Source: an uncultured Oscillospiraceae bacterium (GTDB lineage: Bacteria; Bacillota; Clostridia; UMGS1883). Taken from it: DNA of 43,522 bases. Position numbers and translations under genes: made by a program. Numbering within the stretch: the stretch's first letter is position 1; each line of letters opens with the position of its first letter. The stretch lies in contig CAZYYT010000002.1 in NCBI GenBank assembly GCA_964651775.1, positions 1 through 43,522 on the forward strand, written 5' to 3'. Below, piece by piece: positions 1 through 43,522 of the stretch. The notes beneath the pieces are model-generated. The model made no database searches and had not been told where the DNA came from. It worked only from the letters and a program-made list of their open reading frames with translations.

Positions 1-1352
1 TATTCTTTAATATACTTTTCAGTTTTGTATTTATTACAAAATCTAATATATCCTATCCAGTTTACAAGTCCACTGAAAACCCAAGCCAGAGGACTAATAA
101 GGCAAACACCTGTGAAGCCTAAAAGCGGTGTCAGTACAAAGGTACAAAAAATTCTTGCACCAAACTCTATAAAGCTTGATAAAACAGGCGTAAAACCATC
201 ACCGCAAGCCTGTAAAACTGTCCTGTAAACGTTTAATAACATAAGGAAAATAAAAAACACACATATATATACCATATATGTAAACGCCCCATTAAGCACC
301 GTGGGATTATTGGTGTTTGCAATAAAGCGCACAACCGGTTTAACAAGCCAAAGTGAAATAACAATCGAAACTGCAATCCAAATTGAAACCATAATGCAGC
401 TGTCACGAGTGCCTCTTTTAATTCTTTCTATGTTTCCGGCGCCATAGTTTTGCGCGGCATATACGCCCACAGCCGAGCCGATTGCAAATATAGGTGACAT
501 CAAAAGCATAAATAACTTTGATGCCCCCGCAACTGCCGCAACCAAATTTACCCCCATGGAGTTTACTGCATACTGGCTTATTGCCGCACCTGATGAGTTT
601 ACCATATCGAAAAGCGCTATGGGTACACCAAGCTTTAAAAGTGCTTTTATTGTTGCTTTTTCAAGCTTATAATGCTCTTTTTGGGCGTGTAGAGACGGGA
701 AGCTTTTTCTGATTAAAATAAAGCTAAGCACACAAGATACAGTCTGCGCAATACATGTTGCAAGGCCTGCACCATCTGTGCCCATACCACCAAAAACAAT
801 AAACACATAATCTAAAACAATATTTATCACACATGATAAAATCATAAATATCATCGGTGTTTTAGATTCACCCAGCGCACGCATCATATTGGCATTAAAG
901 TTATAAAGCGTGTTTGGAATAATGCCAAGCATTATCCAAAACAGATACCTGTATGCATAATCAAAAAGCTCCTTCGGGAATCCAAACACCATAAGAATCT
1001 CTTTAAGAAATACCACACAAAAAACTGTTAATACAAAGCAGAGAATAAGTGTTATAACAAGCGCATTTGCAAAGCTCTTTTTTACGCCGTGAGTGTCGTT
1101 TGCACCAAAATACCTTGCCGTAAGCATTGAAAAGCCCAGCCCAAGGCTGCACGGCACCGAAAATGTAAGCCACATAAGATTTCCCGTGGAGCTTACCGCA
1201 GCCATTGCATCTGTTCCAATTGTTCTTCCAACGATGAGTGAATCTGCTAGGTTATATATCTGGTTAAAAACATTTATTAATAAGAATGGAATCGAAAACC
1301 CAAGTATTAACTTAAATGGGGACCCCGTGCTAAAATTTCTCTCTTTTGCCAT
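1..1352 (-). CDS. MATE family efflux transporter (3-prime end at or just beyond the left window edge)
   Basis: Absent from the ORF track because no stop lies inside the window. Reverse complement from ATG 1352-1350 (GGAG upstream) reads MAKERNFSTGSPFKLILGFSIPFLLINVFNQIYNLADSLIVGRTIGTDAMAAVSSTGNLMWL, a MatE-type N-terminus. The last codons read ...KYKTEKYIKE followed by a partial TA- codon at position 2-1. Confidence 0.75.
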   Translation of the reverse strand, partial: MAKERNFSTGSPFKLILGFSIPFLLINVFNQIYNLADSLIVGRTIGTDAMAAVSSTGNLMWLTFSVPCSLGLGFSMLTARYFGANDTHGVKKSFANALVITLILCFVLTVFCVVFLKEILMVFGFPKELFDYAYRYLFWIMLGIIPNTLYNFNANMMRALGESKTPMIFMILSCVINIVLDYVFIVFGGMGTDGAGLATCIAQTVSCVLSFILIRKSFPSLHAQKEHYKLEKATIKALLKLGVPIALFDMVNSSGAAISQYAVNSMGVNLVAAVAGASKLFMLLMSPIFAIGSAVGVYAAQNYGAGNIERIKRGTRDSCIMVSIWIAVSIVISLWLVKPVVRFIANTNNPTVLNGAFTYMVYICVFFIFLMLLNVYRTVLQACGDGFTPVLSSFIEFGARIFCTFVLTPLLGFTGVCLISPLAWVFSGLVNWIGYIRFCNKYKTEKYIKE

Positions 1353-1360
1353 AGAAACTC

Positions 1361-2602
1361 CTACTTTAGTTCTGCTTTAGCCACCCTCACAACAAAGGAA
1401 TCACCATAGTTTTGCGCAGTAAGGTTAACGCTTAAAACATCACCACTTTGTGAAAACGAAAGCTCCTCGTCGTTATCCATCCATTTTATGGTCTTTATCT
1501 CGTCTTTAACATTACTAAAGGCAAATACACCTGAGTTTTCCTTGCCGGTGACAACGTTAATATTACCCTTTTGACCAAGGTCGTGTGCAAAAATATAAAG
1601 CGCATCGCCGTTTACACTCTTAAGCACAAAATTGTCAGAAGTGCTTTTAGCCGCCACAGGTCTACCGTTATAGATTGCTTCGCCAAAAATGCCCATCCAT
1701 CTGCCGATAAGATTAAGTAACTGCTCCTGATAGGGGTCAACTCCACCTTGTGCAGTTGGCCCGATATTTAAAAGAAGGTTTGTGCCAACCATTCTGCAGG
1801 CACAAAGCGTTTTAATAAGCTCTGCAGGCGATTTATAGTTAACGTCAAAGTTTCCAATGCCCCAGTGGTCGTTAATTGTTTCGCACATTTCACCGGCAAC
1901 GTACTTTTCCATGCCCTCACGGTTAATCGGTATGGGCTTGCCACGCTCATATGTAACAGAATCTATCTCTGGGTTACCCGTCCTGCCACGGTTTTCAAGC
2001 CCTGTATTATTAACAATAATAGCTTCGGGCTGATATTTTCTTATGGTCTTGTAAAGCTCGGTTTCCTTCCAATCAGAATTGGGCTTTGACCAGTTTCCGT
2101 CAAACCAAAGTCCACCGATTTTGCCATAGTTCTTGCAAAGTGTTTCTACGCTTTTTCTTAAATACTCAAGGTACTCATCAAAGTTTTCATCAAAGTCCTT
2201 GTTATACCAGTCAAGCGTTGTGTGATAGAAAAACGGAACAATGCCGTGCTTGTTACAGGCATCTACAAATTCTTTAATTAAATCCCTTTTAGCCGGGCTG
2301 TGAGGGGCATCAAAATCATTAAGGCCACAGGTGTCATAAAGTGAAAAACCTTCGTGATGCCTTGTTGTAAGCGTTATATACTTGCATCCGGTATTTTTTG
2401 CTGTAAGCACCAATTTCTCCGCATCAAAATCCTCTGCGGTAAATGAGTCCTTTAGCTTTTTATACTCGTCCATCTCAATATCGCTTTCGTGGAAAATCCA
2501 CTCACCCTTACCAAGCTGAGAGTAAAGCCCCCAGTGAACAAACAAACCAAGACCGTGCTGTTCAAAATCTAATACATATTTTTCTGCTTTTGGAATACTC
2601 AT
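1361..2602 (-). CDS. alpha-L-fucosidase, GH29
   Basis: 413 aa. N-terminus FEQHGLGLFVHWGLYS and TTRHHEGFSLYDT motifs are typical of GH29. AGGAG lies upstream of the ATG. Confidence 0.88.
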   Translation of the reverse strand: MSIPKAEKYVLDFEQHGLGLFVHWGLYSQLGKGEWIFHESDIEMDEYKKLKDSFTAEDFDAEKLVLTAKNTGCKYITLTTRHHEGFSLYDTCGLNDFDAPHSPAKRDLIKEFVDACNKHGIVPFFYHTTLDWYNKDFDENFDEYLEYLRKSVETLCKNYGKIGGLWFDGNWSKPNSDWKETELYKTIRKYQPEAIIVNNTGLENRGRTGNPEIDSVTYERGKPIPINREGMEKYVAGEMCETINDHWGIGNFDVNYKSPAELIKTLCACRMVGTNLLLNIGPTAQGGVDPYQEQLLNLIGRWMGIFGEAIYNGRPVAAKSTSDNFVLKSVNGDALYIFAHDLGQKGNINVVTGKENSGVFAFSNVKDEIKTIKWMDNDEELSFSQSGDVLSVNLTAQNYGDSFVVRVAKAELK

Positions 2603-2616
2603 AATTAGCTCCTTTC

Positions 2617-3471
2617 TTATTTAACAAACAAGTCTGATAAAGCGCAAAACTCTTGGGGTGAAAGCCTTTCCCCGCGGATGTTTTTATCAAGCCCAATCTT
2701 TTCAATAGCGCTTATGATTTCTTCTTTTGTGCCGAAGCACCCTGCAGAGCTAAGCGCATTAACAAGCGTTTTTCTTCTTTGAGAAAATGCCGCCTTAACA
2801 GTCTTGAAGAATAAATCTTCACTGACGGGCGAAACCGAAGGCTTTTCAAGAATTTCAAGGTTAATCACTGCACTGTCAACCTTTGGTGCAGGCATAAATG
2901 CCTTCGCAGGCACATTTTTTATAATTTCAGGAGTTGTGTAGTACCTTGTTGTAACCGTTATTGCGCCATATTCCTTGCTGCCGGGCTTTGCGCAAAGCCT
3001 TTCGGCAACCTCTTTTTGTATCATAATAACAATTCTTTTAAACGGAATTCTACTCTCTAAAAGCGCCATAACAACGGGTGTTGTTATATAGTATGGCAGG
3101 TTTGCCGCAACGCTTACCTCCATCCCCTTAAACTCATCCTCTATAAGCTTATTAAGGTCAATCTTAAGGCAGTCATCCCATATAAATGATACATTATCAA
3201 AGCCTGCAAGTGTTTCAGTTAAAACGCCTTCAAGCCTTTTATCAAGCTCAATCGAAACAACCTTCTCGGCATTATTTGCAAGTACCGCCGTAAGTGGGCC
3301 AAAGCCCGGGCCGATTTCTATAACGCCGTTTGCATCCTTCGTTGCAGTTTGCGCCATAACAAAAGGCACCTCAGGGTCTGTTATAAAATTTTGCCCCATA
3401 CTTTTTGAAAAAGCAAATCCGTACTTTGAGCACAGGTATTTAATTATCTTCGGGTCTGTCAAATCGTACAT
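2617..3471 (-). CDS. rsmA: 16S rRNA (adenine1518/1519-N6)-dimethyltransferase
   Basis: GQNFITD and EIGPGFGPLT SAM-binding motifs and NLPYYITTP. Start moved to MYDLTDP (AAAGAGGTG upstream) rather than the ORF-track start at 3489. Confidence 0.88.
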   Translation of the reverse strand: MYDLTDPKIIKYLCSKYGFAFSKSMGQNFITDPEVPFVMAQTATKDANGVIEIGPGFGPLTAVLANNAEKVVSIELDKRLEGVLTETLAGFDNVSFIWDDCLKIDLNKLIEDEFKGMEVSVAANLPYYITTPVVMALLESRIPFKRIVIMIQKEVAERLCAKPGSKEYGAITVTTRYYTTPEIIKNVPAKAFMPAPKVDSAVINLEILEKPSVSPVSEDLFFKTVKAAFSQRRKTLVNALSSAGCFGTKEEIISAIEKIGLDKNIRGERLSPQEFCALSDLFVK

Positions 3472-3657
3472 TAAAGCACCTCTTTCCACAAAACATTATA
3501 TAGGCTTAAAGGTATTATGTCAAGGAAAAGGAGGCATTAAAACAAACTGTTAAATCGTCCTTTTATGGTGATAGAAAAAAACCTTAGAAGGGGCAAACCC
3601 AAAGTTTTTTGGTCACCTTAATGTGGTAATTCTTCGGTTGGGCTTATTAGATGACAA

Positions 3658-3696
3658 AAGGAAGGAGAATTCGAAAACCTCAAATTCTCCTTCCTT
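3658..3696 (-). terminator. Rho-independent terminator downstream of the esterase gene
   Basis: 14-bp perfect stem aaggaaggagaatt / aattctccttcctt with an 11-nt loop, followed by a T-run on the minus strand. Confidence 0.6.
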
Positions 3697-3776
3697 AATT
3701 AATCTTTGATTAAAGCATAAACCAAACAAAATATTCATGTTTTTTTAGTCTACACTTTTTTAAATCCCAATACGGT

Positions 3777-6700
3777 TTATTTTACGTATTTCCCAACAGG
3801 GAGGCCAATCTCCTTAAGACCATCTGCTACAAGTCCGGCTGCCCAGATTGCACCTGTTTCAACAAGATGTGTGTCACCGGGGTTAAAGTACACATCACGA
3901 TATGTTGGGCCTAACTTTTCCATATCGTCTTGTGTTTTCTTATTTGCATCAATGTATGAAATTCCGTGTTCATTAGCAATCTTTTGTATAACTGCGGTGT
4001 ATGCAGCGTGCGAGCTGTTATTTATGGTGTACTTGCCATCCTTATATTCGCCTGTGAAATACGGTCGTACAACAGGTGAAAGAAGTACAGGGATAATTCC
4101 CTTGTCCTTGGCCGCATTAACCATCTGAAGAAGAAGAATTTCAAACTCTTCAGTTGTTGAGCCATAGTACTCACTCGTCTTTTCGTCGTTATGTCCAAGC
4201 TGAATAAGAAGATAATTACCCTTAGAAGCGTTGTCAAGAACATAATTAAGCCTGTTTTCTGTAAGTGAATACTTACAGCTTCTTCCGCCTACTGACTGGG
4301 TGTTATCAAATGTTACATTACTTGTAAACTCTGCTCCAAGCATCTGACCGACACCACGAAGATTACTCGTCTGGCCATATGTCTGTGCGATTGAGTCACC
4401 AATCATAAACATCTTAACATTATCCTTAACAGGTTCCATCGTGTTTTCTTTGTAGCTGCATGGACGAAGTGTACCGTCAAATACGAATACTCTGTAGGAT
4501 TCTCCATCATTAAAGGTGTGGTTTATTGCTACATCGCCACTTTCTGAAACCGGCTTTTTATATGACTTAACAAGCTCATCATTCTTATCATAGATAGATA
4601 CATAAACTGATGCTGCCTTGTTAGCATACTTTGTAACATTTATTTTTTCAAGCACTGCGGTGGCGCTTGGCACATAAACCCTTTGACCATCCTTTTTCAT
4701 AACAACACTGTTTATGAGGTAAGGTGTGTTATTTTTTACCTTGATTGTGAAATCCTTTGTCTTTGTAACGCCCCCTACAGTTGCGCTTGCAGTAAGAACA
4801 ACATCTGAAGTTCCAAAGCCAACAGGTGCGTTAATCCTTGCTATAGATGGATTACTTGAATCAATTGTGTAAATACCACTGTTATCAAAGCTCCAGCTTA
4901 CCTTTTCACTTTCCTTTTCGTCAAAGATAATGTCCTGATTCATAACAGGCGCCTTAATGTAAGGAAGTGTAATATCATTAAGAACAAGCTGTGCCTTTTC
5001 CTCATTTGAAAGATTTTCAGGTGCATACTTAATAACAATATTATCTGTTACGGGCATATGGTTTACAAATGTGTTGTGCCTTGTATATCTTAACTGTACA
5101 CTAGGCATAGCTGTAAGCTCATTTGCGGGGAATACAAGTGTTGAAGAATATATGCTTGCTCCTTCACCACGGAAGAAGATCGGTCTTCCATCATAGCAAA
5201 TCTGGTATGTCTTATCAGTAAGATTCATCTTAATAAGAATATTGTGGTATTCCATATCATTATGGAAGCTTGCCACTTTAAGAAGATTAAGGTCTGTAAC
5301 AAGGCCTGTTGTGGCGCTATCTTTTGCAATATATGCAGTTGCGGCTGAATTCACCTTTGCAGTTGTTCCATCATCATTAATCTTTACGTATGCAGATGCA
5401 AAGTTTGTGAATCCTGATTTTCTTATATAGAATTCCTTTCCGTTAACGACGAAACAATACAAATCCTCGTTATAATAGACGTTTTCGTTATTGGGAAAAG
5501 CATAGTCAAAGCTTACAAAGTACTCACCATTTACAAGTCCCTCACTGTTTACAGGTGTAGGAAGTGCTACTGATGATGCAGTTACCTCCACATTAAATGG
5601 TGATACTAAGTTTGTTTTTCCGGTCTGATTATACTCCACTGGCTTTCCGTTATTTGAGCCTGAATAATTAAACCAATAGTTTGTTGAGTTTGTTCCAAGC
5701 GCATCAACAGTTCCATCAGTCGCCTTTTTAAACCAATATGCAGGTGATTGTCTGCCTAGGCTTTGCTTGTATCCGATATAGTATCCTTCAAAGCCTTCGT
5801 AATCCTTAACAATGTAGCTTGCACTGTTAAAGGTTACAGTTTTCCCGTTTTTCTCAATTTCTTTAAATTCCTCTACGGTTAAATATTTAAGAATATATTT
5901 ACCGCTACCACCAAGCACGCGGTTGCTTGTTTCAGGCGCAGTTGATGCAGTGTCAGTAACAGCCTTTATATATGTGTTTGCCATTGCAGTTTTATTACCA
6001 TCATCTACACTTAGGCCACTAATTGTAGATGCAGACGCCCCGGGCACAATTGAAATATCATCAAAATCCTGCTGATATGTAATTTCACCGGGAAGTGAAT
6101 TGATGTCATAAGTTCCATCTGTACCACTTACAGTTACATTATGTGTCTTTGTTTTTCCACCTGCAGTGGCAGTAAGTGTAACTGCGGTATCCTTTGCACC
6201 GCGCACCACATTACCCGTTGTTGTTATGGCAGCATTATCTGATGTCCATACAACAGGGTAATTTACGCCCAAAACGGTAATGTTTGTCTTTAAATTAATG
6301 TCACGGATAATGTCTGATTCAAGTTGTCCATTTGAAAAGTTTTCCCACGCAAGTGCAGAATCAATTGTTTCCGAATTATACTTTAATGTAATGTTATCAA
6401 TTGTTATTGGGTTACTGGTAAATGTGTTGTATCTTACAGGGGAAAGCCCCATTCCTGGAAAGTCACTTACAAGCATAGTGCTGTCAACAAGGTCTTTTGA
6501 ATATATTTCCGTACCTGTCGCCTTCCAATATACGGGCTTTCCATCATAGTAAAAGTTAATTATCTTTTCATTGAAGTTAACGTTTACCATAACATTTTTT
6601 GTTTCCCCGGAGTTTCTTGTGGAAAATGCGGTAAGTTGTGTTTTATCTGTCACAATGCCTGGTGTTGTGCCTGCTTCACCAAGCATAGTTGCTGTGTTAT

Positions 6701-7556
6701 CAATCAAAAGGTTGTTTCCCGCAGCATCATTAATATAAAGAACTGTTTTCTTTGCATCAACATTTACATACTGCAATAGACCATTTTTGGTTATATAGTA
6801 AATCTTTGCTGCAACAAGCATCGTAAAATAGTCATTTCCGTTCCAGTAGCTTCCGTTTGCATACTGTGTTAAATCATAGCTCATTGTATAGTTTCCTACA
6901 ACATTGCCCCCAATCTTTACAGGTGTCGGTGCAGGGAATGTTGTGTTTGATGCATTAACAATAACTGCACTGCTACCTGTTGACTTTCCGGTTTCATTAT
7001 ATACATAAGGCGTGCCATCAGCCTTAAACCACTGGTTTTTTGAGTTTGTCTTTGTTGTGGTTTCATTAACATCTGCTGTCAGGGGGTCGTCAACGGCAAA
7101 CCAAAGCTTTTGTGTACTCCGGTCAGTTCCTTTTTTAAAGCCTATGTAATACTCTACCCCACCATATGTTTTCTTAATAACTCTGTAGGTTACACCGCTA
7201 TAAGAAAGGTCTTGGCCATTATTTGTAATGTCAGTATACTCCTCTTCGGTAAGGTAGTAGTTGCCCGCATTGCCTGTTACAGCCAATGCCTTGTTACTAG
7301 CTCCACCAACAGTATTTTCCTCCACTTTAAAAGATGCAACAAGTGAGCTGTTGGTAGACCCGTCGCTTGCGGTCCAGCCTGTTAAATTTTTTGAAAATGT
7401 TCCTGCTTCTACTCCCTCAAAGTTTTGCGTGTAATACGTATTACCCGGCATGTCATCAATTGTAATAGCGTCTGCAGCATAAGAGGTAAGCGTAAGTGCA
7501 CCTACTGTGGAAAGCACCATAGCAAGTACAACTACAGATGATAAAATTCTTTTCAA
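3777..7556 (-). CDS. secreted multidomain SGNH/GDSL esterase (CE12 / rhamnogalacturonan acetylesterase-like C-terminal domain)
   Basis: 1259 aa. Signal peptide MKRILSSVVVLAMVLSTVGALTLTSYA. The C-terminal roughly 230 aa carry SGNH blocks FMIGDSIAQTYG, GGRS, LIQLGHNDE and GDTHLVETGA. Upstream are two paralogous roughly 370-aa modules, each followed by an Ig-like domain. Confidence 0.75.
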   Translation of the reverse strand: MKRILSSVVVLAMVLSTVGALTLTSYAADAITIDDMPGNTYYTQNFEGVEAGTFSKNLTGWTASDGSTNSSLVASFKVEENTVGGASNKALAVTGNAGNYYLTEEEYTDITNNGQDLSYSGVTYRVIKKTYGGVEYYIGFKKGTDRSTQKLWFAVDDPLTADVNETTTKTNSKNQWFKADGTPYVYNETGKSTGSSAVIVNASNTTFPAPTPVKIGGNVVGNYTMSYDLTQYANGSYWNGNDYFTMLVAAKIYYITKNGLLQYVNVDAKKTVLYINDAAGNNLLIDNTATMLGEAGTTPGIVTDKTQLTAFSTRNSGETKNVMVNVNFNEKIINFYYDGKPVYWKATGTEIYSKDLVDSTMLVSDFPGMGLSPVRYNTFTSNPITIDNITLKYNSETIDSALAWENFSNGQLESDIIRDINLKTNITVLGVNYPVVWTSDNAAITTTGNVVRGAKDTAVTLTATAGGKTKTHNVTVSGTDGTYDINSLPGEITYQQDFDDISIVPGASASTISGLSVDDGNKTAMANTYIKAVTDTASTAPETSNRVLGGSGKYILKYLTVEEFKEIEKNGKTVTFNSASYIVKDYEGFEGYYIGYKQSLGRQSPAYWFKKATDGTVDALGTNSTNYWFNYSGSNNGKPVEYNQTGKTNLVSPFNVEVTASSVALPTPVNSEGLVNGEYFVSFDYAFPNNENVYYNEDLYCFVVNGKEFYIRKSGFTNFASAYVKINDDGTTAKVNSAATAYIAKDSATTGLVTDLNLLKVASFHNDMEYHNILIKMNLTDKTYQICYDGRPIFFRGEGASIYSSTLVFPANELTAMPSVQLRYTRHNTFVNHMPVTDNIVIKYAPENLSNEEKAQLVLNDITLPYIKAPVMNQDIIFDEKESEKVSWSFDNSGIYTIDSSNPSIARINAPVGFGTSDVVLTASATVGGVTKTKDFTIKVKNNTPYLINSVVMKKDGQRVYVPSATAVLEKINVTKYANKAASVYVSIYDKNDELVKSYKKPVSESGDVAINHTFNDGESYRVFVFDGTLRPCSYKENTMEPVKDNVKMFMIGDSIAQTYGQTSNLRGVGQMLGAEFTSNVTFDNTQSVGGRSCKYSLTENRLNYVLDNASKGNYLLIQLGHNDEKTSEYYGSTTEEFEILLLQMVNAAKDKGIIPVLLSPVVRPYFTGEYKDGKYTINNSSHAAYTAVIQKIANEHGISYIDANKKTQDDMEKLGPTYRDVYFNPGDTHLVETGAIWAAGLVADGLKEIGLPVGKYVK

Positions 7557-7682
7557 TTTTATTCCCCCTTTTAGAAATGTGTGTGTTTTATGTATCTAAC
7601 TTATTATATAATTTTTTCCTCCAATATTCTATTGGTTTTTTTCACAAAATTCACACCAAGACTTTGTGCATTATGTATACAA

Positions 7683-7710
7683 AAGAGTCTACAGAAAATC
7701 TGTAGACTCT
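7683..7710 (-). terminator. Rho-independent terminator of the liv operon
   Basis: agagtctacag / ctgtagactct 11-bp perfect stem with a 6-nt loop, then a T-run on the minus strand immediately after the livF stop. Confidence 0.7.
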
Positions 7711-7729
7711 TATTTTAATATACCTAAAA

Positions 7730-8449
7730 TTAACCGCCAAGGTATGCTTTCTTTATATTATCACTTTCTATAAGTTCTTTCCCTGTCCCGGAATATGCAA
7801 TTTCACCATTTTCCAAAACATATGCCCTGTCAGATATTTCAAGGGATTTACCTGCATTTTGCTCAACAAGAAGGATTGTTGTTCCTTCCTTATGAATTTC
7901 CTTAATTATATCAAAAACCTGGTCAACCAAAAGTGGTGAAAGCCCCATCGAAGGCTCATCAAGCATCAAAAGCTTCGGACGCGACATCAGCGCACGCCCC
8001 ATTGCAAGCATCTGCTGTTCACCGCCCGAAAGCGTTCCGGCAATTTGGTTTTTACGTTCCTTAAGTCTTGGGAATTTTTCGTATATAAGCTCAATATCTT
8101 TTTTAATTTTTTTACTGTCATTTTCAATGTATGCACCCATAAGAAGGTTTTCGCAAACAGAAAGCTCCTGGAAAACACGCCTTCCTTCAGGCACTTGTGT
8201 CATTCCCATATGCACAATCTTATGTGCAGGAAGTTTTGTTATATCCTTTTCCTGGTAAGTAACGCTTCCACTTTTAATAGGAATAAGCCCCATTATGCTT
8301 TGCATAGTGGTTGTTTTACCGGCACCATTTGCGCCGATAAGCGTTACAATTTCACCCTCGTTTACCTCAAAGCTAATACCCTTAATTGCCTGTATAACTC
8401 CATAATAAACCTCAAGGTCCTTTACTTCTAGCATTGCCACAGCATTCAC
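7730..8449 (-). CDS. livF: branched-chain amino acid ABC transporter ATP-binding protein
   Basis: 239 aa. Walker A GANGAGKTT, signature LSGGEQQ and Walker B LLMLDEP. LivF-type N-terminus LEVKDLEVYYG. Confidence 0.88.
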   Translation of the reverse strand: MNAVAMLEVKDLEVYYGVIQAIKGISFEVNEGEIVTLIGANGAGKTTTMQSIMGLIPIKSGSVTYQEKDITKLPAHKIVHMGMTQVPEGRRVFQELSVCENLLMGAYIENDSKKIKKDIELIYEKFPRLKERKNQIAGTLSGGEQQMLAMGRALMSRPKLLMLDEPSMGLSPLLVDQVFDIIKEIHKEGTTILLVEQNAGKSLEISDRAYVLENGEIAYSGTGKELIESDNIKKAYLGG

Positions 8450-9223
8450 CTACTTTCCTATATATGCCTTAATAACCTCAGGGTCGTTAAGTGCATCGCT
8501 AACTTGTCCCTGTACAAGTGTTGTACCAAAGTTTAGTACAGTAACTTCATCGCAAAGTCCCGAAACAAACTTAAGGTCATGTTCAATAAGAAGAATCGTC
8601 AAGTCAAACTCATCCCTGATATGCCTTATTGTTGCCATAAGCTCTTTAGTTTCGTTGGGGTTCATGCCTGCGGCCGGTTCATCAAGTAGAAGAAGTTTCG
8701 GATTTGTAGCAAGTGCACGTGCAATTTCAAGCTTTCTTTGCTTTCCGTAGGGGAGGTTGCAGGCAAGGTTATTGCGCTCATCCTCCAAATCAAAAATCCG
8801 CAGAATTTCTTTTGCACGCTCTCTCATTTTATTTTCGGACTCGAAAAATTTTGGAAGCCTTAGCATACTATCAAACGGATTTGCCCTAAACTCCGGCTGA
8901 TTATGAAGTCCGACAAGCACGTTTCTTATAACGCTCATATTATTAAAAAGTCTTATATTTTGAAACGTTCTTGCTATTCCCTTGTGATTTATTGCTTCCT
9001 GTGTTTTTCCCGTAAGGTTTTCACCATCAAGGAAAAACTGCCCCGTTGTGGGTGCATAAACGCCCGTAAGAAGGTTAAATATAGTTGTTTTTCCTGCACC
9101 ATTTGGGCCAATAAGTCCATAAAGGTTTTTCTTTTTTATCTTTAGGTTTATATCCTGTGCGGCCTTAAGTCCACCAAAGGATATCCCCAAGTTTTTTGTT
9201 TCAAGCATATAATTCTCACTCAT
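8450..9223 (-). CDS. livG: branched-chain amino acid ABC transporter ATP-binding protein
   Basis: GPNGAGKTT, LPYGKQRKLEIARAL and LLLLDEP. Start placed at MSENYMLETKNL, overlapping the livM stop by 8 nt (translational coupling). Confidence 0.88.
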   Translation of the reverse strand: MSENYMLETKNLGISFGGLKAAQDINLKIKKKNLYGLIGPNGAGKTTIFNLLTGVYAPTTGQFFLDGENLTGKTQEAINHKGIARTFQNIRLFNNMSVIRNVLVGLHNQPEFRANPFDSMLRLPKFFESENKMRERAKEILRIFDLEDERNNLACNLPYGKQRKLEIARALATNPKLLLLDEPAAGMNPNETKELMATIRHIRDEFDLTILLIEHDLKFVSGLCDEVTVLNFGTTLVQGQVSDALNDPEVIKAYIGK

Positions 9224-10379
9224 TTTCATTACCCCCTTTGTCACCATCTTTTACTGATGTTTCAGTTGTAGGGTCTGTTGACAAAAGTGCATCCATGTCA
9301 ATTTTTGTGGGTATATGGCGCCATTCCGCAGCATCGTTACGGATTTCTGACTTATTTTTTTCTTCATCCACATTTTTTTTGAGGATTTTCGTTATAAGTC
9401 TTTTTATACTAAACCTCTCCTTGAACGGTGCAAGTGCCGGTGCGTTATTAAATATAACAAGCGTGATAAGCACAACTGCGTAAATAAGAAACTTAAGTGC
9501 CGCCAAATCACCGGAAAGATTTGTTGTAAGATAAAAATTTATATAAGTAATAAGTGTTGCCGCAAGTATTGAGCCACTTATACTGCCCATACCACCAAGC
9601 ACTACCATTACAAGAATTTCAATTGAATAGTTATATGAGAAAAACGAATACAAAACGGGTGTTGCATAATGTCCATAAATAACACCTGCAATACCTGCAA
9701 AAAATGCCGAAATAACAAAAACAAAAAGTTTATAGAATGTTACATTTATACCCATTGCCTTTGCGGCAATCTCATTATCACGGATGGCTGTAATTGCCCT
9801 TCCGTGCTTACTCTTTATAAGATTCTGCACTAAAATAAGCATTATAATAACAACAATAAGTGCAACTATAAAAAGCTCTGTCCCAAACTTGGTTGTTGAA
9901 AGTCCAAGTGCGCCGCCAAAAGTCTGTAAATTTTTAAATATTGTTCTAACAATTTCACCGAAGGCAAGCGTCACTATCGCAAGATAGTCACCCTTAAGCC
10001 TAAGTGCGGGAAGCCCAATAATAAAGCCAAAAATTGCCGCTACAATACCACCAACAAGCATTGAAATAATAAGCACCAAAAGTGGAGATGCGATAAACTC
10101 GTGCATTTTATTTGCTAAAAAGCAACCCAAGTATGCACCCACGCACATAAATCCGGCGTGTCCAAGGCTAAGCTCACCCAAGAAGCCTACAACAAGATTT
10201 AATGAAACTGCCAAAATAATAGAATACGCAATCTGTGTAATAAGATTTGCAGTTGAACGATTAAGATATCCTGTAAACATCATCACCGATGTGATAATAA
10301 GAAACAAGGTTACGCCAATATAATTAACGTAATTTTTAAATTTAAAGCCTTTTTTAATGTTTTTAATATAATTAGCCAT
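9216..10379 (-). CDS. livM: branched-chain amino acid ABC transporter permease
   Basis: 387 aa polytopic protein. LivM-like core (GELSLGHAGFMCVGAY) plus a roughly 60-aa hydrophilic C-terminal tail. Confidence 0.82.
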   Translation of the reverse strand: MANYIKNIKKGFKFKNYVNYIGVTLFLIITSVMMFTGYLNRSTANLITQIAYSIILAVSLNLVVGFLGELSLGHAGFMCVGAYLGCFLANKMHEFIASPLLVLIISMLVGGIVAAIFGFIIGLPALRLKGDYLAIVTLAFGEIVRTIFKNLQTFGGALGLSTTKFGTELFIVALIVVIIMLILVQNLIKSKHGRAITAIRDNEIAAKAMGINVTFYKLFVFVISAFFAGIAGVIYGHYATPVLYSFFSYNYSIEILVMVVLGGMGSISGSILAATLITYINFYLTTNLSGDLAALKFLIYAVVLITLVIFNNAPALAPFKERFSIKRLITKILKKNVDEEKNKSEIRNDAAEWRHIPTKIDMDALLSTDPTTETSVKDGDKGGNENE

Positions 10380-10382
10380 AAA

Positions 10383-11246
10383 TCAAACCTTCTCCCTTCT
10401 CTGCTTACCCATAAGTCCCGTAGGTCTTACAAGCAAAATCACAATAAGCAGTGAAAATTCAAAAGCTGTTGTATATGGTGCAAGCACCGGAATACTAAGT
10501 GATATTTTTTCGATTACACCTAAAAGCACGCCACCAATCATCGCACCTGGGATTGAACCTATGCCACCGATAACTGCCGCGGTAAACGCTTTAATGCCGG
10601 GCATTGAGCCAAGCGTAGGTGATGTAGATGGAATCTGCATAAGATAAAATGTGCTTGCAAAAGCCGCAAGTATAGAGCCGATTGCAAATGTGATTGTGAT
10701 AATTTTATTTACATCAACGCCCATAAGCTGTGCTGCGCCATTATCTTCTGATACAGCAAGCATTGCACGGCCTGTCTTTGTTTTAGAAACAAAAAGGGTT
10801 AGTCCCACCATTATGACACCCCCAACGATAAGAGTAATTATCGTTGCAACATTTATTTTTAATGAGCCTATGCTTATTGCCTTAAAGCTTCCTAAAGTAA
10901 CAGGCTTTGACTCCGCTCCGAAGGCAAGCTGTGCAATACTTTGCAACAGATAACTAACGCCGATTGCAGTTATAAGTACCGCAAGCGGAGAAGCCCCACG
11001 AAGTGGCTTGTACGCCAGTTTTTCGGCAAGAACGCCAAGCAGTGCGCAGACTATCACTGCAACAAGTATAGCAAGCAGTGGTTGTCCGCCCGCGGAAAGT
11101 GCAACAAGTATAGCATATGCGCCAACCATAATGATGTCACCATGTGCAAAGTTAAGCATTTTTGCAATTCCGTATACCATTGTGTAGCCAAGCGCAATCA
11201 AGGCATATATACTGCCAAGGCTTAAACCATCAATAAATGTACTCAT
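10383..11246 (-). CDS. livH: branched-chain amino acid ABC transporter permease
   Basis: MSTFIDGLSLGSIYALIALGYTMVYG is a LivH-type N-terminus. Start moved to this Met (AAAGGGG upstream) rather than 11300. Confidence 0.85.
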   Translation of the reverse strand: MSTFIDGLSLGSIYALIALGYTMVYGIAKMLNFAHGDIIMVGAYAILVALSAGGQPLLAILVAVIVCALLGVLAEKLAYKPLRGASPLAVLITAIGVSYLLQSIAQLAFGAESKPVTLGSFKAISIGSLKINVATIITLIVGGVIMVGLTLFVSKTKTGRAMLAVSEDNGAAQLMGVDVNKIITITFAIGSILAAFASTFYLMQIPSTSPTLGSMPGIKAFTAAVIGGIGSIPGAMIGGVLLGVIEKISLSIPVLAPYTTAFEFSLLIVILLVRPTGLMGKQRREKV

Positions 11247-11324
11247 AAAGTTTACCCCTTTGATATAAATGAATATTTGGTTGGATGTATAAAAATACAC
11301 CCAACCAAATCAATTTTAAACAGA

Positions 11325-12452
11325 TTATTTTTTAAGCACTACAATCTGTGGAATCTTTGTACAAGCACCGGACTTATCCCAAGTCATGAGGCCTGTTGCA
11401 CCATTGTGCTCGAAATCTTTTGCTGTGATTGTTTTAACTAAAATGTCACAAAGCTCTGTTGCGCTTATTGTAACATCTTTAACGTCAGCCTTTTTCATAG
11501 CTTCATAAATTGTCATAATTGCATCATAACCATCTGCTGCAAACTGGTCCGGAACTTTGTCGTATTTTGCTTTGTAAGCCTCAACAAACTTTTTCGGGAC
11601 TTCTTCATGGCTATTTGCATCGAAAGGTGTTATATACTTAATTTCATTTTTAACAGATGCATCAACCTGACCTGCAACGCCATCAAGTCCGTCACAGCCG
11701 AAGAGTACTGCCTGGCTGCCCTTTGCTGTAGCAGTCTTTGCTATAAGACCTGCTTCTGTGTAGTAGATGGGAAGGAAAATAACATCACAATCCTTAAGTG
11801 CCTCTACCTGAGTTGAAAAGTCTTTCTTGTTTTCAGCATCAAAAGACTGTGTCTTAAACGTAACGCCAAGCTTTTTCATTTCAGCCTTGAAAGCTTTGTA
11901 AATACCTGCTGAATAAGGATCACTTGTATCATAAATAGCACCGATGTTCTTATATGTCTTTGTAAGCTCACCTGCTGCAAGGATACCCTGGTCAGGGTCA
12001 CCAAAACAGATACGAAATGCGTTAGGACGATTTTCGATTACGTTTGCCGCTGATGCAGAAGGTGTAAGGAAGAATACGTTATCCTCTACAGCTTTTGAAG
12101 CAAAAGAATCAGCAGAACCGCTTGTTACAGAGCCAATAGATGCCTGCATACCACTTTCAAAAAGTGTATCATAGCCTGTTGCAGCATCAGCCGCAGTAGC
12201 CTTGTCATCTTTCATATCAAGCTTAAATTTAAATCCGTTAAGTCCGCCTGCTGCATTGATTTCTTCAATTGCAAGAGCGGCTCCCGCCTGAACAGATACA
12301 CCATAAGAAGATACATCACCTGTAAGAGGGCCTGTTGCACCGATAATAAATTCTGTGTTTTCACCTGTGTAGTTTCCTGCATTTTTTGCACAGCCTGCGA
12401 AGCAAGCAACTGCTAAAACGCATGCCAATGTAAGCGCCATTATTTTCTTCAT
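11325..12452 (-). CDS. ABC transporter substrate-binding lipoprotein (LivJ/K-like, amino acid binding)
   Basis: Lipoprotein signal MKKIMALTLACVLAVACFAGC. Type I periplasmic-binding-fold features. First gene of the liv cluster. ATG at 12452 lies 8 nt after GGAG. Confidence 0.82.
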   Translation of the reverse strand: MKKIMALTLACVLAVACFAGCAKNAGNYTGENTEFIIGATGPLTGDVSSYGVSVQAGAALAIEEINAAGGLNGFKFKLDMKDDKATAADAATGYDTLFESGMQASIGSVTSGSADSFASKAVEDNVFFLTPSASAANVIENRPNAFRICFGDPDQGILAAGELTKTYKNIGAIYDTSDPYSAGIYKAFKAEMKKLGVTFKTQSFDAENKKDFSTQVEALKDCDVIFLPIYYTEAGLIAKTATAKGSQAVLFGCDGLDGVAGQVDASVKNEIKYITPFDANSHEEVPKKFVEAYKAKYDKVPDQFAADGYDAIMTIYEAMKKADVKDVTISATELCDILVKTITAKDFEHNGATGLMTWDKSGACTKIPQIVVLKK

Positions 12453-12584
12453 GATTATCACTCCTATTTCATACTTTATGATATTATATATGAATTTTTT
12501 AGTAAAATCAATTATTTTATTCCTTTTTATTTGTTTTTATATAATTTTCTTTATAATAGCTATATTTTTGGCTTAAAATATTTG

Positions 12585-12613
12585 TTGACATAAGTACTTT
12601 AATATATTAGAAT
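12585..12613 (+). promoter_or_regulatory. sigma-70-type promoter candidate for the GH116 gene
   Basis: TTGACA (12585-12590), 17-nt spacer, TAGAAT (12608-12613), about 35 nt upstream of the RBS. Confidence 0.4.
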
Positions 12614-12646
12614 TTTAATTGCGCACTATAACAAAGGAGTGATTAT

Positions 12647-15184
12647 ATGATATATACCGGTAATTCATTAAAAGAAATATCTTTCCCACTTGGTGGCATC
12701 GGCACAGGCTCGATTGGTCTTAGTGAAAACGGCAACCTCATAGATTGGGAAATTTTCAACAGACCAAGCAAAGGATCTGATAATGACTACTCTCACTTTG
12801 CAATAAGATGCAAGGATAAAGATGGAAGCGTTAAAGCCTTTGCCTTAAATGGAGACACTACCCAAAGCCTTATGGGCTCTCTGAATGGGTCTCTTTATTC
12901 AAGCTTTGGCTTCGGTCCCTCAAAATGCCTTATGAGTGGGTTTCCCCATTTTAGAAGCATCACATTTAATGGTGAATTTCCCATTGCGGAAATAAACTTT
13001 TCTGACGATAACTTCCCCCTTGATGTTACGCTTCGTGCATTTAACCCATTTATTCCGCTTGATGCTGACAATTCAAGCATCCCTGCGGCATTTTTTGAGT
13101 TAGAGTACAAAAATAACACTAAAGAGGATTTTGAGTTTTCTGCAGCACTTTCACTGTGCAACCATAATAAAATAGGAAAAAACACAAAAAAACCATTCGG
13201 CGTATTTTTAGAAAGTCTTGAAGATAGCGAAAGTGTTACATACTCTGATTTAACTGCAATGTGTGATTGTGAAAACACAACCGTTCAGGAATATTGGTAC
13301 CGTGGCGGATGGATGGACCCCATCGTCACCTTTTGGAATGAATTTTCATCCGGAAATCCTCTTTCAGAGCGTCATTACGAGAATTCCACATCAAAGATTG
13401 AGCCTTCCATGGCAGGTGGTAAGGATACTGCAACCGTTATGGGCACTCGCACAATAAAAAGTGGTGAAACACACAAAATGCGTTTCATTCTTTCATGGAA
13501 TGCACCCAACAACTATAACTATTGGAACGAATGTAAAAATGAAGACGGCAGTCATAAAACCTGGAAAAACTACTACAAAACAAAGTTTGAAAATTCCTAC
13601 GAAACTGCAAAATATTGTCTTGAAAACTGGGATGACCTTTATAATCGTACCGATAAATTCAGAAAAGCACTGTACTCATCATCCCTTGATAAATCTGTTA
13701 TAGATGCCGCCGCTGCAAATCTTTCTGTATTAAAAAGTCCGACAGTGCTTCGTCTTGAGGATGGCACCTTCTATGGTTGGGAGGGTGTGCACCCACAGGA
13801 GGGTAGCTGTGAGGGAACTTGTCAGCACGTTTGGAACTATGCATATGCGCTTTGCTTCCTTTTTCCGGAGCTTGAGAAATCAATCCGTGATATGGAATTA
13901 AAATTTAACACCTCAGAGGATGGTGAAATGCAGTTTCGTCTGGCACTTCCCTATGGCCGTGAGCAGGAAAAGTTTCGTGCTTGTCTTGACGGTCAGATGG
14001 GCACTGTAATTAAAATATATCGTGATTGGCGCATCACCGGTGACAACCGGTGGATAAAAGACAATTGGCAAAATATTAAAAATATCGCTTCATATGCGTG
14101 GAGTGATAAAAATCCGGACGAGTGGGATCGTAACAAAGATGGTGTGCTTGAAGGCAGACAGCACCATACTCTTGATATGGAGCTTTTCGGTCCATCATCT
14201 TGGCTTGAGGGTTTCTATCTTGCCGCACTTAAGGCAGCAGCCGAAATGGCAAAGTTTGTTGGAGATTCGGAATTTTATAAAGAATGCTGCACACTCTTTG
14301 AAAAAGGCCAAAAGTGGGCAAACGAAAACCTGTTTAACGGTAAATACTTTATTCAAAAGGTTGATTTAAAGGACAAATCAATTGTTGACCACTTTAATTG
14401 CCCCAACTATTGGAATGAAGAGGCTTGTGAAATCAAATACCAGATTGGTGAAGGTTCATCCATTGACCAGCTTTGTGCACAGTGGCACGCAGATATTTCA
14501 GGTCTTGGTGATATATTTGATAAAGGAAAGGTTAATACCGCGCTTGAAAATATGTTTAAGAACAACTTCAAGGAAACAATGCGTAACCACGTAAACCCGT
14601 GGCGTGTATTCTCACTTAATGATGAAGCAGGCAGTGTTATTTGTGTATATCCGGAAGGAAGCAATAAGCCCTTCATCCCTGTCCCATATTGTGAAGAAAC
14701 AATGACTGGCTTTGAATATAGCTTTGCAGGTATTCTTGCAACACGCGGATATGTAAAAGAGGGCACCAAGGTGGCAAAAGCAGTTCGTGACCGTTTCAGC
14801 GGTCATAACCGTAACCCTTGGAATGAATTTGAATGTGGCAGTAACTACGCACGCTCTATGGCAAGCTTTGCACTTATACCGATTTTCAGCGGTTTTATAT
14901 TTGACCTTCCGCACAACACAATCGGATTTAATCCCATAACTAAGGGTGATTTTAATTCCTTCTGGTCTGTTGGAACAGGCTGGGGCGATTTTAAAAAGAC
15001 AGATGATAAGCTTACTATTAACATTTTTGAGGGTGCACTTACACTTGAAAAAATCAATCTTCCGTTTTTAAACACCGTAAAGGCTGTTACGTCAGATAAA
15101 GAAAGTATACCCTTTGCATTTGAAAATGGAACTATAACCTTCGATAAGCTTAAAGCATCAAACAAAATAGAAATCACATTTTAA
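12647..15184 (+). CDS. GH116 family glycoside hydrolase (GBA2-type beta-glucosidase/glucosylceramidase-like)
   Basis: 845 aa. N-terminal FPLGGIGTGSIGLSENGNLIDWEIFNRP motif of the GH116 N-domain and an (alpha/alpha)6-type C-terminal catalytic region (EGTCQHVWNYA). Confidence 0.82.
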   Translation: MIYTGNSLKEISFPLGGIGTGSIGLSENGNLIDWEIFNRPSKGSDNDYSHFAIRCKDKDGSVKAFALNGDTTQSLMGSLNGSLYSSFGFGPSKCLMSGFPHFRSITFNGEFPIAEINFSDDNFPLDVTLRAFNPFIPLDADNSSIPAAFFELEYKNNTKEDFEFSAALSLCNHNKIGKNTKKPFGVFLESLEDSESVTYSDLTAMCDCENTTVQEYWYRGGWMDPIVTFWNEFSSGNPLSERHYENSTSKIEPSMAGGKDTATVMGTRTIKSGETHKMRFILSWNAPNNYNYWNECKNEDGSHKTWKNYYKTKFENSYETAKYCLENWDDLYNRTDKFRKALYSSSLDKSVIDAAAANLSVLKSPTVLRLEDGTFYGWEGVHPQEGSCEGTCQHVWNYAYALCFLFPELEKSIRDMELKFNTSEDGEMQFRLALPYGREQEKFRACLDGQMGTVIKIYRDWRITGDNRWIKDNWQNIKNIASYAWSDKNPDEWDRNKDGVLEGRQHHTLDMELFGPSSWLEGFYLAALKAAAEMAKFVGDSEFYKECCTLFEKGQKWANENLFNGKYFIQKVDLKDKSIVDHFNCPNYWNEEACEIKYQIGEGSSIDQLCAQWHADISGLGDIFDKGKVNTALENMFKNNFKETMRNHVNPWRVFSLNDEAGSVICVYPEGSNKPFIPVPYCEETMTGFEYSFAGILATRGYVKEGTKVAKAVRDRFSGHNRNPWNEFECGSNYARSMASFALIPIFSGFIFDLPHNTIGFNPITKGDFNSFWSVGTGWGDFKKTDDKLTINIFEGALTLEKINLPFLNTVKAVTSDKESIPFAFENGTITFDKLKASNKIEITF

Positions 15185-15190
15185 TAAAAA

Positions 15191-15217
15191 AGCCCATAAA
15201 CCTCAGGTTTATGGGCT
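15191..15217 (+). terminator. Rho-independent terminator of the GH116 gene
   Basis: agcccataaac / gtttatgggct stem with a 5-nt loop, followed by TTTTTG. Confidence 0.75.
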
Positions 15218-15305
15218 TTTTGTGTGTAGTAAACTGAAAATATGGCTTCAAAACCAATGCTTCCTTATATGGTTGTGGCAAAAACTAAAACACCTTTTTT
15301 ACTAT

Positions 15306-15470
15306 TAGACCTGTCCTAAAACCTTTTGTGAGCGGATAAGCGAGAATTTTTTTCGCCACGCAAGGAAAAGGTTCTCGCAAATAATTGGTTTATTTGCGAC
15401 GGTTCTTTTACGAAGTGAGACGGGAAAAAGACCGCTTTCGCCGCCGCGAGATGGTTTTAGGACGGGTCTA
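15306..15470. repeat. MITE-like 165-bp imperfect palindrome with 18-bp terminal inverted repeats
   Basis: tagacctgtcctaaaacc (15306-15323) against ggttttaggacgggtcta (15453-15470), 17/18 complementary. A perfect 10-bp hairpin tcgcaaataa/ttatttgcga sits exactly at the centre (15375-15399). Only one copy is visible in this window. Confidence 0.4.
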
Positions 15471-16448
15471 TTAATTATATTCTTTTTGCACATCTTCAAT
15501 AAGGTCACAAAGTGCCTCAACAACATCCGGTGGTGATAAAATTTTTGCACGATTTCCAAAACCGATAATCCATGTAAGAAATATTGGGCTAACCGCCACC
15601 CTTACATTACATATAAAGTGGTTTTCATCCGCTTTAATAATTGGAACATTTATGCCAAAGTGGTCATAAACCACGCCTGCAAGGCTGTTTTCAAATTTGA
15701 TGGAAACATCCCTTTCAACACCGCCAAACATCTGAAATGTAGACTTCGCATAGCTTGTAATGTCAAACTTTTTGTCAGAGAGCACACGCTCATCCTCTGT
15801 CAGTTCAATACCCTCCATTCTGTCAACACGGTAATGGGTATAGCTTTCGTACTTTTCCTTGTAGGTAACAAGATAATAGTTCTCATTACTCCACATAAGC
15901 GTTACAGGCGACTCTGTGTAGAGGTTTCCCTCCTTACGATATACCTTTTTCTTGTTCACATCAAGGTCAAAATACTTAAAAGTAATTTGTCTGTTTTTTC
16001 CAATTGACTCGTGAATTCTGTCAATATTATAGTAGATATTCTCATTCATTGTCTTCGCTCTTCCAAGAACGAAAACCTGCCTTTGAAGCTTCTTCGCATT
16101 TTCTCTACTGGTTAGCTTTCCAATTTTTGAGATTAGCTCAATACTCTTTTTTTCTGTGATAAACTTTGATGCCTGTACAATATCAACCAAAAGCTTCAGT
16201 TCAGGCAGTTCAAAATCACGGTTTGCTATGAAATACCCCGTAGTTTTAGTCCTTTTTACACATATATCAATCCCAAAAATCCGAAGATATTCAAGGTCAT
16301 CATAAATGCTTTTTCTCTCCGCAGAAATACCAACCTTATTTAGTTCCCCAATTATTTGTCGGATGGTAATTGGATTCTCTTCATCCGTCTTTTCCATAAG
16401 AATTTTCAGTAAGTACAATAATTTAAGTTTTTGATGTGATAGCTTCAT
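15471..16448 (-). CDS. HTH-WYL domain transcriptional regulator (YafY/PafBC-like)
   Basis: 325 aa. N-terminal winged HTH (ITIRQIIGELNKVGISAERKSIYDDLEYL). Central WYL-type segment (ITFKYFDLD...YYLVTYKEKYESYTHYRVDRMEGIEL). C-terminal WCX-like extension. Confidence 0.78.
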   Translation of the reverse strand: MKLSHQKLKLLYLLKILMEKTDEENPITIRQIIGELNKVGISAERKSIYDDLEYLRIFGIDICVKRTKTTGYFIANRDFELPELKLLVDIVQASKFITEKKSIELISKIGKLTSRENAKKLQRQVFVLGRAKTMNENIYYNIDRIHESIGKNRQITFKYFDLDVNKKKVYRKEGNLYTESPVTLMWSNENYYLVTYKEKYESYTHYRVDRMEGIELTEDERVLSDKKFDITSYAKSTFQMFGGVERDVSIKFENSLAGVVYDHFGINVPIIKADENHFICNVRVAVSPIFLTWIIGFGNRAKILSPPDVVEALCDLIEDVQKEYN

Positions 16449-16740
16449 ACTATCCCCCCCAAATTACATTTCAGCTATAACAAACTTTGTATTATCTACT
16501 TTATTTATATACATAGTTGTTTTTATGACCTATACCGGTTAAAAACATTGCATATCTGATAGATTGTTTATTAAAAATAAGTATCTCCATCTACCTTCAT
16601 AATTATTATATCAAATTTAGTGTAGCATTAGGTGGACAGTGCTCTTTTTTTAGAAAACATATGTAAAAATAATAAAAAATGGCAGTAAAGGCAGTTTAAT
16701 ATAGGGATTATTCGCCCAAAAACCATACGTCAAACAAAAA

Positions 16741-16760
16741 AGGAAGTGAATTCACTTCCT
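16741..16760 (-). terminator. Rho-independent terminator of feoB
   Basis: Perfect 20-nt palindrome aggaagtgaattcacttcct directly after the stop, followed by TTTTTG on the minus strand. Confidence 0.7.
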
Positions 16761-17591
16761 TTAAATAATTAAATTAATTAAAAAGCATAGCAAAATTCCA
16801 ATACAAGTCGGCAAAAGAAACGAAATCATTGTCCAAAACATACTCCCCGTTTCTTTTTTTATGGTAAGCAAAGTTGTTGAGCAAGGCCAATGCATAAGGA
16901 AAAACACAATCGTGCAAAGTGCAGTTGATAACCTCCACCCGTTTTGAACAAAAATTTCTCTCATTTGAATAAGGCTTCCCGTTTCTATCAAAGTGCCTTG
17001 CGCGGTATATGCCATTATCATTATGGGAATTACAATTTCATTTGCGGGAAATCCAAGTATAAACGCGGTTAAAATTATCCCATCGAGGCCGATTGCCCTT
17101 GCAAACGGGTCAAGAAATTGACTTATATGCAAAAGTAGACTAACTCCACCAATTTGAGCATTTGCCAAAATCCATAAAATAAGTCCTGCAGGTGCAGCAA
17201 CCTTTATAGCGCGAATAAGTACAAAAAATGTTCTGTCATAGAGAGAGCGTATAATTACCCTCATAATCTGAGGCCGTCTGTATGGCGGAAGCTCTAAAAC
17301 AAATGACGATGGCTCCCCCTTTAAAACAGTCTCTGACAAAACCTTTGTACTAATAAAAGTCATACCTATACCAAAAAGTATAACCCCCGTCAGTATTACA
17401 GCACTTTTTACCGAGCTTAGTATACCGCCTACACCTGCAAAAAACATTGTTATAATCGCAAGCAATGCCGGGAATCTTCCGTTGCAAGGGACAAAGTTGT
17501 TTGTAATTATTGCAAGCAGCCTCTCCCTTGGAGAGTCTATTATTCTGCACCCTATAACCCCTGCCGCATTACATCCAAAGCCCATGCACAT
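16761..17591 (-). pseudogene. feoB: feoB 3-prime fragment (C-terminal permease part of an interrupted ferrous iron transporter B)
   Basis: Begins MCMGFGCNAAGVIGCRIIDSPRERL, which matches the internal FeoB MGFGCN region, then continues as polytopic membrane sequence. It has no G-domain. It joins in phase with 34599-35900. Confidence 0.85.
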
Positions 17592-17594
17592 GGT
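17587..17594. repeat. left junction core (attL/attR crossover region)
   Basis: CACATGGT is identical to 34603-34610 and sits exactly at the feoB break point. Confidence 0.8.
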
Positions 17595-17635
17595 AGGTTA
17601 TTTAGTTGTGTAAAAAGTGGAAAAACGAAAACGCA

Positions 17636-19276
17636 CTAACCCCTTGGTTTTGGTTCCTCAATAATAATTTCATTTGGCTCACAATTAAACTTAAAGTAAA
17701 TATCAATTCTTTGATGCTTTGTCTTCTCAGCATACTCACCCTGATGCACATCTATTCTATCAATAAGCTTAAAGATGATTTCACTATCCAAATAGCTTAA
17801 CTTCTCATAATCTGCAATAAGCTTCTTAAACACGGCGTGCCTTTTGGTCAGCGCCTTTGTATCAGCCTTTATGGAGATAGCCTTTTCTTTCTCAGCGATA
17901 ACGCTTTCCAAACTCTCTTTTTCAAGTTCATATTTTGCCCTTAAGTTCTCAAAGGTTTTATCGTCAATATCTCCCGAAAAACTTTTGTCATACACCATCT
18001 CAAGCTTGTTTGATATGCCCGAAAGCTTTCTTTTAGCATCGTCAAGCTTCGATATGTAAGCATCCCCGCTTTGAAGCATCTCATTAAGTAAGCGTTCCCT
18101 TTCCTCCTCGGTAAAGCTTATCTGCTGACGTAGGGCTTCTAAAACAATATTGTATAAAACATCATAGTCTATAAAGTGGGAAGTGCAAGCAGTTGGTCCA
18201 AGCTGCTTGTAGCCGCCACAATTTAGATTTGCCTTTGCACCCTTTTTATTTGTGCCAACGGTTGACATATTTCGTTTGCAGTCGCTACATTTGGCAACCC
18301 CGGAAAATAGATTAGCAAAGCCCTTTTCCCTTACTTTGGTTCGGCTTTGCATCTTTTTTCTGACAATATCCCAAGTATCGCTTTCAATCAGCGCTTCGTG
18401 TGTATTTTCCACACGAATCCATTCGTCCTTTGGAATGTTTTCTATATGCTTTGATTTAAAGCTGGGCTTGTGGGTTTTACCTTGCAGGGTATGGCCCAAG
18501 TAAACCTCATTTCGAAGTAGCTTACTCACCGTACCCGTTTGCCACTTGTCAGATGTTTCATAGTTTTCCTCATCTAAATGAATGTTAACTTTAAAACGAT
18601 ACTTTGACGGAGTAATAATACCATCATCATTTAGCTGCTTTGCAATCTGATTTGGTGAGTACCCCTCTTTTGCAAGGAAGAATATCCTTATAACCACTTG
18701 TGAGGACTCTACGTCAGGCAGAAGATGATTTTTATTCTTGGGGTCTTTTCGGTAGCCATATGGGGCAAATGCACCGACAAACTCACCTTCTCTCATTTTT
18801 GCGGCAAAAGAGGAATTTATCTTCCTTGAAATATCCCCTGCATAAAGCTCATTGGTGAAGCTAAGCATCGGCGCAAGTATCTCGGAAGCATCACTTGCCG
18901 TGGTGTCAATGCCCTCTGTAATGGATATGTACCTAACACCGTTTTCTACAAAGAAATCATCAAGCATCATCATTACCTGGCCCGTGTTTCTCCCTAGACG
19001 GGAAAAGTCCTTGGTAAGAACTACTCCAATCTTTCCTTGGACAATATCCTGCTTCATTCTTAAAAACGAAGGTCTGTCAAAATTGGTGCCGGTATAGCCA
19101 TCGTCAATATATTCGTCATAAACGAAAAGCCCATTGTCTTTCGCATAGTTTATTAAAATTTTTCGCTGATTATCTATAGATGCACTCTCACTTGACTCAC
19201 CATCTTCTCGTGACAGACGCATATATAAAGCGGCATAAAACCTGACCGCTTTATTATGTGTTAAGCTCGCATTCAC
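17636..19276 (-). CDS. large serine recombinase (resolvase/invertase N-domain, recombinase domain, zinc ribbon, coiled coil)
   Basis: 546 aa. Catalytic region YMRLSREDGESSESASIDNQRKIL, recombinase-domain sequence and Cys cluster CSDC...CGGYKQLGPTACTSH. GTG start with GGGGG upstream. Confidence 0.9.
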   Translation of the reverse strand: MNASLTHNKAVRFYAALYMRLSREDGESSESASIDNQRKILINYAKDNGLFVYDEYIDDGYTGTNFDRPSFLRMKQDIVQGKIGVVLTKDFSRLGRNTGQVMMMLDDFFVENGVRYISITEGIDTTASDASEILAPMLSFTNELYAGDISRKINSSFAAKMREGEFVGAFAPYGYRKDPKNKNHLLPDVESSQVVIRIFFLAKEGYSPNQIAKQLNDDGIITPSKYRFKVNIHLDEENYETSDKWQTGTVSKLLRNEVYLGHTLQGKTHKPSFKSKHIENIPKDEWIRVENTHEALIESDTWDIVRKKMQSRTKVREKGFANLFSGVAKCSDCKRNMSTVGTNKKGAKANLNCGGYKQLGPTACTSHFIDYDVLYNIVLEALRQQISFTEEERERLLNEMLQSGDAYISKLDDAKRKLSGISNKLEMVYDKSFSGDIDDKTFENLRAKYELEKESLESVIAEKEKAISIKADTKALTKRHAVFKKLIADYEKLSYLDSEIIFKLIDRIDVHQGEYAEKTKHQRIDIYFKFNCEPNEIIIEEPKPRG

Positions 19277-19308
19277 AAAAGCCCCCTTTCCGCCCCCTTA
19301 ACTTACTT

Positions 19309-19428
19309 TCAAGCATTTCGTGACTTACTTAATAAAATTTCTTTAATTATTTCTTTTATATCTCGTTTACATGTTGAATGTATCTTTATATCATAGACTT
19401 CTTTGGTTTGTTTTTTTGCATTTGTCAT
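19309..19428 (-). CDS. small basic ORF (39 aa) immediately upstream of and co-oriented with the recombinase; function unknown
   Basis: My own translation: MTNAKKQTKEVYDIKIHSTCKRDIKEIIKEILLSKSRNA. GGGAGTG lies 5 nt upstream of the ATG. The stop is 32 nt before the recombinase start. It is below the ORF-track length cutoff. Confidence 0.3.
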   Translation of the reverse strand: MTNAKKQTKEVYDIKIHSTCKRDIKEIIKEILLSKSRNA

Positions 19429-19708
19429 ATAATCACTCCCTTACCCCCAAAATTTAGTGCCCAAAATCGGTTTTGTGTGCTAAATTTGTTGTTATATAAG
19501 CCTATGCGTAAGGATTATATTTCTTGCTTGTCCAACCAACTAATTCATGATTTTTTAAATAGCAAAAGCTTTTTAAAAGAAGCCCACCCTATATAAAAAG
19601 GTGACGTTTAACTTAAAAATATATAGATTGTAATTTCAAAATAAAGTGATATAATTGAAGAAAAGAAATATTAAGTGCTTCTTAAATAACAAAAAGGATG
19701 TTTGAATA

Positions 19709-20059
19709 ATGAAAAATATAAAATTTTATGTGTGCCCCAAATGTGGAAATATTCTGCAAGGCACAGGCGAATTTGAGGTTTCGTGCTGTGGCAATCAGCT
19801 TCCTGCACTTGTACCAAAAACAGATACAACAAACCACGAGATTGATTCTAAAATAGTTGAAGATGATTTTTATATTACCTTTAATCACGAAATGACTAAG
19901 TCACACTACATCGGTTTTGCAGCATATGTTGGATTTGACAGGGTGCTTACTGTTAGACTGTATCCCGAGCAAGAAGCGGTTGTGCGTTTTCCAAGAATGA
20001 GTAGAGGAAAACTCTATTTATACTGCAATCAGCATGGATTAATTGAGTATAAATTATAA
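19709..20059 (+). CDS. desulfoferrodoxin-family protein (class I superoxide reductase-like)
   Basis: 116 aa. N-terminal desulforedoxin-type CPKC...CC motif. NHE..., NHEMTKSHYI and YCNQHGL match the His/Cys ligand pattern of SOR centre II. Confidence 0.65.
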   Translation: MKNIKFYVCPKCGNILQGTGEFEVSCCGNQLPALVPKTDTTNHEIDSKIVEDDFYITFNHEMTKSHYIGFAAYVGFDRVLTVRLYPEQEAVVRFPRMSRGKLYLYCNQHGLIEYKL

Positions 20060-20080
20060 GACCAGCTTCGGGGTGTGTAT

Positions 20081-20881
20081 ATGAAAACAGTTGTAATTAC
20101 CGGAAGTACGAGGGGGTTTGGGCGCGAGCTTTCAAGATGCTTTCGAAAGAAAAACTATAATGTGGTTATAAGTGGCACAAATGCCGAAAGATTAGAAAAA
20201 GCGTTAGCGGAGCTTTCATGTATTTCTTCCAAAGGTGAAATACATGCCTGTGTTTGTGATGTTAGAAAACAAAATGATGTTGAAAATCTGTATCTAACAT
20301 CAGAGAAAATATTTGGAAAGGTTGATATCTGGATAAACAACGCAGGCGTCAATCAGCGTGATGTGGCAATTATGGATTTAGAAAGTCAAGAGATTGACAC
20401 CCTCCTTGATATAGACTTAAAGGGCACCATTTACGGAAGCAAGGTTGCCTTTAAGCATATGCACAAACAAGGCAGTGGCCAAATATATAATGTTGAAGGC
20501 CATGGCTCAAACGATGCAATCATTATGGGGTTGTCACTTTATGGTACATCAAAAAGGGCTGTAACCTATTTTACCGAGGCGCTTAGTAAAGAGGCGGATT
20601 TACTTAACTCAAAAGTGTGCATCGGTAAAATATCACCCGGAATTATGAATACCAACTTTTTGACTACTGCAAACAGTGAAAGTGGCGCAATTACACTAAA
20701 CGAAAAAACCAAAAAGGTATATAATACCCTTGGTGATTACCCGCAAACCGTGGCAGAATTTATGGCCGATAAAATTGATAAAAACACAAAAAACAACGTC
20801 AAATTTAATTGGTTAACGGGCAGAAAAGCATTAACAAGATTTATGAGCGCAGGCTTTAGAAAAAGAGAGTTTTTTTCGTAA
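20081..20881 (+). CDS. SDR family oxidoreductase
   Basis: TGSTRGFG cofactor motif, NNAG and YGTSK catalytic motif. Start set at MKTVVITG. Confidence 0.85.
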   Translation: MKTVVITGSTRGFGRELSRCFRKKNYNVVISGTNAERLEKALAELSCISSKGEIHACVCDVRKQNDVENLYLTSEKIFGKVDIWINNAGVNQRDVAIMDLESQEIDTLLDIDLKGTIYGSKVAFKHMHKQGSGQIYNVEGHGSNDAIIMGLSLYGTSKRAVTYFTEALSKEADLLNSKVCIGKISPGIMNTNFLTTANSESGAITLNEKTKKVYNTLGDYPQTVAEFMADKIDKNTKNNVKFNWLTGRKALTRFMSAGFRKREFFS

Positions 20882-20996
20882 ACAGACTGCTTAAATAGCC
20901 TTAATCTAAAACTCAACCAAGCGTTTGTCCCCACCAAACGGTTGGTGTGTTTACTTTTGGCACAGGTAATCTATAATGGTATTAAGGAGGCGGAGG

Positions 20997-21602
20997 ATGA
21001 ATCAAGAAAAAATCGGCAAATTTATTGCTGAACGCAGAAAATATAAAAACATGACGCAGGCAAGCTTGGCTGAAAAGCTAAATATAACTGATAGGGCCGT
21101 ATCAAAATGGGAAAGAGGAAAAGGGATGCCTGACTCATCCATTATGCTTAACCTTTGCAGTGAGCTTGGTATTAGCGTAAACGAATTATTAAGTGGGGAG
21201 GTTATTGAAGTGGAAAATTACGATAAAAAATCAGAAGTTCTTTTGCTTGAAATGGCAAAGAAAGAAGAACAACATAACAAAAGACTTATGACTGCAATGT
21301 GGACGATTATGGCAGTAAGCATAGTAGCGCTTTTATCTGTTAACTTTCTAGTAGTATTTTTGGTTCCCGAAGGGCCACTACAGCTTCTATTTGTTATAGG
21401 GGCGGTAATTTTATTTATGATCCCTTGTTTTATAGCTTTAAAGCTTGAAACAGAAGCCGGTTTTTATGAATGCAAAAACTGTCACCATAAATTTGTTCCA
21501 GCTTATAAAGACGTTTTGTGGGCTATGCATATGGGAACAACAAGGCATTTAAAATGCCCCCATTGTCAGAAGAAAGCCTGGTGTAAAAAAGTATTAAAAT
21601 AA
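20997..21602 (+). CDS. membrane-anchored XRE-family HTH regulator with C-terminal zinc ribbon
   Basis: HTH_3-like MTQASLAEKLNITDRAVSKWERG, two hydrophobic segments, then CKNCHH...CPHCQ. Start at MNQEKIG after AAGGAGGCGGAGG. Confidence 0.78.
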   Translation: MNQEKIGKFIAERRKYKNMTQASLAEKLNITDRAVSKWERGKGMPDSSIMLNLCSELGISVNELLSGEVIEVENYDKKSEVLLLEMAKKEEQHNKRLMTAMWTIMAVSIVALLSVNFLVVFLVPEGPLQLLFVIGAVILFMIPCFIALKLETEAGFYECKNCHHKFVPAYKDVLWAMHMGTTRHLKCPHCQKKAWCKKVLK

Positions 21603-21605
21603 CTA

Positions 21606-21636
21606 TTGACTCTCCCCTTAGAGTATGCCTTAAAAT
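21606..21636 (+). promoter_or_regulatory. MerR-type promoter with 19-nt spacer and internal dyad
   Basis: TTGACT (21606-21611), 19-nt spacer containing ACTCTccccttAGAGT, TAAAAT (21631-21636). It lies directly upstream of the MerR-family gene. Confidence 0.5.
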
Positions 21637-21656
21637 CTTTTTGGGAGGTGGAAATT

Positions 21657-22457
21657 ATGTTTTCTATCGGTGAATTTTCAAAGTTGGCAAAGACTACAAT
21701 CAAGACACTACGCTTCTATGATGAAATTGATTTATTTAAGCCAAGCCACACAGAAGATAACGGTTATCGTTATTATTCTATTGATGACTTAAATAAGCTT
21801 ACAATGATTTTAGAGCTTAGGGAAATTGGTCTGTCAATAAGTGAAATTAAAAATGTACTCCTAGGGTATGACCTTGAAACCACACTTGTAAATAGGTCTG
21901 ATTCACTCAAAAAAGAAATCGAGAAAAGCCATAATGACCTGTCCCTTATAAACAATATTTTAATTCAAATAGAAAAAGGAGAGTCTATTATGGAAAAGTA
22001 TCAAGCATCGGAAATTATAGTTCCTGAAATCAAGGTTTATTACAAGCACGGCGTAATTGAAAATATGTCAAAGCTAGTTGATTTTGTTTTATCTGCAGGC
22101 AGAGAGGTAAGCGAAAACAACCCTACACTTAAGTGTGAGGGTTACTGCTATATAACCTATGAAGCGCCACAGTATCAAGAACAAAATGTGGAGCTTGAGT
22201 ATGTGGAGCAGATAACCGAATTTGGAAAAGAAAGCGAGAACATCAAATTCAAAACAGTGCCCTCCATAAAGGCAATTTCTGTTACACATAAGGGGCCATA
22301 TGATAAGCTTAGTGAGGCGTACCTTTATGCAGTAAACTTTGTAAAAGAAAAAGGATACACAATTTCAGATAAAATTCGTGAGGTTTATATCCACGGATGT
22401 TGGGATAGGGATAGTGAGGATGATTATGAAACTGAAATCCAAGTCCCTGTAAAGTAA
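21657..22457 (+). CDS. MerR family regulator with GyrI-like effector-binding domain (BmrR-like)
   Basis: MFSIGEFSKLAKTTIKTLRFYDEIDLFKP is a MerR HTH. The C-terminal roughly 150 aa are GyrI-like (ends EIQVPVK). GGGAGGTG upstream. Confidence 0.85.
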   Translation: MFSIGEFSKLAKTTIKTLRFYDEIDLFKPSHTEDNGYRYYSIDDLNKLTMILELREIGLSISEIKNVLLGYDLETTLVNRSDSLKKEIEKSHNDLSLINNILIQIEKGESIMEKYQASEIIVPEIKVYYKHGVIENMSKLVDFVLSAGREVSENNPTLKCEGYCYITYEAPQYQEQNVELEYVEQITEFGKESENIKFKTVPSIKAISVTHKGPYDKLSEAYLYAVNFVKEKGYTISDKIREVYIHGCWDRDSEDDYETEIQVPVK

Positions 22458-22469
22458 GGAGAATTTTAA

Positions 22470-23090
22470 GTGGAAAACTATATTATAAGACGCGAAACAC
22501 CGCGGGATTATCAAGAGGTTTTAAATTTGGTGCGTGAGTCATTTTGGAATGTTTACCGCCCCGGTTGTATTGAACATTATGCTCTACACATTATGAGAAG
22601 CTCAAGCGACTTTGTGAAAGAACTGGATTTTGTTATGGAGCTTGACGGTAAAATCATAGGACAAAATGTTTTTACCAAAGCACAAATCAAAGCTGATGAC
22701 GGTAAAATTATCCCTGTACTTACAATGGGGCCAATTTGTATTACTCCACAGCTAAGGGGCAAGGGTTATGGAAAAATATTACTTGATTATTCGTTGGAGA
22801 AAGCAAAAGAGTTAGGCTATGGTGCAGTATGCTTTGAAGGTAATATAGACTTTTACGGGAAAAGTGGCTTTGTTGTGGCAAGCACAATGAACATTCACTA
22901 CTATGGCGAGCCACGGGAAAACGAAGTCCCGTACTTTCTTTGCAAAGAACTGCAAAAAGGTTATCTTAAAGGTATCGAAGGGGTATTTTGCCAACCAATG
23001 GAAGTATATGTTGACGATAATGCGGCGGATGAATTTGATAAGCAGTTTCCTTATAAAGAAAAGCTTAAACTACCGGGACAACTTGTGTAA
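22470..23090 (+). CDS. GNAT family N-acetyltransferase
   Basis: 206 aa. Acetyl-CoA motif region PQLRGKGYGKILLDYSLEKAKELGY. GTG start 8 nt after AAGGAG. Confidence 0.78.
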   Translation: MENYIIRRETPRDYQEVLNLVRESFWNVYRPGCIEHYALHIMRSSSDFVKELDFVMELDGKIIGQNVFTKAQIKADDGKIIPVLTMGPICITPQLRGKGYGKILLDYSLEKAKELGYGAVCFEGNIDFYGKSGFVVASTMNIHYYGEPRENEVPYFLCKELQKGYLKGIEGVFCQPMEVYVDDNAADEFDKQFPYKEKLKLPGQLV

Positions 23091-23281
23091 AATTTAGTAT
23101 ACTTATTTACTTCTTAAGCTATATTAATAATCTAAACAGAAATGAAGATGATACTACGAAAATTTATGACATTTCTCAAGAGGTTTTTTCTTCTGTTGTT
23201 TTTGAGGGGGACCCAAAGCCTGAAGGTAAAGCAATAAAAAGAATTGAAGATGGGGCTTTATATAATCTATCTTCATTTAGT

Positions 23282-23749
23282 ATGTGTGCACATAATGGCA
23301 CCCACGTAGATGCGCCGTTTCACTTTTTAAAGGATGGGGATACTGTTGATAAAATCCCGCTTAAGCATTTTGTTGGAAATGCATATGTAGCATATCATGA
23401 TGGATATGTAAAATTAGAAGATGCTAAATTAATCCTTGAAAAAGCGCGGGCATTTGATGGCGCGGGAAAAAGAATTCTCATCAAAGGAAAAGCAGTGGTT
23501 ACGCTTGAGGCTGCAAAATTTTTTGCAAACTCAAATATACTTCTTTTAGGAAATGAGTCGCAAACGATAGGACCGGAGGACGCACCAATGGCTGTGCATA
23601 AAGCACTACTCTCTAAAAACATTGTTTTACTTGAAGGTATCAGGCTTAAAGACGTTTCTGAAGGTGCATATTTATTAAGCGCTGCCCCACTAAACCTTAA
23701 GAGGTTTGACGGGGCGCCGTGTAGGGCGGTGCTTATAGATACAAATTAA
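23282..23749 (+). CDS. cyclase family protein (arylformamidase-like); conserved N-terminus lies upstream without a start codon
   Basis: HNGTHVDAPFHF motif. The in-frame upstream sequence (from 23156) reads TKIYDISQEVFSSVVFEGDPKPEG, typical of the family N-terminus, but has no ATG/GTG/TTG. Confidence 0.6.
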   Translation: MCAHNGTHVDAPFHFLKDGDTVDKIPLKHFVGNAYVAYHDGYVKLEDAKLILEKARAFDGAGKRILIKGKAVVTLEAAKFFANSNILLLGNESQTIGPEDAPMAVHKALLSKNIVLLEGIRLKDVSEGAYLLSAAPLNLKRFDGAPCRAVLIDTN

Positions 23750-23912
23750 ATGAAGAAACTTACGCTGTATAATCATTGTGGTTAAGAATATATTGTATTA
23801 ACTAGCAACTTAAATATCACCGAGGGTAAGATTTTAAAAGTTAAACCAGCTTTAATTAAAAGAATCTCCTTGATATTTGTGTTAAAAAATTTAATAATAA
23901 GAGGGCGTTATT

Positions 23913-24554
23913 ATGAAAAAGAAAGTAGTTTTAATGACTATAATTTCATGTCTGGTGACTTTAATTCCAATGCTGGTGGGGCTTATACTTTGGGATAAAC
24001 TCCCCGAAGAGATGCCAACCAACTTTGGATTTAACGGCGAAGTTACAGGGTATAGCAGCAAATTTTTTGGAGTTGTTGGACTTCCGTTAATTTTAGTGGC
24101 AAGCAATTTGTTTTGTATTATTTTTACAATGGCAGACCCAAGGAGAAAGAATATCAGTAACACGGTTTTGGGCGTAGTTTTAACAATAATACCCATTAGC
24201 TCAATTTTTAGTTGTGTGCTTTTATACAAAGATGCTTTAGGATTTAACATAAATGTAGGCACACTTTCAACTGCATTTTTGGGTATTATCTTTATAGTAG
24301 TTGGTTTAATCCTTCCAAAATGCAAACAGAATTACACTGTTGGTATCAAGCTTCCTTGGACACTACATAGTGAAAAAAATTGGGATAAAACCCACGCATT
24401 AGGCGGTAAAGTTTGGGTGATCGGCGGTATTATCCTTACTATATTCGGTATGCTTGGTTATGAAAAAATCGTCTTTTGGGGAATATTTGTTTTGGTAGCC
24501 ATTCCAGTGGTGTATTCTTATGTATATTATAGAAAAAACGAACTCAAGAAATAA
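23913..24554 (+). CDS. SdpI/YhfL-like membrane protein (DUF1648 + SdpI family)
   Basis: 213 aa with about 6 TM segments. N-terminal LWDKLPEEMPTNFGFNGEVTGYSSK pattern typical of DUF1648. Confidence 0.7.
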   Translation: MKKKVVLMTIISCLVTLIPMLVGLILWDKLPEEMPTNFGFNGEVTGYSSKFFGVVGLPLILVASNLFCIIFTMADPRRKNISNTVLGVVLTIIPISSIFSCVLLYKDALGFNINVGTLSTAFLGIIFIVVGLILPKCKQNYTVGIKLPWTLHSEKNWDKTHALGGKVWVIGGIILTIFGMLGYEKIVFWGIFVLVAIPVVYSYVYYRKNELKK

Positions 24555-24640
24555 AATTCTTGTACCGTAAATTCACACAAACCAAAACAAGAAAATAGTA
24601 AAATAATGAGTTAAGGCGACAAAATGTTCAGGTTTGAACT

Positions 24641-24683
24641 GAGCTGTGCCAATCTGTGCAAACAGCACAAATTGGTACAGCTC
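24641..24683 (+). terminator. Rho-independent terminator candidate
   Basis: gagctgtgccaat / attggtacagctc stem (one G-U pair), followed by AATTTTTA. Confidence 0.55.
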
Positions 24684-24718
24684 AATTTTTATAGAGGTAC
24701 TTTTTTTATATAAACATA

Positions 24719-24766
24719 TTGACATTTGTTTATATGTTGTATATAATATAATACATAAACGTTTAT
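24719..24766 (+). promoter_or_regulatory. promoter plus palindromic operator candidates for the ArsR-family operon
   Basis: TTGACA (24719-24724), 17 nt, TATAAT (24742-24747). Inverted repeat AACATAT...ATATGTT overlaps the -35/spacer. Perfect 12-bp palindrome ATAAACGTTTAT at 24755-24766. Confidence 0.45.
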
Positions 24767-24784
24767 TTATGTGAGGTGAATATT

Positions 24785-25069
24785 ATGAAAGAAAGTTATA
24801 CAAAGGAAGCTACAATATTCAAGGCTTTTTGCGATGAAAACAGATTGAAGATACTTGTTCTTTTAAAAAATGGTGAAATGTGCGGTTGTAAGCTAATCGA
24901 GGCGCTAAATATTACTCAACCAAACCTTTCTCACCATATGAAAATACTTTGTGATTCAGGTGTTGTTGAAGGCAGAAAAGATGGAAAGTGGACTTATTAT
25001 AAAATCTCAGAAGAAGGCAGGGATTTTGCCATAAAACTGCTTTTTGATATTACAAAAACGGAGGTGTAA
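24785..25069 (+). CDS. ArsR/SmtB family metalloregulator
   Basis: DENRLKILVLLKNGEMCGCKLIEALNITQPNLSHHMKIL is a canonical ArsR wHTH with a CxC site. ATG at 24785 after GAGGTGA. Confidence 0.85.
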   Translation: MKESYTKEATIFKAFCDENRLKILVLLKNGEMCGCKLIEALNITQPNLSHHMKILCDSGVVEGRKDGKWTYYKISEEGRDFAIKLLFDITKTEV

Positions 25070-25070
25070 G

Positions 25071-26072
25071 ATGGCTATTTGGTCTATTATTCAAACACAG
25101 GTTTTGGGTATGGCGTGGCTTAACGGATTAATTGGGAATATGCTTTCATCGTTTGGCCTTGATATTCAAAGCAAAATAGGTGCAAGTGTACAATTCTTCT
25201 TGTATGATACCATAAAGATTATGGTGCTTCTAGGCATTTTGATTTTGATAATTTCATACATTCAAAGCTATTTCCCACCTGAGAGGACAAAAAAGATATT
25301 GGGAAGATTTAAGGGTGTTGGCGCAAATACCTTGGCAGCACTTTTAGGTACGGTAACGCCGTTTTGCTCATGTTCTTCAATTCCCCTATTTATGGGATTT
25401 ACAAGCGCAGGTCTTCCACTTGGTGTAACTTTTTCTTTTTTGATATCCTCACCAATGGTTGACTTAGGCTCTCTTGTGCTTTTGATGAGTATATTCGGTG
25501 CAAAAGTTGCTATTTCTTATGTTATTTTGGGGCTTGTTATCGCAGTTGTCGGCGGAACTTTGATTGAGAAAATGCATCTTGAAAATGAGGTTGAAGATTA
25601 TATTAAAAATGCAAGGGCGCTTGAAATCGAAGCGGAGGAGCTAAACTTTAAACAAAGGATAAAATTTGCTTGGGAAAAAGTTATAGAAACTGCAAAAAAG
25701 GTGTTTCCTTATGTCCTTGTGGGAACGCTTATTGGGGCATTTATTCATAACTGGATACCACAAGATTTCATTATAAAGCTACTTGGTAACGGAAATCCGT
25801 TCGGCGTAATAATTGCAACTATAGCAGGGGTGCCAATGTATGCAGATATTTTTGGCACAATTCCTATCGCAGAAGCTCTACTTTTAAAGGGTGCTAGTTT
25901 AGGAGTTGTACTTTCATTTATGATGGGTGTAACAACACTTTCGCTACCTTCAATGATAATGTTAAGAAAAGCAATTAAACCAAAGCTTTTAGGTATATTT
26001 GTAGCAATCTGCACCGTAGGAATTATTATCGTTGGCTATATATTTAATATGGTTCAAAATATTTTGATATAG
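25071..26072 (+). CDS. UPF0718/ArsP-like permease
   Basis: Polytopic protein. Conserved TPFCSCSSIPLF motif. Start at MAIWSIIQ after GGAGGTG. Confidence 0.78.
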   Translation: MAIWSIIQTQVLGMAWLNGLIGNMLSSFGLDIQSKIGASVQFFLYDTIKIMVLLGILILIISYIQSYFPPERTKKILGRFKGVGANTLAALLGTVTPFCSCSSIPLFMGFTSAGLPLGVTFSFLISSPMVDLGSLVLLMSIFGAKVAISYVILGLVIAVVGGTLIEKMHLENEVEDYIKNARALEIEAEELNFKQRIKFAWEKVIETAKKVFPYVLVGTLIGAFIHNWIPQDFIIKLLGNGNPFGVIIATIAGVPMYADIFGTIPIAEALLLKGASLGVVLSFMMGVTTLSLPSMIMLRKAIKPKLLGIFVAICTVGIIIVGYIFNMVQNILI

Positions 26073-26084
26073 GAGGATTTTAAA

Positions 26085-26438
26085 ATGGGAGTATTTAATG
26101 TTATTAAAAAAAAGAAAAAAGAGACTTGCTGCAGCTGTAAATGTGAGGGGAGTATTACCCCCACAGAAAATGTTTGCTGTGGCGAAAATACAGATGGAAT
26201 CTGCTGTATTAAGGTGCTTGGTTCAGGGTGTAAATCCTGTCATGAGCAGTTTGAAAATGTAAAAGAAGCGGTGAAAAATCTTGGTTTAAATATAGAAGTA
26301 GAATATATAACCGATATGGAAAAGGTTATGAGCTACGGCGTAACAAGTATGCCTGCAATTGTAGTTAATGATAGTGTTGCCGTGATGGGTAAAGTGCTTA
26401 AAGCCAAAGACGTTGAAAAACTTTTGAGTAAATTTTAA
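26085..26438 (+). CDS. thioredoxin-fold protein (redox-active disulfide protein 2-like) with Cys-rich N-terminal extension
   Basis: C-terminal roughly 77 aa KVLGSGCKSCHEQF...MPAIVVND...GK fit the small glutaredoxin-like family. The N-terminal roughly 40 aa contain 8 Cys. Confidence 0.72.
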   Translation: MGVFNVIKKKKKETCCSCKCEGSITPTENVCCGENTDGICCIKVLGSGCKSCHEQFENVKEAVKNLGLNIEVEYITDMEKVMSYGVTSMPAIVVNDSVAVMGKVLKAKDVEKLLSKF

Positions 26439-26576
26439 TGGGGTTAACAAGGAATTTTCTATAATATCGGGGAAAATCATCCCATTAAAAACAATTAGGT
26501 TTTAGCGCCCCTCAAAAAGTCAAGAAATAGTGAAAAGTAGCACGGTCAAACTAGAATCATATACTGTAATGAGGAG

Positions 26577-27017
26577 ATGATTCATGTGCCATGTAACAAA
26601 AATAATAATATTATAGACATGGGCAAAAAACCTTATGTTACAAATATAAAAAATCAAGCAATGTCTAACACTGCTTTTCGCGCTGCCCTTTGGACAGGAG
26701 AATATCTTCAGACAACCTTAATGAGTATTAGGCCCGGTGGAGATATTGGTGTAGAAATGCATCCAAATACAGATCAATGTATTATGGTTGCCGGTGGACG
26801 CGGTATGGCTAGCACCGGTGATAGTAAGGATAGATTCACATATAGCAAAAAAATAAGTGTTGACGATGCTATATATATTCCTGCGGGAACCTGGCATAAT
26901 ATTACAAATGTAGGAAATCGCCCATTAAAATTAATTTCATTTTATGCCCCTCCTAATCACCCGCGTGGAACGTATCAAGCTTCAAAAGCAGATGCGAAAA
27001 GATCTGAATATCACTAA
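26577..27017 (+). CDS. cupin domain protein (start uncertain)
   Basis: GVEMHPNTDQCIMVAGGRG...IYIPAGTWHNITN is a two-motif cupin signature. The GAGGAG abuts the first ATG, so the true start may be the GTG at 26586 or the ATG at 26619. Confidence 0.68.
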   Translation: MIHVPCNKNNNIIDMGKKPYVTNIKNQAMSNTAFRAALWTGEYLQTTLMSIRPGGDIGVEMHPNTDQCIMVAGGRGMASTGDSKDRFTYSKKISVDDAIYIPAGTWHNITNVGNRPLKLISFYAPPNHPRGTYQASKADAKRSEYH

Positions 27018-27042
27018 AATTCATACTACTCACTTTCTTAAA

Positions 27043-27125
27043 AAGACGGTTACAAGCCCACATCCACATAAAAAAGCAGTGTCCTAGTAACCTGCCTTTT
27101 GTGGTCATGGGATTGTAATCGTCTT
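27043..27125 (+). terminator. long imperfect hairpin followed by a T-tract (terminator or structured RNA)
   Basis: aagacggttaca...cccacatccacataaaa pairs with ttttgtggtcatggg...tgtaatcgtctt, followed by ATTTTGTTTG. Confidence 0.45.
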
Positions 27126-27207
27126 ATTTTGTTTGCTTCCAATTCCCTTTTAAAACCGGTATAAAATCTGCTACTTATGGAGATAAATATAATTTATTCG
27201 CTAATAA

Positions 27208-27236
27208 TTGACAATTTAGTTTATTTGTGTTACCAT
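27208..27236 (+). promoter_or_regulatory. promoter candidate for the purine permease gene
   Basis: TTGACA (27208-27213), 17 nt, TACCAT (27231-27236) with an upstream TGT. Confidence 0.4.
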
Positions 27237-27279
27237 CTTCAAGTAGTTTTATTATATATCAAAGATAAGGGGATGTGTT

Positions 27280-28626
27280 ATGTTTAAATTAAAGGAAAAT
27301 GGTACAACAATTTCAACAGAAATTATCGCAGGCCTTACAACATTTTTCGCTATGTCATACATTATTATTGTAAATCCAAGCATTTTGGCACAGTCTGGAA
27401 TGGAATGGGGCGCAGTATTTCTTGCAACCATCATTTCATCAATCGTAGGAACGTTAGTTATGGGACTTGTAGCTAATGTACCTTACGCACAAGCCCCGGG
27501 CATGGGTCTGAATGCATTTTTTGTTTTTACTGTTTGTTTTACGCTAAAGTTTACATGGCAACAAGCATTATCCATGGTATTTATCTGTGGACTTATTAAT
27601 ATTTTTATCACAGTAACAAAAATTCGTAAGTATATTATCAAATCAATTCCACTAAGCCTTCAAAATGCAATTGGTGGCGGAATAGGTATTTTCGTAGCAT
27701 ACATTGGTTTTTTAAATGTTGGAATCATTAATTTTGGCTCAGGCGTTCCTGCACTTTCAGTGTTAAATCAGCCTGTATTTTGGGTATTTTTAATTGGTTT
27801 GTTAATTACATTTGTCTTGCTTGTTCTTAATGTAAAAGGTGCAATATTAATTTCAATTATTGCAACTACTATTATTGGAATACCTTTTGGTGTTACTCAG
27901 TTACAAGAAACAACAAGCTTTACACAGGCATGCAGCGTTCTACCAACAACATTTTTTGCTATTTTTAAAGAAGGTGGCATTACAAGCTTGTTTACAGACC
28001 TAACCAAGCTTCCTCTTGTTTTATTAACAATTTTTGCGTTTAGTATTTCTGATACGTTTGATACAATCGGAACATTTATAGGAACGGGCCGTCAAACAGG
28101 TATCTTTAGTGAAGAAGATGAGTCACTTATGGAAAGCGGATCCGGCTTTAAGTCAAAGCTTGATAAGGCTCTCTTTGCCGATGCAACAGCGACTTCAATC
28201 GGTGCTTTGTTTGGCACATCAAACACTACCACATTCGTTGAAAGTGCTGCAGGCATTGGCGTAGGTGGTCGTACAGGACTTACATCAGTTGTTGTTTCAA
28301 TTTGCTTTGCATTGTCAGCATTTTTAGCAACATTCGTAAGTGCCGTTCCTTTTGCTGCTACAGCACCTGCTTTAATCGCTGTTGGTATTATGATGACTTC
28401 TTCATTCAAGTGCATTGATTGGAGCGACTTTAATGAAGCTATTCCGGCATTCTTTGCAGGCATATTTATGGCTCTTTGCTACAGCATTTCTTATGGTATT
28501 GCAGCAGGCTTCATATTCTATATAATTACAAAGGTATGTACAGGTAAAATAAAAGAAATTAATCCTGTTTTATGGGTTTGTTCCGGTTTATTTATACTTA
28601 ACTTTGTATTACTTGCAATAATATAA
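27280..28626 (+). CDS. NCS2/AzgA-family purine (adenine/guanine/hypoxanthine) permease
   Basis: 448 aa. N-terminus FKLKENGTTISTEIIAGLTTFFAMSYIIIVNPSIL is typical of PbuG/AzgA-type permeases. Confidence 0.83.
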   Translation: MFKLKENGTTISTEIIAGLTTFFAMSYIIIVNPSILAQSGMEWGAVFLATIISSIVGTLVMGLVANVPYAQAPGMGLNAFFVFTVCFTLKFTWQQALSMVFICGLINIFITVTKIRKYIIKSIPLSLQNAIGGGIGIFVAYIGFLNVGIINFGSGVPALSVLNQPVFWVFLIGLLITFVLLVLNVKGAILISIIATTIIGIPFGVTQLQETTSFTQACSVLPTTFFAIFKEGGITSLFTDLTKLPLVLLTIFAFSISDTFDTIGTFIGTGRQTGIFSEEDESLMESGSGFKSKLDKALFADATATSIGALFGTSNTTTFVESAAGIGVGGRTGLTSVVVSICFALSAFLATFVSAVPFAATAPALIAVGIMMTSSFKCIDWSDFNEAIPAFFAGIFMALCYSISYGIAAGFIFYIITKVCTGKIKEINPVLWVCSGLFILNFVLLAII

Positions 28627-28650
28627 CAAAATTTAAAAAAGCACCTTTGA
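28497..28650 (+). repeat. direct repeat copy 1 (permease 3-prime end plus first terminator arm)
   Basis: 136-nt core 28497-28632 matches 31761-31896 with 3 mismatches. After a diverged 7-8 nt stretch, agcacctttga is shared again. Confidence 0.85.
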
Positions 28651-28904
28651 AACTGAACCGACCCCCAAAAGTTAGACCAAAAATCTTACGATTGGGAGGC
28701 CGGTTTTTACATGGCAAAAAAATAGCTTTGGATAATCTTGCTAAGGGTAAACTTGTCGAAGCAAGTGAGTTGAATCTCAATGTGACAAATGCCGCCAAAG
28801 TGAAATATATACTTTAAAACGACGATAATAAAACGCTTTATCCAATTACAGCAAGTACTGTAAAATAAAACAAATTTGTTAATTAAAAATTTTCGCAGCT
28901 TGTG

Positions 28905-29690
28905 CTATTGTTTGCTCACATACTTTGATGGAGCCTTGCCAATATACTGCTTAAATATACGACTGAAATAATAGATTGAATCAAATCCAAGTTCAGAAGA
29001 GATTTCTCCAATAGAGCGGTCTGTCTCTCGTAACAGGAGGCAGGCCCTTTGTATTCTCAGACTGTTGCGGTAATAGATGGGTGTTTTGCCGGTTTCTTTT
29101 TTAAAAAGCCGATAAAGATGTGTTTCGCTTAAAAAACATAATTCTGCCAGCTCCAATGCGGATATATCTTCGGTATAATGGTTGTTGATATAATCGATTG
29201 CGGGCATAATGCGATTTTCGGAGGTTGATTTAAGAAGCTGATAAAGCTCTGCCAGCATATCGTAAAAAAGAGCCATTGCATGGAAGCTGGCATCAGGGAT
29301 AGAAAGAATGTCGGATAGTTTTTTTGCGTCTTTCATAAATATAGTGCCGACTTTGTCAGCAATAGGCAAGGGGAGTCGTGAAAATAATATGGGCTCCATA
29401 TCATTCATATCTGTAATAGTAAAGCTTATACGAAAAAAGGAGAAGCTTTCGGTTGAGACTGTCAGATGATGCTTGGAGTGCAGCGGAAGATATATAAGTG
29501 TGTGTGGACCAAACTCGAAACTGCCACCCTCCCAATTATATCTGCCTATGCCCTTATCAATCAGTAAAAAACCATTAACATTTCGGTTTTCTACAGTCAT
29601 ATTCCTGTAGGACGGAGTTTGATATATAGCGGTAAGTCCATGCAGTGCGAAATCAGTTTTGTGCAAATCCTGAAATTTAATAATTTTCAT
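28905..29690 (-). CDS. AraC family transcriptional regulator
   Basis: C-terminal dual HTH (ELAELCFLSETHLYRLFKKETGKTP...IGEISSELGFDSIYYFSRIFKQYIGKAPS) and an N-terminal cupin-like sensor. Start set at MKIIKFQ. Confidence 0.83.
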   Translation of the reverse strand: MKIIKFQDLHKTDFALHGLTAIYQTPSYRNMTVENRNVNGFLLIDKGIGRYNWEGGSFEFGPHTLIYLPLHSKHHLTVSTESFSFFRISFTITDMNDMEPILFSRLPLPIADKVGTIFMKDAKKLSDILSIPDASFHAMALFYDMLAELYQLLKSTSENRIMPAIDYINNHYTEDISALELAELCFLSETHLYRLFKKETGKTPIYYRNSLRIQRACLLLRETDRSIGEISSELGFDSIYYFSRIFKQYIGKAPSKYVSKQ

Positions 29691-29858
29691 ATGTAATTCA
29701 TCTCCTGCATTTATATAGGAAATTAACTGCAACTATATTATACGATTTTTTGGAACAAACGTCAAGTACATGTTAGAATAGTTTAAATATCTGTTGTTTT
29801 TATGTATTTGCTTTTAACTTATCTGATAGTATAATTTGAGAAAAGGAGGATGTGATTT

Positions 29859-30044
29859 ATGAAGGTCTATTACAAAGTTGGTGGTGGCTGTGTATTGTGT
29901 CTGGGATGTGTATATGAATGTCCTGTCGGTGCAATTTCTGTAAAAGAGAATATTTCGGCAATTATAGACAAGGAACGCTGTTTGGGTTGTGGCAAGTGCT
30001 GTGACAGCTGTCAGGCTGAGGCAATAATCAAAGTAGAAGAATAA
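29859..30044 (+). CDS. 4Fe-4S dicluster ferredoxin
   Basis: 61 aa with two Cys clusters, CVLCLGCVYECP and CLGCGKCCDSC. AAAGGAGG upstream. Confidence 0.8.
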   Translation: MKVYYKVGGGCVLCLGCVYECPVGAISVKENISAIIDKERCLGCGKCCDSCQAEAIIKVEE

Positions 30045-30057
30045 TAGGAGGATAAAT

Positions 30058-31563
30058 ATGATTACTTTAAATCGGGAAGCAAATTCGATTATCAGAGAAG
30101 ATGAACTAATTCCAATATACGGAGACTATGATGTTGTAGTTGTAGGAGGAGGGATGGCAGGCGTTGGTGCAGCTCTGGCAGCGTCAAAAGCCGGTGCAAA
30201 AACCATCTTGATTGAAAACACTTCAGGACTTGGTGGTATTGCGTCCTTTGGCTTGGTGCCGATTCCTCTGGACTTTGTTTCCGGTCTCGGACAGGAATTT
30301 TTTGACGAAATGAAAAAGGTAGACGGAATCAGAAAGAGAAACACCGATCCGGAAAAGCATAAGCTGATATTTGACCGTATGATGAAAAAGTACGGAGCGG
30401 AAACCTTGCTTGTTACACCTTTGATAGATACTATTGTTGAAGGTAACGCGGTAAAGGGAATTGTTATTCACACCAAGCAGGGCAAAAAAGCAATAATGGG
30501 TAAGCGCTTTGTAGATGCTTCCGGTGATTCTGATTTGGTATTTTTTGCCGGAGGAGAAACACAGTCAGGACGTCCAGAAGATGGCATATCCATGGGCTGC
30601 TCATTGGATTTTGTTATGGGCGGTGTGGATTTTGATAAGTATCTGGAGAGTGATATTAGAAATAATGACCCCAAGTGGATAAAGACAATTTCCGATGCGT
30701 TAAAAAGCGGAGAATTGCCCTACGAGATAGACAATCATGTAAACTGGATTACGCATATTCCGGGACGTCCGGAGAATTGCGGTATGGATGAGGTTTGTAT
30801 TTGCATAGCGCATTCTAGGAGCTGCTATCCAACCGATAATAATGATTTAACCCGTATGTATATTGAGGGACGTGAACAGGCGGCAATCATGACAGATTTT
30901 ATCCGCAATCATATACCGGGCTTTGAAAAAGCGTATCTTAGCTATACGGGCAGTTTGTTAGGTGTAAGAGAGAGTCGCCGTATTGTTGGAGAGTATGCAT
31001 TTACCGGTATGGACATTGCTTATGCAAGGAAACAGGAGGATGTTATTGCAATAAGCCAGCACGGTTTTGATTTGCACGGAGGCAATCTTAAATGGTTTAA
31101 AGGACAACTGCCGGATGGCAGAGAGGCTTATATAGCCAACCGCGCCGGATGGGGAACGCAACTTCCGCCGGATGATGATTTGCCAAGGATAAATATGGCG
31201 GAGCTTGCGCCTGATGGAGAATTCTGGTATGACATTCCATACAGATCCTTGATTCCGATTAGACTGGAAAACGTTTTGGCAGCAGGAAGAAACATTTCAT
31301 CTGATGTGCCCGGACAGTCCGGCACAAGACTGGTTATGTGCTGTATGGCTCTTGGAGAAGCGGCAGGTACAGCAGCTGCACTTTCTATTAAGGATAACCT
31401 GTCTCCGCGCAAATTGGATGTAACGAGGCTACAAAGAACACTGGCTGAGAACAATGTAAACATCGGTCAGAGATTCAGAGAGATAGCTGCGTTTAAGGGC
31501 TATAAGACAAGTGAAAATACATTTGATGTCACTTTCAAAGGATCTAGTCAAGGCAATGGCTGA
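30058..31563 (+). CDS. FAD-dependent oxidoreductase (PF12831-like)
   Basis: DVVVVGGGMAGVGAALAASKAGAKTILIE dinucleotide-binding motif. 501 aa. Translationally close to the ferredoxin gene. Confidence 0.8.
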   Translation: MITLNREANSIIREDELIPIYGDYDVVVVGGGMAGVGAALAASKAGAKTILIENTSGLGGIASFGLVPIPLDFVSGLGQEFFDEMKKVDGIRKRNTDPEKHKLIFDRMMKKYGAETLLVTPLIDTIVEGNAVKGIVIHTKQGKKAIMGKRFVDASGDSDLVFFAGGETQSGRPEDGISMGCSLDFVMGGVDFDKYLESDIRNNDPKWIKTISDALKSGELPYEIDNHVNWITHIPGRPENCGMDEVCICIAHSRSCYPTDNNDLTRMYIEGREQAAIMTDFIRNHIPGFEKAYLSYTGSLLGVRESRRIVGEYAFTGMDIAYARKQEDVIAISQHGFDLHGGNLKWFKGQLPDGREAYIANRAGWGTQLPPDDDLPRINMAELAPDGEFWYDIPYRSLIPIRLENVLAAGRNISSDVPGQSGTRLVMCCMALGEAAGTAAALSIKDNLSPRKLDVTRLQRTLAENNVNIGQRFREIAAFKGYKTSENTFDVTFKGSSQGNG

Positions 31564-31654
31564 TATGAGAAAATTGTGTTATAATACCATGGCATATAAA
31601 GTATCGAAAAAGTGGTTGTAGCAAAATAGCAGCTAAAATAAGTTTCGAAAAGAA

Positions 31655-31692
31655 AAAAGCGGACGATTGCAGTAGCAAAAGTTCGCTTTTTT
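31655..31692 (+). terminator. weak terminator candidate after the oxidoreductase gene
   Basis: aaaagcggac / gttcgctttt stem (one G-U pair) followed by TT. Confidence 0.35.
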
Positions 31693-31760
31693 AGTTATAA
31701 TCGAATTGACATAAAACCATTAAACCAAGGAGATTATACCACAAGGCATATGCTTGTTGA

Positions 31761-31890
31761 TATTGCAGCAGGTTTCATATTCTATATAATTACAAAGGTA
31801 TGTACAGGTAAAATAAAAGAAATTAATCCTGTTTTATGGGTTTGTTCCGGTTTATTTATACTTAACTTTGTATTACTTGCATTGATATAA
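31761..31890 (+). pseudogene. orphan 3-prime remnant of an NCS2 purine permease gene (last ~42 codons)
   Basis: Reads IAAGFIFYIITKVCTGKIKEINPVLWVCSGLFILNFVLLALI*, against ...LLAII* at the end of 27280-28626. No credible upstream coding sequence or RBS. Confidence 0.8.
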
Positions 31891-31915
31891 CAAAATAAAA
31901 ACCAAGCACCTTTGA
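31761..31915 (+). repeat. direct repeat copy 2 (orphan permease 3-prime end plus intact terminator start)
   Basis: See copy 1. The offset between copies is exactly 3264 nt. Confidence 0.85.
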
Positions 31916-31931
31916 GAAATCAAAGGTGCTT
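31904..31931. terminator. bidirectional Rho-independent terminator
   Basis: aagcacctttga / tcaaaggtgctt 12-bp perfect stem with a GAAA loop and T-runs on both strands. It lies between the permease remnant and the convergent MATE gene. Confidence 0.72.
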
Positions 31932-31970
31932 TTCTTATGCAAAATTATATTTACCAAAGCTAATTTAACC

Positions 31971-33338
31971 TTAATTGTCAGTTAGTTCTTGACTCTCCTC
32001 GGATTTACCCATGCTCTTTTTTAAAATCACCACAAGAAACAAAATGCCAAGTGCGAGTGTGATTGTATCTGATATAGGCTGTGCCCAAATAAGGCCCTCA
32101 AATCCTGACAGCTTCTTCATTAAGAATAAAAGTGGAATATAGAAAAGTCCTTGTCTAGCGGTGGATAGTACAAGTGCTTCTTTTGCTTTGCCAAAGGCTT
32201 GAATACCGGTAGTCGCAAGCATCTGTGGACCTAATACAATAAAGCTGAAAATACTTATGCGAAAAACTAACTTGCCGGCATCTATAACGTCGGGAAGCTT
32301 TGTGAAGATGCCCACAAAATTTGGCGCAAGCACCCAAAAAATTGCCATTAGCAAAACGCCTATTGAAAATGTCATAATCATACCGGTTTTAAATACGGAG
32401 CGCACCCTCTTATAATTACCGGCTCCGTAGTTGTATCCAATCAGCGGTTGACAACCCGCAGCAAATCCCATAAACACAAAAGTGCCAATAAACATCATCT
32501 TAGATGAGATGCCCATTCCTGCTTTTAATACATCGTTATCACCGACTAAATTATTAAGAATAATCATAGCAACACTAAGTAAAAATTGGCTAATACATGC
32601 AGGCACACCAATGGTGAAAATTTCCTTCCAAATGGTAGAATTTCTGCTGATGAAGTTTAATTTTATCTTTAAAAGTGCTTTACCCGATAGATAGTAGTAA
32701 GCATAGTAGACAAGCGCCCCCAAATTACCTAATACAGTAGCAAGCGCCGCACCACCAATACCCATATCAAATGTAAAGATAAAAAGTGGGTCTAATACGA
32801 CATTAATAACTGTTCCAATCAGCATACCGGTAATCGATGGCATCATCGCACCTTCTGCACGAAGAAGTTGACCGCCTGCATAGTTTAGCATAACGGGGAT
32901 AGATCCCAAAAGCATTATAGAAACATAGTTGTACGCATAAGGGTAAACATCTGATGATGCACCAAGCCCTGTAATAAGGGGCTTAATAACTGCCATACCC
33001 GCTATCATCACAATAATTGCAAGTATTGTACATATCATAACGCCTGTTGTAAGTGTGCGGTTTGCACTATCACTGTCTTTTCTGCCTATACATCGTGAAA
33101 TATATGATGCCGCACCAGTTGAAACGATGGTGGCTATGGCCATTTGTATCATAAAAACCGGTGTGGTAATACTTGCAGCAGCAAGCTGGTTTTTGTCTTG
33201 CAGCATACCGATGAAGAAGGTGTCTACCAAATTATAAAGCACTTGCACCATCATTCCGCATACAACGGGAATTGATAGTTTAAGTATTGCTTTAATGATT
33301 GGTGCCTTTCCCATCAGCTCAATTTGTTTATTTTCCAT
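31971..33338 (-). CDS. MATE family efflux transporter
   Basis: 455 aa, 12-TM pattern. N-terminus LKLSIPVVCGMMVQVLYNLVDTFFIG is typical of MatE. Confidence 0.85.
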   Translation of the reverse strand: MENKQIELMGKAPIIKAILKLSIPVVCGMMVQVLYNLVDTFFIGMLQDKNQLAAASITTPVFMIQMAIATIVSTGAASYISRCIGRKDSDSANRTLTTGVMICTILAIIVMIAGMAVIKPLITGLGASSDVYPYAYNYVSIMLLGSIPVMLNYAGGQLLRAEGAMMPSITGMLIGTVINVVLDPLFIFTFDMGIGGAALATVLGNLGALVYYAYYYLSGKALLKIKLNFISRNSTIWKEIFTIGVPACISQFLLSVAMIILNNLVGDNDVLKAGMGISSKMMFIGTFVFMGFAAGCQPLIGYNYGAGNYKRVRSVFKTGMIMTFSIGVLLMAIFWVLAPNFVGIFTKLPDVIDAGKLVFRISIFSFIVLGPQMLATTGIQAFGKAKEALVLSTARQGLFYIPLLFLMKKLSGFEGLIWAQPISDTITLALGILFLVVILKKSMGKSEESQELTDN

Positions 33339-33547
33339 TTACGCTTATACCTCCATATGTTTTGTAAAAACATCACAATTGTTGAAAAGTCAACAGTGAG
33401 AATTATAACATTTTTAATATAAGGTGTCAAGCAAATTAGTATTATGTATATTTACATTCAATTGAATATTTATAATATATAAAGAAAAAACATGAATATA
33501 ATATAGATAAGATGACATTAATATATAAAATTATAGGAGGGAAAAAA

Positions 33548-34417
33548 ATGAAAGAGAAGCTCAAGGGTTTGGTTATTGGCTTGGCAATAGGCTTAACTAT
33601 TACTACAACAGCGGTTTTAGCATCTAACGGGTCAGTCCTAAAGGAACTGAAGTACAATAACATTAAAATTAGTCTTAATAATAAAACAATTACACCTAAA
33701 GATGCAAACGGCAAATATGTAGAGCCATTTACCATAGATGGTACAACATATCTACCTGTTAGGGCCGTAGCAGACGCGGTTGGCGTAAATGTAGACTGGG
33801 ATGATCGCACAAATACTGTTGTTTTATCAAATAAAAAGGTACAAAATAATACTACTGATTTTGATAGTACCAATGTCAAAAACGGTATTAAAGTTGTAAA
33901 AGAATATACATGGAAAACAGACTACTCCAGTTATGTTGCTATAGTTGTGAGAAACGAATCCCCGTGGTCTGTTGCTCCAAGCGTACAGATTTCATACAAA
34001 GACAAAAATGGCACCGTAGTTGGCACTGATAACAAAACCGAAAATCCCTTTGGTCCGGGAAGTGAAATGGCAATTGTTTTCAGCAGTAAAGAGGATTTTG
34101 AAACAGCTGATTACATTTTATCTGCCAGCGAAGAGAAAGATTTTAGTGAGTGTATTTCAATGCTGGAAACTAAAGTAACTACAACGCCGGAAAAAGCTAT
34201 AATTCAAGTTACAAATAATGGTGATGATTTAGCCTATTTTGTAAAATATACAGTATTATTTAAAAATGGAGACAATGTTGTTGGTTATGGTACGGGATAT
34301 TTCGACGAATACGATTCCGGAATCAAACCAGGCTCGACAACAATCAGCGAAAAACAAGTATTCGGGAAAAAGTATGACTCTGTTGAGGTATATCTCACAG
34401 GAAGATCAGGGAAATAG
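33548..34417 (+). CDS. membrane-anchored or secreted protein with copper amine oxidase N-terminal-like domain
   Basis: MKEKLKGLVIGLAIGLTITTTAVLA signal/anchor. GKYVEPFTIDGTTYLPVRAVADAVGVNVDWDDRTNTVVL matches the Cu_amine_oxidN1 stalk motif. The C-terminal roughly 200 aa are unassigned. Confidence 0.68.
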   Translation: MKEKLKGLVIGLAIGLTITTTAVLASNGSVLKELKYNNIKISLNNKTITPKDANGKYVEPFTIDGTTYLPVRAVADAVGVNVDWDDRTNTVVLSNKKVQNNTTDFDSTNVKNGIKVVKEYTWKTDYSSYVAIVVRNESPWSVAPSVQISYKDKNGTVVGTDNKTENPFGPGSEMAIVFSSKEDFETADYILSASEEKDFSECISMLETKVTTTPEKAIIQVTNNGDDLAYFVKYTVLFKNGDNVVGYGTGYFDEYDSGIKPGSTTISEKQVFGKKYDSVEVYLTGRSGK

Positions 34418-34434
34418 ATTGTTTTATAAAAGTA

Positions 34435-34493
34435 GCAGTGGCTGATATGTACCTCCAAAAGCATCTAACTTTTGGGTTCACTTCAGCCACTGC
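34435..34493 (+). terminator. long-loop hairpin terminator candidate
   Basis: gcagtggctga / tcagccactgc 11-bp stem enclosing an inner ccaaaag/cttttgg stem, followed by CTTTTTCC. Confidence 0.45.
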
Positions 34494-34598
34494 TGCCTTT
34501 TTCCTTTATAATAAATAAATCTTGTCCAAAACCTTATTGGTAGGATGTGAAGATAAGCTTACTATGTACTTGTGGCGCTTGGCACACATATAAGTAAA

Positions 34599-35900
34599 TT
34601 ACCACATGGTTAGGGCTTGCTTTCCGCAGGCGTTACATTTTTTGAAGGGCTTATCAAGATTATATGCGATGCGGGGTAAATAGCCCGAGTCCTCCAAAAG
34701 AGTGAAAAGCGGGAAAAATATAGCCATTGGTGGAAGCATAACCGAAACAACCCACCCTAAAACGCGGTACATTCCCGATATAAGTGCACCTGATAGCCAC
34801 TCTGGGGCGCTTAAAAATTCAAAAATAGCGTAAAGCTTAATCTCAATATAATTAAATGCTTTACTAAGTAACTGCGAAGGGTAGTTTGCACCCTCAAGCG
34901 TTATCCAAAAAGTTAATAGTAAAAGTAAGACCATCAGCGGATATCCAAAGGCTTTGCTTGTAAGAATTCGGTCAATTTTTCTGTCACGCCCGTTATACAT
35001 GCCTTTATTTTCAGTCACAACAGATATAGATATGGCTTCAGCAGTGATTACTGTTGATATAGCTATATCATCTTTAATTTTGTTTTTATCGTATCCCTTT
35101 TGGTTAAGCACGGAAATTGCATTTTCAACCGATAGCCTAAGTGCTTCATCTTCAAATGGGTTATTCCCTAAAAAGCTTTCTATTTCATTTTTTAGTGATT
35201 CATTAATATCAAGCAGCTTTATACTAAGCCACCTTGCATCAAGTCTTTCCCCTGCCACTTTTTTTGCATAAGGGATTATAGACTCTATTGCTTCTTCTAT
35301 ATCATCACTATATTTTACTTTATAGCACACAGCATCAGATTCTGTTACACAGTCCACTGCATCCATAAGCGAGTCAAGGCTTTTTTTCTTATGCGCAATT
35401 GTGCATACAACACGTGCCCCCAGCTTTTTTTCTAAAAGCTTTGTATTAACCCTTATCCCCTTACGCTTTGCCTCATCCATCAAATTCAGGCATATAACAG
35501 CGCGCTTATTTGTTTCAAGCGTTTGTAAAACAAGATTTAAGTTCCTTTCAAGGCAGGTGGCATCGCATACAATAACTACTGCATCACAAGTACCGAAGCA
35601 GATGAAATTTCTTGCTATTTCCTCCTCGACAGAATGCGCCATTAGTGAATATGTACCGGGGATATCCACAAGCACATAGGAATTTCTATGTGTGGTGGTG
35701 TACCCCTGCGCATTAGCAACCGTTTTTCCGGGCCAATTACCCGTATGCTGATTCATCCCCGTAAGAGCGTTAAAAACTGTGCTTTTTCCAACGTTTGGAT
35801 TACCCGCTAGCGCAATAACCTTATCGTTTGGAGTTTGCTTTTTTATAACAAGGGCAGCGTCTCTAACACTTGCCCCCGTTGAGCTTTTGGTAAGCCCCAT
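34599..35900 (-). pseudogene. feoB 5-prime fragment (G-domain, helical domain and first TM segments of an interrupted gene)
   Basis: G1 GNPNVGKST, G3 DIPGTYSL and G4 NLMD. Ends ...CGKQALTMW*, with only the last codon and the stop contributed by element DNA. Confidence 0.85.
34603..34610. repeat. right junction core (attR/attL crossover region)
   Basis: CACATGGT is identical to 17587-17594 and sits exactly at the feoB break point. Confidence 0.8.
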
Positions 35901-35903
35901 AAA

Positions 35904-36146
35904 CTACCCCCTTACAGCATCTATCAAAATATCTTTACAATCTTCCCTACGCAGTGCAATCACTGCACCACGGATGAGAAATGCAGATGGGTCACCCATT
36001 GGCGATTTGCCGATACACTCGACTACCGTTCCGGGAATAAGCCCGATGTCGAGAAGCCTACGGCGTATACCATCATTGCTTGTTATTTTGGTAACGGTTG
36101 CCTGCTGCCCTGTATTAAGTGTGCTAAGGCAGTTGTCTTCATACAT
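35904..36146 (-). CDS. feoA: ferrous iron transport protein A
   Basis: LNTGQQATVTKITSNDGIRRRLLDIGLIPGTVVECIGKSPMGDPSAFLIRGAVIALRREDCKDILI is a FeoA SH3-like domain. Start placed at MYEDN (8 nt after AAGAGG). The stop is 3 nt from the feoB start. Confidence 0.8.
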   Translation of the reverse strand: MYEDNCLSTLNTGQQATVTKITSNDGIRRRLLDIGLIPGTVVECIGKSPMGDPSAFLIRGAVIALRREDCKDILIDAVRG

Positions 36147-36224
36147 ATACATTACCTCTTTTACATTCCTCATATTCATATTATTCTTCTTTATCCCTGC
36201 ATGCTACATTCATAAAGACAAAAA

Positions 36225-36266
36225 AAGGATTGTTTAAAACAATGTACATCGTTTTAAACAATCCTT
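36225..36266 (-). terminator. Rho-independent terminator of hup
   Basis: aaggattgtttaaaac / gttttaaacaatcctt 16-bp perfect stem, followed by TTTTTTTG on the minus strand. Confidence 0.72.
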
Positions 36267-36282
36267 TTTATTATCTTTGTTA

Positions 36283-36555
36283 TTATTTAACAAGATTCTT
36301 AAGAGCTGCGCCAACCTTAAATGCAGGAACTTTAGAAGCAGGAACCTGGATTTTCTCTTTTGTCTGAGGGTTGAGGCAAGTACGAGAAGCTCTTTCTCTA
36401 ACTTCGAAAGTACCAAAGCCAACAAGCTGTACTTTTTCGCCTGCTTTGAGAGCACCTTCAACTGATTCCATGAAAGCATTAAGAGCCTTCTCAGCGTCCT
36501 TCTTAGAAAGAGCTGATTTTTCTGCAATTGCTGCAACGAGTTCTGTCTTATTCAT
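36283..36555 (-). CDS. hup: DNA-binding protein HU
   Basis: MNKTELVAAIAEKSALSKKDAEKALNAFMESV...GFGTFEVRERASRTCLNPQTKEKIQVPASKVPAFK is a canonical HU sequence. AAGGAGG lies 8 nt upstream of the ATG. Confidence 0.9.
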   Translation of the reverse strand: MNKTELVAAIAEKSALSKKDAEKALNAFMESVEGALKAGEKVQLVGFGTFEVRERASRTCLNPQTKEKIQVPASKVPAFKVGAALKNLVK

Positions 36556-36637
36556 TAACATTTCCTCCTTTATATAATGTAATTGCGCTAAACGCATTAC
36601 TGACCAATTCCTATAATATCATATTAAATTGCCATAT

Positions 36638-37282
36638 TCAAGCATTTTCTTCAATATTTTTTATGTTTTTAGTAATTTTTTTCAAATATTTGGCTATTGA
36701 AGCCTCCGGATCTATCCCTTTGGCACGTGCCTCTTCACAAATTTTAAATATTTTTTCACCGATTTCAAGCTCGATATCGTCTGAAACATCAATATTGTTC
36801 CATTTACAAGGCAAATCTGCCGACTGGATTTTACCGATAATTTTACTGCATTTCATTAGAACGGGAAGCGAAGGCGTGATAGAATCAATTGATTCATAGG
36901 TCTTTTTTTGGCCACGCTGTTTTCTTTTTATTTTTTCCCAATTATCAAGAACTTCCTCGGGCGTATCGGCTTTTGCGCTTCCGAAAACGTGAGGGTGACG
37001 CACAATCATCTTTGTGCAGATGCCATCTATTACATCATAAATTGCAAATGTACCCTCTTCCCTTCCTATTTCCGCGTGCATCACAATTTGCAAAAGCACA
37101 TCACCAAGCTCATCCGAAACCTTTGTAAAATCACCCTCTTCTATGGCATCAACGGCCTCGTAGCATTCCTCTATCAGATGCTTTGAAAGTGATTTATGGG
37201 TTTGCTCCCTATCCCAGGGGCACCCATCCGGAGAACGGAGCTGATGAATTATTTCACATAATCTATTAAAATCATTTTCCAT
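36638..37282 (-). CDS. mazG: MazG-type nucleoside triphosphate pyrophosphohydrolase
   Basis: LRSPDGCPWDREQTHKSLSKHLIEECYEAVDAIE and ELGDVLLQIVMHAEI MazG motifs. Start placed at MENDFNRL. Confidence 0.83.
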   Translation of the reverse strand: MENDFNRLCEIIHQLRSPDGCPWDREQTHKSLSKHLIEECYEAVDAIEEGDFTKVSDELGDVLLQIVMHAEIGREEGTFAIYDVIDGICTKMIVRHPHVFGSAKADTPEEVLDNWEKIKRKQRGQKKTYESIDSITPSLPVLMKCSKIIGKIQSADLPCKWNNIDVSDDIELEIGEKIFKICEEARAKGIDPEASIAKYLKKITKNIKNIEENA

Positions 37283-38783
37283 TGGTTTCACCCTTTTTTA
37301 AAATATCATTTATTCTTATACTACCCGACAAAACAATTAATACTGCGTAAAAAATGGCTGCAAGCCCAAATGATATAACAAGCATGCCAAGTCCACCCGA
37401 AAGGCTATATACTAGCCTTGCCACAGTGCAAGAAACTCCACCGCATAACAAAATTATAAATATCTCTTTAAAATCTCGCTTTAAAGAAGATATTTTGCGT
37501 AGCATATAAGTATTACTTAAAAATGCAGGCATAAATGCAAGAACTGTTGCAAATTGCGCACCATTTACCCCTATTTTGGGTATAAGGATAAAGTTAAATA
37601 AAACCTTAAGTGCAATTGAAACTGCACTTGCAACAATCGGGCTCCACACCATACCAACTGTCTGTAGCATTGCGGTTGTTGTTTGAACATAAGGAAGAAT
37701 AAGCACCAATATACCTGTGAAAATTAAAAGCGATGCTGAATTTGTGCTTGAAAATAAAAGCCTAAAAATCTGTGGTGCGAAAAGCATAAGCCCAAATGCA
37801 CTGGGGCTTGCCACATAAAAGATTGTTTTTAAAGCCTTCCCCGAATTATCTTTTAGTGAAACTTCGTCTTTTCTGGCCGCTGCAGCAGAAACGATTGGTA
37901 CAATACTTGCTGTGATAGCCGTTATAATTGCAGCAGGTAGATTATAAACAGTGTTTGCCCTTGTAAGGTATCCAAAAAGTTTTAGTCTTGAAACTCCATT
38001 AATCCCATTTGCTGATAAAATATTTGTAACTGTAAGTGAATCTGAAAGCATCACTGCCGCATAACCAAATGTGCCAAGAGTTACGGGAAGTGAAAGCTTA
38101 AACACATTCCATACCTTTTTTGATGAAAAGCTGCCCTTTGTTTTATTTTCCTTCGTATAAAATCCGTAAAGAACAAAAGCGGCACAAATGGCACTAAATG
38201 TAACACCTATTACCGCACCTGTAACACCAAGCTCCATACCGCCCTTTACAAAAATGCCGCAAAGGGTGATTCCCAGTACAACCTTTGTAAGGCTTTCGCC
38301 AAGCTGACTCAGTGCTGACGGAATCATATTTGAGTTTCCTTGAAAATATCCACGTACAGAGCTTATCATACCAAGAAATAAAAGCGCAGGCGAAATTGCA
38401 CGAAGTGCATTTTCAGCGAATGGTTCACCACCACCTGATAAAAACACTGCGATGGGCCTTGCCCACACAAATATTATGGCAGAAAACACTGCACAAAAAA
38501 GGGTTACTGCAGTGAAGGTTGATTTGCAAAGGTCAGCGCCTTCCTTTTCGCTTGCCTTTGCAACAAGGCTTGAAAGTGCAATAGGAATTCCCGTAACGCA
38601 AATGGCAAGAAACACATTATATATGGAATATACGCTTTGATATACTGCAATTCCCTCTTCATGAAGAAAAAATTGGTCAAGCGGGATTTTAAATACGGCG
38701 CTCATCATCTTACATAAAATTGATGCAGCCGCCATTACCACTGCACCCGTGATAAAGCTTTGCTTCTTTTTCAAGCAATTCAT
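37272..38783 (-). CDS. MOP-superfamily flippase (SpoVB/MurJ-like polysaccharide biosynthesis protein)
   Basis: 503 aa, about 14 TM segments. N-terminus GAVVMAAASILCKMMSAVFKIPLDQFFLHEEGIAVYQSVYSIYNVFLAICVTGIPIALSSLV resembles SpoVB/MurJ. The gene order with mazG and hup is typical of Firmicutes. Confidence 0.72.
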   Translation of the reverse strand: MNCLKKKQSFITGAVVMAAASILCKMMSAVFKIPLDQFFLHEEGIAVYQSVYSIYNVFLAICVTGIPIALSSLVAKASEKEGADLCKSTFTAVTLFCAVFSAIIFVWARPIAVFLSGGGEPFAENALRAISPALLFLGMISSVRGYFQGNSNMIPSALSQLGESLTKVVLGITLCGIFVKGGMELGVTGAVIGVTFSAICAAFVLYGFYTKENKTKGSFSSKKVWNVFKLSLPVTLGTFGYAAVMLSDSLTVTNILSANGINGVSRLKLFGYLTRANTVYNLPAAIITAITASIVPIVSAAAARKDEVSLKDNSGKALKTIFYVASPSAFGLMLFAPQIFRLLFSSTNSASLLIFTGILVLILPYVQTTTAMLQTVGMVWSPIVASAVSIALKVLFNFILIPKIGVNGAQFATVLAFMPAFLSNTYMLRKISSLKRDFKEIFIILLCGGVSCTVARLVYSLSGGLGMLVISFGLAAIFYAVLIVLSGSIRINDILKKGETNGK

Positions 38784-39622
38784 CCCCTTTTCTGGTTTTC
38801 TCTTTCAAGTGAAGGCTTAGTGAGAATCTCATACAAAACATTTTTTGTCATAAATATTTGCGTAAATGAAAGCACTGGCAGATAAAGGCCAAGAAGCAGT
38901 GCAAATCCAAACGGGGATGAGGTTGTAAATACCATAACTGCATATATTATAACCGCACTTACACAAAATGCAAAAAGATTCCACCAAAGGCGTGCCATAA
39001 CAAGAAAAAATGCATTTTTATATATATCCCTTACTTTAAGCTTAAAGCTAACCATAATTGAATAAATATACATATGCATCATCGCAAACAGCGTTGCTGC
39101 AATAATTATAATAGTTTTGAGTATAATACCCATTACCCCGCCCTTTATTGTGTAGAAGATATACGCAAAACCACCTACAAGAACAACAGCTACATCAATT
39201 ATAAAAACAAGCGTTGCTTGAAAAAAGTTGCTTTTATATTTGTCAAAAAAGTCACTGAAAACAAATGTGTGGGTATCTGCTGCAAAGTTTTTTGCAATGT
39301 ATGAAAGCCCTGCGCTTGGTGCACCTGCCCCAATAATGCCAAGAATTATGGCTGTAAGTAGCATATAAATAGTCGAAAGTGCACTGGAACTTTCAAATAC
39401 ATTTATATTACTGTTTTGCGCAAGAATAGTTACTGCCACACTTGAAATTACTGCAAGCACCAATATAGACGGAATTGATGCTATAAGATATATAATATCA
39501 AGCTTAAGAAAATCCCAAAATTTGCGAAAGAATAGGTCAAAATAAAGTGATGGGCCTGTTTTTTCCACATCTTCTTTACTTATTCCCTTTCCATTATTTC
39601 TATTAAAACCGAAAAGTGCCAT
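38780..39622 (-). CDS. polytopic membrane protein, possibly DUF624/YesL-like
   Basis: 280 aa with about 6 hydrophobic segments. The family assignment is from general resemblance only. Confidence 0.45.
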   Translation of the reverse strand: MALFGFNRNNGKGISKEDVEKTGPSLYFDLFFRKFWDFLKLDIIYLIASIPSILVLAVISSVAVTILAQNSNINVFESSSALSTIYMLLTAIILGIIGAGAPSAGLSYIAKNFAADTHTFVFSDFFDKYKSNFFQATLVFIIDVAVVLVGGFAYIFYTIKGGVMGIILKTIIIIAATLFAMMHMYIYSIMVSFKLKVRDIYKNAFFLVMARLWWNLFAFCVSAVIIYAVMVFTTSSPFGFALLLGLYLPVLSFTQIFMTKNVLYEILTKPSLERENQKRG

Positions 39623-39624
39623 TT

Positions 39625-40326
39625 TTATTCACCTCTTAATATAGGGTGCATATCTATATCGTAAATATTTTTTCGATGGAAACTACATTCACCACTATCA
39701 TAGCCCTCTATATACTTATTCATTGCCAAAACTATAACCTCAGGCTTAATATTAGCCCTACTTCCGGCAGATAAAACCATCTCTGCTCTGTCAGGAAAAA
39801 GCTTTATTTCTTTTATATCAGGACGGATATCGGTTTCCTTTATTCCGCTTTTTGTTTTCTTTTCAATAAGAATTGTATCTCTATTTAAAAAATCATCAAC
39901 GCTTTCGGGAAGGCGCTCTGCCTTAACAACATAAAGCGCGTTATCAAGCTTTTTCATAAGACTTTTGCCCTCAATAACCTCTGTTATTCTAACGCCTAAC
40001 GGAAGTGCTTTGTTAAGCCTGTCCATTATTTCCTGTGGTGAAAGCTCCTCTGCAAGTGTTATTTCAAGAATTTCACACTCACTTGTGTGACTTACCGGCA
40101 AAGGAAGTGCAAATGTGAGAAGCGGATGCGGGTTAAACCCCTCTGAATATGCTATCGGAATTTCAGCCCTACGAATTGCACGACCAAACATCCTCACAAA
40201 GTCAAGATGCGAAACGTACTTAACGCTTTCGCTTCTTTCATATACAATATGGTAATTACTCAAAGCAGACACATCCTTCCTTTGTATTGCAAAGCGTGCT
40301 TGCCCCACAACCACTGCACTTTTCAC
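39625..40326 (-). CDS. TIGR03936-family radical-SAM-associated protein (DUF2344); start uncertain
   Basis: VKYVSHLDFVRMFGRAIRRAEIPIAYSEGFNPHPLLTFALPLPV is characteristic of the family. The track start overlaps the upstream gene by 71 nt. GTG or TTG near 40250-40265 is a more plausible start. Confidence 0.75.
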   Translation of the reverse strand: MKSAVVVGQARFAIQRKDVSALSNYHIVYERSESVKYVSHLDFVRMFGRAIRRAEIPIAYSEGFNPHPLLTFALPLPVSHTSECEILEITLAEELSPQEIMDRLNKALPLGVRITEVIEGKSLMKKLDNALYVVKAERLPESVDDFLNRDTILIEKKTKSGIKETDIRPDIKEIKLFPDRAEMVLSAGSRANIKPEVIVLAMNKYIEGYDSGECSFHRKNIYDIDMHPILRGE

Positions 40327-42103
40327 GACAGTTTGGTGTTGTAGCTGCCAGCTTTGCCTTTTCGTTTTCGTTTATCATAAATTTCTTGCTTACGCCAATA
40401 TCTACGATATCCCATGGAAGAATCTCGTCATAGCTACGCTCCCTGGTGTAAAAGGCCATATCTATACCACAATCTTCAAATGCCTGCTTCCACAAATCAA
40501 GGTTAAAGCACTCACTCCAGCTATCAAGGTTACAACCAAGCTCATGTGCACGGATAAGCACCTCGCCAAGTTTTCTATCGCCACGCGCAAACACACCCTC
40601 AAGTACACTGACGTCATTTTCATGATAGCTATATTTTATATGGCGGTTATGAATTTGCTCTTTAAGGAAATGCTGCTTGTCCGAAAGCTCCTCCATGGTG
40701 TTTTGTTTAGCCCACTGAAACGGAGTAAATGGCTTTGGAACAAAGCTTGCAACGCTGATGCTTACCGACGGTGCACGGCGCTTATTTGTTTTCTCACTTC
40801 CGTAATAGCACTCAACAACCTTTTGTGAAAGGTCTGCAATGCCTTTTATATCTTCATAATTTTCGTAAGGAAGGCCAATCATAAAGTAAAGCTTAACATT
40901 ATTCCAACCACCCTCAAACGCAAGCGTGGCAGAAGTGATTAAATCAGATTCCTTCACGTTTTTATTTATAACATCACGAAGCCTCTGACTGCCTGCCTCC
41001 GGCGCAAATGTAAGGCCACTTTTTCGCACCTTTTGCACTCTTTGCATAAGATCAACACTAAAATTATCTACACGAAGTGACGGAAGTGAAAGGCTTACCT
41101 TTTTACTCTCCGTAAGCTCAAGAAGGCTATCGGTAAGTTCGGAAAGCCTTGTATAGTCACTTGTTGAAAGGCTTGAAAGCCCCATCTCCTCATACCCTGT
41201 TGAATCTATAAGATTTGCCGCATCGCACGTAAGTGTGCCCGGTGTTTTTTCACGAACAGGTCTGTAAATCATGCCTGCCTGACAAAATCTGCACCCACGA
41301 ATACAACCACGAAAAACCTCAATATTTGCCCTATCATGAATTATATCAGAGAACGGAACGATAAATTTATCGGGGTAGCATACCTTATCAAAATCTGAAA
41401 TAATTCTTTTACGGATGCGGGGCTTTGCCTCCTCGCAGTTAGGTGTCATACTTTTAATTGTACCGTCGTCATTGTACTCTACATCATAAAAGCTTGGCAC
41501 ATATATTCCTTCGATTTTAGCAATTCTTTTTAAATAGTCCTTACGGGTGCCCCCACTTTTCTTCCACTCGATATACTCATCCATAAGCTCATTTATAACC
41601 TCTTCACCCTCACCCATTGTGAAAAAGTCGAATATATCTGCAAGTGGCTCTGCATTATATGAACAGGGCCCACCACCATTTACAAACGGGTCATCTTCCC
41701 CTCTGTCACAGCTTTTAAGGGGTATATTCGAAAGCTCAAGCATATTAAGTACGGTTGTGTAGCACATCTCATACTGAAGCGTTATACCAAGGAAATCAAA
41801 TTTTTTAACCTCGGTATGTGTTTCGTTTGTAAAAAGGGGTACCCCCTCTTTACGCATTTCGGCCTCCATATCTGTCCATGGGGCAAAAACACGCTCACAA
41901 TAAGTGTCCTCGCGGTTATTAAGCACGTTATATAATATTTTTATTCCAAGATGGCTCATCCCCACCTCATACACATCCGGGAACGCAAACGCATAGCGTA
42001 TGGAAACCTTATCGGGGTCTTTAATAACACTATTTAACTCCCCTCCTGTATAATGGGTTGCCTTTTGTACTCTCTTTAAAATTTTATCAAGATTTTTAAT
42101 CAA
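40256..42103 (-). CDS. TIGR03960-family B12-binding-domain radical SAM protein
   Basis: 615 aa. N-terminus ILKRVQKATHYTGGELNS, radical SAM cluster motif CIRGCRFCQAG and a C-terminal Cys cluster. Confidence 0.83.
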   Translation of the reverse strand: MIKNLDKILKRVQKATHYTGGELNSVIKDPDKVSIRYAFAFPDVYEVGMSHLGIKILYNVLNNREDTYCERVFAPWTDMEAEMRKEGVPLFTNETHTEVKKFDFLGITLQYEMCYTTVLNMLELSNIPLKSCDRGEDDPFVNGGGPCSYNAEPLADIFDFFTMGEGEEVINELMDEYIEWKKSGGTRKDYLKRIAKIEGIYVPSFYDVEYNDDGTIKSMTPNCEEAKPRIRKRIISDFDKVCYPDKFIVPFSDIIHDRANIEVFRGCIRGCRFCQAGMIYRPVREKTPGTLTCDAANLIDSTGYEEMGLSSLSTSDYTRLSELTDSLLELTESKKVSLSLPSLRVDNFSVDLMQRVQKVRKSGLTFAPEAGSQRLRDVINKNVKESDLITSATLAFEGGWNNVKLYFMIGLPYENYEDIKGIADLSQKVVECYYGSEKTNKRRAPSVSISVASFVPKPFTPFQWAKQNTMEELSDKQHFLKEQIHNRHIKYSYHENDVSVLEGVFARGDRKLGEVLIRAHELGCNLDSWSECFNLDLWKQAFEDCGIDMAFYTRERSYDEILPWDIVDIGVSKKFMINENEKAKLAATTPNCREKCSGCGASTLCNTKEGCVCFE

Positions 42104-42116
42104 AGTAAACTTCCCT

Positions 42117-42329
42117 TCAAAACGGCAAAATCTCCTTTAAAAAGGCGATAAGATGTGTGCCTGCGCTTTTAATATCGATATCCTTCACGAAAACTGTAGC
42201 GCATTTATCCCAAGCATGCGGGAAAAAGCGTTTTGTCGAAAACGCTAAAGCGAAAATGCATACACAAATAATTAATCGATATAAAAATGATGTTGCCGAT
42301 TTTTTTAATTTTTCTTTTATTTTATTCAT
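42117..42329 (-). CDS. small hypothetical membrane protein
   Basis: MNKIKEKLKKSATSFLYRLIICVCIFALAFS... has one TM segment. GAGGTG lies upstream of this Met. No recognisable family. Confidence 0.4.
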   Translation of the reverse strand: MNKIKEKLKKSATSFLYRLIICVCIFALAFSTKRFFPHAWDKCATVFVKDIDIKSAGTHLIAFLKEILPF

Positions 42330-42361
42330 TGCGCTCACCTCAATAAAGGATATGCACAAAA

Positions 42362-43480
42362 TCACTTAAAATACTGATATAAATCACACTTTAACATCCC
42401 ATTGTAAAGCTTTCTTTTTTTATCGGCAGTCTTTCCGTAAAATTTCTCGAATTCACTATGGCTTGTAAGAATATACTTGGCCGCATTTGGATAGTTTGAA
42501 AACTTTTTGCCCATCATAATATAAAGCACTTCACATTTTTTTCGGTCAAGAAGCCTTTCACCATATGGGGGGTTGCATACAATAACACCTTTTTCCGTAA
42601 AAATTGTTGCATTTTGTGCATCACAACAGGAAAATTTAATATATTTATCCACGCCTGCTTTTCTTGCATTGCTTATAGCAATCTTAACTGCTGCCGGGTC
42701 AATATCCGATGCAAAAATCTGTGGCTGTATATCGTGGTTTATGTTATCCATTGCCTCCTCACGGGCATCTGAAAACATAACACCATTCATCATTCGCCAC
42801 GATTCACTTGCAAAGCTTCTTTTAAGACCGGGTGCAATATTTTTTGCGTAAAGCGCCGCCTCAATCGGGATTGTGCCACTACCGCAAAACGGGTCTTGAA
42901 ATGGCCTGTCCCCTCTCCAGCGGGTAATATCTATAATAGAAAATGCAAGCGTTTCACGAAGTGGTGCCAAAACCCCATTTTCACGATATCCTCTTTTATA
43001 AAGCGGTTCCCCCGTTGTATCGAGATATATGGTAGCAGTGTCACGAAGAAGCGAAAACTGAATTCTCATCAATGGGCCTGTTTCTTCAAAATGCTCTATC
43101 CCATATTTTTCTGAAAGCTTTTTTACCACTGCACGCTTTACAATACTTGTGCAGGCAGGCACGCTTGCAAGCACACTTTTAAGTGAGCTTCCCTTAACTG
43201 GGAATGCACAGTCACTTTGAATGAAATCCTGCCACTCTATAGCGCGCACACCCTCAAAAAGCTCATCAAATGTTGTTGCCTTAAATTCTGCCAATTTAAT
43301 AAGCACACGCTCACCACATCTTAAATTGATGTTTGCAAGGGCAATTGCTTCACTATCACCTTCAAAGGTAACCCTTCCGTCACAAACCTCCGTCGTTTCA
43401 TATCCAAGAGAGCGTACCCCGTGCGCTACAATAGCCTCCGTCCCAAAGAACGTGGGAACTGTCAGTAAAAGTCTGTTCAT
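42362..43480 (-). CDS. THUMP-domain class I SAM-dependent RNA methyltransferase (RlmL/UPF0020-like)
   Basis: 372 aa. N-terminal THUMP-like region, DPFCGSGTIPIEAAL SAM motif and NPPYGERL catalytic motif. Confidence 0.83.
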   Translation of the reverse strand: MNRLLLTVPTFFGTEAIVAHGVRSLGYETTEVCDGRVTFEGDSEAIALANINLRCGERVLIKLAEFKATTFDELFEGVRAIEWQDFIQSDCAFPVKGSSLKSVLASVPACTSIVKRAVVKKLSEKYGIEHFEETGPLMRIQFSLLRDTATIYLDTTGEPLYKRGYRENGVLAPLRETLAFSIIDITRWRGDRPFQDPFCGSGTIPIEAALYAKNIAPGLKRSFASESWRMMNGVMFSDAREEAMDNINHDIQPQIFASDIDPAAVKIAISNARKAGVDKYIKFSCCDAQNATIFTEKGVIVCNPPYGERLLDRKKCEVLYIMMGKKFSNYPNAAKYILTSHSEFEKFYGKTADKKRKLYNGMLKCDLYQYFK

Positions 43481-43522
43481 TTGTTTTTCTCCGTATAAAC
43501 GTGTACCATGACAGTATACACG

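Follow-up and report, generated by a model that had tools for sequence, protein, structure and literature searches.

The clostridial elements Tn5397 and Tn4451/Tn4453 carry the large serine recombinases (LSRs) TndX and TnpX, respectively, which share an architecture that includes a C-terminal DUF4368 domain. These transposons are flanked by a short direct repeat that contains the crossover, and their crossover dinucleotide is GA. Other LSR-bearing elements split a coding gene and rebuild its open reading frame (ORF) when they excise precisely. The skin element (sigK/SpoIVCA) and SP-beta (spsM/SprA) lie in genes that only the terminal mother cell requires, and excision there depends on a recombinase or directionality factor that is expressed specifically in sporulation. 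In Listeria, a complete LSR-integrated prophage sits within comK (phi10403S/A118), and its reversible excision restores gene function, a behaviour termed active lysogeny. SCCmec-type cassettes are islands of recombinase and cargo that lack transfer functions of their own and occupy one conserved site, with size and cargo that vary by host; they use Ccr-type LSRs and integrate at the 3' end of rlmH without destroying the gene. Serine-recombinase IMEs of Firmicutes have a single LSR, integrate into conserved coding sequences and disrupt them (rumA, and the Maff2 and SNF2 genes of ICEs), are bounded by very short direct repeats, and include related LSRs that share one target across species (PMC5704250). 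In general, site-specific serine-recombinase elements typically enter dispensable genes, disrupting them (PMC5704250), and DUF4368/TndX-like LSRs are mostly multi-targeting (preprint 10.1101/2021.11.05.467528). We found no report of feoB as the target of a serine recombinase in the literature searched, which covered feoB and ferrous iron transport together with serine recombinases, attB sites and intervening elements or interrupted genes.

Here, we analysed a 43,522-nucleotide stretch of DNA from an uncultured Oscillospiraceae bacterium (contig CAZYYT010000002.1; hereafter the window), in which feoB is interrupted by a 17,016-bp insert. The initial annotation had described a feoB gene split by about 17 kb of DNA with the repeat CACATGGT at both break points, and both the positions of the repeat and the domain content of the two fragments agree with that description (Table 1). 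On the + strand of the window, CACATGGT is found at the two junctions only, with an expectation of ~0.53 copies per strand. The N-terminal fragment ends in ...GKQALTMW, with its last residue and stop codon contributed by the element. The C-terminal fragment begins with MCMGFGCNAAG, its ATG being located within the core, and we saw no Shine-Dalgarno sequence upstream of this ATG when the sequence was inspected by eye. The feoA gene directly upstream of the N-terminal fragment had been called intact, and its Pfam match bears this out.

Table 1. Features of the split feoB locus and its insert, in window coordinates.
Feature	Coordinates	Strand	Content or evidence
feoB C-terminal fragment, 276 aa	16761..17591	-	remaining permease, FeoB_C, second Gate
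Junction core CACATGGT, feoB-C side	17587..17594	.	predicted crossover dinucleotide CA at 17589-17590
Element-side att half-site, left end	17595..17616	.	other arm of reconstructed attP
Large serine recombinase, 546 aa, TndX/TnpX-like, intact	17636..19276	-	Pfam domains, alignment, PDB match
Cargo region	19378..34417	+	mostly + strand genes; Pfam scans
AraC regulator	28905-29732	-	cargo, Pfam
MatE efflux gene	31971-33338	-	cargo, Pfam
Element-side att half-site, right end	34581..34602	.	one arm of reconstructed attP
feoB N-terminal fragment, 433 aa	34599..35900	-	G-domain, cytosolic helical domain, first permease part
Junction core CACATGGT, feoB-N side	34603..34610	.	predicted crossover CA at 34605-34606 (TG in feoB sense)
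feoA, intact	35904..36179	-	Pfam FeoA E=8.8e-19; directly upstream of feoB N-fragment

Joining 34611-35900 to 16761-17594 in silico removes the insert, made up of one core and the 17,008 nt that separate the two copies, and yields a single ORF of 707 aa with FeoB_N, FeoB_Cyto, two Gate and FeoB_C domains. This is the in-phase product of roughly 707 aa that had been predicted from the sequence. The joined protein covers 99-100% of FeoBs of 705-715 aa in nearly all of its top 120 matches (one match is 751 aa long), with a top identity of 71% to full-length homologs. It aligns to them colinearly through TM|CMGFGC, without a gap over ...ALTM|CMGFGC..., which is the alignment that had been suggested as a check on the proposal. 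A comparison with related genomes had been suggested as well. In two related loci (L083 and L084), the gene order is that of the window (MurJ-like, MazG, HU, FeoA, FeoB, KsgA), the nucleotide identity is ~71% and feoB is uninterrupted; the two flanks of the window meet on L083/L084 at 9290/9298, and the overlap is the core. Thus, the relatives have an empty site at this position and no different arrangement. We conclude that feoB in this genome is an occupied integration site rather than a random pseudogene, and that the 17 kb between its halves is foreign cargo.

Neither a circular form nor an empty site nor a further copy was found for this particular element. The attB, attP, attL and attR sequences of the element gave 0 exact matches in a metagenome collection, which was queried with a degenerate 33-nt pattern that fits attL and attR of the window and, by construction, attB and attP too.

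The insert consists of one intact LSR gene and ~15 kb of miscellaneous cargo. The LSR gene had been reported to end about 40 nt inside the left junction, and we place the end of its ORF 41 nt from the core. All four domains of the protein (Resolvase, Recombinase, Zn_ribbon_recom and DUF4368) score above the Pfam gathering cut-off, and the invariant columns in an alignment of 23 family members, including R20, S22, D25, R68 and R93, are all kept. The best PDB match is the catalytic domain of TnpX (2mhc, E=9e-22), and a comparison with annotated TndX gives 38.5% identity over 95% of the length of the protein. Judged by its sequence, the LSR is of the TndX/TnpX transposon type, and it resembles the recombinases of Tn5397 and Tn4451/Tn4453 in architecture, including the C-terminal DUF4368 domain. 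Like those transposons, the element also has a short direct repeat at its two ends, within which the predicted crossover lies. However, the conjugation genes of Tn5397 and the Mob/oriT module of Tn4451 are both missing from it, and its predicted crossover dinucleotide is TG rather than the GA of Tn5397, Tn4451 and Tn4453.

The prediction of TG comes from the att sites. When the two element ends are brought together, the reconstructed attP reads ...AACCTACCA-TG-TGGTAATT..., with 16/22 arm positions matching as a dyad around TG and a near-perfect inner dyad, TACCA-TG-TGGTA in feoB sense. An attP dyad centred on TG is found in the window and at three related loci (L002, L007 and L008), with 13-18/22 positions matching. 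The corresponding attB falls within feoB codons that are highly conserved and specify ...LTMCMGFGC...; their DNA, CATG-TG-CATG, is likewise a palindrome. Because of the attP dyad symmetry and a comparison with the secondary site described below, we place the crossover centre at TG, and a staggered cut at this dinucleotide (CA on the + strand) is most likely. In two family members (L001 and L010) the central dinucleotide is CA, not TG, a difference that element orientation might follow. The attP arms are nearly symmetric, and across the family the LSR gene is found in four layouts relative to feoB. A tandem or accreted element was considered and rejected, as no further att-like core (CACATGG or CCATGTG) is present inside the element.

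The cargo encodes an SDR, an HTH regulator, a MerR-GyrI regulator, a GNAT, a cyclase remnant, an SdpI-like protein, an ArsR and an ArsP-type permease; a thioredoxin-like protein, a cupin, a xanthine/uracil permease, an AraC regulator, a ferredoxin and an FAD oxidoreductase; and a MatE efflux protein and a protein with a Cu_amine_oxidN1 domain. The GC skew of this region is reversed relative to the flanks. Pfam scans of the ORFs within 17595-34602 detected neither a relaxase, a T4SS nor a Mob domain, nor any capsid, tail, terminase or lysis gene, and the cargo of the island is metabolic, regulatory and transport-related. This gene content rules out that the island is a prophage and sets it apart from the comK element of Listeria. 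It also means that, although the Firmicutes IMEs are similar in having a single LSR, a gene-disrupting integration in a conserved coding sequence, very short direct repeats and related LSRs with one target across species, the element is not an IME by definition, having no relaxase or mobilisation gene; its target, feoB, differs as well. In overall organisation the island resembles the SCCmec type of cassette, with recombinase and cargo, no transfer machinery of its own and a single conserved site, but it cuts feoB in the middle of the permease domain and its LSR is TndX-like. No Rfam RNA family was found in the window.

The same site is used far beyond this genome. Loci with flanking sequence and an LSR of at least 38% identity to that of the window all adjoin a feoB split at the same codon, except for one copy elsewhere. 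Counting the window there are 19 such feoB-split loci, with the break at query residues ~423-435 in the others (L001-L011, L085, L087, L165-167, L169 and L170), whereas no feoB was seen close to the LSR in any of the ~220 fetched loci whose LSRs are more distant. The cargo is different in every family member, and the family spans 3.5-kb islets, conjugative elements and a single putative prophage; a T4SS coupling protein is present in L165, L166 and L168. The single phage-like member, L170, is a distant one and adjoins feoB; in a viral collection no LSR exceeded 41% identity, and only L170 adjoined feoB. Thus, this position in feoB is the common landing site of a whole LSR clade in gut and rumen Clostridia, and in targeting essentially one gene the clade differs from the mostly multi-targeting DUF4368/TndX-like LSRs. 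In an assembly collection, 579 blocks are indexed for the sequence of a single recombinase of the clade.

The breadth of the family also bears on whether a chimeric contig might have placed foreign DNA inside feoB. Contigs built from metagenomes can be chimeric, and exact-sequence look-ups of the feoB fragment and the LSR turned up no second assembly of the locus for comparison. However, an identical 8-bp repeat stands at both junctions and the reading frame is kept, and the same architecture, at the same codon, is present in at least 18 independent assemblies, including the complete chromosome of Lacrimispora sp. HJ-01 (L009). We therefore regard an assembly artefact as barely credible.

There is evidence that the family spreads horizontally. 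One LSR protein of the family is found in identical form at two different sites, the second of which is a non-feoB site, where homology stops right after ...CCATG. Some LSR pairs are closer to each other than are the FeoBs of their hosts (for instance, 68% versus 53%). The identities of LSR and FeoB are uncorrelated (Spearman 0.12, p ~0.5), although they are saturated at 40-68%, which gives the comparison low power. With that limit on the correlation, these data do not fit an element that is resident and vertically inherited in its host lineage.

Taking these results together, we consider it quite probable that the insert is a site-specific integrative genomic island that was put into feoB by its own TndX/TnpX-type LSR. 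In this process the LSR would have recombined attP of the element with the host attB in the feoB codons for ...LTMCMGFGC.... The integrated island would inactivate this copy of feoB, leaving FeoA, a truncated FeoB of 433 aa and a C-terminal fragment lacking a visible ribosome-binding site, and the insertion may be tolerated through Feo redundancy. As there are no transfer genes, the island would move passively or require mobilisation by a helper. The same LSR could cut the island out as a circle, restoring feoB exactly. The recombinase of Tn4451 is reported to integrate as well as excise without a directionality factor (PMC5704250). In contrast, Cp36, a DUF4368 LSR, did not recombine attL with attR in human cells (preprint 10.1101/2021.11.05.467528), and therefore competence for excision should not be assumed here. 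Occasional excision that restores feoB is plausible from the sequence.

The Cp36 result, which indicates that such LSRs can be unidirectional, would also fit an island that integrated once and has since lost excision and transfer, with feoB a fresh, decaying pseudogene. The absence of transfer genes is consistent with such an immobilised remnant, as are the cyclase remnant and an internal 144-nt duplication in the cargo, which hint at age or decay of the island. In addition, the host of L007 has lost most of its feoB C-terminal fragment by deletion, showing that decay of a split feoB does occur. However, the LSR ORF of the window is full length with every invariant residue in place, the two cores are identical and the attP arms retain their dyad, and the feoB halves are intact, with a joined product that matches its nearest full-length homologs at 71% identity without gaps. 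An immobilised remnant thus seems unlikely to us, and the island integrated by its own LSR remains the reading we prefer.

The initial annotation had likened the locus to skin-type and active-lysogeny elements and suggested that excision might switch iron uptake. The first part of this comparison stands, in that a site-specific LSR element splits feoB and its precise excision would rebuild the gene, as for skin, SP-beta and the comK prophage. A regulated switch, in which excision with re-integration, or excision in a subpopulation, answers a signal such as iron limitation and toggles Feo uptake in the manner of skin/sigK, SP-beta/spsM or the comK prophage, is unsupported. It would benefit from the possible precise reconstitution of feoB, from the intact LSR and att sites, and from the lack of stops and frameshifts in both feoB halves, here and, with the exception of L007, at every related locus that shows them. 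In L002, moreover, the LSR gene lies ~230 nt downstream of the feoB N-terminal fragment on the same strand, and read-through into it from the feoAB promoter is conceivable. In the window, by contrast, 15 kb separate the LSR from that promoter, and the genes in between are on the opposite strand. Scanning for Fur boxes (TGATAATNATTATCA, with 3 mismatches at most) yielded 6 matches with 6.3 expected, none of them near feoA or the LSR, and scans for sigma-70 promoters and terminators at both junctions and upstream of the LSR gave background levels. No small ORF that might encode a directionality factor is common to the minimal elements.

FeoB is a general ferrous-iron transporter and not a sporulation-specific protein. 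Skin-type elements are defined by a split gene that only a terminally differentiated cell needs, so that their excision is not inherited; FeoB is not confined in this way, and we found no regulatory link. Further points against a switch are the absence of phage genes and the transposon type of the LSR, the presence of related LSRs with wholly different cargo, including conjugative elements, at the same feoB site in many unrelated Clostridia, and the horizontal mobility of a family with arbitrary cargo and variable gene layout. LSR divergence does not follow that of FeoB, and one identical LSR sits at a non-feoB site too. Finally, the L007 host has lost most of the C-terminal fragment, and another family host carries a second feoAB next door. 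We consider a regulated switch improbable for this island. We regard as similarly improbable a broader proposal, in which feoB-targeting LSR elements of gut Clostridia would toggle Feo uptake of iron (or manganese) at the population level. Excision, whether rare or induced by a signal, would here restore feoB in a subpopulation and amount to phase variation of a core nutrient transporter, and the clade, unlike its multi-targeting DUF4368 relatives, would have specialised on feoB because this coupling benefits both host and element.

For the window itself, the result is mainly a clean annotation of the feoB locus as the site of an island that was probably integrated by its own LSR. More generally, TndX-like LSRs of one clade recurrently use a conserved motif of the FeoB permease as an integration hotspot in gut and rumen Clostridia, and a split feoB in these genomes ought to be interpreted as an element insertion. 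Strains may differ in Feo-dependent iron uptake according to whether they carry such an element. The family also comprises naturally diverged LSRs, each with its matched attP/attB pair and all with one conserved target, a series useful for studying the origin of target specificity in a group otherwise regarded as multi-targeting.

The 8-bp core CACATGGT occurs on the plus strand of the window only at the two break points in feoB, against an expectation of about 0.53 copies per strand. When the 17,016-bp element is removed in silico and one core is kept, the result is a 707-aa ORF with FeoB_N, FeoB_Cyto, two Gate, and FeoB_C domains. The initial annotation had proposed that two minus-strand ORFs hold the halves of a single feoB, bounded by this repeat and joinable in frame into a FeoB of normal size, and each of these points held up, down to the residues at the two broken ends. 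When searched against 5.8 billion proteins, the joined ORF matched full-length FeoBs with 99–100% coverage and a best identity of 71%, with nearly all of the best 120 full-length matches being 705–715 aa long. Colinearity with homologs had been named as a check on this reading, and a multiple alignment was gap-free at the junction, which lies in a segment of FeoB that ranks among its most conserved, between CGKQ(A/S)LTM and CMGFGCNAAG. As also noted initially, feoA is intact upstream and the gene for the element's large serine recombinase (LSR) ends close to the left core, its stop codon lying 41 nt away. The interval between hup, which encodes HU, and feoA contains a hairpin whose 20-bp stem is perfect, with a T-run after it, leaving only ~40 nt to the feoA start; it may terminate hup, serve as an operator, or do both.

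Contigs L083 (GCA_045649225.1) and L084 (GCA_045591265.1) are the sources of the two closest full-length FeoBs, and both have the gene order of the window's right flank: MurJ/SpoVB-like, MazG, HU, FeoA, and FeoB. By blastn, window positions 34603–43489 and 16773–17595 align to adjacent positions of L084 (9298 and 9290, respectively; ~71% identity), with the two flanks overlapping by 9 bp. Because the flanks adjoin on L084, these element-free relatives are uninterrupted exactly at the window's break, as expected for site-specific insertion; a rearrangement, the alternative raised initially, had been predicted to leave a different sequence at this position. Neither of the two outcomes that the initial annotation had named as refuting it was thus observed. 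On the other side of feoB, ksgA directly follows the gene in L083 and L084; in the window the feoB stop codon and ksgA are ~13 kb apart, and the intervening DNA codes for a 1259-aa GDSL/aBig protein, a Liv-type ABC transporter, a GH116 glycosidase, and a WYL regulator. As no recombinase is visible in this region, either an older, second insertion or simple lineage-specific content may account for it.

The LSR retains all residues that do not vary among 23 relatives, R20 and S22 among them. Of the solved structures, the TnpX (Tn4451) catalytic domain matches it best, and the best-matching annotated genes are tndX genes, which share 38.5% identity with it over 95% of its length. The other 15 kb of the element is a mix of regulators (HTH, MerR-GyrI, ArsR, and AraC types), transporters (an ArsP-type permease, a xanthine/uracil permease, and a MatE efflux protein), and redox enzymes, with genes for SDR, GNAT, SdpI-like, thioredoxin-like, cupin, ferredoxin, FAD oxidoreductase, and Cu_amine_oxidN1-domain proteins. 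The element contains no second att-like core. It also contains no capsid, tail, terminase, or lysis genes, so we rejected a prophage, and no relaxase or type IV secretion genes, so we rejected a self-transmissible element. Within the cargo, a 144-nt direct repeat (96% identical) flanks a 3.3-kb cassette of AraC, ferredoxin, and FAD-oxidoreductase genes; because the first copy makes up the 3' end of the gene for the xanthine/uracil permease, the arrangement suggests that the cassette was inserted or duplicated there. One 155-aa ORF matches the 142-position Pfam Cyclase model at positions 24–62 only; it is probably the remains of a gene, a mark of cargo decay. A 116-aa ORF has no Pfam match, and the motifs visible by eye at its N terminus (CxxC...CC) and C terminus (...YCNQHGL...) are reminiscent of desulfoferrodoxin or superoxide reductase.

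Positions of the features discussed, in window coordinates
Feature	Position	Strand	Description
Left core	17587–17594	+	8-bp direct repeat
Right core	34603–34610	+	8-bp direct repeat
Predicted crossover	17589–17590; 34605–34606	+	CA in each core
feoB N-part ORF	34599–35900	-	FeoB G-domain and first permease part; ends ...GKQALTMW*
feoB C-part ORF	16761–17591	-	Begins MCMGFGCNAAG
LSR gene	17636–19276	-	546 aa; Resolvase, Recombinase, Zn_ribbon_recom, DUF4368 domains
116-aa ORF	19709–20059		No Pfam match
155-aa ORF	23282–23749		Partial Cyclase match
144-nt repeat, two copies	28494–28637; 31758–31901		Flanks 3.3-kb cassette
Hairpin	36222–36269		Between hup and feoA
feoB–ksgA interval	3531–16760		~13 kb

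Related LSRs sit at the same place. By exact-sequence look-up, two homologs, P0128 (61% identity, locus L001) and P0124 (68%, locus L002), were found next to truncated feoB fragments. A scan of one genome per species yielded 80 LSR loci, the top nine of which (39–55% identity, L003–L011) all adjoin a feoB fragment, with the break at query residues 427–435; none of the other 71 has one. In a metagenome scan, two loci (L085 and L087) lie at feoB and a third (L086) is cut by the contig end, with no feoB at the remaining 77. Another homolog, P0176 (47% identity), occurs in 579 indexed blocks of the assembly collection and adjoins a 281-aa FeoB C-fragment in four of five places among the matches listed, and an LSR of 38% identity on an IMG/VR contig (L170; UViG 3300029305_008637, 1–12500) likewise adjoins a feoB C-fragment. 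Counting the window, 19 loci are associated with feoB, versus one secondary site. The clade's common attB, the empty host site, is this feoB codon position, and because related LSR loci share the break, the window island is one member of the clade.

Hosts of these elements include Ruminococcus, Lachnospiraceae, Oscillospiraceae, Lientehia hominis, and Lacrimispora sp. HJ-01 (a complete chromosome). At loci with both junctions visible, the elements measure ~3.5, 3.6, 3.85, 6.2, 8.0, 8.3, and 17.0 kb and differ in cargo, which includes two MgtC genes, a sortase, an Na/Ala symporter, teichoic-acid-type enzymes, an Ada/Ogt/AlkA repair set with a dehydratase, as well as creatininase and amidohydrolases. 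Near their LSR, the P0176 elements encode a tyrosine integrase as well as a TraG/VirD4-type coupling protein (L165 1–326, L166 872–2113, L168 1–326) and, because they carry this type IV coupling protein, look conjugative. L170 carries a DNA ligase, a PD-(D/E)XK nuclease, a Pol III alpha subunit, and a RecD2-like helicase, and given these genes may be a phage or replicative element using the same attB. Across the layouts of L001–L011, the LSR gene takes four different positions and orientations relative to feoB.

The reconstructed attP, formed by joining the element ends, reads ...CACAACTAAATAACCTACCA-TG-TGGTAATTTACTTATATGTGTG... in feoB sense; the synthetic junctions are ...AACTAAATAACCTACCATGTGGTAATTTACTTA... 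for the circular form and ...GCAAGCCCTAACCATGTGCATGGGCTTTGG... for the repaired attB. The window's attP arms form an inverted repeat around the central TG, matching at 16 of 22 positions, and this center is also the top-scoring one in the attP reconstructed for L002 (13/22), L007 (14/22), and L008 (18/22). The host site holds the palindrome CATG-TG-CATG, where the best dyad center is the next TG, two bases on. Placement of the crossover is aided by a natural secondary site, the junction at L168, since the identical LSR P0176 occurs both at feoB (L165–L167, L169) and at the unrelated sequence of L168. Its copies are identical through ...TATCCATG and diverge directly after (L168 11629–11780), with L168 continuing as GGAATGAGC... 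and the feoB-inserted copies as TGCATGGGC.... From the attP dyad center and this divergence point, we infer that crossover occurs at the TG. In L001 and L010, feoB reads ACC ACA TG(C/T), placing Thr instead of Met and CA where the others have TG at the predicted crossover.

Pairwise LSR and FeoB identities are uncorrelated (Spearman 0.12 for both halves, p ~0.5). The window's LSR is 68% identical to that of L002, compared with 53% for FeoB, and 62% identical to that of L001, compared with 47%. That some LSR pairs are more alike than their host FeoBs points to horizontal spread, in a comparison that is weak because divergences are saturated; direct evidence that an element has moved recently comes from P0176, which is identical at two different sites. 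The feoB C-fragment of L007 (region 8773–9619) breaks off after ~43 residues, and an unrelated hybrid histidine kinase gene comes next, so feoB can no longer be rebuilt by excision in that host. Where visible at the other loci, both feoB halves lack stops and frameshifts, which fits either recent insertion or continued selection through excision. L002 has a second, intact feoAB (3730–6049), 2 kb upstream of the split one, which suggests Feo redundancy in at least one host; the FeoB of this pair shares 24% identity with the joined FeoB of the window.

The initial annotation had also suggested that the element could act as a recombinase-driven switch of iron uptake. Its structural part, an LSR element splitting a restorable feoB, stands, but the switch is unsupported. 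No iron-related signal was found: Fur-box-like matches in the window are at chance level, with none near feoA or the LSR gene, promoter scans gave only background, and no RNA family was detected. The LSR gene lies 15 kb from the feoAB promoter, beyond opposite-strand genes. No candidate small ORF for a directionality factor is common to the minimal elements, which fits a TnpX-like, factor-independent enzyme; according to a review, the Tn4451 recombinase alone catalyzes both integration and excision, and site-specific serine-recombinase elements typically disrupt dispensable genes (PMC5704250). In human cells, a DUF4368 LSR did not recombine attL x attR (preprint 10.1101/2021.11.05.467528), which calls for caution. 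Excision of the window element is plausible, and we consider it quite unlikely that the recombinase toggles Feo uptake.

The element shares its mechanism with Tn5397, Tn4451, and gene-integrating serine-recombinase IMEs. It resembles the Tn5397/Tn4451 group in recombinase, att sites, and relatedness but lacks the transfer module, so that "LSR-only cargo island" of this lineage describes it best; SCC-type cassettes are loosely comparable. Likeness to skin, SP-beta, and the comK prophage extends only to the bare architecture, a gene split by an LSR element; their hallmarks (terminal-cell-specific target, vertical residence, prophage content, regulated excision) are either absent or unsupported here. 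DUF4368/TndX-like LSRs have been described as mostly multi-targeting (preprint 10.1101/2021.11.05.467528), whereas the window's clade is nearly single-target, which is mildly unexpected. Among the papers searched, we found no report of feoB as a serine recombinase integration target. We conclude that the element belongs to a known kind, that its reading as an iron switch is unsupported, and that the new finding is the use of feoB as a common landing site throughout this clade, a widespread group of clostridial LSR elements.

Follow-up and report, generated by a model that had tools for sequence, protein, structure and literature searches.

In Escherichia coli, integration of circularised molecules by a single crossover left the homologous segment duplicated, over 109-950 bp, in 56 of 60 recombinants, and true homology-facilitated illegitimate recombination is predicted to yield deletions (PMC3240628). 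A duplicated gene end also marks the E. coli K-12 prophage e14, which is flanked by icd and the C-terminal pseudogene icdC (PMC13626634, citing Hill et al. 1989). In T6SS effector/immunity and Rhs arrays, homology-facilitated illegitimate recombination is accompanied by displacement of 3' ends (PMC5361080). Finally, IS1397 and ISKpn1, two insertion sequences of the IS3 family, insert into REP/palindromic units (PMC1525189). Here we analyze a locus that combines aspects of these systems, located in a 43,522-nt stretch of DNA (hereafter, the window). At this locus a 3.1-kb patch with an AraC/ferredoxin/FAD-oxidoreductase trio is flanked by two copies of the 3' end of a purine permease gene. The most plausible reading of the structure is an ordinary scar left by homology-guided insertion, rather than a new kind of mobile element.

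A repeated permease end inside an integrative island

The permease is an intact 448-aa protein of the NCS2/xanthine-uracil family (27280..28626, plus strand; Pfam PF00860, Xan_ur_permease, E=4e-43), with a reading frame that is uninterrupted to the stop at 28626. Comparison of the window with itself yielded a single long direct repeat in this region, in which 28497-28651 recurs at 31761-31916 over ~155 nt with 95-96% identity. The left limits can be read as 28494 or 28497 in copy 1 and as 31758 or 31761 in copy 2, and the offset from start to start is 3264 nt. A match of this length and identity cannot have arisen by chance. No third copy was found in the 2.2-Mb assembly. These results confirm the earlier note, which had placed the repeat at 28497-28650 and 31761-31915 with the same offset, and the 136-nt core with three mismatches that it described is exact.

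Copy 1 (plus strand) consists of the last 43 codons of the permease and the left arm of its terminator, as had been noted, together with the stop and 3' UTR that lie between them, and it ends inside the terminator loop. Copy 2 (plus strand) is a displaced, 5'-truncated permease 3' end, whose homology begins abruptly at codon ~406 and runs on into the intact terminator and then the MATE gene. The left flank of copy 1 pairs over 15 bp with the continuation of copy 2. The complete hairpin, which the first reading had likewise assigned to copy 2, is an intrinsic terminator with a 12-bp stem (31904..31931; fold -18.1 kcal/mol). It scores as a terminator on both strands and is thus common to the permease, ancestrally, and to the convergent gene for a MATE efflux transporter (31971..33338, minus strand; PF01554; TIGR00797, 207.7 bits against a cut-off of 147.4).

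The differences between the copies are unevenly distributed. Substitutions are found at 28509 (C/T), 28618 (A/T), 28620 (A/G) and 28634 (T/A), indels of 1 nt at 28632 and of 2 nt (CC) before AAGCACC, and a further difference at one base of the loop. The copies are identical over at most 108 consecutive nt (28510-28617; p=0.001), and the first 121 alignment columns contain a single difference versus 7 in the final 37 (p=0.005, max-chi-square permutation). Such clustering suggests that two permease alleles were joined by crossover or gene conversion, rather than that the copies stem from a fresh local duplication. Steady decay of a fresh duplicate is disfavored, since changes would in that case be expected to accumulate evenly along the non-functional copy 2. 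The pattern points to two different alleles, for which a crossover near 28617 or homogenization by gene conversion would yield clustered differences.

The whole repeat and insert structure sits within a 17-kb island that splits feoB. Joining the feoB flanks in silico restores one continuous 707-aa FeoB, and the island carries a large serine recombinase (17636-19276), which bears out the description of the module as nested in a larger island. The ends of the island have a common, unrelated 8-bp core. An Rfam search of the window returned no RNA family, including no purine riboswitch ahead of the permease, and the window contains no tRNA. The GC content of the insert is 0.38-0.43 versus 0.33-0.37 around it, such that composition separates the insert only unclearly.

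Insertion sequence remnants border the insert

Directly after copy 1 lies the left-end stump of an IS3-family element (28653..28722, plus strand), with a left inverted repeat (IRL) that begins with TG, an internal hairpin, a GGGAGG Shine-Dalgarno sequence and the ATG of orfA, at which point the element is cut (MAKK*). The 250-bp stretch at this position, previously called unassigned, therefore starts with the end of an insertion sequence. The stump is 96% identical over 55 nt to a copy at a contig end of the same genome (C6), and the same left end followed by orfA (MAKYSYEFK...) was found at loci L009, L010 and L209-L212. An annotated copy from E. faecium (L185) has both orfA and orfB, with orfB scoring 232.9 bits against the IS3 model NF033516 (cut-off 160). 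Beyond the left ~70 nt, no orfA, orfB or right inverted repeat (IRR) of the element is present in the window; both terminal inverted repeats and the orfA/orfB-encoded DDE transposase that characterize the family are found in the full copies elsewhere and not in the stump.

This IS3-type element, which is present in 29 of 87 genomes of the order, has a marked target preference. Nine of its 17 solo copies lie in a loop closed by a stem of 8 bp or more, versus 0.8% of random positions (p=5e-15). Like IS1397 and ISKpn1, it strongly prefers the loop region of extragenic hairpins. Unlike them, its targets are individual Rho-independent terminators with unrelated sequences, with no repeated REP family, and it also has a 54-bp IRL-IRR miniature derivative, which favors terminator loops as well. 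The preference for hairpin loops accounts for the break of copy 1 inside the terminator loop, and the junction is a genuine insertion site. The right limit of copy 1 reflects insertion of the IS3-type element and does not mark where recombination ended, so the repeat may originally have extended further. In its present state, permease transcription is probably terminated by the IS3 hairpin and its T-run, and termination of this gene would thus rest on an IS-derived structure.

The opposite border, just before copy 2, carries a second stump that the earlier note had overlooked. It is the left end of an IS1182-family element (31607..31744, plus strand), cut just before the transposase start, with the terminal repeat AAAGTGGTTGTAGCAAAA, an internal hairpin at ~31655-31690, a -10 box (TATAAT) and the ribosome binding site AAGGAG. 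A 1.82-kb element in genomes of the same genus has a left end that matches the stump with 76% identity over 138-140 nt, and it encodes a 511-aa transposase (364.2 bits against NF033551 IS1182; cut-off 270). Neither an IRR nor a second copy of the element was found in this genome, and of the 18-bp terminal inverted repeats and transposase that characterize the family, only the left ~138 nt of the element remain here. Between this stump and copy 2 are 16 nt of filler (31745..31760) at an illegitimate joint. Together with the bases that follow, the filler opens a 46-codon frame (ATG at 31750) that is fused in frame to the permease tail. Comparison with the full element showed that the filler fits neither its right end nor an interior piece, and an alignment of the ATG to an ATT at the transposase start was too weak to claim.

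The insert is thus bordered by two dead IS stumps from different families, both of them left ends and in the same orientation. Their presence at both inner borders suggests that the joints are secondary deletions or illegitimate joins and not products of transposition. The stumps would mark the DNA of the insert as having passed through IS-rich contexts.

The AraC, ferredoxin and FAD-oxidoreductase trio

The genes recognized between the copies in the first reading stood up to profile searches. An AraC-family regulator (28905..29732, minus strand; PF00165, PF12833) is divergent from a pair encoding a 61-aa 2x[4Fe-4S] ferredoxin (29859..30044, plus strand; Fer4 family matches) and an FAD-dependent oxidoreductase (30058..31563, plus strand; PF12831, E=5e-90). 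The ferredoxin scores 38.5 bits against NF058577 (FdxA_fam), which is under the cut-off. Nearest relatives of the oxidoreductase are 84% and 82% identical, and solved structures match it in the FAD-binding N-terminus only. A Pfam search of all open reading frames in the insert found AraC, Fer4 and FAD_oxidored domains only, with no integrase or other recombinase.

The trio is modular. Searching databases for it in other contexts, as had been proposed, revealed the same AraC-divergent arrangement at three loci, L182, L180 and L008. At L182, nucleotide identity is 75% over exactly 28906-31510, and at L180 and L008 the trio sits in unrelated neighborhoods; both flanks of the trio in the window are unique. 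On this comparison the trio is a conserved, portable unit. The stretch from the IS3 stump to the AraC stop (28723..28904) contains a start-less 31-codon frame that ends at 28815-28817. This joint DNA resembles none of the sequences compared with it, namely the IS3 and IS1182 elements, the remainder of the genome, the 87 genomes of the order and the trio loci, and the 31-aa frame had no match among 1.84 billion representative proteins.

We also searched for sister loci. Permease relatives with 78-87% identity are found in many metagenome-assembled genomes of gut Firmicutes, in unrelated contexts in every case, and no relative above 87% protein identity was found in any genome, metagenome or protein collection searched. 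In 5.8 billion proteins, the best identities were 87% for the permease and 84% for the FAD oxidoreductase. The closest relatives of the MATE transporter and the serine recombinase are 83% and 30% identical, respectively, and none of the relatives of these four proteins has the synteny of this locus. Exact-protein look-ups of the permease and MATE transporter gave no match, 80 permease and 80 MATE loci drawn from 185,579 species genomes had no synteny in common with this locus, and a degenerate DNA pattern for the lineage-specific permease tail hit no metagenome contig. Neither an empty site nor a donor arrangement nor a circular form was seen in these collections, where no strain-level relative was found. 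One high-scoring candidate for a permease mosaic (P0002, 74% identity) proved to be a permease with an internal 47-aa tandem duplication at an unrelated locus.

Origin of the insert

An intact gene, an insert, and then a 5'-truncated gene end that continues into the original terminator form the topology expected as the signature of a single homologous crossover with a circle bearing part of the target. Homology-facilitated illegitimate recombination combines a homologous joint with an illegitimate (microhomology) joint and usually deletes the recipient DNA in between. Of the joints here, that at 31744-31761 is illegitimate and the second falls within homology, and recipient DNA was duplicated, not deleted. 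Our preferred reading, to which we assign a probability of roughly one half, is that a non-autonomous patch came in through a single homologous crossover within the permease 3' end together with one illegitimate joint, in Campbell fashion or by an equivalent event. The 3.26-kb insert would be a foreign patch made up of the conserved trio and two dead IS left ends acquired elsewhere. The incoming DNA would have brought the 3' end of a slightly different permease allele, whose terminator loop had already been hit by the IS3-type element. It would have entered the island through a crossover inside the permease 3' end and the illegitimate joint at 31744-31761, either after the fragment had circularised or through an equivalent event with one homologous and one illegitimate end. 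The permease frame would thereby have stayed intact, now ending in the incoming 3' UTR, half a terminator and the IS3 hairpin, and the resident 3' end with its bidirectional terminator would have been displaced 3264 nt downstream as a relic. An element-encoded recombinase would have had no part in this. The repeat, both IS stumps, the modularity of the trio and the clustering of the differences are shown by the data, whereas we infer the order of events, the circular intermediate and host RecA as the agent of the crossover.

The likeness to Campbell integration, as seen with suicide plasmids and in lacZ-end duplications (PMC3240628), is considerable. The insert lies between direct repeats of the homologous segment, of which the upstream one makes up the end of the gene and the downstream one is a fragment lacking the 5' part. 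Such an event can do without a recombinase of the element itself, and it could be reversed by recombination between the repeats. Unlike in the classic cases, however, the circle here is a deduction, the homology is short (155 nt, with 108 identical) and from a diverged allele, and one repeat border was later reshaped by IS insertion. The proposal that a circle had integrated in Campbell fashion holds for the topology and the repeat, but not for the right limit of copy 1 as a recombination end point, since that limit was set by the IS3-type element. Moreover, if the alleles had diverged uniformly, a simple Campbell event should have left evenly distributed differences. The observed clustering therefore needs an extra condition, namely near-identical coding alleles, a crossover at the boundary (a variant resembling homology-facilitated illegitimate recombination) or later gene conversion. 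Insertion of the IS3-type element, its truncation and truncation of the IS1182 element are steps that an insertion model must add.

The T6SS and Rhs arrays (PMC5361080) also combine one homologous anchor with one illegitimate joint and displace the ancestral 3' end downstream as an orphan. The orphaned ends of those arrays are divergent toxin tips accompanied by immunity genes, whereas at this locus the old and new ends are nearly identical and the cargo has no relation to the gene that serves as anchor.

The clustered differences are also compatible with gene conversion between the repeats, which would have maintained the identical core if copy 2 were a decaying paralogue. Under this explanation, two complete permeases once flanked the trio, and one deletion from inside the IS1182 element to codon ~406 left copy 2. 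The joint before copy 2 fits such an event, as it lies inside the IS (position ~135 of 1820) and is followed by 16 bases, like a deletion with arbitrary end points. We nevertheless consider this history doubtful. It needs a prior event that placed two near-identical permeases 3 kb apart, the simplest being the same homologous insertion with a longer fragment, and hence it requires one step more without saving any. We found no remnant of the promoter or 5' region of a second permease.

Another explanation, which we regard as improbable, is an assembly artefact or alternative traversal. An uninterrupted permease-terminator-MATE arrangement and a separate molecule or strain, consisting of the IS1182 stump, permease tail, IS3 stump and trio (in one form a 3264-bp circle), would have been threaded together through the 108-nt run. 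The genome is of the metagenome type, with 252 contigs and 83% completeness, the contig is known from one data set, and the 108-nt exact core exceeds some assembler k-mers. Yet unresolved repeats normally make assemblers break contigs rather than join them, and the bin has no alternative contig bearing the repeat. Under either traversal, real DNA must contain both novel junctions, between the half terminator and IS3 and between the IS1182 stump and codon 406, so that a permease 3' fragment was joined to IS-bordered cargo in both cases.

It is quite improbable that the 3264-bp unit, made up of permease tail, IS3 stump, trio and IS1182 stump, is a recurrently moving, recombinase-free "homology cassette". 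Such a unit would leave as a circle by recombination of its repeats across the 108 identical nt, and a single RecA-dependent crossover would let it re-enter the permease gene, which is widespread and highly conserved, in any cell. If this were true, a conserved gene end would act as a portable attachment site and the target would never be inactivated.

Given the IS ends at both inner borders, the insert might be a direct product of transposition, such as a compound or one-ended transposon, and the repeat its exceptionally long target duplication. This is very improbable in view of the borders: the stumps belong to different families (IS3 and IS1182), each is a left end without a transposase gene or a right end, they share one orientation, and non-IS bases separate the IS1182 stump from copy 2. 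Furthermore, the repeat copies differ, even though a target duplication is identical when formed. To our knowledge, 155 nt far exceeds any target duplication of the IS3 and IS1182 families, and the earlier judgment that the repeats are too long for target duplications is upheld. A compound transposon was rejected specifically, as bracketing by the same IS and a short duplication are absent and the stumps are truncated.

Site-specific integration at the permease 3' end, of the e14/icd or integron-cassette type and with the element supplying a replacement end, is hardly credible despite its formal resemblance to e14 between icd and icdC and the serine recombinase of the surrounding island: the insert has no integrase, the island recombinase lies 9 kb away at an island end with an unrelated 8-bp core, no attC-like or dyad site is found at the repeat borders, of which one was set by IS insertion and the other by an illegitimate joint, and the same insert borders occur in 0 of 80 permease loci. 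As in e14, the target is intact through a slightly different incoming 3' end, the original end survives as a relic on the far side and excision would recombine the two copies. Unlike the insert here, which is a 3-kb metabolic unit with IS debris and no integrase, e14 is a 15-kb prophage with its own site-specific integrase and a short core. A gene-restoring integrative element of this kind was rejected, with no element-encoded integrase adjoining the site. An integron gene cassette was likewise rejected, as the repeat consists of coding sequence plus a terminator arm, no IntI-type protein is found among the scanned open reading frames of the window, and an inverted-repeat search shows no attC-like site at the borders. 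The gene-cassette-like replacement offered as an option in the earlier note thus has no support, there being no recombinase, attC-like site or target duplication and the border ISs coming from different families.

Implications

Under the preferred reading of one homologous crossover and one illegitimate joint, the locus is a clean natural example of cargo added to a small integrative island without a dedicated recombinase. Incoming DNA lands on a short stretch of a conserved gene without destroying that gene, and the displaced old end remains as a relic that can be dated. Occasional RecA-dependent loop-out across the 108 identical nt is to be expected and would restore the permease-terminator-MATE arrangement, and some loss of the trio through repeat recombination is predicted. 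In practical terms the consequences are modest. The apparent limits of the repeat were set by later IS activity, which calls for caution in reading recombination end points from repeat borders. A more general by-product of the analysis is the IS3-family element that targets terminator loops, with its miniature derivative. Elements in terminator loops can lengthen or split terminators and seed rearrangements of the sort seen here.

Structure and setting of the permease-end repeat

The end of the purine permease gene (28497-28651) is present a second time, as a direct repeat, at 31761-31916; the two starts lie 3264 nt apart. Repeat search, MAFFT, BLAST and global alignment were concordant, and they uphold the repeat coordinates and counts given in the earlier note from sequence alone. 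The permease gene to which copy 1 belongs (Xan_ur_permease, 27280-28626) is intact and encodes 448 aa; copy 1 covers the last part of that gene, the 3' UTR and the left terminator arm. Copy 2 starts abruptly at codon ~406, and the in-frame translation upstream of it is unrelated to permease. The complete hairpin after copy 2 (12-bp stem, 31904-31931) is scored as a terminator whichever strand is read, and is thus common to the permease and the convergent MATE gene (31971-33338). Between the copies lie genes for an AraC regulator (minus strand), a 61-aa ferredoxin and a PF12831 FAD oxidoreductase. No further repeat copy was found elsewhere in the 2.2-Mb, 252-contig assembly.

The repeat region sits within a ~17-kb element whose large serine recombinase (17636-19276; Resolvase, Recombinase, Zn_ribbon_recom and DUF4368 domains) adjoins a C-terminal fragment of FeoB, with the N-terminal fragment at 34599-35900. 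In silico excision of 17587-34602 yields a single continuous 707-aa FeoB, which bears out the description of the module as nested. The 8-bp sequence CACATGGT is present at both island ends (17587-17594 and 34603-34610), and deleting the island with one of these 8-mers restores the 707-aa frame.

Insertion sequence remnants at both borders

At the left border lies a ~55-70-nt piece (28654-28720) that, when this genome and 40 relatives were searched, turned up in many of them, frequently at the end of a contig. All copies are in register: they begin with TGAACCGACCCCCAAAAGTTAGACC, self-fold, and then carry GGGAGG, a T-run and an ATG that opens MAKYSYEFK... in several genomes. Searching annotated collections revealed matching IS3-type architecture in 832 plasmid records; the E. 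faecium copy encodes a 193-aa orfA and an orfB that reaches 232.9 bits with the NF033516 model 'IS3 family transposase', whose cut-off is 160 bits. The right end of this element, which is possibly IS150-like, was obtained from a decayed copy in another genome (L014). In the window only its left ~70 nt remain (28653-28722), with the orfA start reading MAKK-stop, and the right end is absent throughout. For the stretch between this stump and the AraC gene (28723-28904), no match was obtained in either IS, the trio loci, the rest of this genome or 87 genomes of the order. Of two other contigs of the same genome, C6 breaks off in the left end of the element and C130 in the right end, so the element is active there or was until recently.

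The element also occurs as a 54-bp IRL-IRR miniature, and one or the other is present in 29 of 87 genomes of the order (window 28653-28722; loci L004, L005, L201, L208, L214, L216, L217, L219, L221, L223-L225 and others). When 17 of these copies, all solo, were removed in silico, nine of the rebuilt sites were enclosed by a stem of 8 bp or more, in most cases with a T-run after it, compared with 0.8% of 5100 random positions in the same loci (p = 5e-15). RNAfold added three more sites with asymmetric loops. Judged from these reconstructions, the preferred insertion site is the loop of Rho-independent terminators, much as IS1397 and ISKpn1 insert in REP sequences (PMC1525189). On insertion, a terminator of ~30 nt becomes a compound hairpin of ~90 nt. 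This terminator-loop-targeting element and its miniature are the most reusable by-product of our analysis.

The sequence to the left of the stump can form 15 bp with the sequence after copy 2. Together with the loop preference, this means that the break of copy 1 inside the loop is an ordinary insertion site, not the place where recombination ended, and the repeat may originally have been longer than copy 1 is at present. The stump hairpin and its U-run are now probably the terminator of the permease transcript.

At the right border, 31560-31765 was compared with 87 genomes of the order; 15 other genomes each contain several matches, at 71-85%, which share a terminal AAAGGGGCTGTAGCAAAA, an internal hairpin, TGGTATAAT, AAGGAG and ATG. 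Judged from full copies in two genomes of the same genus, the element is 1.82 kb long, has 18-bp terminal inverted repeats and encodes a protein of 511 aa, which reaches 364.2 bits with the NF033551 model 'IS1182 family transposase', whose cut-off is 270 bits. The window retains a left-end stump (31607-31744; element positions ~2-131, 76% identity), then 16 bases matching nothing assigned (31745-31760), then copy 2. This genome holds neither an IS1182 right end nor another IS1182-type copy. Since the stump is cut inside the IS and followed by non-IS bases, the joint before copy 2 is an illegitimate join or a deletion end point within the IS, not an IS terminus.

Several same-genus genomes carry the 1.82-kb element with its AAAGGGGCTGTAGCAAAA 18-bp repeats and strong internal promoter/RBS cassette: copies lie in L197 (G086:C2, reverse complement 343-2161), L198 (~0.9 kb, internally deleted) and L199, and solo left-end stumps in L194, L196 and elsewhere. 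In the window, a 46-codon frame (31750-31890; MLVDIAAGFIFY...ALI-stop) has its ATG just past the -10 box and AAGGAG that derive from IS1182, and extends without a frame change through the displaced permease tail, including the last hydrophobic helix. If expressed, it could be a small membrane peptide.

Origin of the two copies

Three substitutions separate the coding parts of the copies (28509, 28618, 28620); the 3' UTR and loop differ by a substitution at 28634, a 1-nt and a 2-nt indel and one loop base. These differences cluster, with one in the first 121 aligned columns versus seven in the last 37 (maximum chi-square permutation, p = 0.005), and leave an identical run of 108 nt (p = 0.001). 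As copy 2 is non-functional, even decay would strike throughout, and constraint cannot explain the clustering. Two explanations remain. The crossover may have fallen near 28617, in which case both copies upstream would be the resident allele and those downstream two alleles ~19% apart; or two diverged alleles may have been joined first and their interior homogenised afterwards by gene conversion. On both explanations the 3' parts derive from two different alleles, only one of them hit by the IS3 element, which argues against fresh duplication in situ.

All viable models would need one illegitimate joint (31744-31761), IS3 insertion into a permease terminator loop, IS3 truncation at 28722/28723 and homology within the permease tail. 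Most simply, a linear fragment of a related locus (permease tail, half terminator, IS3, trio, IS1182 5' end) would have circularised and entered by a single crossover; equivalently, it could have been joined through one homologous and one illegitimate event. We consider this homology-anchored family the best account, with a probability of about 0.5, and the earlier note, which had suggested Campbell-type integration or cassette-like replacement, largely right about a real feature. The circular variant is favoured for duplications by experiment: in E. coli, single crossovers of circularised molecules had left 109-950-bp duplications in 56 of 60 recombinants, whereas homology-facilitated illegitimate recombination proper was predicted to yield deletions (PMC3240628). 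The outcome formally resembles e14 in icd/icdC (PMC13626634) and 3'-end displacement in T6SS/Rhs arrays (PMC5361080), but the insert here lacks an integrase and its cargo is unrelated.

In one rival account, the locus first had another complete permease gene, which a deletion starting in the IS1182 element then shortened; this would also place a deletion end point at the right joint, and we regard it as unlikely. It is improbable that the assembly was mis-threaded through the repeat of 108 nt; both novel joints must physically exist regardless. A transposition product and site-specific integration are both very improbable. The homology-anchored insertion is an ordinary kind of event, a scar with IS debris in a small integrative island. 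The repeat structure predicts a deletion allele and a 3264-bp circle. For an empty site, donor locus or sister island, the collections searched held no sufficiently close genome, metagenome contig or protein.

Relatives of the cargo and the permease

The closest relatives of the FAD oxidoreductase (84% and 82%) lie on contigs with an identical divergent AraC/ferredoxin/FAD-oxidoreductase layout and unrelated neighbours. One such locus, L182, aligns at 75% nucleotide identity over exactly 28906-31510, and the layout also occurs in a different family of the order (L008). On one side homology ends with the AraC stop codon, on the other with the end of the oxidoreductase gene; by these alignments, the cargo is a portable unit. 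Only the FAD-binding N-terminus of the oxidoreductase matches solved structures or curated families. Another trio copy (L180, 6199-9518) has an IS110-family transposase gene (DEDD_Tnp_IS110) between the ferredoxin and oxidoreductase genes and two AraC genes in tandem, and adjoins SLH/heparinase-like surface proteins.

No purine riboswitch or other Rfam family was found upstream of the permease in the window. Relatives of the permease (27280-28626) that are 78-87% identical occur in L019-L098, each in a different gene neighbourhood, in MAGs labelled Lachnospiraceae, Oscillospiraceae, Erysipelotrichaceae, Bacilli and Anaeroplasmataceae; this spread reflects either unusually strong conservation or frequent transfer. 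A 498-aa homologue, P0002 (L179, 10001-11497, on a contig of GCA_029782595.1), contains an exact 47-residue internal tandem duplication (KALFADATATS...VVVAIC), which may either be genuine or have arisen in assembly.
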